A DNA stretch of 64,000 bases from a virus, in the IMG/VR virus record IMGVR_UViG_3300034105_002232. The stretch is one strand, 5' to 3'. Below the pieces are notes generated by a model. That model searched no databases and had not been told where the DNA came from. It saw nothing but the letters and a program-made list of their open reading frames with translations. This document shows positions 1 to 64,000 of this stretch, piece after piece. A program made the translations under genes and the position numbers. The first letter of the stretch is position 1, and the number at the start of each line of letters is the position of its first letter.

Positions 1-2
1 TG

Positions 3-3000
3 AGTGATGATGGGCGATTCCTGTATGTTGGATCACCAGGTAACGAAACAGTGTATTGCTATGCTCTTGCTGCTCCAAGAGATACGTATATAACAACTTT
101 TACCGGTGATGGCGTACACGACGAATTCACACTAGCAACTCCGGTGTTGTTGGCAGACGAAATTGTAGTTATTGACACGTTGACAGGAATTGAATACGTA
201 CCCAATGTGGAGTATTCAATTGCACAATTTACAACTGGTATTAATAATTTTGGATATGGGTTTACTATACCAGGTACAATTGTTACTGCAGGATCTTTTG
301 TGCCTGGCAGCACGTATACCATCATCAATACCGGCAGCGGATCAACTAATTTTACTTTAATTGGTGCGCTTAATAATACAGCAGGTACAGTGTTTGAAGC
401 CACCGGAATTGGGGCCGGTACTGGCACAGCAATGCTAGAAGTGTCGCTGGGTAATTTCTATAACATAGATGCCACTGGTGGCTCAGGTACCGGGGCAACC
501 TTCAATGTCACAGTTGGTGTTGACGGTCCTGGCGTAACATCTCTTCTTACTGAGGGTCAGATTTATAAAATTGCAGTGGCCGGAACAACTGATTGGGTAG
601 CGCTAGGAGCACCGGACAACAATCCTGGCACACAATTCGTAGCATTGGGAACAGGAAGCACTCAAATAACCACAACTGGAACAGCATATTATATTGAAGT
701 TGCGGTGTCAACTGCTGGTGACAGTTACGTAGTAGCCGATACGCCAACGGTGCCAGGCACATCATTTGGAGCCACTGGAGCAAATGATATTACAATAACT
801 GTTGGTGGAGTAGGCGCCGGTAGTAATATTGTATTTGTAACGGCGCCAACGGCCACTGATAAATTTTCTATTAACCAATTACAGTATCATTATAAACTAA
901 TTGACACTTTGGTAACCAACACCGCAGGTAATAACTTTGGATGTTCGTTGGCCTGCAACGAAGATGGTAGCATTATTGCTGTTGGAGCAAACACAGAAAC
1001 AGTGGACGGAAATACCAGATCCGGCGCATTATACACATACCACAGAACCAAGCAAGATTTTATTACCAATGGTATATCGTCAACTTATACGGCGGCTGAT
1101 CCTTTTAACACTATACGTAGAATCAGCTTGGATGGCGTGACGTTGACAGAAGGAACAGACTTTTATATTGTGGCCACGTCGGTTCAGTTCACATCATTCA
1201 GTGTGCCAGGAAAATCTCGATTGCTGACAATAGAAACCAATCAATTCAAGTTTGATCAAAAAATATCCGGGCTAGCTGGTATAGACCATACTATGGGCAC
1301 GGCTATTAGCATGTGCGCAACCGGGTGTAACATTATTGCGTCAGTGCCTTATTATGCTGAATCAAACTACCAAAAAGGTGCGGTTGCTAGATTTGTCAAT
1401 TTGGGTAGAGTGTACGGGATAATAGATGGTACGGTACAAAATCCAACAGTCAATCCTGGAGATAGCATTGTACTGAACAACAGGTATATATCATTTATTG
1501 GCACCAGCTTACAATCGGTGGTTGACACAATCAATCTAGAAAATATTCCGGGTATTATTGCTAGTATAATTGATGACAAACTGCACATAACAAGTTCTGT
1601 TGTCACAGTGGGACAAAAATTAGATATCCGTACCGGAACAGGCACAGCATTTGATGATCTGGGAATCAGCATATACAAATTAAGTCAGACACTAAAACAC
1701 ACTTATTCAATTGGTGAACAATTTGGAACAGCCATCAGTCTCAGGAAAGATGCGGCAGTTTTGGGGGTAACCAGTGACGGCGCAGACATTTATATTCCTG
1801 TTTTGGTAGATGATGGAATTACCACGTTTGACGGAAACAGTACAGTATTTGTTACAATAATCAAAGAATCAGGAGCTGTTTATGTGTTTGACCTGATGGA
1901 TAACCCTTACCAGTCTGCAGAAAATCCTTCTTTGTTTACATTGACTCAGACTCTAATTGGTCCTAATATTGCATCAGGATTTAATTTTGGTAAAAGCATT
2001 GGTATAAGCACTGATTTCATGGTAGTTGGTGCAACCAATGATGCAGCCTTGGTGACCGAAGGCGGTAGCCTTTACACATATCTAAATGCGCTAGCACAAT
2101 CAGGCTGGAACCTAATTAGATACAAAGAGCCAAGAGTAGATGTAGCGTCAATTAACGCATCGTTCTTGTACAATTCATCTACCAATATTATTGCCAATCA
2201 TTTTGATTATCTAGATCCAGTTAAAGGAAAGTTACTGGGCATAGTAGATCAAGAAATTGATTACAGAGAGGATTTTGATCCTGCGTCATACAATTATACT
2301 ACCACACAACAGGTAATAAACAATTCTGGATTCTATTGGAATTCGAGACACGTGGGGCGTACCTGGTGGAATCTAGGTGAAGCCAGATTTATTGACTATG
2401 AGCAAGGATCATTGACTTACCGAACAAAAAATTGGGGATCTTTATTTCCTGGTAGTCAAATACAAATCTATGAGTGGGTAGAAAGCAATGTACTACCCAG
2501 TCAGTATGAAGCAAATGGAAACGACGGTGTTCCCAAGTATCTAGACAACAGTGCATACTCTGTGGTATCAACCGTGGATCCTTCTACTGGAATTATAACA
2601 CAGAAGTACTATTATTGGGTTAGAGGAAAAACATCAGTCAACACACTAGAGGCCAAGCGGTCGTTAAGCATAACTTCTATGGAAAGTTATATATTAGCAC
2701 CACGAGACCAGGGTATTCCTTATATTGCACCAATAGCACCAGACAGTTTTGCAATTTACAACGTACTTGAATTTTTACAAGGTGACAATGCTATTCTGCA
2801 CCTGGATCTGGCCAAAGACAAAAGCGAAAATTTAATACACAGTGAATTTCAGCTGATTCAAGAAGGGAATCCTGGCCAGCGTTTTCCAGAAAAAATAATT
2901 AGAAAATTACGAGAAAGTCTGGTAGGATTTGACACACTGGGCTCTACTGTGCCTAATCAAAATTTATCTGTTCAAGACAGGTTGGGTTTGTCTGACAAAC

Positions 3001-6000
3001 CAAGACAGTCAATGTTCTCTAATAGACTGGCAGCAGTTGAAACATTTGTTAAAACAGTCAACGCTCTGTTGGTGCAAAACCCAATTCTGCTGTTGACTTC
3101 TCCGTCAACTTTATATCTGGCAGATCCGGTTCCTACCACGGGATTTGATGCACAATTAGATTCCCCACTGGAATTGAGCTACATAGATCCTGACACATTT
3201 GGAGATGGCTACCGGGTATTGATACCCAACAATGCAGAATATGATAATAAATGGACCATATACCAGTTTGAATCAGACACACAAGAATTTACAATTCAAG
3301 TAATTCAAAGTTACCAAACTTCATTATACTGGACTGCGTCTGACTGGTACAATGAATCTTATGATGCCGGAAGTAGGATGAATTATATTGTGGGCACATA
3401 TGGTGATATTTTATCATTGAGTGTGATCACCGGCGACTATATAAAAGTTTTAGATAACGGAAATGGTCAATGGTTAATTTACCAAGTACAAGCTGATGGT
3501 TCGTTGCAATTACAAGCAGCACAAAATGCAACTATTCAAATTGACTCCAGTGTTTACGACCCGTCGGCTGGTGCAGGATTTGACACATCAGTTTTTGAAA
3601 AATCAGGAATTGGATTTGATCCTCAGGTTGGTTTAGAATTAGTTAATATTTTTAATAGTCTTTACGAAGAAATATTGATCAAAGATCTAAGTATACAGTT
3701 CAACCAGGTATTTTTCTCTATGGTGAATTATATATTCTTTGAACAAAAATCGCCAGACTGGATCTTCAAGACCAGCTTCATTGATATCTACCATCAATTG
3801 AGGAATTTAGAACAGATACCAAATTATGTCAAAGACAATCAGAGCTTTTACGAGGATTACATCAACGAGATTAAACCTTACAGAACTAAAATTAGAGAAT
3901 ATGTGCCCATATACGAAAGCATAGACACGTCACCTCAGTCCTGGACTGATTTTGATTTACCTAGCAGATATAATACTACTACAAATACATTTAATTCGCC
4001 TGATGTTGATAATCCTGCAGATCTTGCATTGCTGCAGCAAACTCCTTATGCAGAATGGTATAACAATTATACCTTGCAAGTGGCAGATTACATAATTGGC
4101 AATGCTGGAGTTGGATTCACAGTTGTGCCCAATGTACAAATTACCGGCGGTGGCGGCACTGGTGCAAATGCAATTGCAACAATTAATCCTACTACCGGAA
4201 AGTTAACTGGTATCACTGTGATTGCTCCGGGTGATGGGTATACCTCGACCCCAACTGTGTATATAAATGGAGTAGGATCAGGCGCAATAGTGTACCCTTC
4301 AATGAAGAATGAATACTATGCAACGTCTCCAAATCTGAGCTATAGTTTGACTAGAAGCATCACCACCAGTTTAAAATTTGATAGAACAGAGTTCACTAGT
4401 AATCTAGTTACTTGGCAACAATACACCACGTATGCAAATACTGTAATTTCCGGAACAGGTAGCAATATATGGGTTTCAAGCGGTAACATTGTAATTTACA
4501 ACAACGAAGCGTTCCTGGCCCAACTGGCGTGGGATCAAGGCGATCGTGGTATATTTGATTACACACTGTTTAATAAAATAGATTCAAGTAACGTGTTACT
4601 TCGTGCCACAGACAGAATAGAAACTTATTATCAACCAGTTACTGGTATGCCAAGCCGCCGACTGTCAGAATTGATTTACGGAATTGATTATCCAGGCGTT
4701 GAAGTTGTTGGTCCAATCTTTACAGCCAATAGTTTTGAAATTACTAGTAACATAATTAGCTTTAACTATACTGGAGCCAACATAACCAGTGCTAATACGC
4801 AACAGGTTAATTTTATTGACCTAGGGTTTGAGCTTGATCAGTCTATCAAAATACAATCATTTGTACCGTTTGACTTTATGAACAATGGATTCTTTAAGAT
4901 TGTCACTGTTGAACGAGATTACATGACTCTGACAAGCGGTGAAGTACCAATTGAAACAACATATAAATTGACTGCCAACACTGGTCTGACAGTCAATGCT
5001 GGGGACGTAATAACGCAATGGGATTATAGCAGCGGTCACGCAGCAGCAGCCAGTGCATATGTATTACAAGATGCTGTTAACTCAACATCAATTGATATTA
5101 TACATAGCCATACAGGGTTTAATTTAACATCGGCCAACGTTATTCAAGTTAACGGGGCAAACACAGTCAGTTATATTCAATCAATTGTGGCTGGCGGTAT
5201 GGCCAACGTAAAAATTAGCTATTTAGAGTTAGAAACTTCTGTTATTGATTCTAATATCTACAGCACATATCTTGACACAGCTTTGGGGACCAGACCAGAG
5301 GACATCAATGTCACCGGTGGTGCTTATGTGGATGCATACAGCAGTCATGCTCCTGAGGAATTGGTACCTGGCAGATTGTACGACACGTTAGAAATGCGGG
5401 TGTTTACTAATACCGTTGCAAATAGTGCCACATACGGCTTCAGAGTTTTTCATCCAATGAATGACTTTAACCAGCTGCTTCCAAACGTTCCAAGTGGAAA
5501 TATTTCGTTTACCAGAATAAGTTCCAATAGTTCAACCAGCTTGTCTTCAAATTTAGCAGTGTCAGACACGGTAATCTATGTGACTGATGCCTCGGTGCTA
5601 GAAGAGCCGTCACCTATAGAAACTGTACCGGGTACGGTTTTTATCAATGGTGAAAAAATCCATTATTATCAGAAATATGATGATGCAAAAATAGCAATGG
5701 CCACAATGTGGGAAGCCAATACAGCCTACGCAACAGGAACACTGATATCTAATATTGGCAGTAACGTTTATCTGGTATTGGGTAATGTTTATGCAAACGC
5801 AACAGGGTATATCAGCAATTCAAATATACAATTGGTGCAAACAAACTCAATAACTCAATTGCGTAGAGGAGTTGACGGTACAGGGGCACCTGGGTTGCAC
5901 GCCGCAGGCACTTTGGTGGTCAGTGCTAGCCTAGATCAATTTATTCCAAATGCAGCCGTTACTATAGTAAAAACAACATTTAATTCTAACGTAACATCAA

Positions 6001-6605
6001 ATGTAAGCTATCGGTTAACACTAGGATCAAACATAACTGCAAACATTGGTGATTATATTACTCAAGCCAATAATGCTTCTGCCAACGCTCGGATCATTGG
6101 CGGCACTGTTGATGCATATAGATTGTACCTGTCCTCCAACATTACAACATCTGTGGGCAACGTGTTAACTCAAGCAGGCACATTAGCAAATGCCACAGTG
6201 GTGGCTGCAGTCAATGACTCCAATGAAATTTTTGTTACCCCCAATGACGGGTTTACAATCTCAGGTGATGCAATTTCTATTAGTGGTAACGTGACAGGAA
6301 CAACTATACAGCAGATTGTAAAAGATGTCATAATTAACGACACTATTTTTGCAATTGAACGGGTATCGGGTAATTTACTAGTACCTAATGCAAATGTAAT
6401 TTCAATCAATGGTGTTACAACTACAGCAAATACTAGCACTATTTCAATTCTGGGTGAAGTTAGAGCAAACGGGAATGTAATATTAGGCAGCGTGTACATA
6501 CAGCAATCAAATCTTTGGATCCCGTACGGAACAGGCGCAGGATTAGAAAATAGTACTACAGCAGCAGCAACATTTATTAAAGCGGAGCCTAGTTATACAC
6601 CATGA
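3..6605 (+). CDS. Very large virion structural protein (baseplate wedge/tail-associated) with FG-GAP-like repeats; 5' end lies outside the window
   Basis: Frame is open from nt 3 (SDDGRFLYVGSPG...) through the listed 51..6605 ORF. It has FG-GAP-like motifs (NNFGCSLA..DGSIIAVGA, EQFGTAISL, FNFGKSIGIS..FMVVGA), G/T/N-rich beta-repeat segments and YINEIKPYRTKIRE, and is followed by fibre genes. Confidence 0.75.
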   Translation, partial: SDDGRFLYVGSPGNETVYCYALAAPRDTYITTFTGDGVHDEFTLATPVLLADEIVVIDTLTGIEYVPNVEYSIAQFTTGINNFGYGFTIPGTIVTAGSFVPGSTYTIINTGSGSTNFTLIGALNNTAGTVFEATGIGAGTGTAMLEVSLGNFYNIDATGGSGTGATFNVTVGVDGPGVTSLLTEGQIYKIAVAGTTDWVALGAPDNNPGTQFVALGTGSTQITTTGTAYYIEVAVSTAGDSYVVADTPTVPGTSFGATGANDITITVGGVGAGSNIVFVTAPTATDKFSINQLQYHYKLIDTLVTNTAGNNFGCSLACNEDGSIIAVGANTETVDGNTRSGALYTYHRTKQDFITNGISSTYTAADPFNTIRRISLDGVTLTEGTDFYIVATSVQFTSFSVPGKSRLLTIETNQFKFDQKISGLAGIDHTMGTAISMCATGCNIIASVPYYAESNYQKGAVARFVNLGRVYGIIDGTVQNPTVNPGDSIVLNNRYISFIGTSLQSVVDTINLENIPGIIASIIDDKLHITSSVVTVGQKLDIRTGTGTAFDDLGISIYKLSQTLKHTYSIGEQFGTAISLRKDAAVLGVTSDGADIYIPVLVDDGITTFDGNSTVFVTIIKESGAVYVFDLMDNPYQSAENPSLFTLTQTLIGPNIASGFNFGKSIGISTDFMVVGATNDAALVTEGGSLYTYLNALAQSGWNLIRYKEPRVDVASINASFLYNSSTNIIANHFDYLDPVKGKLLGIVDQEIDYREDFDPASYNYTTTQQVINNSGFYWNSRHVGRTWWNLGEARFIDYEQGSLTYRTKNWGSLFPGSQIQIYEWVESNVLPSQYEANGNDGVPKYLDNSAYSVVSTVDPSTGIITQKYYYWVRGKTSVNTLEAKRSLSITSMESYILAPRDQGIPYIAPIAPDSFAIYNVLEFLQGDNAILHLDLAKDKSENLIHSEFQLIQEGNPGQRFPEKIIRKLRESLVGFDTLGSTVPNQNLSVQDRLGLSDKPRQSMFSNRLAAVETFVKTVNALLVQNPILLLTSPSTLYLADPVPTTGFDAQLDSPLELSYIDPDTFGDGYRVLIPNNAEYDNKWTIYQFESDTQEFTIQVIQSYQTSLYWTASDWYNESYDAGSRMNYIVGTYGDILSLSVITGDYIKVLDNGNGQWLIYQVQADGSLQLQAAQNATIQIDSSVYDPSAGAGFDTSVFEKSGIGFDPQVGLELVNIFNSLYEEILIKDLSIQFNQVFFSMVNYIFFEQKSPDWIFKTSFIDIYHQLRNLEQIPNYVKDNQSFYEDYINEIKPYRTKIREYVPIYESIDTSPQSWTDFDLPSRYNTTTNTFNSPDVDNPADLALLQQTPYAEWYNNYTLQVADYIIGNAGVGFTVVPNVQITGGGGTGANAIATINPTTGKLTGITVIAPGDGYTSTPTVYINGVGSGAIVYPSMKNEYYATSPNLSYSLTRSITTSLKFDRTEFTSNLVTWQQYTTYANTVISGTGSNIWVSSGNIVIYNNEAFLAQLAWDQGDRGIFDYTLFNKIDSSNVLLRATDRIETYYQPVTGMPSRRLSELIYGIDYPGVEVVGPIFTANSFEITSNIISFNYTGANITSANTQQVNFIDLGFELDQSIKIQSFVPFDFMNNGFFKIVTVERDYMTLTSGEVPIETTYKLTANTGLTVNAGDVITQWDYSSGHAAAASAYVLQDAVNSTSIDIIHSHTGFNLTSANVIQVNGANTVSYIQSIVAGGMANVKISYLELETSVIDSNIYSTYLDTALGTRPEDINVTGGAYVDAYSSHAPEELVPGRLYDTLEMRVFTNTVANSATYGFRVFHPMNDFNQLLPNVPSGNISFTRISSNSSTSLSSNLAVSDTVIYVTDASVLEEPSPIETVPGTVFINGEKIHYYQKYDDAKIAMATMWEANTAYATGTLISNIGSNVYLVLGNVYANATGYISNSNIQLVQTNSITQLRRGVDGTGAPGLHAAGTLVVSASLDQFIPNAAVTIVKTTFNSNVTSNVSYRLTLGSNITANIGDYITQANNASANARIIGGTVDAYRLYLSSNITTSVGNVLTQAGTLANATVVAAVNDSNEIFVTPNDGFTISGDAISISGNVTGTTIQQIVKDVIINDTIFAIERVSGNLLVPNANVISINGVTTTANTSTISILGEVRANGNVILGSVYIQQSNLWIPYGTGAGLENSTTAAATFIKAEPSYTP

Positions 6606-7300
6606 CAACACCCCAGATAAATAATAATATGGACAAAAATATGGAACAAACACAAGTTAGCGTAACAGAGCAAGTGCCCAACGAAACCGGCGGCATGGTA
6701 ATACAAGGGCATATAAAGATCTTTGACCCAGAATCTGGCGAAGTTTATATTGATAAACGAAATGCTATTCATTATGAAAATTTGTCTGAATCCATTGCAT
6801 ATACACTAGCAAACAAAGGGCAAAGTTACATATACGAAATGCACTTTGGGAACGGTGGTACCAGCATTGATCCAACTGGTATTATAAATTATCTACCTTC
6901 AAACACAAACACCAGCAACAGTAATTTATACAATCCAACTTTTGCAAAAATTGTTGATGATACTAGTACTCTAAACGCAGATCCTACCCGAAACAAGATT
7001 GAAATCCGACATACTCCGGGCAGAGTTTATTCAGATATTGTAATAAGTTGTCTACTAGATTATGGAGAGCCCAGTGGTCAAGCAGCATTTGACAACTCCA
7101 CAACATTGAACGAAACATATACCTTTGATGAGTTGGGATTAAAAGCACGCAGCACTGATGGTAGTTCTGGACTGACTACTACTGGAAAACTTTTAACACA
7201 CGTGGTGTTTCATCCAGTACAAAAAAGTTTAAATAGACTTATTCAAATTGATTACACTGTACGAATTCAAACTCTGACCAATTTAAGTAGTATAGGATAG
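6602..7300 (+). CDS. Putative baseplate/tail structural protein (start may be ATG 6629)
   Basis: 232-aa ORF with ATGA overlap to the upstream gene; motifs GHIKIFD..KRNAIH, FGNGGT, FDELGL, LLTHVVFHPVQKS; lies within the structural operon. Confidence 0.65.
   Translation: MTTPQINNNMDKNMEQTQVSVTEQVPNETGGMVIQGHIKIFDPESGEVYIDKRNAIHYENLSESIAYTLANKGQSYIYEMHFGNGGTSIDPTGIINYLPSNTNTSNSNLYNPTFAKIVDDTSTLNADPTRNKIEIRHTPGRVYSDIVISCLLDYGEPSGQAAFDNSTTLNETYTFDELGLKARSTDGSSGLTTTGKLLTHVVFHPVQKSLNRLIQIDYTVRIQTLTNLSSIG
6617..6623 (+). promoter_or_regulatory. Candidate late-promoter box ATAAATA (T4 gp55-like TATAAATA variant)
   Basis: ATAAATA 5 nt before ATG 6629; same motif at 9071-9077 upstream of the next fibre gene. 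Confidence 0.35.
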
Positions 7301-7304
7301 TACA

Positions 7305-9017
7305 ATGGCATATATTATCAGTAAATCCAACGGAACAGCTATTACGGTATTAGATGGCACCAAAGACACTACTAGTACCAGCATAACTCTGCTTGGCAGA
7401 CTGTCTCAAAATTACGGTGATCAAACAAACGAGAATTTCCTACATATACTAGAAAATTTTGCGCTTACCACCAGCCCAGCAAACCCAATAGCAGGTCAGT
7501 TGTGGTATGATACTGGGTTGGACAACATAAAAGTCTACACAGGAACAAACTGGATAATAGTAGGCAGCAATATACAAGGAAACGTTGCACTAACTGGTAA
7601 TTTATTTGTTGGGCCAAATAGCTTTCAAATACAAGATCTTGGCAATGTTACAATGACTAACAGTGTCAACAATGGCAATATTAGTTTTTATGCCAATGTT
7701 GCTGGTACTAACACACAAACACTTTATATCAACGGTAGCACAGGACTGTTAGAAATTGCCGGTAATGCCGTTGCAGATTTTGGGATACCAACCAAAGTTT
7801 ATGTTGACTCTCTGCTTGATCAAATCACTGCATCCCTGGATTCCACATACACTGCTAATATTGCTGCTATCAATGCAAATTTAGTAGTCAGAACACAAAC
7901 AGACAACGAGCTTCTAAACAAAATTACTGCAGCAAATGCTGAAATTCTTAATAGAGCAACAGTATCCAGTGTTAATTTAATTAACAGTGATCTGAGTTCG
8001 GCTATCACATCTAATCTTACTGTAGCTCTTAACACAATAACTGCTGCAAATGCATCCATGGTATCAGCCAACCTGGATATGAAAAATTATGTTGATGCAA
8101 TTACCAGCGCAAACAATATTTCGCAGCAAAATCAACTTGGTTCTAAAGCGCCAATTAGTAGTCCAACATTCACCGGAACTCCTACTGCTCCTACTCCCGC
8201 TGTGTCGGATAACTCCACCAGAATAGCTACAACAGCGTTTGTGTATAGCCTTGCTAGTTCACTAACAGGCCAGCAAGGTCTTACTGGTGCCACAGGCACC
8301 ACAGGCCCAGCAGGTGCTAGAGGTCCAACCGGACTCACTGGTCCTCCTGGGTCACCTGGTGCTACTGGGCCGCAAGGCCCGGCAGGTGCAAGTGGTTTGG
8401 TTGGTGGATCTGATGGCCAGGTGTTGTATAATAATTCTGGCGTCGCTAGTGGTAGTACCAACCTAAGTTTTGATGGCACTACACTTCGTCCAGCTGGTAT
8501 ACTAACAGCAAACTACAATTTTGCTACGTACACCTCTTGGGCTTATCGAGCCTCAGATACCACAGTGAGTCTTTTGGTTGGGACTGCAATTAACCCGCCA
8601 GAACGATTCTACGTGAATCCGCTAGGTGCAGGATTTAACTTGTCATCAGTAAGTAAAATTGGTGGCGGAACATTTGGGTCTTACTCTGATGCCAGATACA
8701 AACAAGATATTACCAATTACACAGCTGGCCTAGCTGAAATAAATCAACTGGTTCCAAAAAACTACAGATACACTGCCGAATTCATGCAGGCAGACAACCC
8801 GTCGCAAGAATTTGTTGGACTGATTGCACAAGAGCTAGAAACTACTGATTTTGCAAACTCAGTGACTGAGGATGCCATGGGGTATAAAATGGTTGATACC
8901 AATCAGATTATATACGCACTGATAAACTCAGTTAAAGAACTTAGTACCAAAGTTGATGAGATGACAGAAGAAATAGCAGTGCTAAAAGCCAAGGTCTTCT
9001 TTGGGTTGAACATTTAA
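7305..9017 (+). CDS. Tail fibre protein with collagen-like repeat and C-terminal intramolecular chaperone (peptidase S74-like)
   Basis: N-terminal ENFA...P..GQLWYD module, coiled coil, SPTFTGTPTAPT fibre motif, 15 Gly-X-Y triplets, then YSDARYKQDI...VGLIAQEL...coiled coil typical of S74 chaperones. Confidence 0.85.
   Translation: MAYIISKSNGTAITVLDGTKDTTSTSITLLGRLSQNYGDQTNENFLHILENFALTTSPANPIAGQLWYDTGLDNIKVYTGTNWIIVGSNIQGNVALTGNLFVGPNSFQIQDLGNVTMTNSVNNGNISFYANVAGTNTQTLYINGSTGLLEIAGNAVADFGIPTKVYVDSLLDQITASLDSTYTANIAAINANLVVRTQTDNELLNKITAANAEILNRATVSSVNLINSDLSSAITSNLTVALNTITAANASMVSANLDMKNYVDAITSANNISQQNQLGSKAPISSPTFTGTPTAPTPAVSDNSTRIATTAFVYSLASSLTGQQGLTGATGTTGPAGARGPTGLTGPPGSPGATGPQGPAGASGLVGGSDGQVLYNNSGVASGSTNLSFDGTTLRPAGILTANYNFATYTSWAYRASDTTVSLLVGTAINPPERFYVNPLGAGFNLSSVSKIGGGTFGSYSDARYKQDITNYTAGLAEINQLVPKNYRYTAEFMQADNPSQEFVGLIAQELETTDFANSVTEDAMGYKMVDTNQIIYALINSVKELSTKVDEMTEEIAVLKAKVFFGLNI
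8268..8402 (+). repeat. Collagen-like (Gly-X-Y)15 repeat
   Basis: GQQGLTGATGTTGPAGARGPTGLTGPPGSPGATGPQGPAGASGLV. Confidence 0.9.
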
Positions 9018-9070
9018 CAGTGGTTGGGATTTGCACATTGTTGCATAATGAAAACATAAAAAAACACAGC

Positions 9071-9077
9071 ATAAATA
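9071..9077 (+). promoter_or_regulatory. Candidate late-promoter box ATAAATA
   Basis: Intergenic; followed by SD GGAGA and ATG 9100. Confidence 0.4.
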
Positions 9078-9099
9078 ATGCAGTTGGAGAACATAAAAA

Positions 9100-10587
9100 A
9101 TGGCTTATAATATAAATTTATCAAACGGTACCGCACTTATCACTGGTGGTTTGACTGATGGTACAATTGATACAACAAATTCAAGTTTGACTCTGGTAGG
9201 TAAAAATTACCCCGGATACGGTGTATTTTTAAATCAAAACATGGTACAGTTGATGGAAAACTTTGCCAAGTCATCAGCACCAACTGCCCCTTTACCAGGC
9301 CAGTTATGGTGGGATACTGGGGGAAAATACATAAAAGTTAACACCGCCACAGCCAAAGGAACAGCATCTGCTGCCTGGAAAACTATAATCACAATGACGC
9401 CAAGCAGTAGTGCTCCTAGCAGTCCGGTAACCGGCGAGCAATGGTGGGATACAGTCAATTTACAACTAAAAGTTTGGAATGGCACATCTTGGGCAATTAT
9501 TGGTCCAGCAGGTACTAGTACCACTGGTAACACTGGTGCAGTGCCTGATACCATTGTTTCAGCAAGCCCTGCAGCCACGTATGTTGTGTTAAAATTCTAT
9601 ATTGATAACACTTTGGTTGGTATTTGGAGCAAAGAGGCCAGCTTTACTACAGCGACCGCTGGCTTTGCAGTTATTAATCGCGGCTTAAATTTAAGCACCG
9701 CACTAAATCAGGCTTTTTACGGCAATGCAGATGTAGCAAACAGTTTAAATGTGTCCGGAGTTGGCATTCCAGCAGCAAGTTTCTTGCGTAACGACCAGTC
9801 CGGAGTAGTGAATGGATCAGTTACCTTTACAAACGACACTGGTATTAAATTTGGAGCAGACAGCGATTTTGAGGGCTTTGTCAGCAGCAGTGATGTAACA
9901 CTACGAAATGTAACCAATAATGGTAATTTAATTTTAAGCGTTAAATCAGCAACAGTTAACACTCCGTTCCTTAAAGGTAACGCAACGTCGGGTCTAGCAG
10001 AAGCATATGCTAATCCTACAGGAGCATCTAGTGGATACAGCTTTGCCACCAAAGACTATGTGGATACTGTACTAGGTGGTGGAACAGGAACTAGTACATT
10101 TGCTGCCAACATTGTACCTAGTGCAAACTTGTCGTATAACCTAGGATCAAGTGTCAGCTGGTGGAACAATATATACGGTGTTTCAATTCAAGCCAAATAC
10201 GCTGACTTGGCCGAAAGATTTGAAGCAGATCAACCATATACCCCAGGCACCATTGTTGGTCTTGGCGGTGTCAAAGAAATCACCGTGGTAAACGAAGAAT
10301 TAAGCGAAGATGTGTTTGGCGTCATAAGTACACGAGCAGCATATCTAATGAATTCCGCAGCAGGATCAGATTTAACTCACCCACCAGTTGCAGTCCAAGG
10401 TCGCGTACCAGTTAAAGTAATAGGTAAAATTCGTAAAGGTGATCGATTGGTTGCTGCAGGCAACGGTCTAGCTAGAGCCGCTGCCAAAACTGAATTGACC
10501 CCATGGAATGTGATTGGTAGAGCACTAGAGAACAAAACTGACCCAGGCGAAGGCACCATCGAAGCCATTGTGAAATTAAATAGTTAA
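9100..10587 (+). CDS. Tail fibre/spike protein with C-terminal autoproteolytic chaperone (Peptidase_G2-like)
   Basis: N-terminus paralogous to the 7305 ORF (MAY.I..SNGT..DGT.DTT..S.TL.G..Y...N.N...ENFA..P..GQLW.DT); C-terminal YADLAERF..D...G.V...GRVPVKV.G.I.KGDRLV. Confidence 0.8.
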   Translation: MAYNINLSNGTALITGGLTDGTIDTTNSSLTLVGKNYPGYGVFLNQNMVQLMENFAKSSAPTAPLPGQLWWDTGGKYIKVNTATAKGTASAAWKTIITMTPSSSAPSSPVTGEQWWDTVNLQLKVWNGTSWAIIGPAGTSTTGNTGAVPDTIVSASPAATYVVLKFYIDNTLVGIWSKEASFTTATAGFAVINRGLNLSTALNQAFYGNADVANSLNVSGVGIPAASFLRNDQSGVVNGSVTFTNDTGIKFGADSDFEGFVSSSDVTLRNVTNNGNLILSVKSATVNTPFLKGNATSGLAEAYANPTGASSGYSFATKDYVDTVLGGGTGTSTFAANIVPSANLSYNLGSSVSWWNNIYGVSIQAKYADLAERFEADQPYTPGTIVGLGGVKEITVVNEELSEDVFGVISTRAAYLMNSAAGSDLTHPPVAVQGRVPVKVIGKIRKGDRLVAAGNGLARAAAKTELTPWNVIGRALENKTDPGEGTIEAIVKLNS

Positions 10588-10601
10588 TAAGGATACTGAG
10601 T

Positions 10602-11552
10602 ATGTCATATGCACAAGGTGGTTTGATTGAAGCCACAGATTATAACAACATTTTAGGAACAAACACAAGTACCAATACCAGCACAGTACATGCTGTATGG
10701 GCTTGGGGTGCAAACAGCAGAGGCTGGGGACAAACTGCACTTTCTAATGTATCTGTATCTTCTACCGTGACAGCCACTCAGTGGGCCAGCTTGGTAAACA
10801 CAATCAACAGTGCAAATACTCACATTAATGGAACAGGATCTGGACTTACTGCAAACACAGCTGGACAAATAATTGGATTCTCTGGAGGACTACAATCAAA
10901 AGTCAATGGGTTAAACACTGACAGAATGACATTTGCATCCAACTCTGCCACTATTACCAACCACAACGCACTGACTGCGTATGCAGCTTGGACTAGTACA
11001 ACAACTACCAGCACATTGACAAGATCATTTGGAGCCAACGTTGCATTTACTGGCGCAGACGCTGCTAGATTTTTCTTCAATGCAGGCGGCCGCTTAAAAT
11101 TCAATATCAGTGCCACAGCAGGCGCATCAGCAAGGTCTACTGCCGCTCTTAATATGGTAAACTATTTAGGTGGTATAGCACTATTTGCAGCAAATACTAA
11201 TGGAAGTCGTACTGGTACTGGTGGTACTTTAGGCACCAATCTTACCGGCCTTGGATATTACTCTTTGACCATAGCCAATACCACGGCAATTTCAGTTACT
11301 GGTGTCACTGCTAGTTATACCACTGATACTGGGTCAATTGCTGTAAGAACAAACGGAACAAGAGGCAGCTTCAATGACAACGGCGATATCGTCAGTTTCT
11401 GGGCCACGATCAACTCAACATCTGGTGCCAACGCAGGCGGCAGCTTTGATGATGATCTGAGTTTGACTCCGACTGTCACAGTAGATGTGTCATATCCTGA
11501 AGTTACTAACCTAGGCAACACCTGGGGTGCTGTTACAGTAACACGAGTATAA
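10602..11552 (+). CDS. Putative virion structural (tail-associated) protein
   Basis: T/G/N/S/A-rich 316 aa with ARFFFNAGG motif; SD AAGGA; end of the structural operon. Confidence 0.6.
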   Translation: MSYAQGGLIEATDYNNILGTNTSTNTSTVHAVWAWGANSRGWGQTALSNVSVSSTVTATQWASLVNTINSANTHINGTGSGLTANTAGQIIGFSGGLQSKVNGLNTDRMTFASNSATITNHNALTAYAAWTSTTTTSTLTRSFGANVAFTGADAARFFFNAGGRLKFNISATAGASARSTAALNMVNYLGGIALFAANTNGSRTGTGGTLGTNLTGLGYYSLTIANTTAISVTGVTASYTTDTGSIAVRTNGTRGSFNDNGDIVSFWATINSTSGANAGGSFDDDLSLTPTVTVDVSYPEVTNLGNTWGAVTVTRV

Positions 11553-11563
11553 TACCTAAAGTC

Positions 11564-11608
11564 TTTACAATTTATTCTGGTTAGCGTATAATAATACTCT
11601 AACCAGAA
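11564..11608 (+). promoter_or_regulatory. Sigma70-type promoter TTTACA-17-TATAAT with -10 box inside a 10-bp inverted repeat
   Basis: -35 at 11564-11569, -10 at 11587-11592; arms TTCTGGTTAG (11575-11584) and CTAACCAGAA (11599-11608). Confidence 0.7.
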
Positions 11609-11623
11609 CCTACATTTAATTCA

Positions 11624-11938
11624 ATGAGCAATATTAATCTTTTAGTTGATGAAATCCGGCTGGCAACGGATTATCAAATTAATAAACGAATCCTACGCGA
11701 AAAGATTCAGACTGACTTGCATTTAACTCACAACGGTGGGCTATTTAAAATAACACCGGAGCTACTTGGTTTTGTAAAAACATGGCCCGTGGATGAGATC
11801 TATCTGGAAGATGTTTACCAAAATCCTGTGCAAATTGACAAGCAAATTTTTCTTGTTACCGCACAACAACACTATCAACAAGTGATGAATCGTTGGCACA
11901 ACGAACATGAAGAACTTAAAAAGATCAGAAAAATCTAA
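11624..11938 (+). CDS. Hypothetical protein
   Basis: 104-aa ORF downstream of the promoter, overlapping the next gene. Confidence 0.7.
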   Translation: MSNINLLVDEIRLATDYQINKRILREKIQTDLHLTHNGGLFKITPELLGFVKTWPVDEIYLEDVYQNPVQIDKQIFLVTAQQHYQQVMNRWHNEHEELKKIRKI

Positions 11939-12692
11939 AGGTATTGTGGCATTTGCTAACAATACAGCTGAGGTAAACTATAAAAAAATTGCTCAACAAA
12001 CATTGAGCGTAGCCAGTCATGTGTTAAAATTGCCGTATACTGTAATATCATCTGATGATTCTGCGTTTGAAAATACAAGGTATGACATAGATACAGAACA
12101 GTTTACACAGTGGCGCAACAATGATAGATATCGTGCTTATGAACTGAGTCCTTATGATGAGACCCTGGTAATTGATGCGGACTATTTGGTACTGGATCGT
12201 AATTTGCTATCAATATTTGACCAACCCTGGGATTATTTGTTACAAAGGCACAGTCATTCATTGGTGCAGCCAATGCCGGCAGATATGGGTCCTAACAGTT
12301 TACCGTATGTATGGGCAACAGTTTTTGCATTTAGGAAAACGCCACGAGCACGATTGTTCTTTGAGTTGGTTGGACGAGTACAAAACAATTATGGATACTA
12401 CCAAGCTTTGTTTAACATGCAAGAAAGAAACTATCGCAATGATTATGCATTTGCAGTAGCAGATACTATCCTGAACGGATACGCCATTGGTACAAACAGT
12501 ATTCCTGGCATCATGCTCAACGTAGACCAAGTGATTGAGTCTATTACTGTCAATCAACATCAAGTAATTGTTAAAGATGCCAACAAAGCATACGTTGCGC
12601 CACGGACCAATCTGCATTTAATGGGCAAAGCCTATCTACAAAGTAGTAAGTTTCAACAACTGGTGGAACAGTTAGTCAATGAGCCAACATAA
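11907..12692 (+). CDS. GT-A-fold glycosyltransferase-like protein
   Basis: SPYDETLVIDADY (DxD), YRNDYAF, LHLMGK; paralogue of the 12679 ORF. Confidence 0.65.
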   Translation: MKNLKRSEKSKGIVAFANNTAEVNYKKIAQQTLSVASHVLKLPYTVISSDDSAFENTRYDIDTEQFTQWRNNDRYRAYELSPYDETLVIDADYLVLDRNLLSIFDQPWDYLLQRHSHSLVQPMPADMGPNSLPYVWATVFAFRKTPRARLFFELVGRVQNNYGYYQALFNMQERNYRNDYAFAVADTILNGYAIGTNSIPGIMLNVDQVIESITVNQHQVIVKDANKAYVAPRTNLHLMGKAYLQSSKFQQLVEQLVNEPT

Positions 12693-13521
12693 AGAACAAC
12701 AAGGATTTGTTACTATTGCAGCCAACACTGCCAAGACTGATTATCTCCGACTTGCCTACTTGCAGGCATTGAATGTCAAAGCGACTCAAAAGATCAATAA
12801 GTTTGCAGTCATTGTTGATGCTGCTACTGCAACTCAAGTGCAGGACTATCATCGCACAGTGTTCGATTATGTAATTGAAGTACCCAGCAGTGTCACTGGT
12901 CCGTTTGGATTAGAGCCACTGGCATTTTGGTCAACACCCTTTAAAGAAACTATCAAATTAGAAAGCGATTTACTGTTCACTAGAAGTGTGGACCATTGGT
13001 GGACAACTTTTAGATTGCGTGACATTGTCATGAGTACTGGATGTCAGACTTACCAACAGCAGCCGGCTGGTAGCCGGCGTTATAGAAAATTGTTTGACGA
13101 CAATCACTTACCAGATGTGTATACTGGACTGATGTATTTTAGGTTTAGTCAAACTGCTGCTAATTTTTTTAGAACAGCAAAACAGGTATTTGAACAATGG
13201 CCCACAGTGAGAAACTTGTTGCTAGGTTGCAACGATCAATATGCTACCACTGATGTTGCATATGCCATTACTGCCAATATAATAGGCCCAGAATTGTGCA
13301 CCGTGCCCAGTGCAGATTTTGTAAATTTTGTACACATGAAACCCAGCATAAACGGATACGACGAAACAGCGTCGTTCCAAGATGTTTATGTGACTGAATT
13401 TGATCAGGGCATGATCAGAATTAACAATATCAACCAATACCATCCTGTACACTACCATGATAAGAATTTTGCAACGGAGGCGCTGATTGACCACTTTAGA
13501 TCCTTGGCAAGAGTTCGTTAA
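12679..13521 (+). CDS. GT-A-fold glycosyltransferase-like protein
   Basis: TPFKETIKLESDLL (ExD variant), VYTGLMYF, TTDVAY, FVHMK, VHYHDK. Confidence 0.6.
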   Translation: MSQHKEQQGFVTIAANTAKTDYLRLAYLQALNVKATQKINKFAVIVDAATATQVQDYHRTVFDYVIEVPSSVTGPFGLEPLAFWSTPFKETIKLESDLLFTRSVDHWWTTFRLRDIVMSTGCQTYQQQPAGSRRYRKLFDDNHLPDVYTGLMYFRFSQTAANFFRTAKQVFEQWPTVRNLLLGCNDQYATTDVAYAITANIIGPELCTVPSADFVNFVHMKPSINGYDETASFQDVYVTEFDQGMIRINNINQYHPVHYHDKNFATEALIDHFRSLARVR

Positions 13522-13870
13522 AGCATTTGAGTTAGTTGCTGAGTACGACCGGCAACGTCCTGTTATTGTAAAAGAATACAGATTATACTATAACAATGAT
13601 GGGTCTGTTATTGGTCTTTGGGAAAGCCATCATCCCGAAGGCAGCAATTATATTGTGTTAACAGACCCAGATATATTTCACAGAACACCAACCAATCTGA
13701 TACAAGTGGTTAACAACGAATTAAAAGTACTTGACCCACAACCGGTTCATCGTGTAAAATTAACAAAAGCCAATGCCGGCCAACGTGTGGTAAAAGGTCA
13801 TGCAGCACTGGCACTAACAATCAAAGAAGAATACTCACAGACAGAATATTATGGCCGAACGAATACTTGA
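13487..13870 (+). CDS. Hypothetical protein
   Basis: 127-aa ORF overlapping both neighbours. Confidence 0.6.
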   Translation: MTTLDPWQEFVKAFELVAEYDRQRPVIVKEYRLYYNNDGSVIGLWESHHPEGSNYIVLTDPDIFHRTPTNLIQVVNNELKVLDPQPVHRVKLTKANAGQRVVKGHAALALTIKEEYSQTEYYGRTNT

Positions 13871-14780
13871 TGTAGCAGATTTAGATTGTATCTTCCTTAC
13901 CTACGACGAACCCAAAAAAGAAGAGTTTTGGATCAAGATACAAAACATGACGCCTTGGGCAAAACGTGTCGATGGAGTCAAAGGCAGCGATGCCGCGCAC
14001 AAAGCTGCGGCAGCAGCCAGCGATACAGAATGGTTTGTGTTAATTGACGGGGATAATCTGCCTGATGCTGCCTTCTTTAATCTACAATTAAAGATTAAAC
14101 CAGAACAAGAAGGTGGCGCATTCAGATGGAAGGCACGCAATATTATCAATGGCCTGCGCTATGGTAACGGTGGACTAAGTTGTTGGAGTCGCGAATTTGT
14201 AAACAACATGCGCACACACGAGGCCAGCAATGGCAGTGACGAAACTGCTGTGGAGTTTTGTTTTGACCCAAAGTACTTTGCCATGCACAACTGTTACAGT
14301 ACAACATACCCCAATGGCAGTGCCAAACAGGCCTGGCGAGCAGGATTTAGAGAAGGGGTCAAGATGTGTCTGGATCGTGGCTCCAGAATCACCCTAGAAG
14401 AATTTAAAGATAGGGTCAATGGTCGTAATTACGACCACTTGTGTATTTGGCAAAGTGTGGGTGCTGATGTGGAAAATGGTCATTGGGCCATGTATGGTGC
14501 TAGACTGGGTGCATTCATGATCATGTTAGAAGGATGGGACCACAAGTACGTACAAGATTTTGACATGCTGGAACAGTTGTGGGATATGTTCAGCAAAGAG
14601 GATCCCAAAGAAGGGTGTAAGCAGATTGAAGAGTCATTAACCAAGCGACTTGGTTTACCCATTGTTATATATACGTCAGAACAGAGTCGTTTCTTCAAAC
14701 ACCATTACAGTACTGGTCAACGTAACAGTGAGATTATGATGACAGAAATTGACGTTATTAGAAAGATCGAAGGATGGTAG
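13851..14780 (+). CDS. GT-A (GT2-like) glycosyltransferase
   Basis: DCIFLTYDEP, RVDGVKGSDAAHKAAA, WFVLIDGDN (DxD), YGNGG, AWRAGFREGVK. Confidence 0.7.
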   Translation: MAERILDVADLDCIFLTYDEPKKEEFWIKIQNMTPWAKRVDGVKGSDAAHKAAAAASDTEWFVLIDGDNLPDAAFFNLQLKIKPEQEGGAFRWKARNIINGLRYGNGGLSCWSREFVNNMRTHEASNGSDETAVEFCFDPKYFAMHNCYSTTYPNGSAKQAWRAGFREGVKMCLDRGSRITLEEFKDRVNGRNYDHLCIWQSVGADVENGHWAMYGARLGAFMIMLEGWDHKYVQDFDMLEQLWDMFSKEDPKEGCKQIEESLTKRLGLPIVIYTSEQSRFFKHHYSTGQRNSEIMMTEIDVIRKIEGW

Positions 14781-14804
14781 TGTTAACTAATAGTGAGTAA
14801 ATAA

Positions 14805-15758
14805 ATGAATACATTTGTTTTAATTACAACAAACGATAAGATTTGGAACATTAAAGAATTTTATTCTTTTCTATTAGATAATCAGAATAAATCAATAAAA
14901 ATTATTCTTAACCCAGAAGCTGCATGCTTAGAATATTTGCAAGTATATGATATTTTAGACAAATTTTCTTTTCAATCAGTAACAATTAACACCTCAAATC
15001 TATTAGAACGTCATAATTTTTATAAAATTGCAATCAATAAACCATATTATTATGCAGAGGAGATTCCACGTCATGTAGAAAATTTATTTCATTCTTGGAA
15101 TGGTAAAAAAATTTTTTTGTGTCTTTACGGAAGGCCCTCGGCCAATAGACTAGGTTTTATTTCTTATTTAAATAGGCATCATCAAAATCTGGCTCATTTA
15201 TCCTGTCACGGCAATTCTTTTAACGATGTGGATCGTACTTTTTTTGAACTAGAAAAACTATATCGATACCGTGCAGAATCATTGGTTGATTTTGGGGAAA
15301 TTGCAACTAATTTTCCGTTATTACTCAACAAAGCGTCTAAGTATTCTAATATTGTATATGATTATGCTGATACCATAATAACATTTTACAAGGATATTTT
15401 TGTTGATTTAGTTAGCGAAACTTTCTTAGAAGGAAATGTTTTTTTTCCTACTGAAAAAACATTTAGGCCCATGCTACTAAAAAAACCTTTTATAATTATG
15501 GGACCAAAAAATTATATGATATATTTGCGACAAATGGGCTTTCAAACTTTTTATGAATATTGGGACGAAGATTACGACGGGTATAGTCCTAGTATTAAAT
15601 TTAAAAAAATTCTAGATGTAATTAATAATCTGTCAGGCAAGTCCGTAGATGAACTAGTTAATATGTACGAGTCAATGCAAAATATACTTGACCATAATTA
15701 TAATTTAATAACATCTAATAGCTTTCAGCGCAAAATAAGGTTAGTTAATGACAAGTAA
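14805..15758 (+). CDS. TEK(T/I)-motif protein, putative GT-B-like glycosyltransferase (AT-rich)
   Basis: FLCLYGRPSANR...DLVSET...FPTEKTFRPMLLKKPFIIMG...LRQMGFQTF..YWDEDYD; paralogues at 17134, 29020 and 58671. Confidence 0.55.
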   Translation: MNTFVLITTNDKIWNIKEFYSFLLDNQNKSIKIILNPEAACLEYLQVYDILDKFSFQSVTINTSNLLERHNFYKIAINKPYYYAEEIPRHVENLFHSWNGKKIFLCLYGRPSANRLGFISYLNRHHQNLAHLSCHGNSFNDVDRTFFELEKLYRYRAESLVDFGEIATNFPLLLNKASKYSNIVYDYADTIITFYKDIFVDLVSETFLEGNVFFPTEKTFRPMLLKKPFIIMGPKNYMIYLRQMGFQTFYEYWDEDYDGYSPSIKFKKILDVINNLSGKSVDELVNMYESMQNILDHNYNLITSNSFQRKIRLVNDK

Positions 15759-17133
15759 AAGTGACTTTATGTCTGCAGCAGAGCAGATGAAGCAAAAACT
15801 AGGCAAAGGCACCTGCTTGGCCAAATGGCAGCAAGTGAGTTTGCACCTGACAACCGGTCTTAATAACAGTTGTTACCATCCACCGTTGCACGAAATAGAT
15901 GCTGCGCTATTAAAAGATAATCCTGGTGCGTTACACAACACCGCGCATAAAAAAGAGCAGCGTAAAATTATGTTACGCAATGAGCGTCCACAAGAATGCA
16001 GTTATTGTTGGAACATGGAAGATCTAGGCCAGTTAAGCGATAGGCATTATCGTAGTGGCGAGCCCTGGGCAGCTGAACACTTTGATGCAATCACAAACTC
16101 AACAGGAGATGAAGATGCTGTTCCTTCCTATGTGGAAGTTAATTTTAATCATGCTTGCAACCTTCGCTGTAGTTACTGCAGTCCGCAGTTTAGTTCATCG
16201 TGGGAAGACGAAATCCAGCGATGGGGAGCCTACCCTACTAGCGAACCTCATAATGACCCGAGCCATTTTAATGGTCGTCGCAAGCCTATACCTGTTCGTG
16301 CTGACAACCCCTATGTAGATGCATTTTGGGAATGGTGGCCCACTCTCTATCCAAAACTAAAACATTTTAGGATGACTGGTGGCGAGCCATTAATGGATCG
16401 TAATACCTTCAAAGTATTTGATTATGTGTTGGCTTTTCCTAATCCTGAACTGCACATTGATGTTACCAGTAACTTTAGTGTAGACGAAAAGTTATGGCAA
16501 AAATATTTTGAGTACGTGTCCAAGTTATGCAATACACAAATTGAACACTTCATGCAGTATGTTAGTTTGGATTCTGGCATCAGGCAGCATGCCGAGTATA
16601 TTCGACATGGTATGGACTTTAATCGGGTACTAGCAAGAGTTGAATTTTTCTTAAGGCACATTCCGCACTGTAATAGTTTGACATTTATTATTACCATGAA
16701 TAATCTAAGTGTGTTGGGATTAAAACAACAACTAGAAATTATTCTGGCTTTGCGGAGATATCACAGTACAACATACCAACGTGTATGGTTTGATACTCCG
16801 CTGTTACGTACTCCGTCATGGCAGAGTCTACAGATACTTCCACCGGTGTATGCACAAAGATTAACCGACGTAGCAGACTGGATGGAAGCTAATTTAGAAA
16901 CAGCAGATCGCCCATTCCAAGGATTTAAGGATTACGAAGTGCAACGCATGCGCCGCACTATAGATTGGATGCAAGAAGGTAGCAATTTGGATCCTGACTA
17001 TGTTACACTACAACGTGCTGATTTTTATAGATTCTTCAACGAACACGACAAACGTAGGAACACCAACTTTACAGAAACATTTCCAGAAATGCGAGAGTTC
17101 TGGAACGAATGTCGATACCATGCACAAAATTAA
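15748..17133 (+). CDS. Radical SAM protein with N-terminal Twitch/SPASM-like Cys cluster
   Basis: CNLRCSYC, TGGEP; N-terminal CLAKW..SCYH..CSYCW. Confidence 0.9.
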   Translation: MTSKSDFMSAAEQMKQKLGKGTCLAKWQQVSLHLTTGLNNSCYHPPLHEIDAALLKDNPGALHNTAHKKEQRKIMLRNERPQECSYCWNMEDLGQLSDRHYRSGEPWAAEHFDAITNSTGDEDAVPSYVEVNFNHACNLRCSYCSPQFSSSWEDEIQRWGAYPTSEPHNDPSHFNGRRKPIPVRADNPYVDAFWEWWPTLYPKLKHFRMTGGEPLMDRNTFKVFDYVLAFPNPELHIDVTSNFSVDEKLWQKYFEYVSKLCNTQIEHFMQYVSLDSGIRQHAEYIRHGMDFNRVLARVEFFLRHIPHCNSLTFIITMNNLSVLGLKQQLEIILALRRYHSTTYQRVWFDTPLLRTPSWQSLQILPPVYAQRLTDVADWMEANLETADRPFQGFKDYEVQRMRRTIDWMQEGSNLDPDYVTLQRADFYRFFNEHDKRRNTNFTETFPEMREFWNECRYHAQN

Positions 17134-18168
17134 ATGACAACATATTTTATTGGAACAACATTTGGGACTAATAGCCAATGGCACACCAACGAAGTGCTGG
17201 CTATTGATCACTTAAAGGCACAGATTAATAAAAAATTTCCTACAGCAGAGAATTTAATAATTAATACAACTTGGTTTGGTCCGCAATTTGACAACGGGCA
17301 ATATAAAAAATTAAACAAATTTGAGCATATTGATAATTTGTTTTTTATTACATTAGTTGATGAAATAATGTTAACTCATGATCAAATTGAGAACATTAGA
17401 AAAAAATTTAATGCCTCTCTTTTTTTAATAGGAAATTATGATTCTCCGTATGAAGTTAGTTTTATTTCAACAGTAATACCGGACTATTTTAAAGATTATA
17501 ATGACGCAGATTTATTAATAAAAGACATAAAGTACTTGTACCTTTGTTATAATCGTAAGCCAAGGGAACACCGAGTTAAGCTAGTGAAACAGTTGATTGA
17601 CTATGACTTGGTCAGACACGGTCTTGTTACATTAGGTAAAAACGATAAATTGTATAGCAAAGTTGAATATGCACCAAGTTTTCTATTGGGTGAACAGCCG
17701 GATGATTTTGCCAATGAGGGAAACTGGGGGATGGCAATGTCGTACGGAATACCCCACGACATACACAGTCTTGGGAACATGGACATATGGCAAAATCACT
17801 TTTTAAATATAATCAGCGAAACTACATTTAATCCCTGGGATCATACGTTTGTGACAGAAAAAACATGGAAGCCCATAATTGGATTGAGACCGTTTATCAT
17901 TAATGGATCATCCAAGTTATACTTGTGGCTAAGAAATCGGGGATTTAGAACTTTTGAGAAATACTTTAACAATATTCTAATAGAAGATATCCCCGAATAT
18001 GAAGTTCATAATTCAATTATAAAAGTTGTACAACACCTTGCTAGTCTTGATAAACACAAATTGATGAATATGTACAATGACATGTTGCCAGATCTAATGT
18101 ATAATAGAACTCGTTTTTTAGAATTTTCTAAAGAGCAAAAGATTAAACTAACAAATTTATTTACATGA
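17134..18168 (+). CDS. TEK(T/I)-motif GT-like protein
   Basis: YLCYNRKPREHR...NIISET...VTEKTWKPIIGLRPFII.G...LRNRGFRTF. Confidence 0.55.
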   Translation: MTTYFIGTTFGTNSQWHTNEVLAIDHLKAQINKKFPTAENLIINTTWFGPQFDNGQYKKLNKFEHIDNLFFITLVDEIMLTHDQIENIRKKFNASLFLIGNYDSPYEVSFISTVIPDYFKDYNDADLLIKDIKYLYLCYNRKPREHRVKLVKQLIDYDLVRHGLVTLGKNDKLYSKVEYAPSFLLGEQPDDFANEGNWGMAMSYGIPHDIHSLGNMDIWQNHFLNIISETTFNPWDHTFVTEKTWKPIIGLRPFIINGSSKLYLWLRNRGFRTFEKYFNNILIEDIPEYEVHNSIIKVVQHLASLDKHKLMNMYNDMLPDLMYNRTRFLEFSKEQKIKLTNLFT

Positions 18169-18821
18169 ACAAGTACATGGTATATTGTTGTGCAGGCACA
18201 GGCGGATTATTTTTGACTTCGGTGATAGCTAATTTTTTAGGAATGACAGTAAAACCAAATTTTTCTAGCACCGGACATAGTCATGACCAAGGCTACGGTA
18301 ACTGGAAAGGTGCCAACCGTGTTGTTAATTTTATTGGTGATTATTGGAGCAATCTTCGGCGCGGCTACCCAATTTTTAATGCACATTACGGACCTATTAG
18401 AGATTTTAAGAAGTCGCAAAAAAATTTAAAAGTCATTAGTATCAAGATGTATCCCGATGATTATTATGATGTAACTAAACTCTTTGTTTGCAAAGCTTGG
18501 CCCGACATATTAACAGAGCAAGAATATGCAAATCAAAAAGGTGTTGATTGGCCGGACTATAGCACTAATATAATTGCTGAATCAGAAATAGTAAGGACAG
18601 ACCTAATCAATCACTTATTATTAAAGATTACGGACTGGGACAAAAATTATGACAGAGAAGTAGTTGATTACAATATTAATTTTAAAACAGTGATGGGATT
18701 AGATAATGCATCACTGGCAGATACAGTTTCTGATATTTTACAAAAACCTGTAACAGATGAGATACAAAAATTAATTAATGAGTATCAGCAGTTGAATAAA
18801 AGATTGTACTTTAATAGTTAA
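18165..18821 (+). CDS. Hypothetical protein, possible sulfotransferase-like fold
   Basis: N-terminal YCCAGTGGLFLTSVI resembles the 34330 ORF (HFAPGARGDFLSSVL); contains GVDWPDY. Confidence 0.45.
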   Translation: MNKYMVYCCAGTGGLFLTSVIANFLGMTVKPNFSSTGHSHDQGYGNWKGANRVVNFIGDYWSNLRRGYPIFNAHYGPIRDFKKSQKNLKVISIKMYPDDYYDVTKLFVCKAWPDILTEQEYANQKGVDWPDYSTNIIAESEIVRTDLINHLLLKITDWDKNYDREVVDYNINFKTVMGLDNASLADTVSDILQKPVTDEIQKLINEYQQLNKRLYFNS

Positions 18822-18857
18822 CCACTTGTTTTATATTCTAACATAAAAAATTTTAAA

Positions 18858-20210
18858 ATGTCAAGACTTAATAACGAAACATATCTAGAGTATAAGCACA
18901 GAATAATTGACATCAAGTCAGACAGTTTCTGTGGAGCAAAATGGTATAACGCTACTATATGGTTAGGCAGCGGCATGACCACAAGTTGCCATCATCCATT
19001 GCCACATGCAATTGATATTGAGAAAATAAAAACAAACCCCAGTGCATTACACAATACTGATCAAAAGAAATCAGAACGTGCTCAGATGCAAAAAGGACAC
19101 AGACCTTCTGGCTGCGAATACTGCTGGAAAATAGAAGACATTGGGCGCGACAACATCAGTGATCGGGTGTACAAAACAATAATTTATTCTGATCAGGATC
19201 TAGATCGTGCATACAACACTAACCCAATCAACGATGTTAATCTTCGCACTCTTGAAATCAGTTTTGATCGTACTTGTCAGTTCGCTTGCAGTTATTGCAA
19301 TCCTGCATTCAGTAGTACTTGGGTTCGAGATATCAACACCAACGGACCCTACATTAACTTGATTTCAGACGGCAGGAATCATTTTACTCACACTCATGAC
19401 AGTGCTCAACTGTATAAATTTGGTGAAACTAACCCATATGTGGAGGCATTCTTTGCGTGGTGGGAAAGCGACCTCCATAACACACTAGACGAACTACGCA
19501 TCACTGGCGGTGAGCCTTTGCTGTCAGGATACACCTGGCAACTGTTAGATTGGTTCAAGAACAACAAAGGCAAAAGTAAAACTCGTCTGGCCATCAACAG
19601 CAACCTTGGTACACAGGTAGATGTGGTCCGATTGTTTGACAGCGTAGACCAACCCATTGACATATATACCAGTAACGAAGCAACAGGATTACAAGCTGAA
19701 TATGTACGAGATGGCTTGGTATGGGACGACTGGGCAAACAAAGTAGAACTGATTTTAAATAACCACCAGTCCAAGTTGCGCGGCTTGCACGTCATGTGTA
19801 CTATCAATGCATTATGCCTGGACAGTTTGGTAGACTTTCTTGAGTGTGTAGTAAATTGGAAACTAGAATACGGACGAGATGCTGTTAATATCTCACTAAA
19901 TATATTACGCTTTCCAAGTTTTCAATCTGCATTAGTATTGCCTGACCAGTTACGGACCCGATACAAAGATCAACTGTCACAGTTTATGGCCATGCATGAA
20001 GGTCACAGCTACCTTCATGAACATGAGTGGAACCAATTGCAGCGTTTAGTTGATTATTTAGATGTGGTTAAAACTCCGCACAGCGAAGCATTTGATTTAC
20101 CCAAGTTACGCAATGACTTCAAACAGTTCTATCAACAATACGATCAACGTCGTAATAAAAATTTCATACAAACATTTCCTGCATTAGCAAATTGGTACAA
20201 TACATTATGA
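18858..20210 (+). CDS. Radical SAM protein with N-terminal Twitch/SPASM-like cluster
   Basis: CQFACSYC, TGGEP; CGAKW..SCHH..CEYCW; close paralogue of 15748. Confidence 0.9.
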   Translation: MSRLNNETYLEYKHRIIDIKSDSFCGAKWYNATIWLGSGMTTSCHHPLPHAIDIEKIKTNPSALHNTDQKKSERAQMQKGHRPSGCEYCWKIEDIGRDNISDRVYKTIIYSDQDLDRAYNTNPINDVNLRTLEISFDRTCQFACSYCNPAFSSTWVRDINTNGPYINLISDGRNHFTHTHDSAQLYKFGETNPYVEAFFAWWESDLHNTLDELRITGGEPLLSGYTWQLLDWFKNNKGKSKTRLAINSNLGTQVDVVRLFDSVDQPIDIYTSNEATGLQAEYVRDGLVWDDWANKVELILNNHQSKLRGLHVMCTINALCLDSLVDFLECVVNWKLEYGRDAVNISLNILRFPSFQSALVLPDQLRTRYKDQLSQFMAMHEGHSYLHEHEWNQLQRLVDYLDVVKTPHSEAFDLPKLRNDFKQFYQQYDQRRNKNFIQTFPALANWYNTL

Positions 20211-21550
20211 GTGATGACAAAGTAGTTGGATTTTACAAAAAAGGATATGATTATAGTGCCAGCGCCCCGTATTTTGCTGGCCGCGAAGATTTTACAGACA
20301 AGCAATGGCAGCGGTTGACAGAAAGTGACAACTTTTGTATGTTACCATGGATGCACATGCATGCGTTTCCGGATGGTCGAGTATATCCTTGTTGTCTAGC
20401 AGAGTACTGGCATCCAATTGGGGACTTGCGTAAAAACACCATGGAGGAGGTATGGAATCAAGATGCCTACAAGGAACTACGTGTAAACATGCTGCAGGAT
20501 CAGCCTAGCAAGCAATGTACTAAATGCTACGAGTTAGAAAAGAACGGCGCATTTAGCATGCGTAATGACAGCAATAGGAATTACGGACATTTAATACATG
20601 AAGTAGAACATACACATGACGATGGCACTAATCCAGATTTTAAAATTAGATATTGGGATGTAAGATTTTCCAACCTATGTAATTTTAGCTGCCGTACTTG
20701 CGGTCCTATCTTCAGTAGTAATTGGTTTAACGATCATGTAAAGTTATACAATCGCGTCCCCGATGTCCTTGGGCGCGATATGGCCAGGGTCGAATACACT
20801 GCTGGCAGCGAAGATTCCATGATTGAACAAATGTTACCACACATACCTTATCTTGAACAGGTATACTTTGCCGGCGGCGAACCTCTTATCATGAAAGAGC
20901 ATTACTTTCTATTAGAAAAGCTAATTGAGGCAGGCAAAACTGATGTTCGTATTCAGTATAACACAAATTTTAGCGAACTGGCATACAAGGACAAACATGT
21001 GTTTGAATATTGGAAACACTTTAAGAATGTCAGCGTAGGCGCCAGCCTAGATGGTATGAGTCAGCAAGCTGAACTGATACGCAAAGGAACCAATTGGACG
21101 CAGACTGTTAATAATAGAGAACAAATGATCACAGAAGTACCACATGTTGATTTCTATGTTAGTAGCACTGTTAGTGCATTAAACGTGTTGCATGTGTTAG
21201 ATTTTCATAAAGAATGGACACGCCTGGGATTGATCAATGCCAAAGATTGGAACGTTAATGTCTGTCAGAGTCCCGAATGGTATCGAACTGATATATTTCC
21301 TGAAAAATTCAAACAAGAGGTAATATTCCCGGCATATGACGAACATATTGCCTGGATAGATCCACAGGACACATTGCGTAGGGCAACCAATGGATTTCAG
21401 AGTTTAAAAAACATGATGATGAGTAGCACTCAGGACAAATACTGGCCTCGCTTTGTAGAAGAATGCAATAAACTAGATAAAGTCAGAAACGAAGATGTGT
21501 GGGCTACATTTCCCGAACTTGCAGAACTAAGATACTATGACCCTACCTAA
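20207..21550 (+). CDS. Radical SAM protein with N-terminal Twitch/SPASM-like cluster
   Basis: CNFSCRTC, AGGEP; CMLPW...DGRVYPCC...IGDL...CTKC; start ATG 20207 (ATGA overlap). Confidence 0.9.
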   Translation: MSDDKVVGFYKKGYDYSASAPYFAGREDFTDKQWQRLTESDNFCMLPWMHMHAFPDGRVYPCCLAEYWHPIGDLRKNTMEEVWNQDAYKELRVNMLQDQPSKQCTKCYELEKNGAFSMRNDSNRNYGHLIHEVEHTHDDGTNPDFKIRYWDVRFSNLCNFSCRTCGPIFSSNWFNDHVKLYNRVPDVLGRDMARVEYTAGSEDSMIEQMLPHIPYLEQVYFAGGEPLIMKEHYFLLEKLIEAGKTDVRIQYNTNFSELAYKDKHVFEYWKHFKNVSVGASLDGMSQQAELIRKGTNWTQTVNNREQMITEVPHVDFYVSSTVSALNVLHVLDFHKEWTRLGLINAKDWNVNVCQSPEWYRTDIFPEKFKQEVIFPAYDEHIAWIDPQDTLRRATNGFQSLKNMMMSSTQDKYWPRFVEECNKLDKVRNEDVWATFPELAELRYYDPT

Positions 21551-22754
21551 CACAATTTGTATGTTGCCTTGGATCAGTATAGAAACCAGTCCAATTGGAA
21601 CTACTAGGCCATGCTGCATGGCGCATGATGAGATTACAGATACTGATGGGGTCAAGTATGATTTGAATACAGCCGACCTAACAACAATATATCGCAGCGA
21701 ATATATGCAGAAACTTCGACGACAGTTTCGTGCTGGAGAAAAGCCTGCAACATGTAGTCGTTGTTGGGACGAGGAAGTCGCTGGCAGGTCAAGCAAGCGC
21801 ATACATAGTCAGGTTAGATTAAAAGAACTATATGCACAGGTAGACTGGGCAAATGATACTCCTGATCAACTGTGGTTTATTGATTTAAAATTGGGTAATA
21901 TCTGTAACTTAAAATGTCGTATATGCGGATCCTGGTCTAGTAGCAAATGGGCAGAAGAAGAACTAAACTATATGTCTAAAGGATCTGATAAAAAATCTCA
22001 TATTGCATATCAGTGGTTAAAACAGGGCGCCTGGCCACGAAACAAGGATACAACTTTTTGGAGCAACTTAAAGCAAATACTGCCCAACATAAAGTACTTT
22101 GAGTTCACCGGTGGTGAGCCTTGGTTGATTGAGGAGCACTTTGAGTTATTGAATTTTGCAGCCAGTGAAGGCTACAGCAAAAATATAGACATACACTACA
22201 ATACCAATGCTACACAATCTATCTTGCCGCATTTGGACTTGTTTAGTAAATTTGGACGAGTAGATATTGCATTCAGTATTGACAACGTAGGACCTAGATT
22301 TGAGTACGAGCGATACGGAGCCAACTGGATGGAAGCAAACAGTATTATAGATGCTACTCATGCAGCCAAACAACAGCGGATGCCAAACATTACTACACAA
22401 CTTTGTTTTACAATTAATATTCAGAATGTTTATTATTTAGATGAACTATTGGCCTGGGCAGATACTAAAAAATTTGGTAGTGTATATTTTAACATGATGC
22501 ATAGCCCGGGCCATATGAGTATACAAAAAATGACCCCGGACGCTCAAGCATTGGTATTAAATAAACTGGAAACCACCGCATGGACCAATCGACATTATCA
22601 ATACGAAATTAGCAACATAATTAAATTTATCCAGAACGGAAATGGCAGTGACGGCAAAGAATTCTTGACCAAAATGCAACGCACCGACGAGTATAGGCAG
22701 CAGAGTTTTAAAGACACACACTTTGAAATAGCCAAGGCAATGGGCTATGAGTAA
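21537..22754 (+). CDS. Radical SAM protein with N-terminal Twitch/SPASM-like cluster
   Basis: CNLKCRIC, TGGEP; CMLPW..PCC..CSRCW. Confidence 0.9.
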   Translation: MTLPNTICMLPWISIETSPIGTTRPCCMAHDEITDTDGVKYDLNTADLTTIYRSEYMQKLRRQFRAGEKPATCSRCWDEEVAGRSSKRIHSQVRLKELYAQVDWANDTPDQLWFIDLKLGNICNLKCRICGSWSSSKWAEEELNYMSKGSDKKSHIAYQWLKQGAWPRNKDTTFWSNLKQILPNIKYFEFTGGEPWLIEEHFELLNFAASEGYSKNIDIHYNTNATQSILPHLDLFSKFGRVDIAFSIDNVGPRFEYERYGANWMEANSIIDATHAAKQQRMPNITTQLCFTINIQNVYYLDELLAWADTKKFGSVYFNMMHSPGHMSIQKMTPDAQALVLNKLETTAWTNRHYQYEISNIIKFIQNGNGSDGKEFLTKMQRTDEYRQQSFKDTHFEIAKAMGYE

Positions 22755-24045
22755 GCCTGATACCTTGTGCCTGGCACCGTGGGTACACACCTACCTTAGT
22801 CCACAAACTGAACGGCGGTTGTGTTGTGCCAGCCGAGAACCAGCACAAAATTTTCGCCAGTATATTGATACCAGTGCCGGTACCGGGCAGTATATTCCCG
22901 TTACCTTAGAAGACCACTGGAACAATGATCATATGCGCAGTGTGCGACGTCGCATGATGGCCGGAGAAACACTACCCGAGTGTGAAGTATGTAACGACAA
23001 GCTATTAAACACTGACGTTTACCGTAGTTATTTCAATCAATTGTTCGGACATAAGTACAAACAAGTAGTAGAACAAACTGACGCAACTGGGTATACCACA
23101 TTAAAACCAGTATCGTGGGATTACAGATTTAGCAATCATTGTAATTTCAAATGTCGCATGTGTGGAGACATGTTAAGCAGTGCTTGGGAAAGCGAGCAAC
23201 GCCAACACAACATGATCAACTGGCAGGATCCAAAGAACAATTGGATGAAACCTGAGATCAAAGATCAGATTGAACAATTTCAAACAACTCAAATTGAAGC
23301 CGAGTTCGCAGCAGCAGTCGAAGACCACCGTATCGAAGAGGTGTACTGGGTGGGGGGAGAGCCGTTAATGTACGAACAACATTGGCGGTACATGCAGCGT
23401 ATTATAGAACTAGGAGATGGTCCAAATGTCTACGCAAGATATAACACAAACCTTAGTCGTGTCCGGTACCGGGGTATTGATCTGTACAGTGATATTTTAT
23501 GCCGGTTACGTGATTGGCAAGTATGTGCGAGTATTGATGGAACGGGAAGAATTGGAGAATATATCCGAACAGGTCTTGATTATACAGAATGGCTTGAAAA
23601 CTTTAAGAGAGGAGTTGCAGTTGCTACAAACAGGCGTCAAATGAGATTGGACTTCACTCTTACCCTCCCGGGTATGTTTGAAGTAGAAAATATACAGCAG
23701 TTAGCTGACGATTTGGGCGTTGACATCCTGGCCAAGGTTGTCTTTGGTTTTAGTCCGGACATAGTTATGTCACCTTTAGCCCTACCCAGAAGTCTATTAG
23801 AAGCATGGGTAGATGAAATTTTGGATGGCCCAACCACACCCCTCGGCCCGTTAAAGGATATACTAGTTCAACTTAAAACACGCCCTACATTTCAAGAACA
23901 GTTTGGCGTAGACGCTTATCTCAAAGGTGTTGCAAAGGGTAAGGCTCGTGTGTTACAATTAGAATCTATCCGTAGTCAATCAATAACCATGGACGAAATA
24001 CTATCAAAGAGAGCAGATGTATATGAGTGGTGGCAATCAATCTGA
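22747..24045 (+). CDS. Radical SAM protein with N-terminal Twitch/SPASM-like cluster
   Basis: CNFKCRMC, VGGEP; CLAPW..LCC..CEVC. Confidence 0.9.
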   Translation: MSKPDTLCLAPWVHTYLSPQTERRLCCASREPAQNFRQYIDTSAGTGQYIPVTLEDHWNNDHMRSVRRRMMAGETLPECEVCNDKLLNTDVYRSYFNQLFGHKYKQVVEQTDATGYTTLKPVSWDYRFSNHCNFKCRMCGDMLSSAWESEQRQHNMINWQDPKNNWMKPEIKDQIEQFQTTQIEAEFAAAVEDHRIEEVYWVGGEPLMYEQHWRYMQRIIELGDGPNVYARYNTNLSRVRYRGIDLYSDILCRLRDWQVCASIDGTGRIGEYIRTGLDYTEWLENFKRGVAVATNRRQMRLDFTLTLPGMFEVENIQQLADDLGVDILAKVVFGFSPDIVMSPLALPRSLLEAWVDEILDGPTTPLGPLKDILVQLKTRPTFQEQFGVDAYLKGVAKGKARVLQLESIRSQSITMDEILSKRADVYEWWQSI

Positions 24046-25213
24046 AATAAAAGTTACGTTACGAAATCCATTGGATTATAGTGACACATTGGATTATTAT
24101 ATCCGGACATACGATAATCCAATGTCACATGATTGGATTGATGCACTCAAAAAATTATTGCAGTCTAATTCTCTCTTAGAGAAAAATTTCTGCTTTATGG
24201 GTTTTCCTAATACAGCAAGAACATTAGACTATTTGTGTAAAGAGCTTAATAAAGCAGTGTTACAGATTAACAAGTTTAACAGTACTCTTGCATGGATACA
24301 CGGCGATCTGGATTCGTACTTCATCGAAGAATACTTTACACCAGATACAGTTAGATACGGAATAGAATATCCGATACCAAAAAGATTACATAAAGAAGGA
24401 ACCAGTGACTATTATCTAACACAGTTCATAGGGTTGTCTGAGAAAAAAAGCATACTCAATAAGTTACATAATCACTTTGAAATTCTTCAAGGTACAGTGA
24501 ACAATTCTAGTCCGTATTATGTATTAGCTGATTACGAAACAAAATATGCTATTAGGCAACTAAACATACTCTGCCACGAAATGGAAAATTTAATTCTGAG
24601 TCAGCAAAAACAAGTTTATTTGCCTGAATGGATCAGACCAAGCCAAATTACAACATGGTTACATGCTCCTCGACACACATTGCGTGCCGAACATAGAAAA
24701 CTGTTTTTAGAAAATGGGTACGATCGTAGATTTGGTCATGTATACATGCACTGGGCGCAAATAGGTAAAACATTGTTTGAAGTGTTTAGGGACGAAGGTG
24801 CACCTGATCTTACTGACGCAGTGTGTGAGGCAATTACACATCTTGAATATTACAGCGGTGAGTTTGATATTGATTGGGGGCTAGATGTAGTATCGGGTCA
24901 TGACTCAAGACATTTTTGGCACATCAAAGAACAACAATTGTTTCGTGAGTGGCTGGTAAAGAATAAATTGGACCCTTTGGATGAAAACTTGAGTTTAGGT
25001 TATCTACCTATTGGTGAGGTTGATCTACTAAAAAGTTTTGGTACAACCGATCATTTTAAAATATGGAACATGTTAGGAAGCTACTCGGACATATATTCTG
25101 TGCAAATTGAAAATGTTATTGGTACATATCCTTACTGTTGGTCTGATTCAGATTATAAACAAATGCAAATTGATATGATGAAACCAGGATATGATTATAG
25201 TAGCCGGCGGTGA
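24023..25213 (+). CDS. Hypothetical protein
   Basis: About 396-aa ORF coupled to both neighbours; LNKLHNHFE, LNILCHEME, HWAQIGKT motifs, family not recognised. Confidence 0.7.
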   Translation: MSGGNQSEIKVTLRNPLDYSDTLDYYIRTYDNPMSHDWIDALKKLLQSNSLLEKNFCFMGFPNTARTLDYLCKELNKAVLQINKFNSTLAWIHGDLDSYFIEEYFTPDTVRYGIEYPIPKRLHKEGTSDYYLTQFIGLSEKKSILNKLHNHFEILQGTVNNSSPYYVLADYETKYAIRQLNILCHEMENLILSQQKQVYLPEWIRPSQITTWLHAPRHTLRAEHRKLFLENGYDRRFGHVYMHWAQIGKTLFEVFRDEGAPDLTDAVCEAITHLEYYSGEFDIDWGLDVVSGHDSRHFWHIKEQQLFREWLVKNKLDPLDENLSLGYLPIGEVDLLKSFGTTDHFKIWNMLGSYSDIYSVQIENVIGTYPYCWSDSDYKQMQIDMMKPGYDYSSRR

Positions 25214-25985
25214 TAGTTTTGTTTACGGTAGCGAACTCCAGTCGCCAAATAATACCTTTACGGCATTGTTAAGTCGGGAATACGAATATAATTGTGTAGC
25301 ATGGCCAGGTATTGGTAATGATGGTATAGCTCGACGAGTTATTTCTGAGATTCAAAGACAATTGCCTAAAAAACTTTTTGTTATAGTTAATTGGACTTTT
25401 CCTGGAAGATATGAATTTAAATTTACATATGATACCGGGCAACGTACCAAAGAATGGTATTCGATCACTGCATGGACTATTAAAGAGATAGATGAAATAG
25501 AACAAGAGTTTATTTCAAAGGATACACAAATTTTAGGTGAACATAGTAAAACTATAACTCGTGCCAAATCAACCGGAGTACACAATTTTGCAAAGGCTTT
25601 TTATCAACATGTGGGCAGCGGGGAATATTGGGAAGTATATTCTACGTTAAAAGAAATAGTTTATTTACAGAATTACTTAAAAGCAAACAATGTTCGCTAT
25701 TTGTTTACCTGTGCTGATAACAGTATCTGGTATAATTATACTACTCAACACGCTGATGTAACCATACACAGTTTAACAGAACAAATATTCAATGATCAAG
25801 AATCTTGGTTTTGGTTTCCAGCCGGAACATTAGAAAATGAAACAAAAGAACCTAGAGGTTTTTACCAATGGGCAATTGAAAATAAATACCCAGTAGGAAC
25901 TACACATCCACTTGAAGAAGCTCACGCAGCAGCAGCAGAATTAATTAAGGAAAAATTCAATGAACTGGTTACAAAACATCTATAA
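25191..25985 (+). CDS. SGNH/GDSL-like hydrolase or acyltransferase
   Basis: AGGDSF block I, G.GN block II, C-terminal THP..EAH. Confidence 0.65.
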   Translation: MIIVAGGDSFVYGSELQSPNNTFTALLSREYEYNCVAWPGIGNDGIARRVISEIQRQLPKKLFVIVNWTFPGRYEFKFTYDTGQRTKEWYSITAWTIKEIDEIEQEFISKDTQILGEHSKTITRAKSTGVHNFAKAFYQHVGSGEYWEVYSTLKEIVYLQNYLKANNVRYLFTCADNSIWYNYTTQHADVTIHSLTEQIFNDQESWFWFPAGTLENETKEPRGFYQWAIENKYPVGTTHPLEEAHAAAAELIKEKFNELVTKHL

Positions 25986-26061
25986 TAGAATTAAACTAGA
26001 AATTAAATATCGGCGTAAGCTACGTGAGCTACGCAAACGAGATCCATTTATTTACAAATGA
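25960..26061 (+). CDS. 33-aa basic microprotein ending RDPFIYK (not in the ORF track)
   Basis: ATG 25960 with SD AAGGA upstream; MNWLQNIYNRIKLEIKYRRKLRELRKRDPFIYK; its TGA overlaps ATG 26058 and it fills the gap exactly. Confidence 0.75.
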   Translation: MNWLQNIYNRIKLEIKYRRKLRELRKRDPFIYK

Positions 26062-26630
26062 TATTAGTAAACGGGTGTAGCTTCACCAGCGGCGAAGAAA
26101 GCTCCATCGCCTGGCCAAGCTTGGTACATGATTCTGTTAACATTGCAGTCGCAGGAGCCAGTAACGATTATATTGTACGTAGCACAGTTAACTACATCAA
26201 CACCACCGAAGAATATCCTGTCAAGGTTATTATTGCGTGGACATCACCGGACAGAATAGAAATATCTAACAATCATTTAACTGCTAACAGCATTAAGAAA
26301 TACGGGCAAGTGATAAATGAAGTATTTAGAGGATGGGATCAGGACTGGGCCAGAGATAAGTTTTTAACTCAAGTTGAGTTACTACATGCTTTTTTATCCT
26401 ATAAATTGATTCCGCACTTTTTTGTTAGTGCGTTTGATATACAAACGTGGGCCAGTGGCGCAAAGACTTATCCGTGGTTGGGATGGCCTGATCAGGGCCT
26501 AGTTGAATGGATGAGCGATTGTCCTAAAGGACCAGAAGGCCATCCATTGGAACTTGGACATCAACGAATAGCAGATAAAATAAATGAACATATTGGGAAT
26601 CTCGGCTGGTTTTCACGACGCAGCGACTAG
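26058..26630 (+). CDS. SGNH/GDSL-like hydrolase
   Basis: NGCSFT, AGASN, C-terminal GHP..LGH..IA. Confidence 0.65.
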   Translation: MILVNGCSFTSGEESSIAWPSLVHDSVNIAVAGASNDYIVRSTVNYINTTEEYPVKVIIAWTSPDRIEISNNHLTANSIKKYGQVINEVFRGWDQDWARDKFLTQVELLHAFLSYKLIPHFFVSAFDIQTWASGAKTYPWLGWPDQGLVEWMSDCPKGPEGHPLELGHQRIADKINEHIGNLGWFSRRSD

Positions 26631-28065
26631 TGTAATTGACCATCACGGCAATATACTGTTTGCTGCTCATAGTGAACGCTACAGCAAAATAAAGAACGAT
26701 CCAAATCTCTGTTACGAATTGTTACGTGATGTGATGTCTCATGGCCCAGTCAATCATGTGGCCTACTACGAACAACCATTGCAAAAGCAATTGCGTAGGT
26801 TGCGCAGTGGCGAGGGTATAGAGTGGAACAGATTATCTACCAAGAAAATCCTCACTGAGCAATTTGGCGGATATGCACATATTCCAAGTTACAGCAGTCA
26901 CAGCCATCATCTCAGTCATGCTGCAGCAGGATTCCAAACCAGTCCATTTGATCGTGCCACTGTGGTAGTAATAGATGCCATTGGAGAATCAGATACCATC
27001 AGCATTTACGGTGCAGAGTACGACAGCCATGGACAGGCACACTATAAACGACTATGGGGACAACGTTACCCACACAGTATAGGATTGTTCTACAGTGCAA
27101 TGACGCAACGTGTGGGACTTAAACCCAATGAAGAAGAATATATCATGATGGGCATGAGTGCATACGGTGATCCTGGTCATGCTGATACAATAAGCACACA
27201 ATATGTTGCAGATGAGTATCGTGCCACATTTAAAGAAAACTTACACATAGGCATTGATCAAACAGCATTGGCTGATTTGAGCAACACTGATATTGCAGCA
27301 TCAGCACAAGCATTGACAGAACGAATGATTTATAATGTGATGTGCAATGCTAGAGATTTTAGATGGAGCCATAATCTTGTATACATGGGCGGAGTTGCAC
27401 TCAACTGTCTAGCCAATAGAAACCTAGGAGAATACTTTGAAAATATATGGATTATGCCTAATCCTGGCGATGCTGGTAGCAGCCTTGGTGCTGCCGCACT
27501 TCAATATGGGCGTCGCCTTAATTGGGTCAATGCTTATCTTGGTCACAATATTCCGGGAGCATATCCGGTTAGACCCGTACTTGATAGTTTATTGGTTGAC
27601 GGTATTGTTGGTGTTGCATCTGGTCGTGCTGAGTTTGGTCCACGTGCTTTAGGTAATAGAAGTTTGTTGGCGGATCCTAGAGGTCCAGATATCAAGGATA
27701 GAGTAAATGAAATTAAACGCAGACAAAAATTCAGACCCTTCGCCCCTGTTGTATTGGCTGAGATGGCTGACCAGTACTTTGATCTCAGCCCTGGCTGGCT
27801 TGACAGCAATTATATGCAGTCAGTCGCTCGTTGCAGGTTTCCTGACCGTTTTCCTGCTATCTGCCATCATGATGGGACCAGTCGAGTACAAACGGTATCG
27901 TCGGATGGTTCAGGAATCCGAGCATTGTTAGAGGCCTGGTATGAACGAACTGGCTGCCCTATGCTGCTTAATACCAGCTTGAATATAAGAGGAGAGCCCA
28001 TGGTCAATGATAGAGCTGATGCAGATAGATTTGAACAACAATACGGAGTCAAGGTTTATTCATGA
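26584..28065 (+). CDS. O-carbamoyltransferase, NodU/CmcH/TobZ family
   Basis: ILGIS..FHDAA, ERYSKIKND, HHLSHAA, DAIGE, GGVALNC, GDAG, RAEFGPRALGNRSLLADP, FRPFAP, DGTSRVQTV, LLNTSLN.RGEP. Confidence 0.93.
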   Translation: MNILGISAGFHDAATSVIDHHGNILFAAHSERYSKIKNDPNLCYELLRDVMSHGPVNHVAYYEQPLQKQLRRLRSGEGIEWNRLSTKKILTEQFGGYAHIPSYSSHSHHLSHAAAGFQTSPFDRATVVVIDAIGESDTISIYGAEYDSHGQAHYKRLWGQRYPHSIGLFYSAMTQRVGLKPNEEEYIMMGMSAYGDPGHADTISTQYVADEYRATFKENLHIGIDQTALADLSNTDIAASAQALTERMIYNVMCNARDFRWSHNLVYMGGVALNCLANRNLGEYFENIWIMPNPGDAGSSLGAAALQYGRRLNWVNAYLGHNIPGAYPVRPVLDSLLVDGIVGVASGRAEFGPRALGNRSLLADPRGPDIKDRVNEIKRRQKFRPFAPVVLAEMADQYFDLSPGWLDSNYMQSVARCRFPDRFPAICHHDGTSRVQTVSSDGSGIRALLEAWYERTGCPMLLNTSLNIRGEPMVNDRADADRFEQQYGVKVYS

Positions 28066-28475
28066 GAATACTAATTATGGGGCTTCCGGGCTCGGGTAAA
28101 ACTACACTAGCATTAAACTTGTTTGCAATGCTATCACCAGACGTGCTATGGCTTAATGCAGATGAGATTAGACAAAAATTTAATGACTGGGATTTTAGTG
28201 AAGAAGGACGTTTAAGACAAAGTCGGCGCATGAGAGAAATAGCAGATGTCTCTAATAGGGATTACATAATCGCAGACTTTGTTTGTCCATTACCTGCAAT
28301 GCGTGATATCTATGCCGCAGACTTTACAGTTTGGATAGACACGATTACAGAAGGTAGATACCAAGATACTAATCGTTTATTTGAACCACCAGAAAAATAT
28401 GATGTAAGAGTAACAGAGCAAGATGCAAATAAATGGACAAAAATTATATATGAACAAATATCACATAAGATTTAA
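28062..28475 (+). CDS. Adenylylsulfate (APS) kinase-like P-loop kinase
   Basis: GLPGSGKTT, LNADEIR, DFSEEGRLRQ, DFVCP, FEPP are CysC-like motifs in a short protein. Confidence 0.75.
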   Translation: MRILIMGLPGSGKTTLALNLFAMLSPDVLWLNADEIRQKFNDWDFSEEGRLRQSRRMREIADVSNRDYIIADFVCPLPAMRDIYAADFTVWIDTITEGRYQDTNRLFEPPEKYDVRVTEQDANKWTKIIYEQISHKI

Positions 28476-28662
28476 TCACCAGCATAATGGAAGTGGTAAA
28501 ATCTGGCGAGTATTTGAAAACGGCATAGAACATTTAGTGGAGCATTTAGACATTCAAGTTCCTATACGTGATGATGTTACAGTTGAGAACAATATAGAAA
28601 AATGGAATGTTTTTTGCGAGGGAACAATGTTAATTAAAAATGGAATAGCATATATAAAATGA
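28450..28662 (+). CDS. Hypothetical protein
   Basis: MNKYHIRFN...WRVFENG; ATGA overlap with the next gene. Confidence 0.65.
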   Translation: MNKYHIRFNHQHNGSGKIWRVFENGIEHLVEHLDIQVPIRDDVTVENNIEKWNVFCEGTMLIKNGIAYIK

Positions 28663-29120
28663 AAGATAAATTTAAACGTGCCTACATGCAGACTGCACAA
28701 ACATTTGCTGGGTTAAGCAGTGCCCGTAGGTTGCAGGTGGGTGCTATTGTGGTCAAGGATGATAGAATTATCTCTATTGGATACAATGGTATGCCAGCAG
28801 GCTGGGACAACAACTGTGAAGATGAAACAACGGACACTTACTCAGAATTTGAAGGTGCTATACATAGGGTTAAATTAAAAACCAAATCTGAAGTTCTTCA
28901 TGCTGAAACCAATGCCATTGCCAAGTTGGCAAAATCAAACGAAAGCGGTAACAACGCTGCCTTGTTTGTTACTCATGCACCTTGCCTGCAGTGTGCCAAA
29001 TTGATATACCAATCAGGTATTAGTCATGTATACTATGGTGCAAATTATCGTGATGATTCAGGACTAGTGTTTCTGAAGAAGTCTGGGGTAACACTTGAGC
29101 AGTTGCCAGCTGAAGATTAA
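28659..29120 (+). CDS. dCMP deaminase
   Basis: VGAIVVKD.RIISIGYNG, HAETNAI, PCLQC zinc motifs. Confidence 0.93.
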   Translation: MKDKFKRAYMQTAQTFAGLSSARRLQVGAIVVKDDRIISIGYNGMPAGWDNNCEDETTDTYSEFEGAIHRVKLKTKSEVLHAETNAIAKLAKSNESGNNAALFVTHAPCLQCAKLIYQSGISHVYYGANYRDDSGLVFLKKSGVTLEQLPAED

Positions 29121-30216
29121 CGACTAGTTCGTCCCAGCATTGATCTAAGAATTGTTTATTATAGAACCAGTTATAATTGTAATCTAATACTTCTTGCATT
29201 TCCGTTAGGATTTCTTCAAGACGCTCGTTACTCATTGCACAAATGTCGTTGATAATTTTAACAACTGCTTGTAATCGTTGTATGGGGTCTTGTATGGTGT
29301 CGTAACTTTCATCCCACCAGGCCCTGAATGTTTTAAATCCATAGCTGCGTAGATATTCAAGATTATGAGCACATGCCAGTAACAAAAATGGTTGCTTGGT
29401 AATAATAGGTTTAAATATTTTTTCTGTCAGGTGTTTTTTGGTATCCCAATAACACGTTTCTGTTACTACATACAAGAAACTTTCCATGCATTCTTCAATA
29501 GCATTGATACGCATACTGTCGTTTTCAATAAACTGATTATGTTTTTGATCAATACGCAATGGAAAGTCAATTTGGTCTAATTGGTGTCTAGCGTTTAATA
29601 CATATTCAGCTGATACATTGTGTGTAGTTATCGAAGCAAGTATATTTTCCTCGTAATATCCATGTTCGGGACAAACATCGCTGTAACTAACATGTCCGTG
29701 TTCGAGCAGTTTATTTTTTTGAAGTTCGGCAACAAAAAAACTACGATATACTCTAGCATTACCAGTTAGGCGGTTGAACGTAATATATTTTTTTGTAATA
29801 GTTCTATCTTTTGGGTTTGTGATTGCCAAATTATACTGATACCCTCGAAACCAATCATGCGCTGCAAACACATGATGAAAATAATACACAATTGGCCAAC
29901 CATATTTTTCTTGGATTTCTGTCAGAGTTGGATTATCTTTTTCAGTCGTTACTAATATATGTGGTGGTTGAAAATTATTTTTTATGTGATCAAACAATGT
30001 ATAATTATAATTGCCGTATATGGGTTCTTGGTCGTAGAATACAAACATAGGTCCGTCTTTAATAAAGCCACTGAATTTTGAAATATTATCGGCTGAGCGT
30101 TCAATATTTTCTGGTTGAGTTGAGCCGTATGGGTATAGGTAAATTAACCTACGATGTGTTACAATATCCTTTAATGCATAGAATAAAGTTTCGTAATGAC
30201 TGTGAATATTATACAT
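29020..30216 (-). CDS. TEK(T/I)-motif GT-like protein
   Basis: YITFNRL...YVVTET...HLTEKIFKPIITKQPFLL...LRSYGFKTF..WWDESYD. Confidence 0.65.
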   Translation of the reverse strand: MYNIHSHYETLFYALKDIVTHRRLIYLYPYGSTQPENIERSADNISKFSGFIKDGPMFVFYDQEPIYGNYNYTLFDHIKNNFQPPHILVTTEKDNPTLTEIQEKYGWPIVYYFHHVFAAHDWFRGYQYNLAITNPKDRTITKKYITFNRLTGNARVYRSFFVAELQKNKLLEHGHVSYSDVCPEHGYYEENILASITTHNVSAEYVLNARHQLDQIDFPLRIDQKHNQFIENDSMRINAIEECMESFLYVVTETCYWDTKKHLTEKIFKPIITKQPFLLLACAHNLEYLRSYGFKTFRAWWDESYDTIQDPIQRLQAVVKIINDICAMSNERLEEILTEMQEVLDYNYNWFYNKQFLDQCWDELVVNLQLATAQVLPQTSSETLVLNHHDNLHHSIHD

Positions 30217-33200
30217 GTTTGATGTTTTTTATTTTGGGCCTAAGCCTGGTAGATTTGCGCACGAACAACCTGCTACAAGTTTAGAGGATGCTGCTGACAA
30301 GAGCCGCACTGGACTCTACTGGTATATTTATGGAGGCAACGATTACTCAAATTTTGATTTTAATTTTGTGCCAGCGCCCTGGGAAGCAAACCAAACACAT
30401 GTATGGGCCAATCAATGGCAACCCAATGGCGAAGTGTATTTGGCCAATAAACACAATACACAATTGGTTTACAATTACAGAACAGAATACCCAGTACATC
30501 GACTGCCAATAATAGACTGTTATTCTATCCCTGAACATGTTGATAGAAACAGTATTGACTGGCGCTGGTGCCCAGATCCAGCATCGCCCCCATACATTTA
30601 TGTATTTGGTAATCAATGGAATTTAGCGGTGCGTGAGCCAACTGTAACATACACAGTGCCTGGCGCTACACAATATAAATTTGTAGAAGATAGGCCTGTA
30701 CAAGTGTTGCCAGTAATGGATCAGTGGAACATATTAGATGATATAGAATATTTTGATTTTTCCTGGCGTCCCAATCCTACAGATCCTCCTTATCGCTATG
30801 TGTTTGGCAATCAATGGTTGGCACCAGAATTGAGACCTGCACTGGAGTACGTGGTTGGTAACGCCACAGAAACAAAGTACATGGACTACCCCAAGGCTAC
30901 TAGAATCAGTCAGCCTAACAAGTTTACAATTGTGCATGCAGCCAGCTTTGACTTTAGCTGGGAACCAGATCCTGGTGATCCACCTTACGTCTATGTGTTT
31001 GGTAATCAGTGGTATCCTGCAGAGGTTATGCCTACAGTAGAATATGCAGTTGCAGGCGCAACTGAACGCAAGTTCCTGGATTATCCCAGAGCACAATTGC
31101 CAGAACGACATAATAACCATTGGCACACATTGATAGACTGTGAATGGGATTACAGTTGGGTTCCAGATCCTGGTGATCCACCTTACATCTATGTGTTTGG
31201 TAATCAGTGGCACGCTGCAGAAATCATGCCCACAGTAGAATACCATGTGCTGGGTGCAGTTGAACGCAAGTACCTGGAATATCCCAAGGCTGCATTGTTG
31301 TCAATGCCGGAACGGTGGTGTGTGCCTGAAGAAATTAATGTAGACAACATTGACTTTACCTGGCATCCGCATCCAGCTGATTGTTTTGTACATCACTTTG
31401 GCAGTCAATATCAAAAGAGCACTGGACTAACATATACCACTCCTGGTGCAACAGAAATTAAACTGGAATACGAATTACCAATCAAGCAGAAAGGCCAAAG
31501 TACAATTGTCGTGCTAGATATCTTTTTTGTTGATAAGGGTAACTCATTATCTGCAGTACGGTTTGAACAACTACAACAACGTTTTCCTGCTGCACAAAAG
31601 ATCAGATACGCCAACAGCATGTTAGAAACTGTGCGTCGTTGTGTTACTAGAACCAGCACAAACAAATTCTGGGTTATTAGCAGCGAAAATGTTTACAGTG
31701 AGTTTGATTTTGCATGGCATGCCGAGCCGTGGCAAAGCTACATGACGCACATATTTGGCAGCCAATGGCAAAAATGGTCTGACACATATCTTGTCAACAA
31801 ATGGGAGTTTGAAAGACATGCTAAATGGGCTACGTCTCTAGAACAGTTTCCTAGTTTGAACTTTGTTAACAATCAAACTGTACACAGACCCGATGATCTA
31901 CATGACATCTACTATGTTGATCATAACAATGCCAACCATCAATTGGCCTGGATGCAGCAACGGCATCCTGATATTAAAGTTACTCGCTTTGTTGATAATT
32001 ATTTAGACACGTTCAAACGTGTAATGACGACGGCTACAACTGAATACGTTTGGATTACCAGCAGCATTTGCAATTACACCAAATTTGATTTTTCCTGGCA
32101 ACCCGAACCGTGGCAAAAGGAAATGATTCACGTGTTTGGCAGCAGCAGCCAACGTCGCGGAGATACTTTTTATATACATGTGGAATCGTTTAAGACACAG
32201 ATGTATGAATTAGAAATGCTGGATTGGTTTAATGTGATCAACTATTGCCAAGAACAATTGGTAGATCGACTGCCTGCTCCTGTGGTACAATTTGCCCAAG
32301 ACAGCATTGTGCCTGCAGTACAAGCATATCAGTTTGATTTTCCATACGCAGTGTTTACCAATCAAAGCACAGCACCGTCAAACGCCCAGGATCTTTGTTT
32401 GTGGCATGCAAAAGACCGTGTAGCTGAGGCAATTACACGCAACGGGGCTACTACGATAGTGCCTAGAGAAATCAAGGCACATTTGCGTACACAATTATAT
32501 GATTACCCTTATGTAAACCGCAAAAATCCTCATTATGTGACTGAAAATCCCCTGGATACTATCTTCATTAGTAATGGTGAGCCCAATGAAGAACTAATGT
32601 TCCATCACACCAAATACATGGCCAATAGTAATGTAAAATGGATACGTGGAGTCAATGGTCGTACGGCAGCGTATCAAGCGGCAGCTCGTGCAAGTACCAC
32701 GCCCTGGTTTTTTGCTGTATTTGCCAAACTAGAAGTAATGGGAGGAAGTTTCCCTTGGTATACATGGCAACCAGATTATTGGCAAGAGCCCAAACATTAT
32801 ATCTTTAATGCACAGAATCCTGTTAACGGATTAGAGTACGGACACCAAGGCATGATTGCGTATAACAAGAATCTAGTATTAGCAAATAACAATCCTGGTA
32901 TTGATTTTACTCTAAGTCAGCCACACGAAAGTGTGCCTGTACTAAGTGGTATAGCACGATTCAATCAAGACCCTTGGATGACCTGGCGTACAGCATTCCG
33001 TGAAGTTGTTAAACTAAAACACTTTATGGCCACGCAACCTACGTTAGAAACTGAACATAGATTAACCACTTGGTTAACTGTGGCACATGGTGATCATGCG
33101 GAATGGTGTTTGCGTGGTGCAGCTGACGCTGTTGCTTACTATGAGGAGGTGGGTGGTGATTACAATCTGCTGATGCTGAGTTTTGATTGGGCTTGGTTAC

Positions 33201-33232
33201 AAATCAAATTTATTCAGTATAGTAATTCTTGA
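30215..33232 (+). CDS. 1005-aa multi-module protein: four degenerate GT-A-like modules plus about 66-aa W-P-rich repeats
   Basis: Repeats W.PDP.DPPY.YVFGNQW; C-terminal module paralogous to the 13851 ORF (DTIFISNGEP, GVNGRTAAYQAAA, NPVNGLEYG, TWRTAFREVVK) but lacking DxD. Confidence 0.7.
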   Translation: MFDVFYFGPKPGRFAHEQPATSLEDAADKSRTGLYWYIYGGNDYSNFDFNFVPAPWEANQTHVWANQWQPNGEVYLANKHNTQLVYNYRTEYPVHRLPIIDCYSIPEHVDRNSIDWRWCPDPASPPYIYVFGNQWNLAVREPTVTYTVPGATQYKFVEDRPVQVLPVMDQWNILDDIEYFDFSWRPNPTDPPYRYVFGNQWLAPELRPALEYVVGNATETKYMDYPKATRISQPNKFTIVHAASFDFSWEPDPGDPPYVYVFGNQWYPAEVMPTVEYAVAGATERKFLDYPRAQLPERHNNHWHTLIDCEWDYSWVPDPGDPPYIYVFGNQWHAAEIMPTVEYHVLGAVERKYLEYPKAALLSMPERWCVPEEINVDNIDFTWHPHPADCFVHHFGSQYQKSTGLTYTTPGATEIKLEYELPIKQKGQSTIVVLDIFFVDKGNSLSAVRFEQLQQRFPAAQKIRYANSMLETVRRCVTRTSTNKFWVISSENVYSEFDFAWHAEPWQSYMTHIFGSQWQKWSDTYLVNKWEFERHAKWATSLEQFPSLNFVNNQTVHRPDDLHDIYYVDHNNANHQLAWMQQRHPDIKVTRFVDNYLDTFKRVMTTATTEYVWITSSICNYTKFDFSWQPEPWQKEMIHVFGSSSQRRGDTFYIHVESFKTQMYELEMLDWFNVINYCQEQLVDRLPAPVVQFAQDSIVPAVQAYQFDFPYAVFTNQSTAPSNAQDLCLWHAKDRVAEAITRNGATTIVPREIKAHLRTQLYDYPYVNRKNPHYVTENPLDTIFISNGEPNEELMFHHTKYMANSNVKWIRGVNGRTAAYQAAARASTTPWFFAVFAKLEVMGGSFPWYTWQPDYWQEPKHYIFNAQNPVNGLEYGHQGMIAYNKNLVLANNNPGIDFTLSQPHESVPVLSGIARFNQDPWMTWRTAFREVVKLKHFMATQPTLETEHRLTTWLTVAHGDHAEWCLRGAADAVAYYEEVGGDYNLLMLSFDWAWLQIKFIQYSNS
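30555..31460 (+). repeat. Tandem about 198-bp (66-aa) coding repeats, 4 clear copies plus 1 degenerate
   Basis: CCAGATCCTGGTGATCCACCTTAC.TCTATGTGTTTGGTAATCAGTGG recurs at 30965 and 31163 (198-nt period); weaker copies near 30572 and 30770. Confidence 0.85.
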
Positions 33233-34328
33233 TGACTGCAACTACAGTTTCTACTTCAGCATCAGACAGTTCAGGATAGATAGGCAAACTCAGGCACTCT
33301 TTGGTAAACGAGTTGGTTTCTGTGTACACATCCTTGGTGTAGTCAATATAACTGGCTCCAACTCCTAGATCGTACAACGCATAATCATAGTGTATTTTGC
33401 TTTCAATGCCATGCCAACTTAATTTTGCTTGTAAGGCTGTTCGATCATGTGTGCGAATTACAAATTTATGCCAGGCATGAACCACATCCTTGTTTGGGGT
33501 TAATGTATCCACGTACTGATACAACTCTTGCATGTAGTATTCGGCGATCTTGGTTCTGCGCCGCTGCCACGAATCAAAGTGATTGAGTTTGACCAACATC
33601 TGAGCTGAATCAGACTCACTCATTTTGCTGTTGGTTCCTGGGGTGTCGTTGTGATAAAGATAGGTTACAGGTCTACCGTTGTCGCGCAGACCTTTTACTG
33701 TGTTGACAATGTGCAGATCATCTGTCAAAATCATTCCTCCTGACCCATAGTTGCCCAAGTTCTTGGTTGGATCAAAACTCAACACGCTGATGTCACCCAT
33801 CTTGCCACTGGGTATGCCTCGGTAACTGGCACCAAAACTTTGTGCTGCGTCTTCGATGATCACAAGATCATCATTAAAGAATCTAGTTTGTATTTGGAAC
33901 CGATCCCAATCTACACAGTTTCCAAACAAGTTCACGTACATAACAGCACCAACAGTGCGATCAAGCTTGTGTTGGCATGAATCTAAATCCATCAGACCAT
34001 TGTGATCTACGTCACAGAACACAGGAGTAAATTTGTTCATGAGTACACTGTTGATAGTGGCTACAAAACTCACTGTGGGTATTAGTACAGAATATGGAGG
34101 TCTGGCCAGACTGGCCAATTGTGCAAAGATTAATGCTTGGGTACCCGAGTTGACTGCAACAGCAAAAGCTCTATTACATCTGGCAGCAATTGCCTGTTCA
34201 AAATGTTTGGTATACTCTCCATCTAGTACTCGACCTGTGCTGTACACTCGATCTGACGCATCAAGTATTTCGTCTCTTAGGTTTGCATATTGCCGGTCAA
34301 GTCCAAAAAAAGAGATTACAGAGTTCAT
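33210..34328 (-). CDS. DegT/DnrJ/EryC1/StrS PLP-dependent sugar aminotransferase
   Basis: VNSGTQAL, IIEDAAQSFG, SFDPTKNLGNYGSGG, GTNSKM, LSLPIYP; likely start ATG 34328. Confidence 0.93.
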   Translation of the reverse strand: MNSVISFFGLDRQYANLRDEILDASDRVYSTGRVLDGEYTKHFEQAIAARCNRAFAVAVNSGTQALIFAQLASLARPPYSVLIPTVSFVATINSVLMNKFTPVFCDVDHNGLMDLDSCQHKLDRTVGAVMYVNLFGNCVDWDRFQIQTRFFNDDLVIIEDAAQSFGASYRGIPSGKMGDISVLSFDPTKNLGNYGSGGMILTDDLHIVNTVKGLRDNGRPVTYLYHNDTPGTNSKMSESDSAQMLVKLNHFDSWQRRRTKIAEYYMQELYQYVDTLTPNKDVVHAWHKFVIRTHDRTALQAKLSWHGIESKIHYDYALYDLGVGASYIDYTKDVYTETNSFTKECLSLPIYPELSDAEVETVVAVIKNYYTE

Positions 34329-34329
34329 T

Positions 34330-34992
34330 TTATTCAATTTCGTTCTTGGCAGATGACTCACTCCAATAATTCTGATACTGTATAAATTTATCAGGTTGGC
34401 TACTATTTAAATAGTCATCAAGAGAAAAACTTCTCTTCCAATTAAATAATCTATTCCTATATTCAAAATCTACTAATTTAGAAAGTTTTAATAAATCCGT
34501 CTCGCTTGTCCATAACTTTTGCGATATAATATTATCATTAATTAGGAATAGGAATTCTTGGTCAATTGGTATGTTATGTATCCTTAGATAAAATTCCTCA
34601 ATAAATTTAAGATCCGACAATAAAGAGAAATCTATGCAATAATTGTAGCTAGTAGTGTCTATTTCTGCAGATTGGTCAGACATGATAAAATTTTTTATAA
34701 ACAAAAAGAACTGATCTAAAAAAGAAGTTTCTAAGACTATAGTATTTTTTAAATAATGATTATATGCAATTTGCATTATATTATTAATATTATAATTACA
34801 ATTAATTCTAATTCGTATATAATTACTGTAATTGTTGTTAATTACAGATTGATCATTGATATGGTGTATTTTAACATAATTTGGAGGATTAAGTGCTCCA
34901 AATTCTCTTGGTCGCCAATTATCTTTTAATACCGAAGACAAAAAATCGCCGCGAGCACCTGGTGCAAAATGTATTAGAAGCTTAACATCCAT
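34330..34992 (-). CDS. Hypothetical AT-rich protein (possible sulfotransferase-like)
   Basis: LIHFAPGARGDFLSSVL; visibly very AT-rich insert. Confidence 0.5.
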   Translation of the reverse strand: MDVKLLIHFAPGARGDFLSSVLKDNWRPREFGALNPPNYVKIHHINDQSVINNNYSNYIRIRINCNYNINNIMQIAYNHYLKNTIVLETSFLDQFFLFIKNFIMSDQSAEIDTTSYNYCIDFSLLSDLKFIEEFYLRIHNIPIDQEFLFLINDNIISQKLWTSETDLLKLSKLVDFEYRNRLFNWKRSFSLDDYLNSSQPDKFIQYQNYWSESSAKNEIE

Positions 34993-35960
34993 TATAATTT
35001 ATTTTGCCAATAAGACGATGATTTAAACCATTCGTAATAACGCCGAAAGCCTTCCTCAACATCAACTGTAGGAGCATAACCGAAGTCTTCTACAGCACTA
35101 GAAATATTTAATCGACCACGTTTGGGAAATGCAAGGTCTCTATCCTGCACTTCAATACTGCCTCGACCGGCAATCTTGATAGCAAGTTCAGCAGCATCTT
35201 TTAATGTATATTGTTGTTTGGCACTGCGTGTGATGTTGTAGATTTTATTATTTGCTTTTTTACTCAAGGTAGCTTGAGCGATTCCCATTGCAGCATCTTC
35301 TACATAAGTGAAGTCTAGTACTTCACTGGCACCTTTAACTCTGAGTGTTTCTCCACGCATGGCACCAAGCATGAACTTGCTTACCACACGATCCTCAACG
35401 TCGTATTCACCATACACAGCACTGGGACGAATAATTATATATTCGAATCCATGTTGCCGAGCATAATCTTCCACCAGCTTCTCGCCCATGTATTTCATTA
35501 TGCCGTACTGTCCAACTGGATTACATACAGCATCTTCGGTTACGTCAGAATCAAAGTTGCCGTACACCATGCTGCTGCTGATATACACAAACTTTTTTAC
35601 TTTGTGTATTACCGCTGCTTCGAGCAAGTTGATCAGACCAGTTACCATGGTCTGACTGGCAGTAACAGGGTCCTGTTGCACAACCTTTTGTCTCGGAAAA
35701 CTGGCAAGATGCACAATGGTTTTAATATTGAAAGTACCAACGAAAGAATTAATTTGTTGGGTGTTTCGGATATCAGTCACATGTGGAATAATATTCATAC
35801 GCTTGCTGCGCTCATTGAACAAATATTCTTGTTCGGCTTGCGGTACAAACCCGTAATTGGTTCTACTGTCAATACCAAAGCATTCATGACCTGCTTGTTC
35901 AAGAAAACGGACAACATTGTGCCCAATAAAACCAGCAGCCCCGGTTACAAGTATTTTCAT
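34992..35960 (-). CDS. NAD-dependent nucleotide-sugar epimerase/dehydratase
   Basis: ILVTGAAGFIG, VHLAS, YISSSMVYG, YGIMK (YxxxK), DFTYVED. Confidence 0.93.
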   Translation of the reverse strand: MKILVTGAAGFIGHNVVRFLEQAGHECFGIDSRTNYGFVPQAEQEYLFNERSKRMNIIPHVTDIRNTQQINSFVGTFNIKTIVHLASFPRQKVVQQDPVTASQTMVTGLINLLEAAVIHKVKKFVYISSSMVYGNFDSDVTEDAVCNPVGQYGIMKYMGEKLVEDYARQHGFEYIIIRPSAVYGEYDVEDRVVSKFMLGAMRGETLRVKGASEVLDFTYVEDAAMGIAQATLSKKANNKIYNITRSAKQQYTLKDAAELAIKIAGRGSIEVQDRDLAFPKRGRLNISSAVEDFGYAPTVDVEEGFRRYYEWFKSSSYWQNKL

Positions 35961-35991
35961 TTATAGTCTTCTTAGTCTGAAGTAATTGGTA

Positions 35992-36906
35992 TTACACAGC
36001 CATCTTGGCCAGGATTGGTGGATGACTTTCGTACCCGTCTAATCTAATATCTGCCATGGTAAATTTGGTAATATCTTTTACATCGGGGTTAAGCCATAGT
36101 CGTGCAAGCGGGTAAGGGTCACGCTTCAATTGTTCTTTTACCTGCTCGACATGGTCCAAATATATATGTGCATCGCCGAGTACGTGAACAAACTCGCCTA
36201 CCTGAAGGTCACACACATGAGCAATCATGTGTGTTAACAAACTATAGCTTGCTATGTTAAAGGGTACACCCAAGAACATATCGCAAGAACGTTGATACAT
36301 TTGGCACGACAACTTTCCATCTGCTACATAAAACTGTGCAAAGCAATGACACGGCGGTAAAGCCATTTGATCTAGCTCGCCAGGATTCCACGCAGTTAAA
36401 ATATGGCGGCGACCGTTGGGGTCTGTGCGGATACCTTCAATCAACTTGGTCAGCTGATCAACTTCCTGTACTTGAATGTGATTATCAACTCTTCTATAGG
36501 TACTACCAAAGCTGTCTTTGAATGTACCATCAGGCTCGCGTTCCTTGATACTTCGCCAGTGACGCCATTGCACTCCATACACACGGCCCAAGTCACCGTT
36601 GTACTTGGCTTTGGGCTTCCAGTAACTGGATAAAGCATTTGGAGTCCAGATAGTCACAGTACCATCTTTGGTCCCATGCGTGATTTCTGCCAGTCTACGT
36701 TCATCACCTGACCCTTCAATCATCCAAAGTAGTTCGCCTACTACAGCACGCCAGGCCAGTTTCTTGGTAGTAACTGCGGGGAAGCCTCGGGATAAGTCGT
36801 ACCTTTGTTGCATGCCAAATACACCAATGGTACCCACACCCGTGCGATCATCCCTACGAGTTCCTGTTTCAAGCACTTCGTTGAGAGCATTAAGATATGT
36901 TTTCAT
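35992..36906 (-). CDS. thyA: Thymidylate synthase
   Basis: DRTGVGT, FPAVTTKK, ELLW, YGVQWR, AWNP, LPPCH, YQRSCDMFLGVPFNIASY, GDAHIY. Confidence 0.97.
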   Translation of the reverse strand: MKTYLNALNEVLETGTRRDDRTGVGTIGVFGMQQRYDLSRGFPAVTTKKLAWRAVVGELLWMIEGSGDERRLAEITHGTKDGTVTIWTPNALSSYWKPKAKYNGDLGRVYGVQWRHWRSIKEREPDGTFKDSFGSTYRRVDNHIQVQEVDQLTKLIEGIRTDPNGRRHILTAWNPGELDQMALPPCHCFAQFYVADGKLSCQMYQRSCDMFLGVPFNIASYSLLTHMIAHVCDLQVGEFVHVLGDAHIYLDHVEQVKEQLKRDPYPLARLWLNPDVKDITKFTMADIRLDGYESHPPILAKMAV

Positions 36907-37415
36907 TACAGAGGTCTGAATATGTCTATATTTTTGTATATACTAAAGTTTAACATTTTATCTGTACTAGGTCTACTACTTGTTATCCGCATGCCGGTCA
37001 TAAAGGCACGCAGGTCTATACGGACTTCTGAGTATGCAGCACCTTTACGATGTGTGACATACGCATAGTCAATCAAATCTTTGCAGTCCATGATAAGATC
37101 TGGACCGCCCAGTATAAAGATATTCCGGTCCGGAAACAGAACTTGTAGTTCTTTTATTTTTGCTTTGTAATCACCTGATAGCCTACGTACACTGGGGTAT
37201 CCTGTAACAGGCTTGCTGCTAACTACACAGTTGATCCGATTAGGCAATGGTTTTTTCATTTTGGGATCATCCCAAGTCTTGCGGCCCATGACTACAATTT
37301 GGTTTGCGGTATGTTCCTTGAACCATGCCATGTCTTCAGCATCCATGGGCCAGGGCAGTGTTCCACGATTACCAAATGTTCCCATTTGGTCTGTGGCAAA
37401 TATAGTACAAATCAT
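36906..37415 (-). CDS. folA: Dihydrofolate reductase
   Basis: GNRGTLPW...EDMAWFK..T..VVMGRKTW, PLPNRIN.V, ILGG; adjacent to thyA. Confidence 0.93.
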   Translation of the reverse strand: MICTIFATDQMGTFGNRGTLPWPMDAEDMAWFKEHTANQIVVMGRKTWDDPKMKKPLPNRINCVVSSKPVTGYPSVRRLSGDYKAKIKELQVLFPDRNIFILGGPDLIMDCKDLIDYAYVTHRKGAAYSEVRIDLRAFMTGMRITSSRPSTDKMLNFSIYKNIDIFRPL

Positions 37416-37420
37416 TTTTG

Positions 37421-37765
37421 TTATAGGTTTTTTAGTAGTTCGTCTGTGGCAGGTTGCACCACCCGGGCAACAGCTTTGACACTTATAAAAAAATCAATGT
37501 CATTGATGATGTTGTCTAGAGCTTGTAGTTTTGCTTTGATATCGTATTCTAGATCATCGGGATCCATGCCTTCATCTAGTAGATCTCGTATATTAATTTT
37601 TACAATAGTTCCGTCGGTGAGATTCACGTTGATACTTTCTAGCATTGTGATGGGAATTTCTTTCTTTTCTACACTCTTTAAGATAGTTTCCCATTTGGCT
37701 TTGCTAGTTAAATTAAGCCGCTTGCTTTTTGGTTGTTGCGGTTTTTTTGGTTTTTGTTCCGACAT
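37421..37765 (-). CDS. Hypothetical protein
   Basis: 114-aa ORF in the operon. Confidence 0.65.
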   Translation of the reverse strand: MSEQKPKKPQQPKSKRLNLTSKAKWETILKSVEKKEIPITMLESINVNLTDGTIVKINIRDLLDEGMDPDDLEYDIKAKLQALDNIINDIDFFISVKAVARVVQPATDELLKNL

Positions 37766-38414
37766 TTTTTGCCTTTGGATCTAGATTTAATGCTTCTGAT
37801 TTTAAACGAGCAGCTTCAGCCAGCATCTGCTGCGCACTGGCTTCCATCTTCTCAGCCTGTTCCATCCGTTGTGTAGCTAGATCAGTATCACTTAACATAC
37901 CAGTTAGCATGTCGGCTGCACTGGTATTTCCTTGAGCTTCGCGCATTTTTCTTTCGCCAAGTTCTTTAATTTCTGCACGTCGTGGTTGATTCTTGTCGGT
38001 GTTGTTTTTCTTACCGACCATGCCTCTGTTACTGTCTAGATTTTGCAGTCGATCCATGGCCTCTTGTCCCTTGGCCATTTCGTCAAGAATGTCATTGAGT
38101 TCATCCAGGCGAACTGAACTGTTTGAAGTAGGAGTAACCAACACTTGATTGGTAGGAACCTTTTTCATTAATCCGTTACGGTGCAGACTTTCCAAACAAT
38201 TGTTACCGTCGGCCATGATGGTTCTAAACAGTACTTCACTTACATCAATTGCAGCTTGTCCTTGCGGGCTCTCTACTGCTCGCATGACTTCGTCGTGTAC
38301 CATTCTGGGCAATAGGTCACTGTAAATTACTAGTGCCATATGGGTAAGCTCAGGTATTTTTCTAAATACAATAACGCATCTCTTGTCGTTGTGTTTGCCA
38401 ACATGTTTGATCAT
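37713..38414 (-). CDS. Hypothetical protein with C-terminal coiled coil and basic tail
   Basis: 233 aa; SD AAGGAG. Confidence 0.75.
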   Translation of the reverse strand: MIKHVGKHNDKRCVIVFRKIPELTHMALVIYSDLLPRMVHDEVMRAVESPQGQAAIDVSEVLFRTIMADGNNCLESLHRNGLMKKVPTNQVLVTPTSNSSVRLDELNDILDEMAKGQEAMDRLQNLDSNRGMVGKKNNTDKNQPRRAEIKELGERKMREAQGNTSAADMLTGMLSDTDLATQRMEQAEKMEASAQQMLAEAARLKSEALNLDPKAKNVGTKTKKTATTKKQAA

Positions 38415-38428
38415 ATTAATCTCCTTGA

Positions 38429-38662
38429 TTATTCGGTTGTGTGTGGGGTGTCTGATTCGGGCTGCGGCGGTGGATTAAGGGCTCCGCTTGCTTGAAGAAA
38501 CTTGGTTAGTTTCTCGTACACGTTGCCTACCGCAGACATTTCTTCTGCCTTGATAGCTCCACGCTCTGCAGTAACTCGAATAAGGTTAAGCAAAAGCACC
38601 AGGTCTGTTAGTGCCAGGCTTGGAGGAGGGGCTTCTTCGGTAATTTGGGTTGATTGTTCCAT
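38429..38662 (-). CDS. Hypothetical protein
   Basis: 77 aa; SD GGAGA; RGAIKAEEM..VG.VYEKL. Confidence 0.7.
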   Translation of the reverse strand: MEQSTQITEEAPPPSLALTDLVLLLNLIRVTAERGAIKAEEMSAVGNVYEKLTKFLQASGALNPPPQPESDTPHTTE

Positions 38663-38672
38663 GTGTTCTCCA

Positions 38673-38694
38673 TTAAATAACTATAGTTATTTAA
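38673..38694. promoter_or_regulatory. Perfect 22-bp palindrome containing TAAATA on both strands
   Basis: TTAAATAACTATAGTTATTTAA, directly upstream of the SD of the 38662 gene. Confidence 0.55.
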
Positions 38695-38718
38695 CTAAGA
38701 ACAAAACTGTGGAAATTT

Positions 38719-39003
38719 TTATCTGTGAGGTTGAATCTGGTCCAGGCACAAACTAAACATGCTGGCTTCGCCTGGAATTTCAAAGGCAGCACATGAATCC
38801 ATAACCAACGTGCCAGATTCTGATATATAGAACCAGTCACCAAACCAAAATCGTCCTTCTAAATTTTCCCAAATCCAGTCAGTAACCATCTTGTTCTGAC
38901 CACGCAAGTCAAACTGCACCTTGACAAAATGGGGCGGACATCGCGCTAATTCACGTAGTCCGTGTACAGTTAACGGATTGGCCTCTCCGTTACGTAGCGT
39001 CAA
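38719..39003 (-). CDS. Hypothetical protein
   Basis: Probable TTG start at 39003 overlapping the upstream gene end; NPL.VHGLR...PPHF...WIWENLEGRF. Confidence 0.6.
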   Translation of the reverse strand: MTLRNGEANPLTVHGLRELARCPPHFVKVQFDLRGQNKMVTDWIWENLEGRFWFGDWFYISESGTLVMDSCAAFEIPGEASMFSLCLDQIQPHR

Positions 39004-39277
39004 TTTTTTCCTCTTTGTTGTCTTCAACAATGACCATCTTATAAAGATCTGCTGTAATACTGGTATCGGGACGTTGCACACGATCAACCAACACCAATGT
39101 GGCCTGCTCTACAAAGGTACTCATCATTTCTAATTGCCCGGTGATGCTGGCAATCTCTGCTGCTCGGGCAAGGTCCTCAAGCGCATCTTCGGTCCGCAGC
39201 AGACGAGTCTGCAGATCGTTGATCAATTGTTTTATTTTTTTACTGGTCTTAATATTGTTAAAGTCAACAGGTTCCAT
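38990..39277 (-). CDS. Hypothetical coiled-coil protein
   Basis: MEPVDF... start coupled to the upstream stop. Confidence 0.6.
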   Translation of the reverse strand: MEPVDFNNIKTSKKIKQLINDLQTRLLRTEDALEDLARAAEIASITGQLEMMSTFVEQATLVLVDRVQRPDTSITADLYKMVIVEDNKEEKIDAT

Positions 39278-39495
39278 TATACGTGTTCCTTCCATTCAAA
39301 TCCAACATAGTATTCCATTAATACCTCCATTGCATTTTTATAACGGTAATTATGTTCAAGATCCTCTTGTTTATACTTAGGCAATTCCTCGGCTGATTCT
39401 AAGTTTTCAATGTCTAAACAAAGTGCTTTATAATCTTGAATCAAGATACTTTTCATGAGGCCATCTACCGCTTCGCTATTTAAATCAACTATCAT
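39277..39495 (-). CDS. Hypothetical protein
   Basis: MIVDLNSE... start just after the VWA gene stop. Confidence 0.6.
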   Translation of the reverse strand: MIVDLNSEAVDGLMKSILIQDYKALCLDIENLESAEELPKYKQEDLEHNYRYKNAMEVLMEYYVGFEWKEHV

Positions 39496-39497
39496 GA

Positions 39498-40766
39498 TTA
39501 TTTGCCTTTCGCTGCATCTTCGTAATGCGCCCAAATACCCCATGGTGGTTCACAACCAGGATTGCCTTTGATGATCCATACTGTTTCACAGTAACTTTCC
39601 TCGCCCCACTCACCAAATGGCATGCCGTCTGTGAACATGATAAACTTCTTGGGTTCAATTGCGTTGTCTTTCATAAACTCCCAATTGGCCATGAAGTCTG
39701 TGCCACCACCTCCGGCAGGTTCGTACTCCATAATGTCGTCAATGTTGTCTGACGTATATGTCTGCACGTTATAGATTTCAGTATCAAAGCACCACAGCGT
39801 GATCTTGTACTCGTCAAAGGCTTCCATAATACCTTTGATCTCACCCAAGAACGCTTTGCTATCTTCCTCACTGATACTACCTGATTGGTCCATAGCAATA
39901 CATACATCAATCATCTCACCTGGCTTGAGCCCTGGCATGATGGCATCCATGTGCCATCCTTTGCGACTTGGTCTAGCCCATGTATAATCGTTCTTGATTG
40001 TGCTTTGAATCTGTTGTTGCAGTAGCTCTTTCCAACCAATGACTGGTTCTGTTAAGTCTCTTAACAAACGTTTGACACCGCTGGGTAAATTGCCTGCGCC
40101 TGCACTTTGTGCAGCAGCAATCACAGCACCTTTAATTTCGTCCTTGATAGCATCACGTTCTTCTTTGCTCAACCGAGGCCGCTTTCCACCCTGCTCATCC
40201 CCGTCGTCACCTGATCCGCCGTTACCATCTTCATCTTCTTCTAAATGATCATCAAGAATCATTTGTTCAAGTTGATCAATATTGATCTTTTTTGCATTCT
40301 GATAAAGATAGTCATATACTTCTTCGTAACTCATATCCTTGAACTTGTTGTCAAACAAGATTGGGCATACACTGATCTTCTCACCAATGCGCTGTTCTAT
40401 CAAGTCTTGATTGACGCAGTAGTCTGCAGCAATATTGCTTAGTCTTGGTTGACGATCACCGCGCCGACCCATGTGATCATAAACCGCATGCAGAATCTCA
40501 TGCCCAACCAAAAACTCAAGTTGTTTCAGCGGCATCTTGTCAACAAACTCGCTGTTGTAATAAAATTTACGTCCGTCTGTAGCAGCAGTGCCGCACCAGG
40601 CATCAGCATTGGTCAAGGTCATTCTGGTTGCCAGCTGCCCAAAGAACGGAGCCTTTAACAACAAGCCAATACGGGCAGTAGTAAGTTTCTCTCTAGCAAC
40701 GGCATCTGTTTTTGGATTCGTTACTGTGACTACGTTGGACTTGTCAATTGCTGTACTTTCAGCCAT
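39498..40766 (-). CDS. DUF2201-type metallopeptidase-like plus VWA domain protein
   Basis: TAATDG, HEILH (HExxH), NIAADY, acidic linker, MIDAS DQSGS, GGGGTDF, FTDG. Confidence 0.88.
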   Translation of the reverse strand: MAESTAIDKSNVVTVTNPKTDAVAREKLTTARIGLLLKAPFFGQLATRMTLTNADAWCGTAATDGRKFYYNSEFVDKMPLKQLEFLVGHEILHAVYDHMGRRGDRQPRLSNIAADYCVNQDLIEQRIGEKISVCPILFDNKFKDMSYEEVYDYLYQNAKKINIDQLEQMILDDHLEEDEDGNGGSGDDGDEQGGKRPRLSKEERDAIKDEIKGAVIAAAQSAGAGNLPSGVKRLLRDLTEPVIGWKELLQQQIQSTIKNDYTWARPSRKGWHMDAIMPGLKPGEMIDVCIAMDQSGSISEEDSKAFLGEIKGIMEAFDEYKITLWCFDTEIYNVQTYTSDNIDDIMEYEPAGGGGTDFMANWEFMKDNAIEPKKFIMFTDGMPFGEWGEESYCETVWIIKGNPGCEPPWGIWAHYEDAAKGK

Positions 40767-40790
40767 GTTGTCTCCTTAATGTATAACTGT

Positions 40791-40819
40791 ATTATATGAC
40801 ATTTACAATTTACTGTCAA
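40791..40819 (-). promoter_or_regulatory. Consensus sigma70 promoter TTGACA-17-TATAAT
   Basis: Perfect consensus on the - strand upstream of SD AAGGAG and ATG 40766. Confidence 0.85.
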
Positions 40820-40827
40820 TTGTGCAT

Positions 40828-40857
40828 ACAAAATGGGGGCTTAGGCCCCCATTTTGT
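40828..40857 (-). terminator. Rho-independent terminator (13-bp stem, possibly bidirectional)
   Basis: ACAAAATGGGGGC-TTAG-GCCCCCATTTTGT immediately after the AAA gene stop. Confidence 0.8.
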
Positions 40858-41964
40858 TTACTTGCTGGAACCTGCTGCTGCTAACACATACTTGCCGTAT
40901 TTGGCATGGAACTCATCAAAGCTAGGCATCTTGCCAGGCACTAACGGTAAGTCGTATGTGGTGAGCGCAACCCTGGCACCCATGACAGTGACTTCGGTAC
41001 TAAAGTTATCCATCATGAATCGCAAGAAGTTGTCGGCCATGCTATGAAAATCAGTGATTTTGTCTTTGCCGTTTTTCTTATAGTAGTCCTGGAGCTCGTA
41101 GCACATGGATGTGGTCAAAGAATACATAGCCGAAACTTCTTTGGTCTTGAGTTCTTTGACTTTGCCTGACAAGATGTCTTCAGGCTTGGGTAAGTTAGCC
41201 GCATGTTTGCGATGCGCCATGAATTTAACAGCGGCACCTTCGCCAACACAACCTGCAATCAAGTCAGTGAGTTCGCCATTGGGTGTACCAGTGTCGTAGC
41301 AGAATTCGCTTGCAAAGGTCCAGGTACGCGGTGTAGCAAAACTACGACTATTACTGCGCGGATCAAAATCAAACAGGTCTGCTTTGGCAAAACTCAAATA
41401 GCCAACAACATCTGGATGGATTTTATTTTTAACCGCCCAGTTCTGCCAGCTTGCAAAGTCTGGACGAATCTCCAAATGCAAGAAACGATTTGCAAGTGGA
41501 CTTGGCATACGATATGTGACGCCTTTGTCGCTGTCACGATTGCCCGCGGCTACCATTACAACATTGTTTGGCAAACGATATTTGCCAATTCGGCGATTCA
41601 AAATCAATTGATAGGCTGCGGCTTGCACTGCCGGCGCAGCTGAGTTCATCTCGTCCAGCAGCAGAACCACAATTGGATACTGTGCTGCTAGCTCTTCGTC
41701 AGGCAAGTCAATTGGCGGCGCCCAATCCATCTTTTCATTGTTCTTATTAAAGAACGGGATACCGCGCAAGTCAGTGGGCTCCATTTGACTTAGACGCAAG
41801 TCAATCATGTGTCCGCCAAGTTCTTCAGTGATATCAGCTACAACTTCACTCTTGCCCACACCCGGTGGTCCCCAAAGAAAGATAGGACGTTGCAATTTAA
41901 AACAACGAAGAATGCGACTACGTGCTTCTTCGGGTGTAACTGTACGGCTTTCTGTGACTGCCAT
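40858..41964 (-). CDS. MoxR/AAA_5-type AAA+ ATPase
   Basis: Walker A GPPGVGKS, DLRLSQ.EPTDLRG.P, Walker B LLLDE, AAGNR, PLANRF, TPRTW; adjacent to the VWA gene. Confidence 0.9.
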   Translation of the reverse strand: MAVTESRTVTPEEARSRILRCFKLQRPIFLWGPPGVGKSEVVADITEELGGHMIDLRLSQMEPTDLRGIPFFNKNNEKMDWAPPIDLPDEELAAQYPIVVLLLDEMNSAAPAVQAAAYQLILNRRIGKYRLPNNVVMVAAGNRDSDKGVTYRMPSPLANRFLHLEIRPDFASWQNWAVKNKIHPDVVGYLSFAKADLFDFDPRSNSRSFATPRTWTFASEFCYDTGTPNGELTDLIAGCVGEGAAVKFMAHRKHAANLPKPEDILSGKVKELKTKEVSAMYSLTTSMCYELQDYYKKNGKDKITDFHSMADNFLRFMMDNFSTEVTVMGARVALTTYDLPLVPGKMPSFDEFHAKYGKYVLAAAGSSK

Positions 41965-41992
41965 TTTAAATTCCTCTCACTGTTAAAACATT

Positions 41993-42040
41993 ATTATATG
42001 ACATAGTTAAATTAATGTCTGTGGCTGTTACCCCACAGAC
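41993..42040 (-). promoter_or_regulatory. Terminator-like hairpin overlapping a promoter (CAGACA-17-TATAAT) for the AAA gene
   Basis: GTCTGTGG/CCACAGAC arms at 42017-42040; ATGTCATATAATA shared with the 40.8-kb promoter. Confidence 0.55.
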
Positions 42041-42047
42041 TATCAAA

Positions 42048-42434
42048 TTACAACGATCCTGCGGCACGTTTCTCTGCAACTTTGACTTCCTTTGACGCGA
42101 ACCATTCAATTGCAAACGCTTCTGGGGTTTGACCTTTGCGTGGCTTGTCACCAACACGCTTTGCTACTTTAGCAACAGTTGCAGTTTTAGCAACCTTTGC
42201 TACTTTAGCAACTGTTGCAGATTTAGCAACACGAGGCGCCTTTGCAGCAGTCATGCCCACTTGTGCAAGATATGCAACAGCAGCTTCTTTATCCATTGCA
42301 GCAGGCAACTCAATCATGTTTACATTTGTGCAACCAAAACGCTCAAGTGCTTTGGCTCGTTTAGCGTCGTTAGCAAATTTGTAAACTGTTGCGCCATTTT
42401 CTGTACAAGTTCCTGCAAAAGTAAATGTTTTCAT
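42048..42434 (-). CDS. Small Ala/Lys-rich protein with tandem VAK repeats
   Basis: SD AAGGAG, own promoter; VAKSATVAKVAK-VAKTATVAKVAK. Confidence 0.75.
   Translation of the reverse strand: MKTFTFAGTCTENGATVYKFANDAKRAKALERFGCTNVNMIELPAAMDKEAAVAYLAQVGMTAAKAPRVAKSATVAKVAKVAKTATVAKVAKRVGDKPRKGQTPEAFAIEWFASKEVKVAEKRAAGSL
42159..42230. repeat. 36-bp tandem duplication (2 mismatches)
   Basis: CTTTGCTACTTTAGCAAC(A/T)GTTGCAG(T/A)TTTAGCAAC twice. Confidence 0.9.
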
Positions 42435-42465
42435 TTTTACGCTCCTTACTAGTTAGTGTACATAC

Positions 42466-42494
42466 ATTATAGCAAATGGGTGATTTTTGGTCTA
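42466..42494 (-). promoter_or_regulatory. Sigma70-type promoter TAGACC-17-TATAAT with extended -10
   Basis: TTTGCTATAATGTA shared with the 42856 promoter. Confidence 0.7.
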
Positions 42495-42827
42495 CCATTT
42501 ATTGCGTTGTTTTTTTACAACAAGTTTGGGTGTTGCTTTTTCTGCAACTTTTGGCACTGACTTTAGTATGTGAAACAAATCTGTTGCTTTTTTAAAACTA
42601 AAATTTGGATGCTTGTACATGTAATCAATTTTGCGTTCTAAAACTTGCAATATTTCTAACAAATCCATTTTTGTTGCAAAATTGCTATCCATTAGTATTT
42701 TGTTAATTTCATGCTTGTCCAGCATGTACTCTACCCATTTTGTAGTAGCGGGTATTTTGTAATACTGTACTATTGCTTTTTTGTTATTGCGTGAACTGTA
42801 TTTGCTAATAAAAGAATTTGCAGACAT
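42492..42827 (-). CDS. Hypothetical basic protein
   Basis: 111 aa; SD AAAGGAG and own promoter. Confidence 0.75.
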   Translation of the reverse strand: MSANSFISKYSSRNNKKAIVQYYKIPATTKWVEYMLDKHEINKILMDSNFATKMDLLEILQVLERKIDYMYKHPNFSFKKATDLFHILKSVPKVAEKATPKLVVKKQRNKW

Positions 42828-42830
42828 AAC

Positions 42831-42884
42831 AGGCTCCTTTCGCTAGTAACAGTACATTATAGCAAAAGGAGCCTTTATGCGCAA
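42831..42884 (-). promoter_or_regulatory. Promoter TTGCGC-17-TATAAT whose spacer is complementary to the downstream SD
   Basis: Arms AGGCTCCTTT (42831-42840) and AAAGGAGCCT (42865-42874) flank the -10 box (42856-42861). Confidence 0.7.
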
Positions 42885-42896
42885 TGGTTGTTAATT

Positions 42897-43268
42897 TTAC
42901 ACTATTACATATTTGCTAATGCTAGGATGTCCGCCAACTTCCCAATCTACCCAAGATTTAATTTGATCGTAATCAATTTCTTCGTTAATCCATTCGTATC
43001 TAAATCCTAAATGCCCTATAACAGCATAATCGTAAAATTCTGCTTTTATATGATCCTCAAGATCTTTAATGGGACGTTTAGGACCAATCCACATATCTGC
43101 AAACTGAATTGATTTCCCGTTATGTCCTTCGTATCCATTGAGCCGACCGTTTGGTCCAAACGGATTGCCAGTAATTCCAAAACAGGTACGAGTGACTATA
43201 AGATCATCATCTAGCACAATACGATTACGCCAAAGATAAAAGTAATAATCTAAATTAGATTCCACCAT
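42897..43268 (-). CDS. Putative GIY-YIG (T5orf172-like) nuclease domain protein
   Basis: YFYL...FGITGN....RL..Y...LEDHIK...EWI pattern. Confidence 0.45.
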   Translation of the reverse strand: MVESNLDYYFYLWRNRIVLDDDLIVTRTCFGITGNPFGPNGRLNGYEGHNGKSIQFADMWIGPKRPIKDLEDHIKAEFYDYAVIGHLGFRYEWINEEIDYDQIKSWVDWEVGGHPSISKYVIV

Positions 43269-44427
43269 ATGTTGCCATCCCTTTCACTTGAGGAACAGCA
43301 CATTGTCCGCCCGCATTTAGATAATCAATAATTAATATTGGCGTAAGGCATGAGTCTGACCACGAATCCTTAAGATTATTGGCAATCTGGAATTTTTTAA
43401 GTCGAATCTTACAGTCATCATGAAATCCTTTTGGACTTCCGTAAGTGGCACGAATATGATTATACAAATCAAGTTCGAGCTCAGGAGTAAGCTCGACATT
43501 ATTTTCACCGGCCTCTGCACTCAATCTACCAAACGCAAGTATATAACCGCCGTTGACACCTTTTTCGTTAGGAAAATAAGTATTGTGCCAGTTCAGGGCC
43601 CACTGCAAATCTTGCTTGCCTAGCTCGAATATTTGGTCGGTTTCTGCACCATGTCGGCCGATATTATTTACACCAATAATATAAGTAACCATGCCAGGTT
43701 GTGCTTGTTGACCTTTTGCTTCTACTGCTGGTGCCGGATACATATTATTTTGTTCTAGAATCAATTGCAATTCATGACTTTGCACATCTTCAGTAAGTGT
43801 CGACTCGTATAATCGCTTGCCGCTGACACGACTACGATGTACAAAATATGGATCAATCAATTTGCGACCACTACCACCCAAGCGTCTAAAGCCATAATTG
43901 CCAGTAGCTTCTCCTACATCTTTGCTGCCTGGGACGACCAAATTGTCACCTACTACCTTGCATTGAATTTTGGTACCAGCTGCAATTAATCCAAAATGTT
44001 TCATTAGATAAAATGCTGTGCCACTTTGTTGCCCCTCCCAAGAGGAATAACGACCGGTTTCTTTAATAAAAATCACATTAAGCGGTTGCATAATACGTGG
44101 ATCAAACAAAGTGATAATATTGTCCGCGATATGTGTTTCTTCTAAGAAGCGTTGGATATCAACATTGATGTCGATCAAACTTTCGTCAACCTCCATAAGG
44201 TATCCAAAATGTTCTTGCGTGTAAACTTCGCCATTCAATCGTTGTTTCAGTGTATCAATTGCTGCTTGAATTTTGGCACTGGTAATTAGCGGTTGTGCGC
44301 GATCCGGCAATGCTTCGTATTTGCCACTTTTACTAGTCAATTGCTGATTTTTAATTTTTGCAATAGGAGCGAAAGGATTTGCTCCGCGCACTACTGTACG
44401 CAGCTGATTTACATTATTCACGGACAT
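43255..44427 (-). CDS. Hypothetical protein with degenerate ParB/Srx-like N-terminal domain
   Basis: IDINVDIQR...HI...FDPRIMQPLNV...GRYSSWEGQQ resembles the ParB-like YQR...DGQH signature; start ATG 44427 with SD GAAGGA. Confidence 0.5.
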   Translation of the reverse strand: MSVNNVNQLRTVVRGANPFAPIAKIKNQQLTSKSGKYEALPDRAQPLITSAKIQAAIDTLKQRLNGEVYTQEHFGYLMEVDESLIDINVDIQRFLEETHIADNIITLFDPRIMQPLNVIFIKETGRYSSWEGQQSGTAFYLMKHFGLIAAGTKIQCKVVGDNLVVPGSKDVGEATGNYGFRRLGGSGRKLIDPYFVHRSRVSGKRLYESTLTEDVQSHELQLILEQNNMYPAPAVEAKGQQAQPGMVTYIIGVNNIGRHGAETDQIFELGKQDLQWALNWHNTYFPNEKGVNGGYILAFGRLSAEAGENNVELTPELELDLYNHIRATYGSPKGFHDDCKIRLKKFQIANNLKDSWSDSCLTPILIIDYLNAGGQCAVPQVKGMATYGGI

Positions 44428-44461
44428 TGTTGATCCTTCAATAAAGTTATAAAAGAACTGT

Positions 44462-44490
44462 AGTATATAAAAAAAGAAAATTGTTGTCAA
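44462..44490 (-). promoter_or_regulatory. Sigma70 promoter TTGACA-17-TATACT
   Basis: Near-consensus promoter upstream of ATG 44427. Confidence 0.75.
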
Positions 44491-44496
44491 CCGTTG

Positions 44497-44865
44497 CTAA
44501 AGTTGCAAGTTGTCCAAATACTTCTGTAGATTATCGCCATGCAATTTTAGCAACACTGTTTCTTGTTCGCCCAATAGTAGCAATTGATCAATTTTCGCAA
44601 TGTAGTACGGACAGGCCAATAATCTGCTCATTTGGATCATGGTACGATTTCGCATTGGCTCAGGCAACACACAGTCGTAAACAGGAATCTTGGTGAATTT
44701 TTTTATAAACTCAATGCCAGACTTGGTTAATCTTAGATTGTTTGGTTTGGTATGGATCCACCACCAAGACTTGATGAATTGAGGATATGTAGTCGTATCA
44801 GCGCCTGCGGCCTGCAAAATGCTTTCGGTATACCAACGCTGATTACGGGTAGATTTGGTCACCAT
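44497..44865 (-). CDS. Hypothetical protein
   Basis: 122 aa; WW...NLRLT..G, CPYY. Confidence 0.65.
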   Translation of the reverse strand: MVTKSTRNQRWYTESILQAAGADTTTYPQFIKSWWWIHTKPNNLRLTKSGIEFIKKFTKIPVYDCVLPEPMRNRTMIQMSRLLACPYYIAKIDQLLLLGEQETVLLKLHGDNLQKYLDNLQL

Positions 44866-45130
44866 GTTTCATCAACACAACAGTAAATTTGTCAGTTTTG
44901 AACAGGGTATTGAGTTTTTTTGCCAAGTTGATAGCATGTCCGCTGTTTGAAAAACTAACCTTCTTGTACTTGGGACCAGGGTACGCAACCAGCATGTTTT
45001 GGCTTTTTAGATTGATGGGTTGTTGGTCGTAGAAAACCGCCCATATACCTTCACTTGACAGCACTTGGTCGCTTTTGTAATTTAGTTTGTTTACATGCTC
45101 TAACAACACATTTGGTTTAGGTCTTGACAT
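44843..45130 (-). CDS. Conserved-looking phage hypothetical protein
   Basis: MSRPKP..LLE, IWAVFY..PINLK, GPKYKKVSFSN.GHA.NLAKKLN; ATAAATA box at 45152-45158 upstream. Confidence 0.75.
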   Translation of the reverse strand: MSRPKPNVLLEHVNKLNYKSDQVLSSEGIWAVFYDQQPINLKSQNMLVAYPGPKYKKVSFSNSGHAINLAKKLNTLFKTDKFTVVLMKHGDQIYP

Positions 45131-45175
45131 TGGAATCTTCCTTGAACTAGGTATTTATGACAATAACGGCGTAGT

Positions 45176-45385
45176 TTATTTAAACCCGCCGCCGTCCATG
45201 AATACACTGTTAACAGGTTCGGGATCTGATCTATTTTGCAATTCTGCTATCATTGACAACAAAGAAAAAATATCTGCATGTATGCTCCGTGCTTCCTCAG
45301 AACTCAGCATCAGCTGTTTGCTGTTTGTTTGATTCATCTGCCGGACTCTGTTGTTAAAATTTTGTATTGATAAACTATGCTGCAT
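45176..45385 (-). CDS. Hypothetical protein
   Basis: MQHSL... ending MDGGGFK. Confidence 0.6.
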   Translation of the reverse strand: MQHSLSIQNFNNRVRQMNQTNSKQLMLSSEEARSIHADIFSLLSMIAELQNRSDPEPVNSVFMDGGGFK

Positions 45386-45833
45386 TGTTTGCTTCCTGTT
45401 CTGTATAAAATGGTCCTTGGAACTCATATCGATTCAAGGTAATGTTTTTGGGGCAAAACTGCAAACACCATGTGTGGTTGATTTTGATCAAGTAGTAACC
45501 AGCACAGTATAAACTTTTACTTTTTAAAGACCTGGAATAAATTGGCAGCTTGCGTTTGATATCGTACACCTGATTGTAGGCTTTGCCAACAATGGGATAA
45601 CTGTATACATTATTTTCTTTTTCAGGTCGCTTGTTTGATATTGCTCGCTGAAATTTGATATGATAAGTTTGCTTTAAAATTTGCACAGAAGGAAAATATT
45701 CGCGGGTCTCTTGATATACATAAACAAAGCCTCCATCTTCTCGAGCTTGGATAGTGGCAATCCTTGTACCCCTATCTTCAACCACCCAGAACTTGTTTTT
45801 TACTACAGGTTTTGCAATTCGTTCTGTGATCAT
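45375..45833 (-). CDS. Hypothetical protein
   Basis: 152 aa; KSKSLYCAGYY, FCPK.ITL.RY..GPF. Confidence 0.7.
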   Translation of the reverse strand: MITERIAKPVVKNKFWVVEDRGTRIATIQAREDGGFVYVYQETREYFPSVQILKQTYHIKFQRAISNKRPEKENNVYSYPIVGKAYNQVYDIKRKLPIYSRSLKSKSLYCAGYYLIKINHTWCLQFCPKNITLNRYEFQGPFYTEQEANNAA

Positions 45834-46177
45834 GATTTTAATGTGTGGTGAGTGATAATTTTGCCCAGCTCGCGATCAAAATCTGTGGTGTCACTGATGA
45901 CGTAAATGTCACGGTCTGCACCATAGGTATCTTTGTCAATCTCAACCACGTAACCACCGTGTGCTTCGTAAATGTTCAATGACATTTTTTTATTTGGGAA
46001 TCTATGTCTTGATCCACCAACACTGCCTGTAATATCGTCAATTCTGATTGCTCCAGGCAGCGCAGCACCTAACGTGTATGTAGTTCCTGTATTCATAGAG
46101 TCTCCTAAGTCAATGGTAATATCGTGTGAATCTAAATCTAAAAAATTGGTATCTATAGTAACAGTGTTTGAGGTCAT
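45830..46177 (-). CDS. Hypothetical protein
   Basis: 115 aa; C-terminal YEAHGGYVVE resembles that of the 46174 ORF. Confidence 0.65.
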   Translation of the reverse strand: MTSNTVTIDTNFLDLDSHDITIDLGDSMNTGTTYTLGAALPGAIRIDDITGSVGGSRHRFPNKKMSLNIYEAHGGYVVEIDKDTYGADRDIYVISDTTDFDRELGKIITHHTLKS

Positions 46178-46536
46178 TGTTTTATCATTTCCATCATGAT
46201 AGACTGTGATACCTGCTTGGCAAAGTCTTCTTCCTCTTTGATCATGTAAAGAGTGTGTTTGGTTTCGTCGTCATGTTTGTCGTACACATGGGTTTCAAGA
46301 ATATGTCCACCTACACATGTGTACAATTTAAAAGTCATACTATCGGCCTGAATACAGGGATTACCGGTACCCTCATCATCTGTCCAAAAGTTATTCTTAG
46401 GTGGAACATTTATGCGGGCTCGTCGTGTCCGTTGAACTTGGCCAATTTCGTCTGCACGTTGTTGTGCTGTGAATTCAGCATCGTCCTCCCAGGCACGTTT
46501 GCATACCCTCCAGACAATTTTTCTAAACCATTTCAT
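46174..46536 (-). CDS. Hypothetical protein
   Basis: 120 aa; SD GGAG; FKLY..VGGHILE. Confidence 0.65.
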   Translation of the reverse strand: MKWFRKIVWRVCKRAWEDDAEFTAQQRADEIGQVQRTRRARINVPPKNNFWTDDEGTGNPCIQADSMTFKLYTCVGGHILETHVYDKHDDETKHTLYMIKEEEDFAKQVSQSIMMEMIKQ

Positions 46537-46552
46537 TTGCGATCTCCATAAT

Positions 46553-46927
46553 TTATACCCATTCTCCTAACAGTATTGAAATTGTAAATGCAATACTCAA
46601 ATATGTAAAAGAGTGTAGCAATTGATCCATGCCCATCCAAACCCAATACGCTCGGTCCTCGGTGGTCAATCTTACAACAACCCTGACTCCAACCCAGTCT
46701 ATAACATAGTGTAACGCAGCATCAAGTGCAGCCAACATGACACAAGCTTGTATGCCCACAAAATGCATGAGTACCACATAGGTCAATGCACCGTGCAGTC
46801 CAGCATGTTGTAGCCCTCCGGTGCGCCCAAGATGGCCTTTGTCTTTGAACATTCTATCAGTTTGCCAACAAAAGTCGGCTAGAAAATGCTTGACAAACAG
46901 TAATGTCAATATTAACCAGATAGTCAT
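46553..46927 (-). CDS. DUF3307-like membrane protein
   Basis: KHFLADF..Q...K, HAGLHG, HYVID, DQLLH. Confidence 0.8.
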   Translation of the reverse strand: MTIWLILTLLFVKHFLADFCWQTDRMFKDKGHLGRTGGLQHAGLHGALTYVVLMHFVGIQACVMLAALDAALHYVIDWVGVRVVVRLTTEDRAYWVWMGMDQLLHSFTYLSIAFTISILLGEWV

Positions 46928-46928
46928 A

Positions 46929-47150
46929 TTAATAACGAACTACCGGACCAGGAGGCAGCGGTGGGGTTGGCAATCCAGCAGGTTGACATACAAATCTTCC
47001 GTAGATGCTGTAGTCGCGTTGGCCTAGTTCCCTGAACGCTTCATAACATGCAGCTTTATCATGATAGGTTCCCAGGTATCGCCAGTTACCGTGTTCTGTT
47101 CCGGTAACAGTGGAAATGGCCATGGTCCAAAGTAATAGTATATGTGGCAT
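46929..47150 (-). CDS. Small hypothetical protein with hydrophobic N-terminus
   Basis: 73 aa, Pro-rich tail. Confidence 0.5.
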   Translation of the reverse strand: MPHILLLWTMAISTVTGTEHGNWRYLGTYHDKAACYEAFRELGQRDYSIYGRFVCQPAGLPTPPLPPGPVVRY

Positions 47151-47171
47151 TGTTTGCTCTTTCTGTTTGAT

Positions 47172-48164
47172 TTAACGCTGGGGATATTCTGCACTTAACA
47201 CTTCGCTATATTGTGCAGCAAATTCGCTAAGTTTGGCCAAATCGTACTTGCCGCAAAATTTCAAGAATTGTGCTCCTACCATGGGCCTAGTTTGTTTTAC
47301 AGCACCTTGTGCAATGGTGGTAGCAATTTTACCTTTGATATCGTCAGGTTGTGCAGTAAGATCAACTAGAGTAACATTTCTATTGTAGTCATCCAGCACA
47401 CGATGTTCAATACCGTTGTGATCGGTCCACCGCTGTAGCATGAGATTGTTCCAGTTAAAACCTTTTTTATCTCTGTCCTCATATGCTTCTTGCAGGCCAA
47501 CCTTGTTCTTGGAACCTTTGGTCCTAACACCTGGGTATGCACTGAACACATTGTCCGATGCATCGCCGCGCATGCATTTTTCAAACAAGATCCATGCGGG
47601 ATCTGGAATCTTTTTTGGTTCTTTAGTTTTCTTGTCAACCACCAGTTTACCTCTCTTGTCCAGAATACCTTCTAGTGTATGCAGCTCGTCTGCAATACCG
47701 TTGTATTGATTCACGTTTGATGCTAGCAATTGATAAAAGTCTGTGTCGCTGCTGACAATGGTATGATGATCATTCGGATGACTTTGTATAAAGCCGGCGA
47801 TAAGATCATCCGCTTCCAGTTCAGAATGTTGTAACACAGTGCAATTGGTCTTTTCAGTCAAGAATGTTTTAAGATCATCAAACGCTTCCCAAAACAGTCG
47901 GTCTTCTTCGGCTTCTGTTTCGGTTAAGGCAGCTCGAGCCACAGCACGATTCTTTTTATATGGTTCATAAAAATCTTTGCGCCATGAACGGCCTTCTAAG
48001 CAGAAGACCACATGATCGGCTTTTTGCTCGCGCCAGGCTTTGTTGACTGAACCCAATGTTACATGAATAGCAAAACCCAGTTTGTCCCATGTATCGCTTT
48101 GGCGATGGGCACTGTGTCGGGCACGAAAGAACGTGTTAGCTGTGTCTACAATTAGATATCTCAT
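47172..48164 (-). CDS. rnh: T4 RNase H-like 5'-3' exonuclease (FEN/PIN fold)
   Basis: LIVDTAN.FFR, SWRKDFY..YK.NR, LEADDLIA, IVSSDTDFYQL, GDASDNV. Confidence 0.88.
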   Translation of the reverse strand: MRYLIVDTANTFFRARHSAHRQSDTWDKLGFAIHVTLGSVNKAWREQKADHVVFCLEGRSWRKDFYEPYKKNRAVARAALTETEAEEDRLFWEAFDDLKTFLTEKTNCTVLQHSELEADDLIAGFIQSHPNDHHTIVSSDTDFYQLLASNVNQYNGIADELHTLEGILDKRGKLVVDKKTKEPKKIPDPAWILFEKCMRGDASDNVFSAYPGVRTKGSKNKVGLQEAYEDRDKKGFNWNNLMLQRWTDHNGIEHRVLDDYNRNVTLVDLTAQPDDIKGKIATTIAQGAVKQTRPMVGAQFLKFCGKYDLAKLSEFAAQYSEVLSAEYPQR

Positions 48165-48170
48165 GTAGTA

Positions 48171-48199
48171 ATATTAGCATATTATAACAATTGTGTCAA
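48171..48199 (-). promoter_or_regulatory. Promoter TTGACA-17-TAATAT placed for leaderless transcription of rnh
   Basis: -10 ends 6 nt before the A of ATG 48164; no SD. Confidence 0.6.
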
Positions 48200-48865
48200 G
48201 TGCGGTAAAAGAAATTCTGCCCATTTTCTATGAGCATCCGCATCAAAATGGTAACTTGGTTTGGATTGAAATCCCGAATTGGTTAACCATTTGTAATAGG
48301 TCAAGTCAGGATCGTATGGGCCAAGATAGTTATTAAACCAGTCAGCTGGCGACTGCCGAAAGTAATTGTAAGTATTAAAAAACAAATGTGGGATTTTAAG
48401 ATCCAATAATTCGGTATGTAGCTCGTATATATCTTTATGAGCCTGTTGTTCGGCCAACTCCCAATCTAAATTAACTATATATTCTTTGTATCGCTCTTTT
48501 ACAGGATCTGGCCAATCATGTCCAACTCCACCGGCATTGACTTGCCAATACACATTCTCGTGCAACCATTCTTCACGTTCCCAAGTACTCCACCCAATAA
48601 TAACAGCATCTGGTGTGCCTTCGTTACGAATATATTCGCGTGTGGTTCTTATTATCCTATTGTTTGAACTGGCTGATTCTGCATCGCAATGCAAAACAGC
48701 AGATAACTCATTGGCAATATTGCAGCCATAACTGACTTTTAGATTGTCTGGGTGCGACTGCCTGCCAAGCCCGTGATATAACCTGTCGTCTTTGGCAAAG
48801 CAGTAATCATTGACAGCTTCTGCGCCTGCGCTATGGCTATCACCGTTTACATATAGTATTGTCAC
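48182..48865 (-). CDS. SGNH/GDSL-like protein
   Basis: YVNGDSH, SASSN..IIR, YHF..DAH..WA. Confidence 0.6.
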   Translation of the reverse strand: MTILYVNGDSHSAGAEAVNDYCFAKDDRLYHGLGRQSHPDNLKVSYGCNIANELSAVLHCDAESASSNNRIIRTTREYIRNEGTPDAVIIGWSTWEREEWLHENVYWQVNAGGVGHDWPDPVKERYKEYIVNLDWELAEQQAHKDIYELHTELLDLKIPHLFFNTYNYFRQSPADWFNNYLGPYDPDLTYYKWLTNSGFQSKPSYHFDADAHRKWAEFLLPHLTQLL

Positions 48866-49257
48866 GATACTTCGGTCCTTCCGCCGCCTAGATCCCGGCG
48901 ATCCACCATTCTGGGTCTTGACTCAACTGGTTGATTGGCTTCCCATTGTTCATAATTTTCTGCAATGATGTTTTTACACACAGTTTGAAACCAACGATCC
49001 ACAATATCTGCATCGGTATCATCTTTTTTCATTTGGAATCCGGCCTTGACCAATCTGGCAACAAACACATCGTTCCAGTCCAACTCAAACGCACCGTTGC
49101 CCACATCATCGGGGTCTAACTCCACACTAATCACATTCACATATGGTTCCTTGGCTTCAGTGGCCAGTTCCTTGGCTGTCTTTGCCTTGGGCTTGACTAT
49201 TTTTGGTTTTTCTTCCAAAGGTTGTTTTGTAAACTTGCGCTTTAAATAATCAAACAT
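48862..49257 (-). CDS. Hypothetical protein
   Basis: GAFELDWN..FV..L..AG, IVDRWF..VC. Confidence 0.7.
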   Translation of the reverse strand: MFDYLKRKFTKQPLEEKPKIVKPKAKTAKELATEAKEPYVNVISVELDPDDVGNGAFELDWNDVFVARLVKAGFQMKKDDTDADIVDRWFQTVCKNIIAENYEQWEANQPVESRPRMVDRRDLGGGRTEVS

Positions 49258-49268
49258 TGTGTTGCCCT

Positions 49269-50363
49269 TTAAAATAGGTCTACCGCTTCCCACGGAAGGT
49301 CTGCCTTGCCAAAATGTCCGTAGTTGGTGGTACTGCTGTAAATTGGTCTAAATAGATCAAACCGATTGATAATGCCACGTGGTGTTAGATCCACGTTGTC
49401 TTGGATCCAGGTGGTCAATGCCGCACTATCACCATCACTTTCTACATAAAAGCTCATGGGCTTCTCAATGCCAATGGCATAACTGATTTGCACAGTGGCC
49501 CATGTTGCTTGTCCACTGGCCACAATGTTCTTGGCAAGATACCGCATCATGTAAGCTGCACTACGATCTACTTTGGTAGGATCCTTGCCAGAGAAGGCGC
49601 CACCGCCGTGTGGTGCATATCCGCCATACGTGTCAACAATGATCTTGCGCCCAGTTAGTCCGGTATCACCATCCGGACCTCCAATCACAAAACGTCCAGT
49701 TGGATTGATATAAAATTCCGTATTGGCATCAATGTATTTTTCTGGTAGCAGACTGCGGATTATAAGTTCAATGGTACTGCGTACAGTATCAATGCCAACT
49801 GATTCGCTGTGTTGAGTACTGCATACTACCTTGGTAATACGTACCGGTTTGTTGTTAGCATCGTACTCAAATGTAACTTGGCTCTTGGCATCTGGGCCAA
49901 GCCAGGCCACTAAAAGATTCTTACGTATACTAGTCAATGCTTCCACAATTCTGTGACTCCAATAAATTGCACTGGGCATGTAATTATCAGTTTCGTTGCA
50001 AGCATATCCAAACATAAGACCTTGATCTCCTGCACCAAACGTGTCTGTACCTAGTGCAATATCTGCACTTTGTGCATGCAACAGATTGGTAATCTCAACG
50101 GTCCGCCAATCAAAACCTGATTGTTCGTACCCAATGTCTTTGATAACTCGACGAACAGCACTTTCGACTTCTTCCTTGTGTAAAACACCCTTGAATTCAC
50201 CTGCCACAACAACTCTGTTGGTAGTAACCAGCGTTTCGCATGCACATCTCAGTGCAGGGTTTTGTTCGCGCATTACAAGATCCAGTACTGCATCTGAGAT
50301 AGCATCTGCTACCTTGTCTGGATGTCCTTCTGATACTGATTCACTGGTAAAAAGATATGTCAT
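49269..50363 (-). CDS. metK: S-adenosylmethionine synthetase
   Basis: [72 protein letters not shown]. Confidence 0.97.
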
Positions 50364-50379
50364 TTGCTTCCTTGAAAAA

Positions 50380-50583
50380 TTATTCTTTGCCCCATTTGAT
50401 CTTGAGCCAAATTCGTTCGTGTATGTAATAGTCTACGCTTAACAACAGATGTAACACCGTGGCAAATCCTGCTGCAGATCCGAAGTCTCCAGTGAACAGG
50501 TATGTCCAGAAGATAGTAAACAGCCAGGCAGTTAGCCTGTAAGTAAGCATTCGTACTACGGTTCTTTTTCGTGTTTCTGTCAT
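50380..50583 (-). CDS. DUF2061-like small membrane protein
   Basis: ETRKRT...TYR...YY.HERIW.KIKWG. Confidence 0.75.
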
Positions 50584-51434
50584 TAGGTCCCCCATTCATT
50601 TTTAAATAGTGGTACTTGCAATCTATCACTATATCTTAGGCCATGTTGCATGGCCAATTCTGCCACTCTGCGATTGTTTAGACTGTACACACTCTCAACA
50701 CCACCAACAGGCATTAGATACACAGGACCTGTGAATCCCGCTTGTCTATAGGCCTGCACAGTCCATACAGCTTCTTCAACATCGGCCTCTGTGGCTACTA
50801 CCAATTTGAGATAGGTATGTCCGTATTTTTCATAATTGCACACAATATCAGGCCGAATAGCTTCGTCTCTACTTTCTCCCGAGCAACTTAGCTTGGTACT
50901 GACACTAAAAGTCACTTCACGTTTGACGCCACTGGCAAATTCCCACTTGGTCAAATACTGTGCAAACTCAGTTGACAGTTCTTGAGTACCATTTGTTTCA
51001 AATGTAATCTCTTTGAGCGTGGCCATTTCTGGTTGTTCTAGCAAGTCGGGATATGCACGTTGCCACCCCAGCAGCGGTTCACCACCTGTGATCACAAGAT
51101 GTTCGTCTCTCCACTCTTTGAATGGCAAGGTCTCTACAATAGACTTGGCAATCACATCAGTATCGTATGTGGCGGAAAGATCTTTGAATCTTGGATCCCA
51201 AGACGCATAACTGTCACATCCTGTACTCACTAACGGTAGTTCGTGATAGAATTTAAAGTCTGCAACACGATCAGCAATGGCCTCTACTTCAGTGCTGGCC
51301 TGACCAGCAGGCATACCAAAGCCGGCGCATTTGAAGTTGCATCCAAATGTTCTCAAGAACACACTAGGCACACCCATATAACGGCCTTCACCTTGGATAC
51401 TGTAAAACAATTCTGCTATCTTGAGTTTACTCAT
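50583..51434 (-). CDS. queE: 7-carboxy-7-deazaguanine synthase (radical SAM)
   Basis: ELFYSIQGEG..G.PSVFLRTFGCNFKC...(insert)...CDS, VITGGEP, ETNGT, RLQV. Confidence 0.9.
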   Translation of the reverse strand: MSKLKIAELFYSIQGEGRYMGVPSVFLRTFGCNFKCAGFGMPAGQASTEVEAIADRVADFKFYHELPLVSTGCDSYASWDPRFKDLSATYDTDVIAKSIVETLPFKEWRDEHLVITGGEPLLGWQRAYPDLLEQPEMATLKEITFETNGTQELSTEFAQYLTKWEFASGVKREVTFSVSTKLSCSGESRDEAIRPDIVCNYEKYGHTYLKLVVATEADVEEAVWTVQAYRQAGFTGPVYLMPVGGVESVYSLNNRRVAELAMQHGLRYSDRLQVPLFKNEWGT

Positions 51435-51934
51435 ACAAACAAGTCCTCGTTCCATTCACGATGGCCTTCTCTAAAAGCCATGTTGCTTTGTGTTTCGCGC
51501 ACTTCTACTCGGTAGCACCACAATCGTTCTGCTTCTGATTGCCCCCACATGTCAGGGATGTACACTCCATTAACATATTTGTAAAGTTGGTCAGCCAGGC
51601 CTTCGCAACCTAATCTAGGTAGTATGGTCAGCTTGGCTAGCTTGCGCCGTTCCATTTCTTTGTAGAACTCCAGCTCAGGATCATCCTCAGCTACCAGCAG
51701 GGTATGATCAAACTGGCTTTCGAGTACGCTTTTGAGTTCTTTAAGCCCACCATAATCAGCAGCCCAGTTGCGGGCATCAAGATTATTAGTACCAAAATAA
51801 AACTTCATGCTAAAACTATAACCGTGAATCAGGTTGCAATGGCTATCGGCTCGCCATTGACGGTATGCTACCGGAAAGGCATTGTGATACTCTTTGGTAC
51901 TGGTAAATTTGTATTGTACTGGTTGTAGTGTCAT
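51431..51934 (-). CDS. queD: 6-carboxy-5,6,7,8-tetrahydropterin synthase
   Basis: SHCNLIHGYS, DYGGLK, FDHTLL, GCE, VEVRET; adjacent to queE. Confidence 0.88.
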   Translation of the reverse strand: MTLQPVQYKFTSTKEYHNAFPVAYRQWRADSHCNLIHGYSFSMKFYFGTNNLDARNWAADYGGLKELKSVLESQFDHTLLVAEDDPELEFYKEMERRKLAKLTILPRLGCEGLADQLYKYVNGVYIPDMWGQSEAERLWCYRVEVRETQSNMAFREGHREWNEDLFV

Positions 51935-51941
51935 TGTATTG

Positions 51942-52017
51942 CTCCTATGTGTAATAATAACATAGGCTGTAGAATTTGTAAAGCGGGATAAAGCCAGAAA
52001 GGCCGCTGTGTAGAATT
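51942..52017 (-). ncRNA. Candidate structured cis-regulatory leader (preQ1-I-like pseudoknot plus anti-SD hairpin) with nested promoter
   Basis: Sense strand: AGCGG..GGCT..ATC-CCGCT, A-rich linker, AGCC, then CCTATGT/ACATAGG hairpin masking AGGAG; TTTACA-17-TATTAT lies inside. Confidence 0.45.
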
Positions 52018-52021
52018 ATAT

Positions 52022-53509
52022 TTATGTTTGTTTTAGTAACATATATCTATTTTGTGGATTTTTAAAACTTACAAAACTCTGTTCAATTGAGGACAGTGAA
52101 AAACCAGCATTCCATAATGGCCAGCTGTATTTAATACCTTCTTCCATAATTCTCAGATGGCGGCGGACTCGTTCTTTAAAGTCAAACTCTGGTCTTGCAG
52201 GATCTAACCAAAATTTTGTATTCATATGCCCGGTAGCTGCGTCTTGTTGAAAAACAAAATTTTTATTAATTGCAATTGACTCTAAATGTGTATCGGGCAA
52301 CACACTTAATAGATTTAAAGTTTCGACCCCAATAATAGTACCACTTGCAACATATTTTTGCCATCTAGAAAACATTTGTAATGTCTCATTATAATCTTCA
52401 ATGGTTTCAGATATGTATCCTGTAAAGAATAAAAAAAGAATCTCGATGCCATGTTTTTGAAAATTTTCTAAATAAAATTCAATGTCATCATTGGTAAATT
52501 TTTTACCAATTTCAAATCTAATCCGATCACACCCAGATTCAATACCAGCATATAATCGTTTTCCTCCTCCTTCTTTGATCAAATCAAAATGATCTTTTGG
52601 AGTAGTTTCCTTGGATCGTATTATATATTGTCCGGACCACGATATTGGTGTGTGAAATCTATAATTAGCTAAAGTATTGCACATGTCGTTAAATGCCTTA
52701 AAACTGCCGTTTATTAGACTGTCTGCAAAGTAAAAATCAGTAACTCCGTATGTTTCGTAATGTTGTATAATTTCGCTAGCAATGTTCTGACCTGATCTAA
52801 ATTGATATTTGGGAGTTGTTACTCTAACGTCACAGAACGTACAATCTCTAACACATCCTCTGCTGCCAATAATATTAAATTCTAATTTGTTTTCATCGTT
52901 ACGATACGCTGTTAAGTCATAGTATGAATAATCCGGAAACGGATACTGATCCAAATTAGTTATCTGTACAAAGTCCAAATTTCCTATACCTGGACCTGAG
53001 CTATGCTTGAAATATTGTATTAGCGATTCTTCGGCCTCGCCTACAATATACTCATCAATTAGATTATTGTCTTTAAGAATAGTACCATAAGTTTTACTAT
53101 TTCCAATTACTCTTTTAATTCCTGCACCACCAATTATAATTTTAGCCTTGGATTTTTTCCTAATGCTTGGTAATAGAATATTAGTAAATGATTGTGCCAG
53201 ATATGAAAATAAACTAACTATAATGTAATCAAAACTACTAACTTGAATCTGATCTAGATAATTTAGTAACCATTGATTAATTATTTCTTTTTGGTCTGCG
53301 GAATAATCAGACACCATCTCGTAAAAAACATCGTCAAAAAAAGAATCAGGTTTATTGATATTTCTTAAATATTCACGTAAGTGTATATTCATATCTTTGG
53401 CCGAGACATCGTGCCCAATACTAGCACAGAGACTCGCTAATATTGCGCCACTTAACGGAGGCCGTAGATGATCAAGAGGCGGCACATGTAATATTAACGT
53501 CTTAATCAT
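52022..53509 (-). CDS. B12-binding radical SAM protein (class B methyltransferase-like), AT-rich
   Basis: PPL..AILAS, KIIIGGAG, VGEAE, P.PDY, SRGCVRDCTFC, FADSLING, GIESG. Confidence 0.88.
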   Translation of the reverse strand: MIKTLILHVPPLDHLRPPLSGAILASLCASIGHDVSAKDMNIHLREYLRNINKPDSFFDDVFYEMVSDYSADQKEIINQWLLNYLDQIQVSSFDYIIVSLFSYLAQSFTNILLPSIRKKSKAKIIIGGAGIKRVIGNSKTYGTILKDNNLIDEYIVGEAEESLIQYFKHSSGPGIGNLDFVQITNLDQYPFPDYSYYDLTAYRNDENKLEFNIIGSRGCVRDCTFCDVRVTTPKYQFRSGQNIASEIIQHYETYGVTDFYFADSLINGSFKAFNDMCNTLANYRFHTPISWSGQYIIRSKETTPKDHFDLIKEGGGKRLYAGIESGCDRIRFEIGKKFTNDDIEFYLENFQKHGIEILFLFFTGYISETIEDYNETLQMFSRWQKYVASGTIIGVETLNLLSVLPDTHLESIAINKNFVFQQDAATGHMNTKFWLDPARPEFDFKERVRRHLRIMEEGIKYSWPLWNAGFSLSSIEQSFVSFKNPQNRYMLLKQT

Positions 53510-54038
53510 CTAATGTTTTTTTTATTTGGGCAATCTTATTTGATATTGTTTGGTGATCAAATTTATCACGACCGCTATATGTCTGAGATGTCAACACATG
53601 ATTTTTTATAAACTTCTCCTGTATGATCCAATTTAAAACTGGGTTAGTAACAGCAATTTTGATGGTACCATTTGTATAAAATCCCTTGGTGTTAAAAAGA
53701 CCAACCTTGTGGTCAATCATAATTGGAAGATTTCTAATCCAGACTTCCTCCATTGATATGTCGTTTATTTTAAAATTGTTAAACACAACGGATTTATCAG
53801 CAAGAATGTTTCTATCCAAATCTAGCACAGTGTCCCAAACACCATCCTGACCAAATTTTTTGCCTATGCCAGAAATTTCAATTAAGTAGCTGTTTGATTC
53901 TGGTGCAACAACGCTTAAAATTTGATTACCTTGAATTTCTCCGTTAAAATGTAGCATATTGTTTATTTTTATATTTAACGTAGGCCAAGATGCTCCCTGA
54001 TTGCCGGTAACATCAAGCAGTAGGGTTAATGCCACCAT
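53502..54038 (-). CDS. Hypothetical AT-rich protein
   Basis: 178 aa, coupled to the B12 radical SAM gene. Confidence 0.6.
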   Translation of the reverse strand: MVALTLLLDVTGNQGASWPTLNIKINNMLHFNGEIQGNQILSVVAPESNSYLIEISGIGKKFGQDGVWDTVLDLDRNILADKSVVFNNFKINDISMEEVWIRNLPIMIDHKVGLFNTKGFYTNGTIKIAVTNPVLNWIIQEKFIKNHVLTSQTYSGRDKFDHQTISNKIAQIKKTLDD

Positions 54039-54577
54039 GACTCGTACGGGAACTCAATCCATACGTCCTGTTCGGATTTGTTGATCTCTTCGCCAACATA
54101 GCTGGTACTGATGTTGGATTCGCTAGCAAGATTATCATACAGCACAGCAAATCGCACATTGTTGCCCCAAACATGTTCCCAGTCTGGATCAGCTGGCAAA
54201 CAACTGCCTTGCCAATCTTGCATGATCCAGTTGATAGTAGCGCCGCTGTCATTGATATCATCAACAATTAATATTTTTTTAGCAAATGTAGGGTCGCTAC
54301 GCTTGCTAATACCTTCACGGAACGGACCTTCGGGTATGTATCCAAATGCATCCTCGGCCATCCAGCAGTTGCTTTCGCACTGCCCGCCATCACGTAAACT
54401 GACCTTGAGCATTTCGCAAGGGACGTCAAAGTAATGACTAATCATCACAGCAGGAACAGCGCCGCCACGAGTGATGCCCACAACATAATCGGGGCGCCAA
54501 TCATCAACAGCAATGTCTCTACAAATTTTACCCACAAGCCCAGTTAACGCTTTATTAGTGACAATTAATTTATTCAT
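54026..54577 (-). CDS. Type I phosphoribosyltransferase (xanthine-guanine PRT-like)
   Basis: VVGITRGGAVPA, ILIVDDINDSGAT PRPP motif, WIEFPYE. Confidence 0.88.
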   Translation of the reverse strand: MNKLIVTNKALTGLVGKICRDIAVDDWRPDYVVGITRGGAVPAVMISHYFDVPCEMLKVSLRDGGQCESNCWMAEDAFGYIPEGPFREGISKRSDPTFAKKILIVDDINDSGATINWIMQDWQGSCLPADPDWEHVWGNNVRFAVLYDNLASESNISTSYVGEEINKSEQDVWIEFPYESWWH

Positions 54578-54765
54578 TAGTCACGTTCCATTTCAGCTGC
54601 TTCCTTGATGAGGGCTGTCAGTTCCGCAAAGTCCTTGCAAAGAACTTTGGCAGTAACCCATTCTTCGTTGCTGTTGCGTCCACCAACTTCAACCATGTAG
54701 CCATTGTCATACATGTAGACAGTGAAGTGGTCGTTACATTTTGTTAGTTTATTGTTGAGTTTCAT
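54577..54765 (-). CDS. Hypothetical protein
   Basis: 62 aa; SD GGAG; YDNGYMVEVGGR. Confidence 0.7.
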   Translation of the reverse strand: MKLNNKLTKCNDHFTVYMYDNGYMVEVGGRNSNEEWVTAKVLCKDFAELTALIKEAAEMERD

Positions 54766-54783
54766 TGCATCTCCGTGATTGAT

Positions 54784-55086
54784 TTATTTCTTCCAAAATT
54801 TGGCCTTGTCTAAAGCGGTTTTCTTTGGTTCTGATTTTTGCGGTGGCTCGGGTTCAGGTGGTGTTGTTCGAACAGGCAAATCTGATTTAAGCATGTTTTT
54901 GATCAACAGCACTGTTCTTTCTAATTCCTTGTCGGCTATTACTTTGATAGCCAATAATTTACTATCGTAATTGTTTGCACCATCAAGCAAGCCGGCTGGT
55001 ACTTTCATTGTTTTTTTTGGTTTAAGTGAGTCTAGTTGTTTCTTTAATGCTGCTGCGTCATTGTTATTATTATTTTCGTCGGACAC
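54784..55086 (-). CDS. Hypothetical protein
   Basis: GTG start with SD AGGA. Confidence 0.6.
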   Translation of the reverse strand: MSDENNNNNDAAALKKQLDSLKPKKTMKVPAGLLDGANNYDSKLLAIKVIADKELERTVLLIKNMLKSDLPVRTTPPEPEPPQKSEPKKTALDKAKFWKK

Positions 55087-55121
55087 TTTATTTTCCTATC
55101 AAACTAGATAGGACAAATATC

Positions 55122-55931
55122 CTATCTAGGTGCAAACTCCTGTTGCAATTTAATGTTGTCGAAGAATTCCTTCTTAACACTGGAGTCGGTTTTAAACGCA
55201 CCCTGAAGAACTGTAGTTTGTGTCAAACTACTATGTGCCATAATGCCACGGTTTTCACAACACCCGTGCGTTGCTTGAATATAAACTGCAACATTCTCAC
55301 TGCCTGTTGCTGACATAATTTCTCGAGCAATATCATTACATAGCTCTTCTTGCAACGTACCTCGCCTAGCACACCATTGTGCTATACGTGTATATTTACT
55401 CAAGCCAATTAATTTTTGGGCTGCAATGATACCAATATAGGCAACTCCAGCCACTGGCTGGTGATGGTGGCTGCACATGCTGCGTAACTCACTGCGTACA
55501 ACCAGCATACCGTCGTAACGATCTGCACTATCATTGGGAAAAGCCGTTGCTTCGGGTGCAGTTTCGTACCTGCCTGCCATTATTTCGTTAAAATACATCT
55601 TGGCAAGTCTACGTGCGGTGCCTTGGCTGTTGGGATCTGTTTCGCGATCAATTAGTAATGCATCTAATACCCCCTCAAATGCTTCTGTGGCTTCATTGAT
55701 CAAATGTTCGCGATCTGAATTGGCCACATAGTCGCTGATGTTGTCGCCTGCCCAGAAGCGTTTGTTGTCAGCTCGCATTCGTTCACGTAGGGCAGCACTC
55801 AGCAGTTTTTCTTTTTTAACACCAGGTTGGTCTACTGCACGAACGTACAATGGTGATGGTACTACTAAAGGTACAAACTCTGTTGGTGGTGGTTGATTTA
55901 ATACTGGATCTGGGGTAAATTCTGTTGTCAA
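55122..55931 (-). CDS. folE: GTP cyclohydrolase I
   Basis: GTARRLAKMY, SMCSHHHQP, IGLSKY.RI, LQEEL, HGCCENRG; probable TTG start at 55931 after SD GGAG. Confidence 0.95.
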   Translation of the reverse strand: MTTEFTPDPVLNQPPPTEFVPLVVPSPLYVRAVDQPGVKKEKLLSAALRERMRADNKRFWAGDNISDYVANSDREHLINEATEAFEGVLDALLIDRETDPNSQGTARRLAKMYFNEIMAGRYETAPEATAFPNDSADRYDGMLVVRSELRSMCSHHHQPVAGVAYIGIIAAQKLIGLSKYTRIAQWCARRGTLQEELCNDIAREIMSATGSENVAVYIQATHGCCENRGIMAHSSLTQTTVLQGAFKTDSSVKKEFFDNIKLQQEFAPR

Positions 55932-55967
55932 TTGTGTTCTCCGAGTTAAGGACGTGGATGTCAAAGT

Positions 55968-56058
55968 ATTAATATCTCTTGAGATATTAATTTAGATTTT
56001 ATCTTATTAGTAAATTCTGTATTGTTTATATTTTAGCAGTATTCACTAATAAGAGCAA
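55968..56058 (-). promoter_or_regulatory. folE upstream region: promoter TTGCTC-17-TAAAAT inside an inverted repeat, plus an 11-bp perfect inverted repeat
   Basis: Arms TCTTATTAGT (56002-56011) and ACTAATAAGA (56045-56054); ATTAATATCTC-TT-GAGATATTAAT at 55968-55991. Confidence 0.55.
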
Positions 56059-56061
56059 AAA

Positions 56062-57189
56062 TTATTCTTCCCAAACATATGGGCCAGATTTTTGTACAGC
56101 AAAAGTTAAATACGATTCAATTTTTTCTAAATCTGCTGAAGTTTTTAAACTAGTAACTTCGTTAGCAAAGTGTAATTCAACTCCTAAGTCTAACGCCAAA
56201 TTTAAAATTTCTTTGCGTCTTTCTGCATCGTCGGTTAACGAATATATACTACACATTACTATACCGTCTGGCTTTTGTTTGATGTAATGTTCTAGTGCTG
56301 GTTGCCAATCCATATGCTCGTTGTCTGTTAGATAATCATTATAACTAATTTTATTTTTTACACAATATTGTTCTATAATAGAACGTTGCATAGGTAATGT
56401 TTGCCATTTACTAAAAGCACTACTCCATCCTGCATAAGTAACAAATTTTCTTCCGGTATTATCCGAAATCCTTGCACCTTCGTAGTCGCCTGGTAACCGC
56501 ATAAATCCTCCTGGGTTTCTACGCAAATATTCTTCTCCTTCAACCAGGATACGCATATCCATACTGACTCTAGTATAATTTTCTTTATTGTCTACATTAC
56601 CGTGCAAGTGTTCTTGTAAAAATAAGTGACTTTGGCCTGTATTCAAGGTTACTGGTTGTGCATAACGTAAACATTCTTTTTCAAATTTTTCTAAGCTCCA
56701 TTTTTCACTTAACACTTGCTTAGTAAGTTGCCTACTAATAGCTAAATCTAATATCCACATAGTATTAGTTTTCTCTGCGCGAGTAAAAGGTGTCCAAATG
56801 GTTCTGCAACCTCTACCATTGCCTACAAATATGCCCTGATGAAACCATAATCTGCGTCCTGCCTGTGCCTGATTAGGTATAACGACTCGTAGCGTACCTT
56901 GTCGTTGTATTAAATACTTTTTATAATTAATTCGTTGTGGAATATATTCTTCTACAAATTTATCAAATTTCTCCATGAAATCTTTTCTGCTGCATGCATT
57001 TTGCACATGGGCCGCAACCTTGACTATTTCAGCAGGATTTAGAACTTCGTGTAAAGTTTCTAGTTCTTTTACGTGTGGCATTATTTCTTGTATAATAGAC
57101 AATGCCCAAGCAGGCCAATTATACTTTCCTAAATTATAATTTAGAGTTTTGTTATTCCACTCTTTTTCGGTTATTTTTAGTTCTGTCAT
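56062..57189 (-). CDS. Fusion of a 2OG-Fe(II) oxygenase-like domain and a sporadic-carbohydrate-cluster (LIC12192-like) domain
   Basis: N-terminal Q...TLRVVIP..FHQG...TIWTPFT...HGN..N...TRVSMDMR; C-terminal QR.II..YC.KN.I...DGIV..SIY.L..D..RR.EI...GVELHFANE. Confidence 0.6.
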   Translation of the reverse strand: MTELKITEKEWNNKTLNYNLGKYNWPAWALSIIQEIMPHVKELETLHEVLNPAEIVKVAAHVQNACSRKDFMEKFDKFVEEYIPQRINYKKYLIQRQGTLRVVIPNQAQAGRRLWFHQGIFVGNGRGCRTIWTPFTRAEKTNTMWILDLAISRQLTKQVLSEKWSLEKFEKECLRYAQPVTLNTGQSHLFLQEHLHGNVDNKENYTRVSMDMRILVEGEEYLRRNPGGFMRLPGDYEGARISDNTGRKFVTYAGWSSAFSKWQTLPMQRSIIEQYCVKNKISYNDYLTDNEHMDWQPALEHYIKQKPDGIVMCSIYSLTDDAERRKEILNLALDLGVELHFANEVTSLKTSADLEKIESYLTFAVQKSGPYVWEE

Positions 57190-58106
57190 TGATTTTTCCT
57201 TAAAAATTTTAATAAATCAATAGTGTCATTGATACCGTTACTAAGGCTAACTTTAGGTTTCCACCCTAAAGTTTGTGTGATTAAATTATGATCGCTGTTT
57301 AGGTAATAGAGTTCACCAGGCCTAATAGGTTTTGAATCCCAAATAATTTTTCCTTGCCAGTTCAATTTATTAGCAATTAATTGTGCATAATCCTTGATCT
57401 TAATAGGATTGTCTGGTCCTAATGTGAAAGTTTTGCCTTCGCACAAGGTAGGATTATTAATTACTTGCTCCCATGCGTCAACTAAATCATCAATGTAGAT
57501 AAAGTTTCTATAAGGTTCTGCGTATCCTAAAGAAATTTCGTTAGGATTACTTAACATTTGTGAAATAATTTGTTCAGTTACAAAAAAGTTATTATCTTTT
57601 CTGCCGTAGCTATTTGTTTGCCTAATTATTGTAAACGGTAAATTTAAACAACGTCTAGCATATTCTAAATATTTTTCAACGCCAAATTTAGCAATAGAAT
57701 ATGGAGCATTGGGACTGGGTATAGTGTGTTCGTTAAACGCTATAAATTTATCAGGAATCAAATTTAGTTTTACTTCGTCGCTAATTGGTTGCCACCCATA
57801 TACCTCCATTGTGCTAGCAAAAACAAAGTTTTTTAAATTTTTAAGTTTACTAGCGGTTTCAATTAAGTTAACGCTACCTACATAATTAATTTGACTGAAA
57901 GTAATTTGTTCGTAAAAGCTTTGTTCAACTTCTGTTCTAGCAGCTAGATGAACTATTATTTCTGGATTGGACTCTATTACTTCTTTAGTTACTTCGGCAA
58001 AATTAAGTAAATCATTTTTTAAAAAATGTAACTCATTATTATGCCCAAGTCTAGCAGATAGGTAGGATCCTATAAAACCGGAATGTCCGGTAATTAAAAT
58101 TTTCAT
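57186..58106 (-). CDS. NAD-dependent nucleotide-sugar dehydratase/epimerase (RmlB/Gmd-like)
   Basis: ILITGHSGFIG, VHLAA, ASTMEVYG, PYSIAK, RNFIYIDD, RPGE. Confidence 0.9.
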   Translation of the reverse strand: MKILITGHSGFIGSYLSARLGHNNELHFLKNDLLNFAEVTKEVIESNPEIIVHLAARTEVEQSFYEQITFSQINYVGSVNLIETASKLKNLKNFVFASTMEVYGWQPISDEVKLNLIPDKFIAFNEHTIPSPNAPYSIAKFGVEKYLEYARRCLNLPFTIIRQTNSYGRKDNNFFVTEQIISQMLSNPNEISLGYAEPYRNFIYIDDLVDAWEQVINNPTLCEGKTFTLGPDNPIKIKDYAQLIANKLNWQGKIIWDSKPIRPGELYYLNSDHNLITQTLGWKPKVSLSNGINDTIDLLKFLRKNQ

Positions 58107-58678
58107 ATAATTGTAATTTGTCGCAAATCAGGATATTGATGATATTCAGGTAATTTGTTGATGGTAGTTAATTTTTCTAAACCAATTTTTGCGTCTTCGA
58201 TAGTGGGTCTATAGTGATACCCAATCTTGAACGTGCATTGTGATTCCCAAGGCGCAACAGATAATCTGCGTCCGTCGTATCGTTGTTCAATTATGGTACT
58301 GTATGCCTGTGCATCATCTAACAGTATAGCACCACCATGCCCTATATGTAAAGGTTTATTGTGCCCAAAACTCAGACACTGCATTTGTCCCGCACGATAC
58401 ATGTTTCTTTCCAATCTACGTGCGCTATCCCAGATGTTAGTGCCGTGAAACGGATATTCACCAACCCAGGTTTCTTCGGTGTACAAATATGCAATGCCCA
58501 ACTTGTGCATGGTCATTGGTATACTAAGATAGGTGAATGGAGTAAATGCTGTTTGAGTGACAGCATGGTATCGTAGACACATTTCAATCGCATGAGTACA
58601 ACAGTCGGTCATTATGGCATAAGGTGCACCAGTGTACTCGGCTAATGCCTGTTCAAATTTTAATATTTGATCAAACAT
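58103..58678 (-). CDS. Short DegT-like PLP-dependent aminotransferase
   Basis: FEQALAEYTGAPYAI.TDCCTHA, WDSA, CLSFGHNKPLHIGHGGAIL, GYHY; only 191 aa. Confidence 0.75.
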   Translation of the reverse strand: MFDQILKFEQALAEYTGAPYAIMTDCCTHAIEMCLRYHAVTQTAFTPFTYLSIPMTMHKLGIAYLYTEETWVGEYPFHGTNIWDSARRLERNMYRAGQMQCLSFGHNKPLHIGHGGAILLDDAQAYSTIIEQRYDGRRLSVAPWESQCTFKIGYHYRPTIEDAKIGLEKLTTINKLPEYHQYPDLRQITII

Positions 58679-59678
58679 TTTTTATATTTTGAACAAGTTG
58701 TTGTATATCGTTGGTATACCGTTTACCTAAATCAATGTTGTAAAACAATTCCATATTTTTTTTCCTCCTGTTATGTGTTTTGATAAAAATTTCATGTAGA
58801 TTTTCTTTGACTAAATCATCTAATATCTCATGAAGTTTAAACATTCTTTTAAATGGATCTGGTTCTATATCATAGTAATCATGATTTATGATATCGTCGA
58901 ATGTATCAATCCCGTAGCCTCTCAGATGTTCAACAGAACCTGCACAACTAAACAATAAAAATAACTGTCCAGCTGCAATAGGTTTCCAAGTTTTTTCTGA
59001 TATAAAAAAATTGTGTGCAACGGTAGTTTCGGTTACTAAATTTATGTAGCTGTTACGATATGCAGGATGTGACAGGTCTATATGGTGAGAACAAATATTT
59101 GTATCTCCAAACATAGGTAAATTAGCGCTAACATTATCCCATTCGGTAATTATATTGTTAGGAAGCAGAGGTTCGTCACCTCTGTTGTTTTTTATATTAA
59201 CTGGATCTGTGTGTATACTAAAAAAACAATCATCATAGTATGATTTATTTTTTAATACCAAATAATTGTAAATTCTGTGAGGTCGCGGAGTGCCATTTAA
59301 ACAGCAAACTTTGTATCTTCGTTTTACACGATTGATTCTGTTATTACCAATTGCTTGATCTTTAAGAACATTTTTTAAAAAATAATAATAAAATGGATGA
59401 TATACTAAATTTGATTTTTGTAAATGATGGGAGGAATCCGACGACAGTATCAGAAAGTTTAGCAGATAAGTTTTTATTTTGTCGTGTAGATCAAACGGAA
59501 TATTACCAAAATTACTATCACTAAAGAAAATAACTAAAATTTTATTTTTATCTGTAGTGATCAATGTGCGGTCATTCAAATCAATGCATTTGCATCCGTC
59601 AATGAATACAAAATTAGGATCTGTTAGACTATACAATCCATTTTGTAGATAATCAGGAAGGTCAGGAAGGGTCAGCAT
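58671..59678 (-). CDS. TEK(T/I)-motif GT-like protein (AT-rich)
   Basis: CCLNGTPRPHR...INLVTET...ISEKTWKPI.AGQLF...LRGYGIDTFDDII.HDYYD. Confidence 0.55.
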   Translation of the reverse strand: MLTLPDLPDYLQNGLYSLTDPNFVFIDGCKCIDLNDRTLITTDKNKILVIFFSDSNFGNIPFDLHDKIKTYLLNFLILSSDSSHHLQKSNLVYHPFYYYFLKNVLKDQAIGNNRINRVKRRYKVCCLNGTPRPHRIYNYLVLKNKSYYDDCFFSIHTDPVNIKNNRGDEPLLPNNIITEWDNVSANLPMFGDTNICSHHIDLSHPAYRNSYINLVTETTVAHNFFISEKTWKPIAAGQLFLLFSCAGSVEHLRGYGIDTFDDIINHDYYDIEPDPFKRMFKLHEILDDLVKENLHEIFIKTHNRRKKNMELFYNIDLGKRYTNDIQQLVQNIKNV

Positions 59679-60645
59679 CTCTAGTATACCATTTGTATGC
59701 ACTATCAATTAACTGATTGATAGTTGAGTAGTTGGGTTTCCATTTTAGTAAAGTATAAGCCACTGTGTAATTGGCAACCAGACGATCCGGGTCACCAGGG
59801 CGTCTTGGACCTACTGCGACCGCAATGCCATTGTAGTTCAGCATCACATAGTCAATGATTTCTTGGTTGCTGATACCATGCTCAGTACCAAGATTCATTA
59901 CCGCAGCATGTTTCTCAACTTGATTGTTCATCCAATCAATGGCACGTATATGTGCATCTGCCAAATCCCATACATGTATATAATCACGTATACAAGTACG
60001 ATCTGGGGTGTCGTAATCAATACCGTTCAAAGTAAATGTTTGACCAGCCAACTTGGCTTCTAGTATCCTGGCAATGATATGACTGGCACCAGGTGCTTGT
60101 CCAAGATCATGTGCGAAAGGCTCTGCTCCGGCTGCATTGAAATATCTAAAACACACACTGGGAACGCCGTATGCTGCATGATAATCGCTCAACATGCGTT
60201 CAGTCACATGCTTGCTAACACCGTAGGGACTGATAGGCAATTTGGGATCTGATTCATACACAGGTACAATCGCAGGATTGCCGTACACACTGGCACTGCT
60301 ACTAAACAGTATCAGGGGTTTTTTGTCTAAATCCTTTACATGTGTCAGCAGTGTAATAGTTTTTGCAATGTTGTTTTCGTAGTATTCTGCAGGATTGACC
60401 ATGCTTTCGCCAACCAAACTACTGCCTGCACAATGCACAATCACGTCAGGCTGTATCTCACTAATCCACAGCAAACTACTTTTACTAGCATAATCTTCGT
60501 GTAAATATCCATCTATGCCTTTAAGGGTGTGATCTCTGCGCACACGGTCAATGGTGTAGACCCGATTATCTTTGTCGTGTTGCTTTAATGCTCGTGCGAT
60601 GTGGCTACCAATGTAACCACATCCGCCTGTGATAACTATTTTCAT
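59662..60645 (-). CDS. galE: UDP-glucose 4-epimerase
   Basis: ITGGCGYIGSH, HCAG...VGES..NP.EYY.NN, FSSSASVYG, PYGVSK, RYFNAAGA, TCIRDYIHVWDLADAH, RRPGDP. Confidence 0.9.
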   Translation of the reverse strand: MKIVITGGCGYIGSHIARALKQHDKDNRVYTIDRVRRDHTLKGIDGYLHEDYASKSSLLWISEIQPDVIVHCAGSSLVGESMVNPAEYYENNIAKTITLLTHVKDLDKKPLILFSSSASVYGNPAIVPVYESDPKLPISPYGVSKHVTERMLSDYHAAYGVPSVCFRYFNAAGAEPFAHDLGQAPGASHIIARILEAKLAGQTFTLNGIDYDTPDRTCIRDYIHVWDLADAHIRAIDWMNNQVEKHAAVMNLGTEHGISNQEIIDYVMLNYNGIAVAVGPRRPGDPDRLVANYTVAYTLLKWKPNYSTINQLIDSAYKWYTRDADPS

Positions 60646-61838
60646 TAGTATTTGCTTTTGTGTGTGTGCTTACGATAGTCAGTACTCATACGCGACCAAG
60701 ACTCGCCCGTGCCTTCTAGTATGTCACAAATGCGATCAATGGTACCATCAGTCCAATCACTAATGGCGCCCATACCAGGGTGCGGATACTCCAGTAGTTT
60801 ATTAAGTTTAGTAATTGCATCATCTATGCTCCAAGGAATGTAAAGACGTTCTGAATCATTGGCAAACGTTTCAGGAAAACTGCGATACGCAGGATACAAC
60901 ACATTGGCACCCAATGTATCTGCTTCGCTTACGGTGTTGCTTACCCAGTCTTGCAATGCACAGTTAAACAACACTCTGGTATCATTCAGTAGATCATAGT
61001 AGTCATTCTTTTCTAGATCCTCGTGAATTACCAGTTTGCCTTCTGCTTGCAATTGGCGTGTACGGGCCATGTAACTATCATTGTTTGATTTTAATTTTGC
61101 ACCACTGAAGATACAGAATTCCACATCAGGCCAATCGTTGTACACAAAGTTGGCGCGACGATAGTATTCTTCGATCAAGTCCATGTAAAAATCTGGCTGC
61201 TTCTCTTGATCCCACCTTGCAGCAAAGCCCACTCTACGTTTGCGTTGAGCAAAAGGCTTTAGCTCACCTGCAACACGACCACGCACTTCTGCTTTGCCAA
61301 ATGCCAGTCCTGAAATATTATAAACAGGAGCACGCCATCCAGCCACTTTCATGTGCATGACCATTTCTTCATTGCTGGCAAGCACAATGTCTGCAAAGCT
61401 ATCCACCATTTTTTCATAGTGTCCCATCCAGGTCTGCATGTTCCATACATGTACAAAATCATCAGGATCAATACTTTGTGCAAGACAACGAACAGCAATA
61501 CGTGGACGGTGAGCAGGATCAATTTGATCAAGTATGTAGGGCAAGCTTTCAATGCCTGGCTGAAACATGTCTTCGAAGTAGACAACATCTTGATTGTTTA
61601 CTTCACCTTGTTGCATCATTCTGACCAGATTCATCAGCTGACTCATGCCAAAGTATGTGCGTCCGTGTGCATCTAACACTTGCCCTACACTGATCTTTTG
61701 ACTGTTGTCTAAAGTAAGTCCTGGTACAATATGATAGTCAATGCCACGTCGTTCGAACACGGCACGATTCCACTCCTGTAACTGTAATGTGTACCTTGCT
61801 TTGTAAGGCTCTAGGCCCATGTACCATAACTTACGCAT
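60645..61838 (-). CDS. GT-B (group 1-like) glycosyltransferase, possibly DNA-modifying
   Basis: FAARWDQEKQP, YYDLL...RVLFNCALQDWVSNTVSEA..LG..VLYP.YRSFPE (GT-B donor-binding region). Confidence 0.75.
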   Translation of the reverse strand: MRKLWYMGLEPYKARYTLQLQEWNRAVFERRGIDYHIVPGLTLDNSQKISVGQVLDAHGRTYFGMSQLMNLVRMMQQGEVNNQDVVYFEDMFQPGIESLPYILDQIDPAHRPRIAVRCLAQSIDPDDFVHVWNMQTWMGHYEKMVDSFADIVLASNEEMVMHMKVAGWRAPVYNISGLAFGKAEVRGRVAGELKPFAQRKRRVGFAARWDQEKQPDFYMDLIEEYYRRANFVYNDWPDVEFCIFSGAKLKSNNDSYMARTRQLQAEGKLVIHEDLEKNDYYDLLNDTRVLFNCALQDWVSNTVSEADTLGANVLYPAYRSFPETFANDSERLYIPWSIDDAITKLNKLLEYPHPGMGAISDWTDGTIDRICDILEGTGESWSRMSTDYRKHTHKSKY

Positions 61839-62059
61839 TATGTGCGTTCCTTTTTAGCATACCAGTTCATACGCGGCCATTTGCCACGCTGCACACGATC
61901 AAACTCGCCCCAGGGCGTTTTATCGTTGTACAGGTGTCGTTCGTCGTAGATATAACCATATGTTACACAGAACTCTTTGTATTTTTCAAGATCTTCAAAA
62001 ATTTGAGCAACCTCGGGTTTCATTCTTAGATACTTCTTGAGCCAAGCAGGACCAGCCAT
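61838..62059 (-). CDS. Hypothetical protein
   Basis: 73 aa; SD AAGGAG. Confidence 0.7.
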   Translation of the reverse strand: MAGPAWLKKYLRMKPEVAQIFEDLEKYKEFCVTYGYIYDERHLYNDKTPWGEFDRVQRGKWPRMNWYAKKERT

Positions 62060-62071
62060 GTTTACATCTCC

Positions 62072-62521
62072 TTAGATTTTTATTGAAAGGGAGGGTTGAG
62101 TTAGATTATAATTTATTGTGCAGCCATTTTCGCCATCTTCGCTTACATCAATTGTAACACAGCGATCAGGATATCGGCTAGCAATTTGGACATACAAGTC
62201 ATCTGCAATCATTTCGCAACTCTTATAGTCAAGCTGCAACACACTTTGATCGCCTGAATACAGTTGTTCAAGCCATCTTTTAAATTGGATGAATTCAATG
62301 TCGCGATCATTATGGAACACGTCAATATAAACCTTAAAATGAAATATGTGGCGATGAGGATGGGCCAGGAAGGAAACGTCAAATTGATCTCCGGTGGCCA
62401 GTTGCGGATCTGTGGCCGCTGCCGGATAGCAATGGATACCTTCACGCCTGAATGTTACCCAAATTTGTCGTTGGGCTTTATCCATAATTCTGTCTGCCGT
62501 TTGTCTTTGTTCTTGATTCAT
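62072..62521 (-). CDS. Divergent QueD/PTPS-like T-fold protein
   Basis: EGIH.YP, HPHRHIFHFKV, DRDIEFIQFK, SCEMIADDLY, VSEDGENG. Confidence 0.6.
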   Translation of the reverse strand: MNQEQRQTADRIMDKAQRQIWVTFRREGIHCYPAAATDPQLATGDQFDVSFLAHPHRHIFHFKVYIDVFHNDRDIEFIQFKRWLEQLYSGDQSVLQLDYKSCEMIADDLYVQIASRYPDRCVTIDVSEDGENGCTINYNLTQPSLSIKI

Positions 62522-62526
62522 ATTAT

Positions 62527-63084
62527 TCAGGTAAACAGATTTCTATAAGTTGATGTTGACATAGCTTCGAGCGCAATCATGTCTGTATTAGATAATCTAA
62601 AAGAGTACGACTTCCTGTCGGGGCTGACTCTCTCAAAGAAACCGTAATACCCGCCTGTGTAACTGGTTCTAGTCAAATACGGGTTTGATATCAATTGTGC
62701 CTTGGCATGATTGTATGCTATCTCAATGAGATTCTGTATGTGACTATCGGAAAAGTCGTATACTTTGGCCGAGATAATAACATTATCCTTTGTGTATATT
62801 CTCAGTTGTTGTTGGAATTTTTCATACACATGTGACTGTTTGTACGGATTTCTAAATATATCCTCAAGAGACATATCTGCTATAGTCTGGGCGCTGGTAG
62901 CATCAAGATCTCTTGACTTAACCTCTAACCCCAGCGAAAGAATGTCTGGACCATGTCCTTTGTTAATTGGAACTCCTAGGTCTTCTAGTAATTTTTCTGT
63001 GTACCTACCAGCATGTCCATCATGATTAGTAGGTACTTTTTGGCCAATTAGTTTTGCTGCAAGTTTAAATATTTTAACTTTCAT
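62527..63084 (-). CDS. PD-(D/E)XK endonuclease, MutH/Sau3AI-like
   Basis: GHAGRYTEKLLEDLG...GPDILSLGLEVKS. Confidence 0.6.
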   Translation of the reverse strand: MKVKIFKLAAKLIGQKVPTNHDGHAGRYTEKLLEDLGVPINKGHGPDILSLGLEVKSRDLDATSAQTIADMSLEDIFRNPYKQSHVYEKFQQQLRIYTKDNVIISAKVYDFSDSHIQNLIEIAYNHAKAQLISNPYLTRTSYTGGYYGFFERVSPDRKSYSFRLSNTDMIALEAMSTSTYRNLFT

Positions 63085-63590
63085 CTGATAACCTCATCTT
63101 TGGTGTATTTAGACCAGTCTGTAAATACTGTACGATTTTGTAAGTCGTGTACACTATGGCACCAGACTCCTGGATTACTTGCTTTAAAATCTTTGTCATC
63201 AAGTTTAATTATAGCATTATATCCCAGTTGTTGTATATAGGGTAATTTAACCGAAATCATTGGAATAAAATTATTGTGTTCGCAAAATCCATATTCAAGT
63301 ACATCCTCTGCAGCAGACACATCAAAATCTAAGGTACACAAGCGACCATCTTTTAGTAAAGGTCGAATCATGTTTTCCCATTGATCATAATATGATACAC
63401 TACTATCTGGCACAAAACTTTGATTGGCACCAAAATAGATATGCTCGCATTTATATGCTATATAAGCAGCTTCAATCAATTCTGTAGGTTGTATTCCAAC
63501 CACAAACAAGGTTTTTAATCCGAATGCTGGAGTATGTTCTACTTCAGTACCAACAAACAAACTCACATTGTTATGTCCTACTCTATTCAT
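63081..63590 (-). CDS. Hypothetical protein
   Basis: F.G.EVEHTPA.G.KTLFVVG, HIYFGAN.SF, KLDD.DF.A.NPGVWCH. Confidence 0.75.
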   Translation of the reverse strand: MNRVGHNNVSLFVGTEVEHTPAFGLKTLFVVGIQPTELIEAAYIAYKCEHIYFGANQSFVPDSSVSYYDQWENMIRPLLKDGRLCTLDFDVSAAEDVLEYGFCEHNNFIPMISVKLPYIQQLGYNAIIKLDDKDFKASNPGVWCHSVHDLQNRTVFTDWSKYTKDEVIR

Positions 63591-63591
63591 A

Positions 63592-63798
63592 TCAATCTCC
63601 TAGATCCACACGTTCGTGGTCATGTTCCCATTGTAGTTTATTCAATCGAGCCACTTCGTCTTTGACAGCAAGACGTTTCTTTTTCATTTCCGCAAGTCGA
63701 TCAACTTCCACATGCGGATGGTTCCGTTCCATGTCGTCAATTTGTGTATTCAACGATCGGTGCATTTCTTCCAAGTGTTTAATTTTGGCTTTGTACAT
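63592..63798 (-). CDS. DUF465/YdcH-like small coiled-coil protein
   Basis: HL...H..L..QI..ME.......L..MKKKRL.VKDE. Confidence 0.7.
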   Translation of the reverse strand: MYKAKIKHLEEMHRSLNTQIDDMERNHPHVEVDRLAEMKKKRLAVKDEVARLNKLQWEHDHERVDLGD

Positions 63799-64000
63799 TT
63801 ATACCTCAAAAATATCAGAATTGAAAATTACGACTGGTTTTTCTTTCTTTTCTTTATCTAGTTTAACACCACTGCCTTCAATAATCAAATGCTTGTTGGC
63901 CTGAGTGTGTGCATTTTTTGCCTTCTTGCCTTTGAACCCTCTAGTACCAACAATCTCCATCCAATACGAATCATAATGCTCAATGATATCCAATGCTGTT
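63799..64000 (-). CDS. 3' end of a gene starting beyond the window (possibly TGT/DpdA-like, unverified)
   Basis: Frame is open to the window edge (..TALDIIEHYDSYWMEIVGTRGFKGKK..); the identity is a guess from context next to folE/queD/queE. Confidence 0.35.
   Translation of the reverse strand, partial: TALDIIEHYDSYWMEIVGTRGFKGKKAKNAHTQANKHLIIEGSGVKLDKEKKEKPVVIFNSDIFEV

Follow-up and report, generated by a model that had tools for sequence, protein, structure and literature searches.

What does an uncultured giant phage make with a 24 kb block of glycan-related genes placed directly after its tail-fibre genes, and to which acceptor is the product attached? The block (positions 11624-35960) belongs to IMG/VR record IMGVR_UViG_3300034105_002232, from which a stretch of 64,000 nt, here termed the window, was analysed. 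The original prediction proposed a phage-encoded pathway of glycan synthesis and tailoring, comprising three GT-A-like transferases, five radical SAM enzymes, two SGNH enzymes, an O-carbamoyltransferase, an APS-kinase-like gene, a DegT aminotransferase and an NAD epimerase. All of the listed genes were recovered, with coordinates and family searches in agreement (Table 1), and the families, together with the conserved gene order, bear out the pathway as a whole. The list had overlooked a sulfotransferase-like gene, a 398-aa protein with a phage-only fold and the hairpin and promoter-like site at the boundary of the block; a dCMP-deaminase-like gene is also found in the region.

Table 1. Features of the block and of its upstream boundary, in window coordinates. 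Fractions of loci refer to the 80 related IMG/VR loci; G001, G003 and G004 are related genomes.
Feature	Position	Strand	Evidence or remark
Boundary element, last fibre gene/block	11553..11623	+	10+4 bp hairpin and TTTACA-17-TATAAT promoter-like site
104-aa conserved protein, always first gene of block	11624..11938	+	70/80 loci; RsoM2USA homologue ORF354
GT8/glycogenin-like GT-A transferase	11907..12692	+	DxD = D90-A-D92
GT8/glycogenin-like GT-A transferase	12679..13521	+	E95-S-D97 at DxD position
127-aa protein	13487..13870	+	32/80 loci, about 40% of relatives
GT2-like GT-A transferase	13851..14780	+	Invariant D66-G-D68; GT-A fold in model; 72/80 loci
TEK-family protein	14805..15758	+	Motif E-T...T-E-K...P-F-I; alignment invariants
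N_Twi radical SAM 1	15748..17133	+	NF033640, 304 bits; CxxxCxxC, GGEP
TEK-family protein, variable among relatives	17134..18168	+	Profile 1e-64; 18/80 loci
Sulfotransferase-like P-loop protein, variable passenger	18165..18821	+	1/80 loci
N_Twi radical SAM 2	18858..20210	+	NF033640, 287 bits
N_Twi radical SAM 3	20192..21550	+	NF033640, 393 bits
N_Twi radical SAM 4	21537..22754	+	NF033640, 319 bits
N_Twi radical SAM 5	22747..24045	+	NF033640, 280 bits
Conserved 398-aa protein, phage-only fold	24017..25213	+	71/80 loci
SGNH/GDSL-like protein a	25191..25985	+	GDS block I; invariant G7, S9, G40, N43, H239; paralogue of 26058
33-aa basic micropeptide ending PFIYK	25960..26061	+	66/80 loci, median 75% identity; also in RsoM2USA module
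SGNH/GDSL-like protein b	26058..26630	+	Profile matches GDSL structure 4rsh, 8e-6
NodU/CmcH/TobZ-type O-carbamoyltransferase	26584..28065	+	Pfam Carbam_trans_C 1e-48, Carbam_trans_N 5e-37
Short APS-kinase-like P-loop kinase	28062..28475	+	Pfam APS_kinase 1.2e-7, N-terminal 80 residues only
dCMP-deaminase-like zinc deaminase, variable	28659..29120	+	Pfam 2e-22; 3/80 loci
TEK-family protein, opposite strand	29020..30216	-	Profile 6e-89; position kept in G001, G003, G004
1005-aa protein	30215..33232	+	About seven (F/W)D(F/Y)xWxPxP...FG(N/S)Q repeats; C-terminal GT-A-like domain without DxD
DegT/PseC/WecE-class NDP-sugar aminotransferase	33210..34361	-	Pfam 3e-77
220-aa variable protein	34330..34992	-	No homologue in G001, G003, G004
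Extended-SDR NDP-sugar epimerase or oxidoreductase	34992..35960	-	Pfam Epimerase 7e-45; SSSMVYG, YxxxK

The gene order of the block is kept in all 80 related IMG/VR loci that were fetched, and the same order extends over 40 kb in three complete phage genomes of ~355-364 kb, a lineage with a baseplate protein similar to those of the Atu_ph07/Munch-type jumbo phages. Shared order on this scale is far beyond chance, and the synteny survey that had been proposed earlier thus upholds the linkage to structural genes. Adjacency within the clade carries little weight, because whole-genome synteny is high there. Even Ralstonia phage RsoM2USA, which is cultured and only distantly related, shows the linkage and possesses the core of the block. 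Its transferase unit (27-37% identity), consisting of a homologue of the 104-aa protein, two GT8 enzymes, an extra ORF351, a GT-A enzyme and an N_Twi radical SAM, is placed after baseplate, giant-structural-protein and fibre-like genes (structural ORFs according to PMC8504454). A second module, with radical SAM, SGNH, micropeptide, SGNH and carbamoyltransferase genes in that order, lies 95 kb away, indicating that rearrangement did not part the transferase unit from the structural genes. The published virion analysis of RsoM2USA covered only ten abundant gel bands (PMC8504454).

Linkage does not amount to fusion. The block had been described as fused and tightly coupled to the fibre module, yet the two are merely adjacent and are separated by a hairpin (-16.9 kcal/mol, z -5.83 on RNA folding) whose loop holds the -10 element of the promoter-like site, an 11/12 match in a promoter scan. 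Relatives are built alike here or carry a canonical terminator, a GC hairpin plus U-run, followed by TATAAT. Of 70 relatives, 26 have a strict sigma-70-like pattern before the block and only two have ATAAATA there, whereas the fibre gene has a different, ATAAATA-type promoter (35/39 relatives); sigma-70-type promoters also precede non-structural genes in the window. The block therefore forms a transcription unit apart from the fibre genes, set off by the hairpin or terminator and led by a predicted sigma-70-type promoter, so that co-expression with the virion proteins remains hypothetical.

Of the three GT-A-like transferases, two are glycogenin/GT8-like paralogues (hhalign 99.2%, family against family) and one is GT2-like. 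In the first of the pair (11907), which is 27% identical to RsoM2USA ORF353, D90, D92 and Y93 are invariant; in the second (12679), K93, E95 and D97 are, and its family profile matches glycogenin-1 structures over residues 4-112 (E 1.2e-4). The GT2-like enzyme is the most conserved gene of the block outside the radical SAMs (59-81% identity to 26 aligned homologues). Its AF2 model (pLDDT 75) has a GT-A fold at residues 5-157 (Z 7-7.8), and it is homologous (5e-11) to a domain of a paralogous copy in P0331 that exceeds the Pfam Glycos_transf_2 cut-off. The nearest folds include PBCV-1 A64R (2p6w) and Mimivirus R655/R699, which are virus capsid/fibril glycosyltransferases, a likeness at the generic GT-A level only (Z below 8). 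The 104-aa protein that heads the block has ten invariant residues, Y65 among them; family searches returned no match for it or for the 127-aa protein.

Two further groups had been called glycosyltransferase-like. The TEK proteins are a genuine family, whose profile matches the genes at 14805, 17134 and 29020 and another at 58671, outside the region; as to function, a GT10-like motif makes them candidate GT10-like GT-B transferases, and none of the libraries searched has a name for the family. The protein at 14805 gave no match in Pfam, the PDB or NCBIfam, and its nearest named Atlas clusters are Glyco_transf_10 (0.79/0.77), which is a lead only. The 1005-aa 'pseudo-GT' is indeed GT-A-like without DxD, this motif being replaced by FAVFAKL in 5/5 relatives checked, but detectably so only in its C-terminal 190-220 residues, where residues 779-968 match the HMM of the GT2-like family (1.5e-15; BLASTP 7e-8).

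The five radical SAM enzymes all score well above the 170-bit cut-off of NCBIfam NF033640 (N_Twi_rSAM), at 280-393 bits, and have in common with that family an N-terminal auxiliary domain with four invariant Cys, followed by CxxxCxxC. In enzyme 3, Pfam SPASM (2e-14, residues 49-113) lies ahead of Radical_SAM (158-322); relatives of enzyme 2 occur on more than 599 IMG/VR contigs, the 80 best being 65-77% identical. Each phage genome carries 8-11 copies above the cut-off, against none in 14 control genomes, and N_Twi radical SAM and TEK genes co-occur at two further loci of G001, one of which also has SDR genes. The family is catalogued only, and no characterised member or reaction was found. 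BtrN turns a sugar-like alcohol into a ketone, the substrate that a DegT-family aminotransferase then aminates. The N-terminal domain of the block enzymes matches the twitch domain of this butirosin 2-deoxy-scyllo-inosamine dehydrogenase (PDB 4M7T; profile E 4e-4) over ~80 residues only, and a DegT enzyme likewise belongs to the block. However, the twitch domain is C-terminal in BtrN, and the block lacks genes of the 2-deoxystreptamine pathway.

An amino-sugar supply is suggested by the genes at the end of the block. The DegT protein, of a type that Mimivirus also uses, matches PseC in NCBIfam (1e-49, below the equivalog cut-off) and lies 13-23 kb from the radical SAM array in 5/5 large relatives. 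In NCBIfam the SDR protein comes closest to dTDP-glucose dehydratase and GalE, with scores far short of their cut-offs, and the dehydratase Asp-Glu pair is absent from its sequence. Between them, the 220-aa protein has no match in family searches and a weak N-terminal likeness to the sulfotransferase-like protein (BLASTP 6e-4, 56 residues).

Candidate decoration enzymes form another group. Members of the SGNH protein b family contain DUF6071 (17/18) and Lipase_GDSL_2 (12/18). The carbamoyltransferase, whose upstream partner is the 33-aa micropeptide, is 46% identical to RsoM2USA ORF199 and shares both Pfam domains and the HHxxH metal motif (here HHLSH) with NodU/NolO/CmcH/TobZ, although it is shorter (493 aa versus about 570) and reaches 133 bits against a 1000-bit NodU equivalog cut-off. 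Carbamoyltransferase, micropeptide and SGNH genes also form known cassettes (e.g. sxtI-J-K-L), and the block likewise pairs a PFIY-ending micropeptide with SGNH proteins. The short kinase passes the Pfam APS_kinase cut-off (32 versus 21 bits), with NCBIfam adenylyl-sulfate kinase at 1e-8, below cut-off; the sulfotransferase-like protein has Atlas structure TM values of 0.57-0.62 to Sulfotransfer_1/3 clusters and a feature score of 0.92. The 398-aa protein (AF2 pLDDT 83) has a weak cyclophilin-like barrel similarity (Z ~8); Foldseek found no match for it in the PDB, and its BFVD matches are all phage proteins without characterisation (E down to 1.7e-22). The deaminase, which in G001 occupies another locus between an N_Twi radical SAM gene and a TEK gene, is probably outside the pathway.

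No membrane segment is predicted in any block protein (maximum 19-residue Kyte-Doolittle value 1.56), and family searches across the 24 kb found no flippase, polymerase, ligase, priming phosphoglycosyltransferase or lipid-carrier/export gene, nor a characterised close relative of any block enzyme. Given this solubility and a genuine thymidylate synthase in the window, a cytoplasmic glycan-tailoring pathway is well supported, and its product is probably a tailored glycan or glycoside. From the gene families we infer the individual reactions, their order and the acceptor as follows. A short glycan would be built and then heavily edited: the three GT-A enzymes, perhaps with the TEK proteins, would transfer sugars from NDP-sugars; the SDR and DegT proteins would supply an amino sugar; and the five distinct N_Twi enzymes may attack unactivated sugar C-H bonds by radical chemistry, our leading guess being a BtrN-type alcohol-to-ketone oxidation feeding transamination, with epimerisation and deoxygenation as alternatives. 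The carbamoyltransferase, its 33-aa partner and the SGNH proteins would add O-carbamoyl and add or remove acyl groups, and sulfate is perhaps added by the APS-kinase-like and sulfotransferase-like proteins. The location of the acceptor in the cytoplasm is supported indirectly. The leading candidate, put forward tentatively, is a structural protein from the neighbouring baseplate/fibre module, modified before or during assembly; proteins of this module are 28-38% Ser+Thr+Asn (38% in the fibre-like protein at 10602). Soluble virus-encoded transferases acting on virion proteins in the cytoplasm are described for mycobacteriophage capsid and tail-tube proteins (Freeman et al. 2023, cited in PMC12619734), PBCV-1 (A64R) and Mimivirus fibrils; those systems are not known to contain the radical SAM, carbamoyltransferase or sulfation gene types found here.

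The original prediction could match the pathway to no described system, but similar fibre-linked islands with GT8 and radical SAM cassettes have been described. Pelagimyophages and cyanomyophages have a host recognition cluster in which GT8, LPS-type and radical SAM genes, the last with no proposed mechanism, lie next to tail fibres and a giant structural protein (Zaragoza-Solas et al. 2020, PMC7029224), and a T4-like marine viral genome has 12 radical SAM genes (PMC5332604); such islands receive only passing mention in the literature. They are hypervariable and belong to T4-like phages of ~150-250 kb, in contrast to the strictly conserved core of the ~355-364 kb lineage. Their published reading is modification of the host O-chain (PMC7029224), and the block could similarly act on an envelope glycan of the host (LPS O-chain, core or capsule precursor) at the cytoplasmic face, borrowing the host carrier lipid and export; receptors would then be masked, and superinfection or re-adsorption of progeny blocked. 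The sigma-70-type promoter, shared with non-structural genes of the window, and the prevalence of NodU-type carbamoyltransferases in cyanophage LPS-type gene sets favour this explanation. We nevertheless consider it unlikely, as 24 kb contain neither a membrane protein nor any of the priming, flipping, polymerising or ligating enzymes, and the core is highly conserved among phages that probably differ in host, unlike serotype-conversion genes, which as a rule follow the host.

Rather improbable as a product is a glycoside that stays free or is bound to a carrier protein, akin to aminoglycosides, nucleoside antibiotics or Nod factors, and used for host manipulation or against competitors. The gene types do parallel aminoglycoside/peptidyl-nucleoside pathways (the twitch radical SAM BtrN with a DegT-type aminotransferase; the carbamoyltransferase TobZ) and Nod-factor decoration (NodU, NodH/NodPQ, NodZ). 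The BtrN twitch match, the invariant Tyr of the 104-aa protein that heads the operon beside glycogenin-like enzymes, and a deaminase that travels with radical SAM and TEK genes fit such a product. Against it, family searches of the block found neither a scaffold-forming enzyme (such as a 2-deoxy-scyllo-inosose synthase or a NodC-like synthase) nor an exporter; phage-made metabolites of this kind have no known precedent, and the position beside structural genes would be left unexplained.

Quite improbable is a direct action of the radical SAMs on protein or peptide, in which a fibre protein or the small ORFs would receive cross-links or oxidations of the RiPP or anSME type, the transferases serving separately. 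SPASM/twitch radical SAMs are mostly peptide or protein maturases, and small conserved ORFs (104, 127 and 33 aa) lie inside the block, but the weak NCBIfam matches to sactipeptide, anSME and mycofactocin maturases are far below cut-offs, family searches detected no RiPP recognition element, the fibre proteins lack Cys, and three separate loci have radical SAM genes interspersed among TEK and sugar genes. Hypermodification of phage DNA with a glycosylated or carbamoylated base is very unlikely, despite the frequent action of phage glycosyltransferases on DNA, the early-type promoter, the dCMP deaminase, thymidylate synthase and DHFR nearby and a 7-deazaguanine/dpdA-type cluster in the window that has TEK and SGNH paralogues of its own, because the thymidylate synthase scores above its equivalog cut-off and adjoins DHFR, so that thymine is made normally, while family searches of the block found no hydroxymethylase, DNA-binding or base-flipping domain, the deaminase is kept in only 3/80 relatives and the RsoM2USA transferase unit stays beside structural genes. 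Glycosylation of virion structural proteins is accordingly the reading that we favour, tentatively, and with its core carried by a cultured phage, RsoM2USA, the pathway is open to testing.

The 24-kb block that follows the tail-fibre genes is genuine, conserved and abundant; judged by its predicted enzymes, it is a phage system for tailoring glycans, and represents a variant of virus-encoded glycosylation. The window opens with a giant virion structural protein of more than 2,184 aa (PHROG 10938) and a 232-aa protein, homologues of which are annotated as structural or baseplate components in jumbo myoviruses of ~350-490 kb (Atu_ph07, Munch and 7t3), followed by collagen-like and other fibre proteins that end at base 11552. 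From 11624 to 29120, 21 genes are encoded on the plus strand with their ends overlapping or almost abutting; these are followed by a minus-strand gene, the gene for a 1005-aa protein and a minus-strand trio ending at 35960, with thymidylate synthase and DHFR genes directly after the block. The original prediction had this region fused to the tail-fibre module; a synteny survey of related phages upholds its linkage to structural genes, but the fusion itself is not supported. In all 80 related loci fetched from IMG/VR, the fibre genes are succeeded by a 104-aa gene, two GT8-like genes, a 127-aa gene (sometimes absent), a GT-A gene, variable genes of the TEK family (defined by an E-T...T-E-K...P-F-I motif), an array of radical SAM (rSAM) genes, a 398-aa gene, an SGNH-micropeptide-SGNH unit and a carbamoyltransferase, and three complete genomes (354-364 kb) are collinear with the first 40 kb of the window, DegT and SDR genes included. 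A megablast search with the entire region found no match among phage records. Stop-codon recoding in the relatives, suggested by stops within some matches, was ruled out, as these stops are mixed TAA, TAG and TGA at match edges, and membership of the same lineage as the 'Moraphages' (PMC12619734) was not demonstrable.

The five radical SAM enzymes originally proposed all exceed the whole-protein cut-off of NCBIfam model NF033640 (304, 287, 393, 319 and 280 bits against 170) and, judged by sequence, are members of this N_Twi radical SAM family and predicted enzymes. In the third of these (393 bits), a Pfam SPASM match at residues 49-113 lies N-terminal to the Radical_SAM domain at 158-322. Alignment of all five shows four invariant N-terminal cysteines, followed by CxxxCxxC (C163/C167/C170) and GGEP, and their joint profile hits BtrN in its C-terminal twitch domain (E 4e-4). 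No N_Twi enzyme with a characterised reaction was found. N_Twi genes that pass the cut-off number 8-11 in each of the complete relative genomes, compared with none in 14 control genomes. One of the rSAM proteins has relatives in more than 599 IMG/VR contigs, the best 80 of which are 65-77% identical, and another matched 6,774 database proteins. Homologue searches were dominated by phage relatives, and the only yield of a bacterial-genome scan with a single protein was a pair of short, phage-like contigs assigned to MAGs. One MAG, labelled uncultured Polynucleobacter sp. (L097/G006, 2.1 Mb), has six contigs (C12, C44, C79, C86, C94 and C193) whose N_Twi genes pass the cut-off, including one with 70% identity to that of the window; the binning of phage contigs with a Polynucleobacter genome is either an artefact or a hint of the host (Burkholderiales, like that of the cultured Ralstonia phage RsoM2USA). 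The complete genome G001 has two further loci at which N_Twi genes again lie beside TEK genes, accompanied by SDR genes at one and an SGNH gene at the other, which argues that these families work together. A dCMP-deaminase-like gene within the region, absent from the original gene list, was found in just three of the 80 relatives. In G001, at a different locus (G001:C1:186013-189433), a gene 69% identical to it (28659-29120 in the window) lies between N_Twi and TEK genes; this gene travels with the rSAM and TEK families, not with nucleotide-metabolism genes.

All three proposed GT-A-like transferases, named here by their start coordinates, withstood closer analysis, two as GT8-like and one as GT2-like proteins. 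The first two, 11907 and 12679, are paralogues (hhalign 99.2%), and the 12679 family profile matches glycogenin-1 (E 1.2e-4) over residues 4-112, the nucleotide-binding half that includes the DxD motif, represented by invariant D90-A-D92 in 11907 and E95-S-D97 in 12679. Neither protein has a Pfam match at E <= 0.01, Glyco_transf_8 included, and they are therefore described as GT8-like rather than as members of GT8. The third, 13851, is predicted to adopt a Rossmann-like GT-A fold with a DxD after strand 4, and is GT2-like: in a model of moderate confidence (pLDDT 75), the top matches of residues 5-157 are all GT-A enzymes or sugar nucleotidyltransferases at moderate scores (Z 7-7.8, under 8), among them the PBCV-1 capsid glycosyltransferase A64R and Mimivirus R655/R699, and D66-G-D68 is invariant in 27 sequences. 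Pfam Glycos_transf_2 does not match 13851 itself; a homologous domain (5e-11) of the database protein P0331 scores 25.7 against a cut-off of 23.3. A search of longer proteins revealed tandem and fused forms of this domain, the second copy in P0331 carrying D-A-D. At least 193 longer proteins (544-1221 aa; P0243-P0361), many from marine samples, contain the domain; most are of ~875 aa with no other recognised domain, and together they look like an extensive multidomain family related to the 1005-aa protein.

Of the four modules claimed for the 1005-aa pseudo-glycosyltransferase, the C-terminal GT-A-like one stood, its ~200 residues belonging to the same family as 13851 (family HMM, 1.5e-15); the other three were undetectable by family HMM. 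FAVFAKL replaces the DxD both in the window and in all five relatives examined, and the C-terminal domain is therefore conserved and probably non-catalytic. At the DNA level, a tandem-repeat finder detected nothing in this gene, which starts back to back with the minus-strand TEK gene on one CATG (30214-30217), with zero intergenic space. The TEK genes (14805, 17134 and 29020 in the block) had been put forward as glycosyltransferase-like. They constitute a real family of ~2,100 proteins, but one named by no library: none of the 2,138 relatives found by profile search of a large protein database has a Pfam domain or an informative name, a Pfam scan of 31 members gave noise and no Glyco_transf_10, and the TEK profile matched no PDB sequence. 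The only pointers to GT10 are the family motif, which we take to resemble that of GT10, and scores of just 0.77-0.79 to Glyco_transf_10 Atlas clusters, leaving TEK proteins as candidate transferases. Profile searches of the 13851, 24017, TEK and 11907 families against PDB sequences found nothing credible.

The carbamoyltransferase, DegT aminotransferase and epimerase genes were correctly recognised: all three are unambiguous at the family level by Pfam, whilst falling below every equivalog cut-off. The carbamoyltransferase scores 128.5 and 165.4 bits with Carbam_trans_N and Carbam_trans_C (cut-offs 24 and 27) and 133.5 bits against the 1000 of the NodU equivalog NF041651, and is a member of the NodU/CmcH superfamily, not NodU itself. 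The DegT protein (Pfam, 260.7 bits) has the PLP-lysine motif SFDPTK, and the SDR carries SSSMVYG at the position of the Asp-Glu pair of 4,6-dehydratases, a feature that favours an epimerase or oxidoreductase over an RmlB-type dehydratase. Both proposed SGNH enzymes retain invariant S, G, N and H in blocks I, II/III and V, with a match to 4rsh (8e-6) and Lipase_GDSL_2 in 12 of 18 family members; block I of 26058 reads GCSF, not GDSF. The window's other sugar/7-deazaguanine region contains a further SGNH paralogue and a fourth TEK gene (see table), so these enzyme families serve a second, separate cluster besides the block. The APS-kinase-like gene merits only the suffix '-like', as the full-length NCBIfam match fails: only the first ~80 of 137 residues align, with 35 bits against 127. 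Two further proteins had been missed. The sulfotransferase-like 18165 (Atlas TM ~0.6 to Sulfotransfer_1/3 clusters, feature score 0.92) fits with the presence of the APS-kinase-like gene. The well-conserved 398-aa protein 24017 (model pLDDT 83) matches uncharacterised phage proteins only; a Foldseek search of its model against the PDB found nothing and a wide VIA search only a weak cyclophilin-like barrel.

Additional family members and ATAAATA copies in the window
Feature	Coordinates	Strand	Location
Further SGNH paralogue	48182-48865	-	other sugar/7-deazaguanine region
Fourth TEK-family gene	58671-59708	-	other sugar/7-deazaguanine region
ATAAATA	9071-9077	+	
ATAAATA	6617-6623	+	
ATAAATA	25882-25888	+	
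ATAAATA	30325-30331	-	
ATAAATA	45152-45158	-	
ATAAATA	52019-52025	-	

Generic promoter and terminator counts did not exceed those of shuffled sequences, and the analysis was therefore confined to sites conserved in position. The 71 bp preceding the block contain TTTACA-17-TATAAT, whose -10 element falls in the loop of a hairpin predicted to be stable (z -5.8). In relatives, the site is either of this design with a perfect TTGACA, or a GC-rich hairpin and U-run followed by TATAAT. This hairpin-embedded promoter, at 11575-11608 with its -35 just upstream and its -10 in the loop, occurs at the same place in L008, L021, L066, L071 and L074, where the stems vary in sequence and keep their complementarity; it may serve at once as terminator of the fibre transcript and promoter of the block. 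ATAAATA lies at -29 of fibre gene 9100 and upstream of its homologue in 35 of 39 relatives, compared with upstream of the block in 2 of 70. It is rare in the window (6 copies against 22.5 +/- 4.5 expected), most copies being upstream of genes and correctly oriented, and could be the T4-like late promoter of this phage clade. Comparison with the late promoter of T4, TATAAATA, suggests that the fibres are expressed late and that the block is driven by host sigma-70, an inference tempered by the ATAAATA that also precedes a queD-type operon. One copy lies within the first SGNH gene (25191-25985; present in 27 of the 80 loci), 78 nt upstream of a 33-aa micropeptide and at -78/-81 in 24 relatives, and may act as a promoter, internal to the block, of the micropeptide-SGNH-carbamoyltransferase module. 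There, codons N231-K232-Y233 (AAT-AAA-TAT, 25881-25889) spell the motif, which is kept despite 45-69% protein identity. Upstream of the minus-strand TEK start, another copy is found on that strand, 109 nt inside the 1005-aa gene.

RsoM2USA, a distant relative, carries the core of the block in two parts. Its transferase unit comprises the 11624-like ORF354, GT8-like ORF353 and ORF352, ORF351, GT-A ORF350, N_Twi rSAM ORF349 and a GT-A-like paralogue, ORF348, and is directly downstream of a baseplate wedge gene, a 2,541-aa structural protein, SDR ORF358 and a fibre-like gene; an rSAM-SGNH-micropeptide-SGNH-carbamoyltransferase module lies 95 kb away. The transferase unit has thus stayed with structural genes through rearrangement, and this linkage is the best evidence in this analysis for a functional tie of the block to the virion.

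No block protein contains a membrane-spanning stretch and no lipid-carrier or export function was found in the block, which argues that the acceptor is reachable in the cytoplasm. Together with a thymidylate synthase that passes its equivalog cut-off and neighbouring fibre proteins containing 28-38% Ser+Thr+Asn, this places virion proteins first among possible acceptors, as a favoured though tentative choice. Host envelope glycans are an unlikely second: the fibre-linked islands of pelagimyophages and cyanomyophages, with GT8, LPS-type genes and radical SAM cassettes, have been read as modifying the host O-chain (PMC7029224). That the product is a free or carrier-bound glycoside seems improbable, and direct modification of protein by the rSAM enzymes a little more so. 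Transfer to DNA is the least probable; the thymidylate synthase score argues against a hydroxymethyl-pyrimidine DNA substrate. With virion proteins as acceptor, these abundant freshwater jumbo phages might carry a protein-linked glycan on their fibres or baseplate that the N_Twi enzymes, with their TEK partners, edit by successive radical reactions, a proposal that we regard as possible and somewhat doubtful.

Virion glycosylation is established for chloroviruses and mimiviruses. The same is true of mycobacteriophages, according to the statement in PMC12619734 that cites Freeman et al. 2023. None of these three systems is known to involve radical SAM, carbamoyl or sulfate tailoring. Twelve radical SAM genes have been noted in a T4-like marine viral genome (PMC5332604). 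If true, the radical-editing proposal would be a first in three respects: as a protein glycan tailored by radical SAM enzymes, as a virion glycosylation system in phages of Gram-negative hosts, and as a reaction assigned to the N_Twi family, which numbers several thousand proteins. The clade is very common in metagenomes and devotes ~7% of each genome's length to the block, and the presence of its core in cultured RsoM2USA opens the question to direct bench work. Should the product coat the virion, it would reveal new carbohydrate radical chemistry and alter the picture of how jumbo phages of Gram-negative bacteria adsorb, which hosts they infect and how immunity or defences recognise them.

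Follow-up and report, generated by a model that had tools for sequence, protein, structure and literature searches.

The preQ1-I riboswitches (RF00522), which comprise types I-III and are exemplified by those of B. subtilis queC, T. tengcongensis and E. coli yhhQ, are H-type pseudoknots of about 30-36 nt in the leaders of queuosine/7-deazaguanine pathway genes, with a P1 of 5-6 bp and a P2 of 3-4 bp. The 3' strand of their P2 includes the Shine-Dalgarno sequence (SD), which gives an OFF logic, and to our knowledge all known preQ1 switches are wired opposite to ON. Their specificity cytidine is located directly 5' of the P1 3' strand (PMC10622847). Their L3 is A-rich and docks in the minor groove of P1. 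The SAM-II and SAM-V riboswitches (RF00521, RF01826) are also H-type pseudoknots, of about 50 nt, with the SD sequestered in P2 (OFF logic). Large phages of the T4 type have autogenous translational operators, one of which is the 5' pseudoknot in the leader of gene 32; the T4 operators are bound by proteins (gp32, gp43, RegA) and belong to replication genes. We know of almost no riboswitch classes that are essentially confined to viruses, and of no virus-confined class that controls a DNA base-modification pathway.

The locus described here is in an uncultured large phage, within a stretch of 64,000 nucleotides from the IMG/VR record IMGVR_UViG_3300034105_002232, hereafter the window. On the minus strand, an 87-base gap separates a radical-SAM gene (5') from a QueD-like gene (3'), in an operon that includes metK and radical-SAM genes. 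A sequence-only reading of the window had marked 51935-52026 as a structured, preQ1-I-like leader of queD, and this span covers the entire intergenic region, with the stop codon of the upstream ORF at 52024-52022. The QueD-like protein scores under the cut-off of the NCBIfam QueD model. The leader contains an H-type pseudoknot of 43 nt (52007-51965, minus strand) followed by a hairpin over the SD. Its features are given below, where A1 and A3 are MAFFT alignments of 139 and 145 distinct motif sequences, respectively, the latter with the three P1 classes balanced.

51431-51934, minus strand: QueD-like (PTPS-fold) gene, 167 aa, the putative regulated gene (Pfam PF01242, E = 9.3e-14)
51934-51932, minus strand: ATG of the queD-like gene, from the sequence
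51942-51946, minus strand: Shine-Dalgarno AGGAG, 7 nt 5' of the ATG, from the sequence
51944-51966, minus strand: anti-SD hairpin CCUAUGU/ACAUAGG with a 9-nt loop, in the MFE fold
51954-51982, minus strand: plausible nested sigma70-like promoter, TTTACA, 17 nt, TG-n-TATTAT (10/12 positions match, TG before the -10)
51965-51971, minus strand: P2 3' strand UACAGCC, whose final CC also begins the 5' arm of the anti-SD hairpin
51972-51981, minus strand: L3 UUACAAAUUC, A-rich linker, constant at 10 nt (A1, A3)
51982-51986, minus strand: P1 3' strand CCGCU, with covariation in A1 and A3
51987-51988, minus strand: L2, U and an invariant unpaired C just 5' of the P1 3' strand (A1, A3)
51989-51995, minus strand: P2 5' strand GGCUUUA, partner 51971-51965; in the family, a variable 4-7 nt and then UCA
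51996-52002, minus strand: L1 CCUUUCU; family consensus start YCU, length 4 to 9 nt
52003-52007, minus strand: P1 5' strand AGCGG, partner 51986-51982
52019-52025, minus strand: ATAAATA box, T4-late-like/-10-like by consensus match, overlapping TATAAT at 52020-52015

The P1 helix AGCGG/CCGCT, its 16-nt loop with AUC at the 3' end and the A-rich linker were all found on the minus strand as the sequence-only reading had quoted them. For P2, that reading had seen the core, in which loop GGCT (51995-51992) pairs with AGCC (51968-51965) in the tail. This pairing is kept with compensatory changes, but the helix is longer, with seven positions instead of four (GGCU, a U.C mismatch and UA, facing UA, C and AGCC). 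The window carries UUA/UAC in place of the family UCA/UGC, which is a compensatory double change from C-G to U-A. The repeat of AATTCTACA on either side of P1, also remarked on earlier, is present in the window (52017-52009 and 51976-51968); it is imperfect in the closest relatives and is not a feature of the family. The leader has a minimum free energy of -13.9 kcal/mol, which 24 of the 200 shuffles equalled or bettered (z = -1.12). With a z of about -1.1, the folding energy is uninformative as evidence, and the case for the structure is a comparative one.

The motif was detected at more than 480 IMG/VR loci, in a single copy at each; the one copy in the window scored 67.6 bits, compared with 9 for the next best match. 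In A1, 95.0% of the cells were paired and 10 of 12 pairs showed compensatory change, while A3 gave 94.1% and 9 of 12. None of 500 shuffles was as high in A1, and none of 500 reached the observed pairing or covariation score in A3, controls which overstate independence as the motif sequences are related; slid registers gave 31-46% and 33-53% for A1 and A3, respectively. In both alignments, the P1 cells were 99.9-100% paired, the middle pair being C-G, A-U or U-A with the adjacent pairs flipping too, and compensatory changes were seen in all seven P2 pairs across the family. P2 is 7-10 bp long with a conserved U.C mismatch, in a core of 43-50 nt, and G-U pairs were seen only on the queD sense strand. 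Two scans for P1 variants found a perfectly complementary 5' strand in 117/120 and 104/120 matches, P1 complementarity being a requirement of the parser in both. Covariation in homologous leaders had been proposed as the check on the structure, and it returned compensatory changes in both P1 and P2, above all 500 shuffles in either alignment. By sequence comparison, the queD-leader pseudoknot is therefore confirmed as real, kept by hundreds of uncultured phages with compensating changes.

Conservation extends to the unpaired bases. The C at the second position of L1 is 98-100% conserved and the next U more than 90%, L3 has three invariant A positions and an invariant UC at its end (A1 and A3), and the unpaired C of L2 is present in 139/139 and 145/145 sequences. 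Positions 4 and 6 of L3 co-vary with the middle pair of P1, with few independent events underneath, a hint that L3 and P1 may touch. Altogether about 16 invariant unpaired nucleotides are grouped at the helical junction.

The motif is directly 5' of a PTPS/QueD-fold gene at more than 95% of loci, covering at least three divergent PTPS types, and two downstream genes that looked different were examined and are of the PTPS fold as well. A QueD homologue was present within 1.5 kb downstream at 265/266 and 209/221 motif loci and, conversely, the motif was found at 73 of 79 QueD loci. The RNA core is almost unchanged while the identity of QueD to the window protein ranges from 20-30% up to 94%. The usual neighbours of the motif loci are FolE, PRTase and QueE. 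Comparison of the locus and motif with 50,697 cultured phage records by blastn gave nothing real, and no account of a queD-leader RNA in phages was found in the literature. A pattern scan of 185,579 prokaryotic genomes returned at least 120 matches; among the matches listed, one had the full motif, and the 183-kb contig that carries it is binned in a Haliscomenobacter MAG, while the others were chance matches.

Compared with the described systems, the motif is most like preQ1-I. It is a small H-type pseudoknot that precedes a gene of the queuosine/7-deazaguanine pathway, its P1 has 5 bp and two G-C pairs at the end, its L3 is A-rich and may contact P1, and it is predicted to control translation through the accessibility of the ribosome-binding site (RBS). 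Its invariant unpaired C has the position of the specificity cytidine (PMC10622847) and a putative role in pairing with a ligand. However, the core of 43-50 nt is longer than preQ1-I, P2 has 7-10 bp with the U.C mismatch instead of 3-4 bp, L3 is fixed at 10 nt, and the bases before the P2 3' strand are UC where preQ1-I has A. The SD is 20-40 nt downstream of P2, whose 3' strand, instead of including the SD, serves as an anti-RBS element with predicted ON logic. The start of L1 is YCU with 1-6 further nt and not the U(U)C of preQ1-I, a difference that the sequence-only reading had already pointed out.

Searches with Rfam 15 gave no matches at gathering thresholds across the whole window and, at E<=10, only noise and no RF00522 for the window leader and three diverse relatives. 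A preQ1-II match of 14 bits aligned the RBS alone and was rejected as noise. Membership of preQ1-I was thus not borne out, as no Rfam preQ1 model was found at E<=10 in the four leaders and P2, SD placement and L1 all differ. With SAM-II and SAM-V, the motif shares an H-type pseudoknot of about 50 nt and a pyrimidine-rich L1, which could lie in the major groove of P2; in contrast to them it has no Rfam match and does not sequester the SD in P2. SAM itself, hinted at by the metK and radical-SAM neighbours, was rejected as the ligand because these genes are peculiar to the phage in the window and not conserved with the motif; metK was found 3' of the motif at only one surveyed locus besides the window. 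The T4 gene 32 mRNA also has a compact knot near the 5' end of a large-phage leader for translational control, but the phage motif shows no sequence similarity to the T4 operators, it accompanies the gene of a metabolic enzyme, and a helix that covers the RBS competes with it. A constant core with variable expression platforms is the typical riboswitch pattern; the motif has both, together with the association with genes of one pathway that general riboswitch criteria call for.

The anti-SD hairpin (arms CCTATGT, 51966-51960, and ACATAGG, 51950-51944) had been proposed to compete with the loop-to-tail pairing. It is present and overlaps P2 as described, but in the subgroup of the window it showed no covariation (98.5% paired, 0 compensatory changes); it is near-invariant there, so covariation is neither for nor against it. 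With the P2 3' strand blocked, the SD was predicted to be unpaired with a probability of 0.88 instead of 0.25 in the window and of 0.67 instead of 0.29 across leaders, and 125 of the 153 leaders showed a gain above 0.1. In sister subgroups, there is instead an anti-start helix, x3x2x1CAUC/GAUGy1y2y3, which covaries with codon 2 (142 unique leaders). Here x2-y2 is 97% paired (G-C 127, C-G 11) and x3-y3 77% (U-A 58, A-U 30), each above 1000/1000 shuffles, while x4-y4 pairs in just 33%. This helix shares 4-6 nt with the P2 3' strand and is mutually exclusive with P2. Around the constant core there are at least four types of expression platform. In the duplex energies calculated, the signal was weak, and complementarity of the P2 3' strand to the RBS was only slightly better than in shuffles (-5.7 kcal/mol compared with -4.4, with p<=0.05 for 13% of the leaders). 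As the P2 3' strand competes with an RBS-covering helix, and P1, P2 and the competing anti-start helix of sister subgroups covary, the ON-type wiring raised in the sequence-only reading is supported.

Our preferred reading, held with moderate confidence, is that the leader is a cis-acting two-state translational ON switch, likely gated by a small molecule, and that it represents a new riboswitch class with a preQ1-I-like architecture. In the first state, the 43-nt pseudoknot would form (P1 of 5 bp, P2 of 7-10 bp with the U.C mismatch, L3 of 10 nt). In the second, the P2 3' strand would pair with the ribosome-binding region instead, through CCUAUGU/ACAUAGG over the SD in the window and through the helix over the AUG in sister subgroups. 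Knot formation would free the RBS and turn on the translation of queD. We infer both that this ON logic would operate in vivo and that it would be gated by a ligand, most likely a small molecule that binds at the junction of P1 and P2, the site at which the unpaired invariant bases are concentrated, and so stabilises the knot. Points against this reading are the lack of covariation in the anti-SD hairpin of the window's subgroup, the small margin of P2-RBS complementarity over shuffles, the ordinary folding energy and a P2 long enough that it might form with no ligand.

As for the ligand, the candidates are compounds of the pathway with a guanine-like face, which could be a 7-deazaguanine or, in a feed-forward arrangement, GTP or 7,8-dihydroneopterin triphosphate. 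Neither preQ1 nor preQ0 fits well, because an end product activating a biosynthetic gene would be odd logic. In five near-complete motif-bearing genomes, no full-length match to QueC was found (short partial matches only, <=30 bits), therefore the motif phages are probably not makers of their own preQ0 or preQ1. A more specific proposal, which is tentative, is a phage-specific riboswitch class that senses a guanine-faced intermediate between GTP and 7-deazaguanine and switches queD translation on; examples of such an intermediate would be 7,8-dihydroneopterin triphosphate from the FolE gene just upstream, or CDG.

The same conserved surface could be bound by a protein, and covarying helices and invariant loop bases are equally expected of a protein site. 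The pseudoknot would then be a translational operator at which a phage protein (possibly QueD or another pathway enzyme) or a host protein decides between the knot and the RBS-covering helix, in keeping with the autogenous operators for which T4-like phages are known, and P2, at 7-10 bp, is long enough that it might form without a ligand. We nevertheless consider this explanation unlikely. One autoregulator would need the same RNA across 20-94% protein identity and three PTPS types, no candidate RNA-binding protein is consistently adjacent, and variable platforms round a constant core are typical of riboswitches. Should a protein be the binding partner, the motif would be a new phage translational operator.

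Another, rather improbable explanation is a device that works without any ligand, in which the knot is constitutive or responds to Mg2+, temperature or co-transcriptional folding, and keeps the RBS open or stabilises the 5' end of the mRNA. 5' structures can protect mRNA, the promoter-like box upstream would put the knot at the extreme 5' end of the transcript, and a hand nearest-neighbour estimate gives P2 and P1 together about the energy of the competing hairpin. However, a covarying anti-start helix would be pointless if the knot always won, and about 16 invariant unpaired nucleotides with a strict U.C mismatch surpass what a stabilising hairpin needs.

It is doubtful to a still greater degree that the motif is a true, divergent preQ1-I member that binds preQ1 or preQ0 via its invariant C, like the bacterial queCDEF leaders. 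The shared H-type knot, 5-bp P1, invariant C, A-rich L3 and location in a que-gene leader (PMC10622847) would be expected of such a member, but RF00522 is missing at E<=10 from all four leaders, P2 has 7-10 bp and lies 20-40 nt 5' of the SD, L1 and the base before the P2 3' strand differ, the predicted wiring is ON and no full-length QueC match was found in the five near-complete genomes.

Conservation of the DNA only, with promoters that overlap and the -10 enclosed in an inverted-repeat operator (CCTATG-N10-CATAGG), is very improbable and, as regards the pseudoknot, largely refuted. In its favour, a good sigma70-like extended -10 promoter lies inside the leader, the TA...T of its -10 is kept in the hairpin loop, and the two arms of the hairpin are invariant and show no covariation. 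However, double-stranded DNA sites cannot explain the crossing P1/P2 covariation with G-U intermediates on one strand, subgroups without TATAAT retain the RNA core unchanged and the anti-start helix covaries with codon 2.

At 43-50 nt, with hundreds of natural variants and strong covariation, the motif is small and abundant enough that the switch reading can be tested directly without culture of the phages. If a pterin or 7-deazapurine intermediate is bound, this would mean a new ligand, a rare ON-type pseudoknot mechanism and a sensor part for these metabolites, and giant phages would be tuning their anti-restriction DNA chemistry by metabolite sensing. If the more specific proposal of an intermediate between GTP and 7-deazaguanine is true, the motif would be the first riboswitch for its ligand and would place the DNA hypermodification of giant phages under control at the metabolite level.

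The leader also carries promoter-like elements. The ATAAATA box is located 11 nt 5' of P1 and may act as a promoter, with transcription beginning at the pseudoknot. A TAAATA, ATAARTA or TATAAT box was found in 111 of the 168 unique flanks at a distance of up to 30 nt 5' of P1, compared with 2.7% of 30-nt windows drawn at random from these loci. Across the window as a whole, ATAARTA was not enriched (11 matches, about 35 expected) and was rejected as a genome-wide promoter motif. No intrinsic terminator for the upstream gene was found. The nested sigma70-like promoter that had been noted from the sequence is there as TTTACA-17-TG-TATTAT (10/12) and is plausible, with its -35 within L3 and its -10 within the hairpin loop. 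The loop retains the TA...T signature of the -10 hexamer in the subgroup alignment A2, and other subgroups keep the RNA motif while the nested promoter is absent. If the nested promoter is active, part of the transcripts would be made without the switch.

A conserved H-type pseudoknot of 43 nt (52007-51965, minus strand) was found in the leader of the QueD-like gene, within the 87-nt gap that separates it from a radical-SAM-like gene. The leader as quoted in the sequence-only reading is identical to this gap, including P1, the GGCU/AGCC complementarity and the hairpin over the Shine-Dalgarno (SD) sequence.

Features of the queD leader and the genes on either side
52022-53509, minus strand: 495-aa gene, B12-binding radical-SAM methyltransferase-like, upstream of QueD and ending at 52022
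52007-52003 with 51986-51982, minus strand: P1, AGCGG with CCGCU, from the sequence
51995-51992 with 51968-51965, minus strand: loop-to-tail complementarity, GGCU with AGCC, from the sequence
51982-51954, minus strand: putative nested sigma70-like promoter, TTTACA-17-TG-TATTAT, 10/12 consensus positions
51966-51960 with 51950-51944, minus strand: SD-covering hairpin, CCUAUGU with ACAUAGG, from the sequence
51946-51942, minus strand: SD, AGGAG, from the sequence
51431-51934, minus strand: QueD-like ORF with the PTPS fold (Pfam PF01242, E = 9e-14)

The window contains one copy of the motif (67.6 bits, E = 4e-16; the second-best match has 9 bits), and the folding energy of the region alone is unremarkable (MFE -13.9 kcal/mol, z = -1.12). 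AATTCTACA, noted earlier on both sides of P1, is indeed present there as a perfect 9-nt direct repeat (52017-52009 and 51976-51968, minus strand) with no apparent function. The match is perfect only through a G-to-A change, specific to the window, in the conserved UCUGC; in the closest relatives the sequence reads (A/T)TCTACAC upstream of P1 and TCTGC downstream.

The motif is associated almost exclusively with PTPS/QueD genes. More than 599 relatives of the window's QueD protein occur in IMG/VR, the longest of their contigs reaching 518 kb, and the leader motif was present in 73 of 79 usable QueD loci. A DNA pattern made of the P1 3' strand and L3 (pattern 1) gave at least 120 matches; among the 120 listed, each stretch had a single motif copy and 114 had QueD within 700 nt, and two of the 120 were chance matches. 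Two more patterns, for the P1 variants CCACU and CCUCU, gave at least 120 matches each, and the complementary 5' strand (AGUGG or AGAGG) was perfect and in place in 117/120 and 104/120 of those listed. A QueD homologue, with 20-30% to 94% identity to the window's protein, lay no more than 1.5 kb downstream in 265/266 and 209/221 motif loci among the matches listed, and the loci lacking one were mostly truncated. Two different-looking downstream genes that were checked also encode PTPS-fold proteins, of 183 aa (PF01242, E = 4.8e-27) and 306 aa. In four retrieved loci (L043:2118-2999, also L142, L175 and L183) a 293-aa ORF that matched nothing in Pfam, and may be a mobile insertion, sits between the leader SD and queD, so that in these phages another gene comes first after the proposed switch. 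Among the 120 pattern matches listed from prokaryote genomes, only one had the full motif, L242 (contig ctg1-EUL_031, 183 kb, binned as a Haliscomenobacter sp. MAG), which also has QueD; the contig is probably phage DNA that was binned with a bacterium, and may point to a host among the Bacteroidota. Searches of cultured phages found neither locus nor motif; the nearest QueD there has 54% identity.

The pseudoknot proposed from the sequence was borne out by compensatory changes in homologous leaders. In a MAFFT alignment of 139 distinct cores (A1), scored against a structure written by hand from the sequence, 95.0% of cells were paired and 10/12 pairs had compensatory changes; none of 500 shuffles was as good and slid registers were 31-46% paired. 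A second alignment of 145 sequences, balanced over three P1 classes (A3), gave 94.1% and 9/12, the observed pairing or covariation score being reached by 0/500 shuffles, with slid registers 33-53% paired. The loop-to-tail pairing stands, but P2 is longer than GGCU/AGCC: a variable 4-7 bp stretch is followed by a conserved U.C mismatch, then C-G and A-U (UCA/UGC), which is UUA/UAC in the window, a C-G to U-A double change, and UCG/CGC in two retrieved loci, L042 and L396. The G-U intermediates can be understood only if the queD sense strand is read.

Unpaired invariant bases are concentrated at the helical junction. L1 begins YCU, and all sequences have an unpaired C immediately before the P1 3' strand. 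L3 has a constant length of 10 nt, in which three A positions and a terminal UC are fixed. With a C-G middle pair in P1 the L3 sequence is xUA[Y]AAAYUC, and with A-U or U-A it is xxAAA[N]AYUC (in A1 and A3, L3 positions 4 and 6, window 51978 and 51976, against 52005/51984). This change may mark a minor-groove base triple, although an L3-P1 contact is only suggestive, as there are few independent events and pattern 1 fixed some L3 positions.

A helix covering the ribosome-binding site (RBS) competes with the pseudoknot. The platforms downstream of the core vary between subgroups, and in each the P2 3' strand also joins the RBS-covering helix: in the window subgroup, CC is common to P2 and the CCUAUG/CAUAGG hairpin over the SD; in a second, UGCCAUUG is paired with CAAUGGCA; in the largest other subgroup, the start codon is spanned by a helix of x3x2x1CAUC with GAUGy1y2y3. 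This last helix shows covariation with codon 2 in 142 unique leaders, x2-y2 being 97% paired (G-C 127, C-G 11) and x3-y3 77% (U-A 58, A-U 30, plus wobbles), both above all 1000 shuffles, with x4-y4 just 33% paired. Since this helix shares 4-6 nt with P2, the family has a pair of helices that exclude each other, each backed by covariation. Once the P2 3' strand is engaged, ViennaRNA predicts the SD to be unpaired with a probability of 0.67 rather than 0.29, and of 0.88 rather than 0.25 in the window. No compensatory change was seen in the window-type hairpin, which is invariant, and a duplex-energy test against shuffles gave a marginal signal only.

We infer that a ligand at the P1/P2 junction would stabilise the knot and that the stabilised knot would turn queD translation on. 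The same pseudoknot could instead be a protein-bound operator or a ligand-free structural element. Another rival is that the motif is a true divergent preQ1-I member. The likeness to preQ1-I raised in the sequence-only reading is seen in the 5-bp P1, a C at the specificity position and the A-rich L3 (PMC10622847). But the motif failed the Rfam model test and differs in P2 length, SD placement and predicted regulatory logic; it was therefore not filed as preQ1-I. With Rfam 15, the whole window gave no match at gathering thresholds, and the window leader and three diverse relatives gave no riboswitch match, preQ1 included, at E<=10. A lone 'preQ1-II' line (14 bits) was rejected, its alignment covering just the RBS. 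No description of such a queD-leader RNA was found in the literature.

That the conservation reflects DNA-level signals only is largely excluded for the knot. The nested promoter is missing from other subgroups in which the RNA core is still kept, so promoter function does not account for the conservation of the core. In the window subgroup the hairpin loop retains the TA...T signature of the -10 hexamer, and transcripts from this promoter, a consensus match, would be without the switch. In 66% of unique flanks, vs 2.7% of random windows, P1 is preceded at a distance of 5-11 nt by a TAAATA/ATAARTA/TATAAT box; as a match to consensus, the box is consistent with a transcript starting at the knot.

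The usual gene order around the motif is FolE (with or without PRTase), motif, QueD, QueE.

Gene cluster around the leader in the window
49269-55964, minus strand: 7-deazaguanine-type gene cluster, comprising the five genes below together with the radical-SAM-like gene (52022-53509) and QueD
55122-55964, minus strand: FolE
54026-54577, minus strand: purine PRTase-like gene
minus strand: 178-aa gene of no named type
50583-51455, minus strand: QueE-like gene
49269-50363, minus strand: MetK
56062-60645, minus strand: sugar-modifying genes adjoining the deazaguanine genes, as follows
minus strand: 2OG-Fe(II) oxygenase/LIC12192-like domain fusion
minus strand: 4,6-dehydratase/epimerase
minus strand: short (191-aa) DegT-like aminotransferase fragment
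minus strand: GalE

No QueC is present in the window's cluster, and in five related near-complete giant phage genomes with the motif QueC gave only short partial matches of no more than 30 bits, none of them full-length. CDG or a derivative is therefore the probable end point of the phage pathway, and preQ0 and preQ1 become less obvious as ligands. SAM was disfavoured, as having radical-SAM and MetK genes for neighbours is a peculiarity of the window's phage. Elsewhere, the window carries a second auxiliary metabolic gene block (15748-28065, plus strand), with several radical-SAM-like ORFs and a Nol-like carbamoyltransferase (26584-28065), and an HNH endonuclease at 39498-40766.
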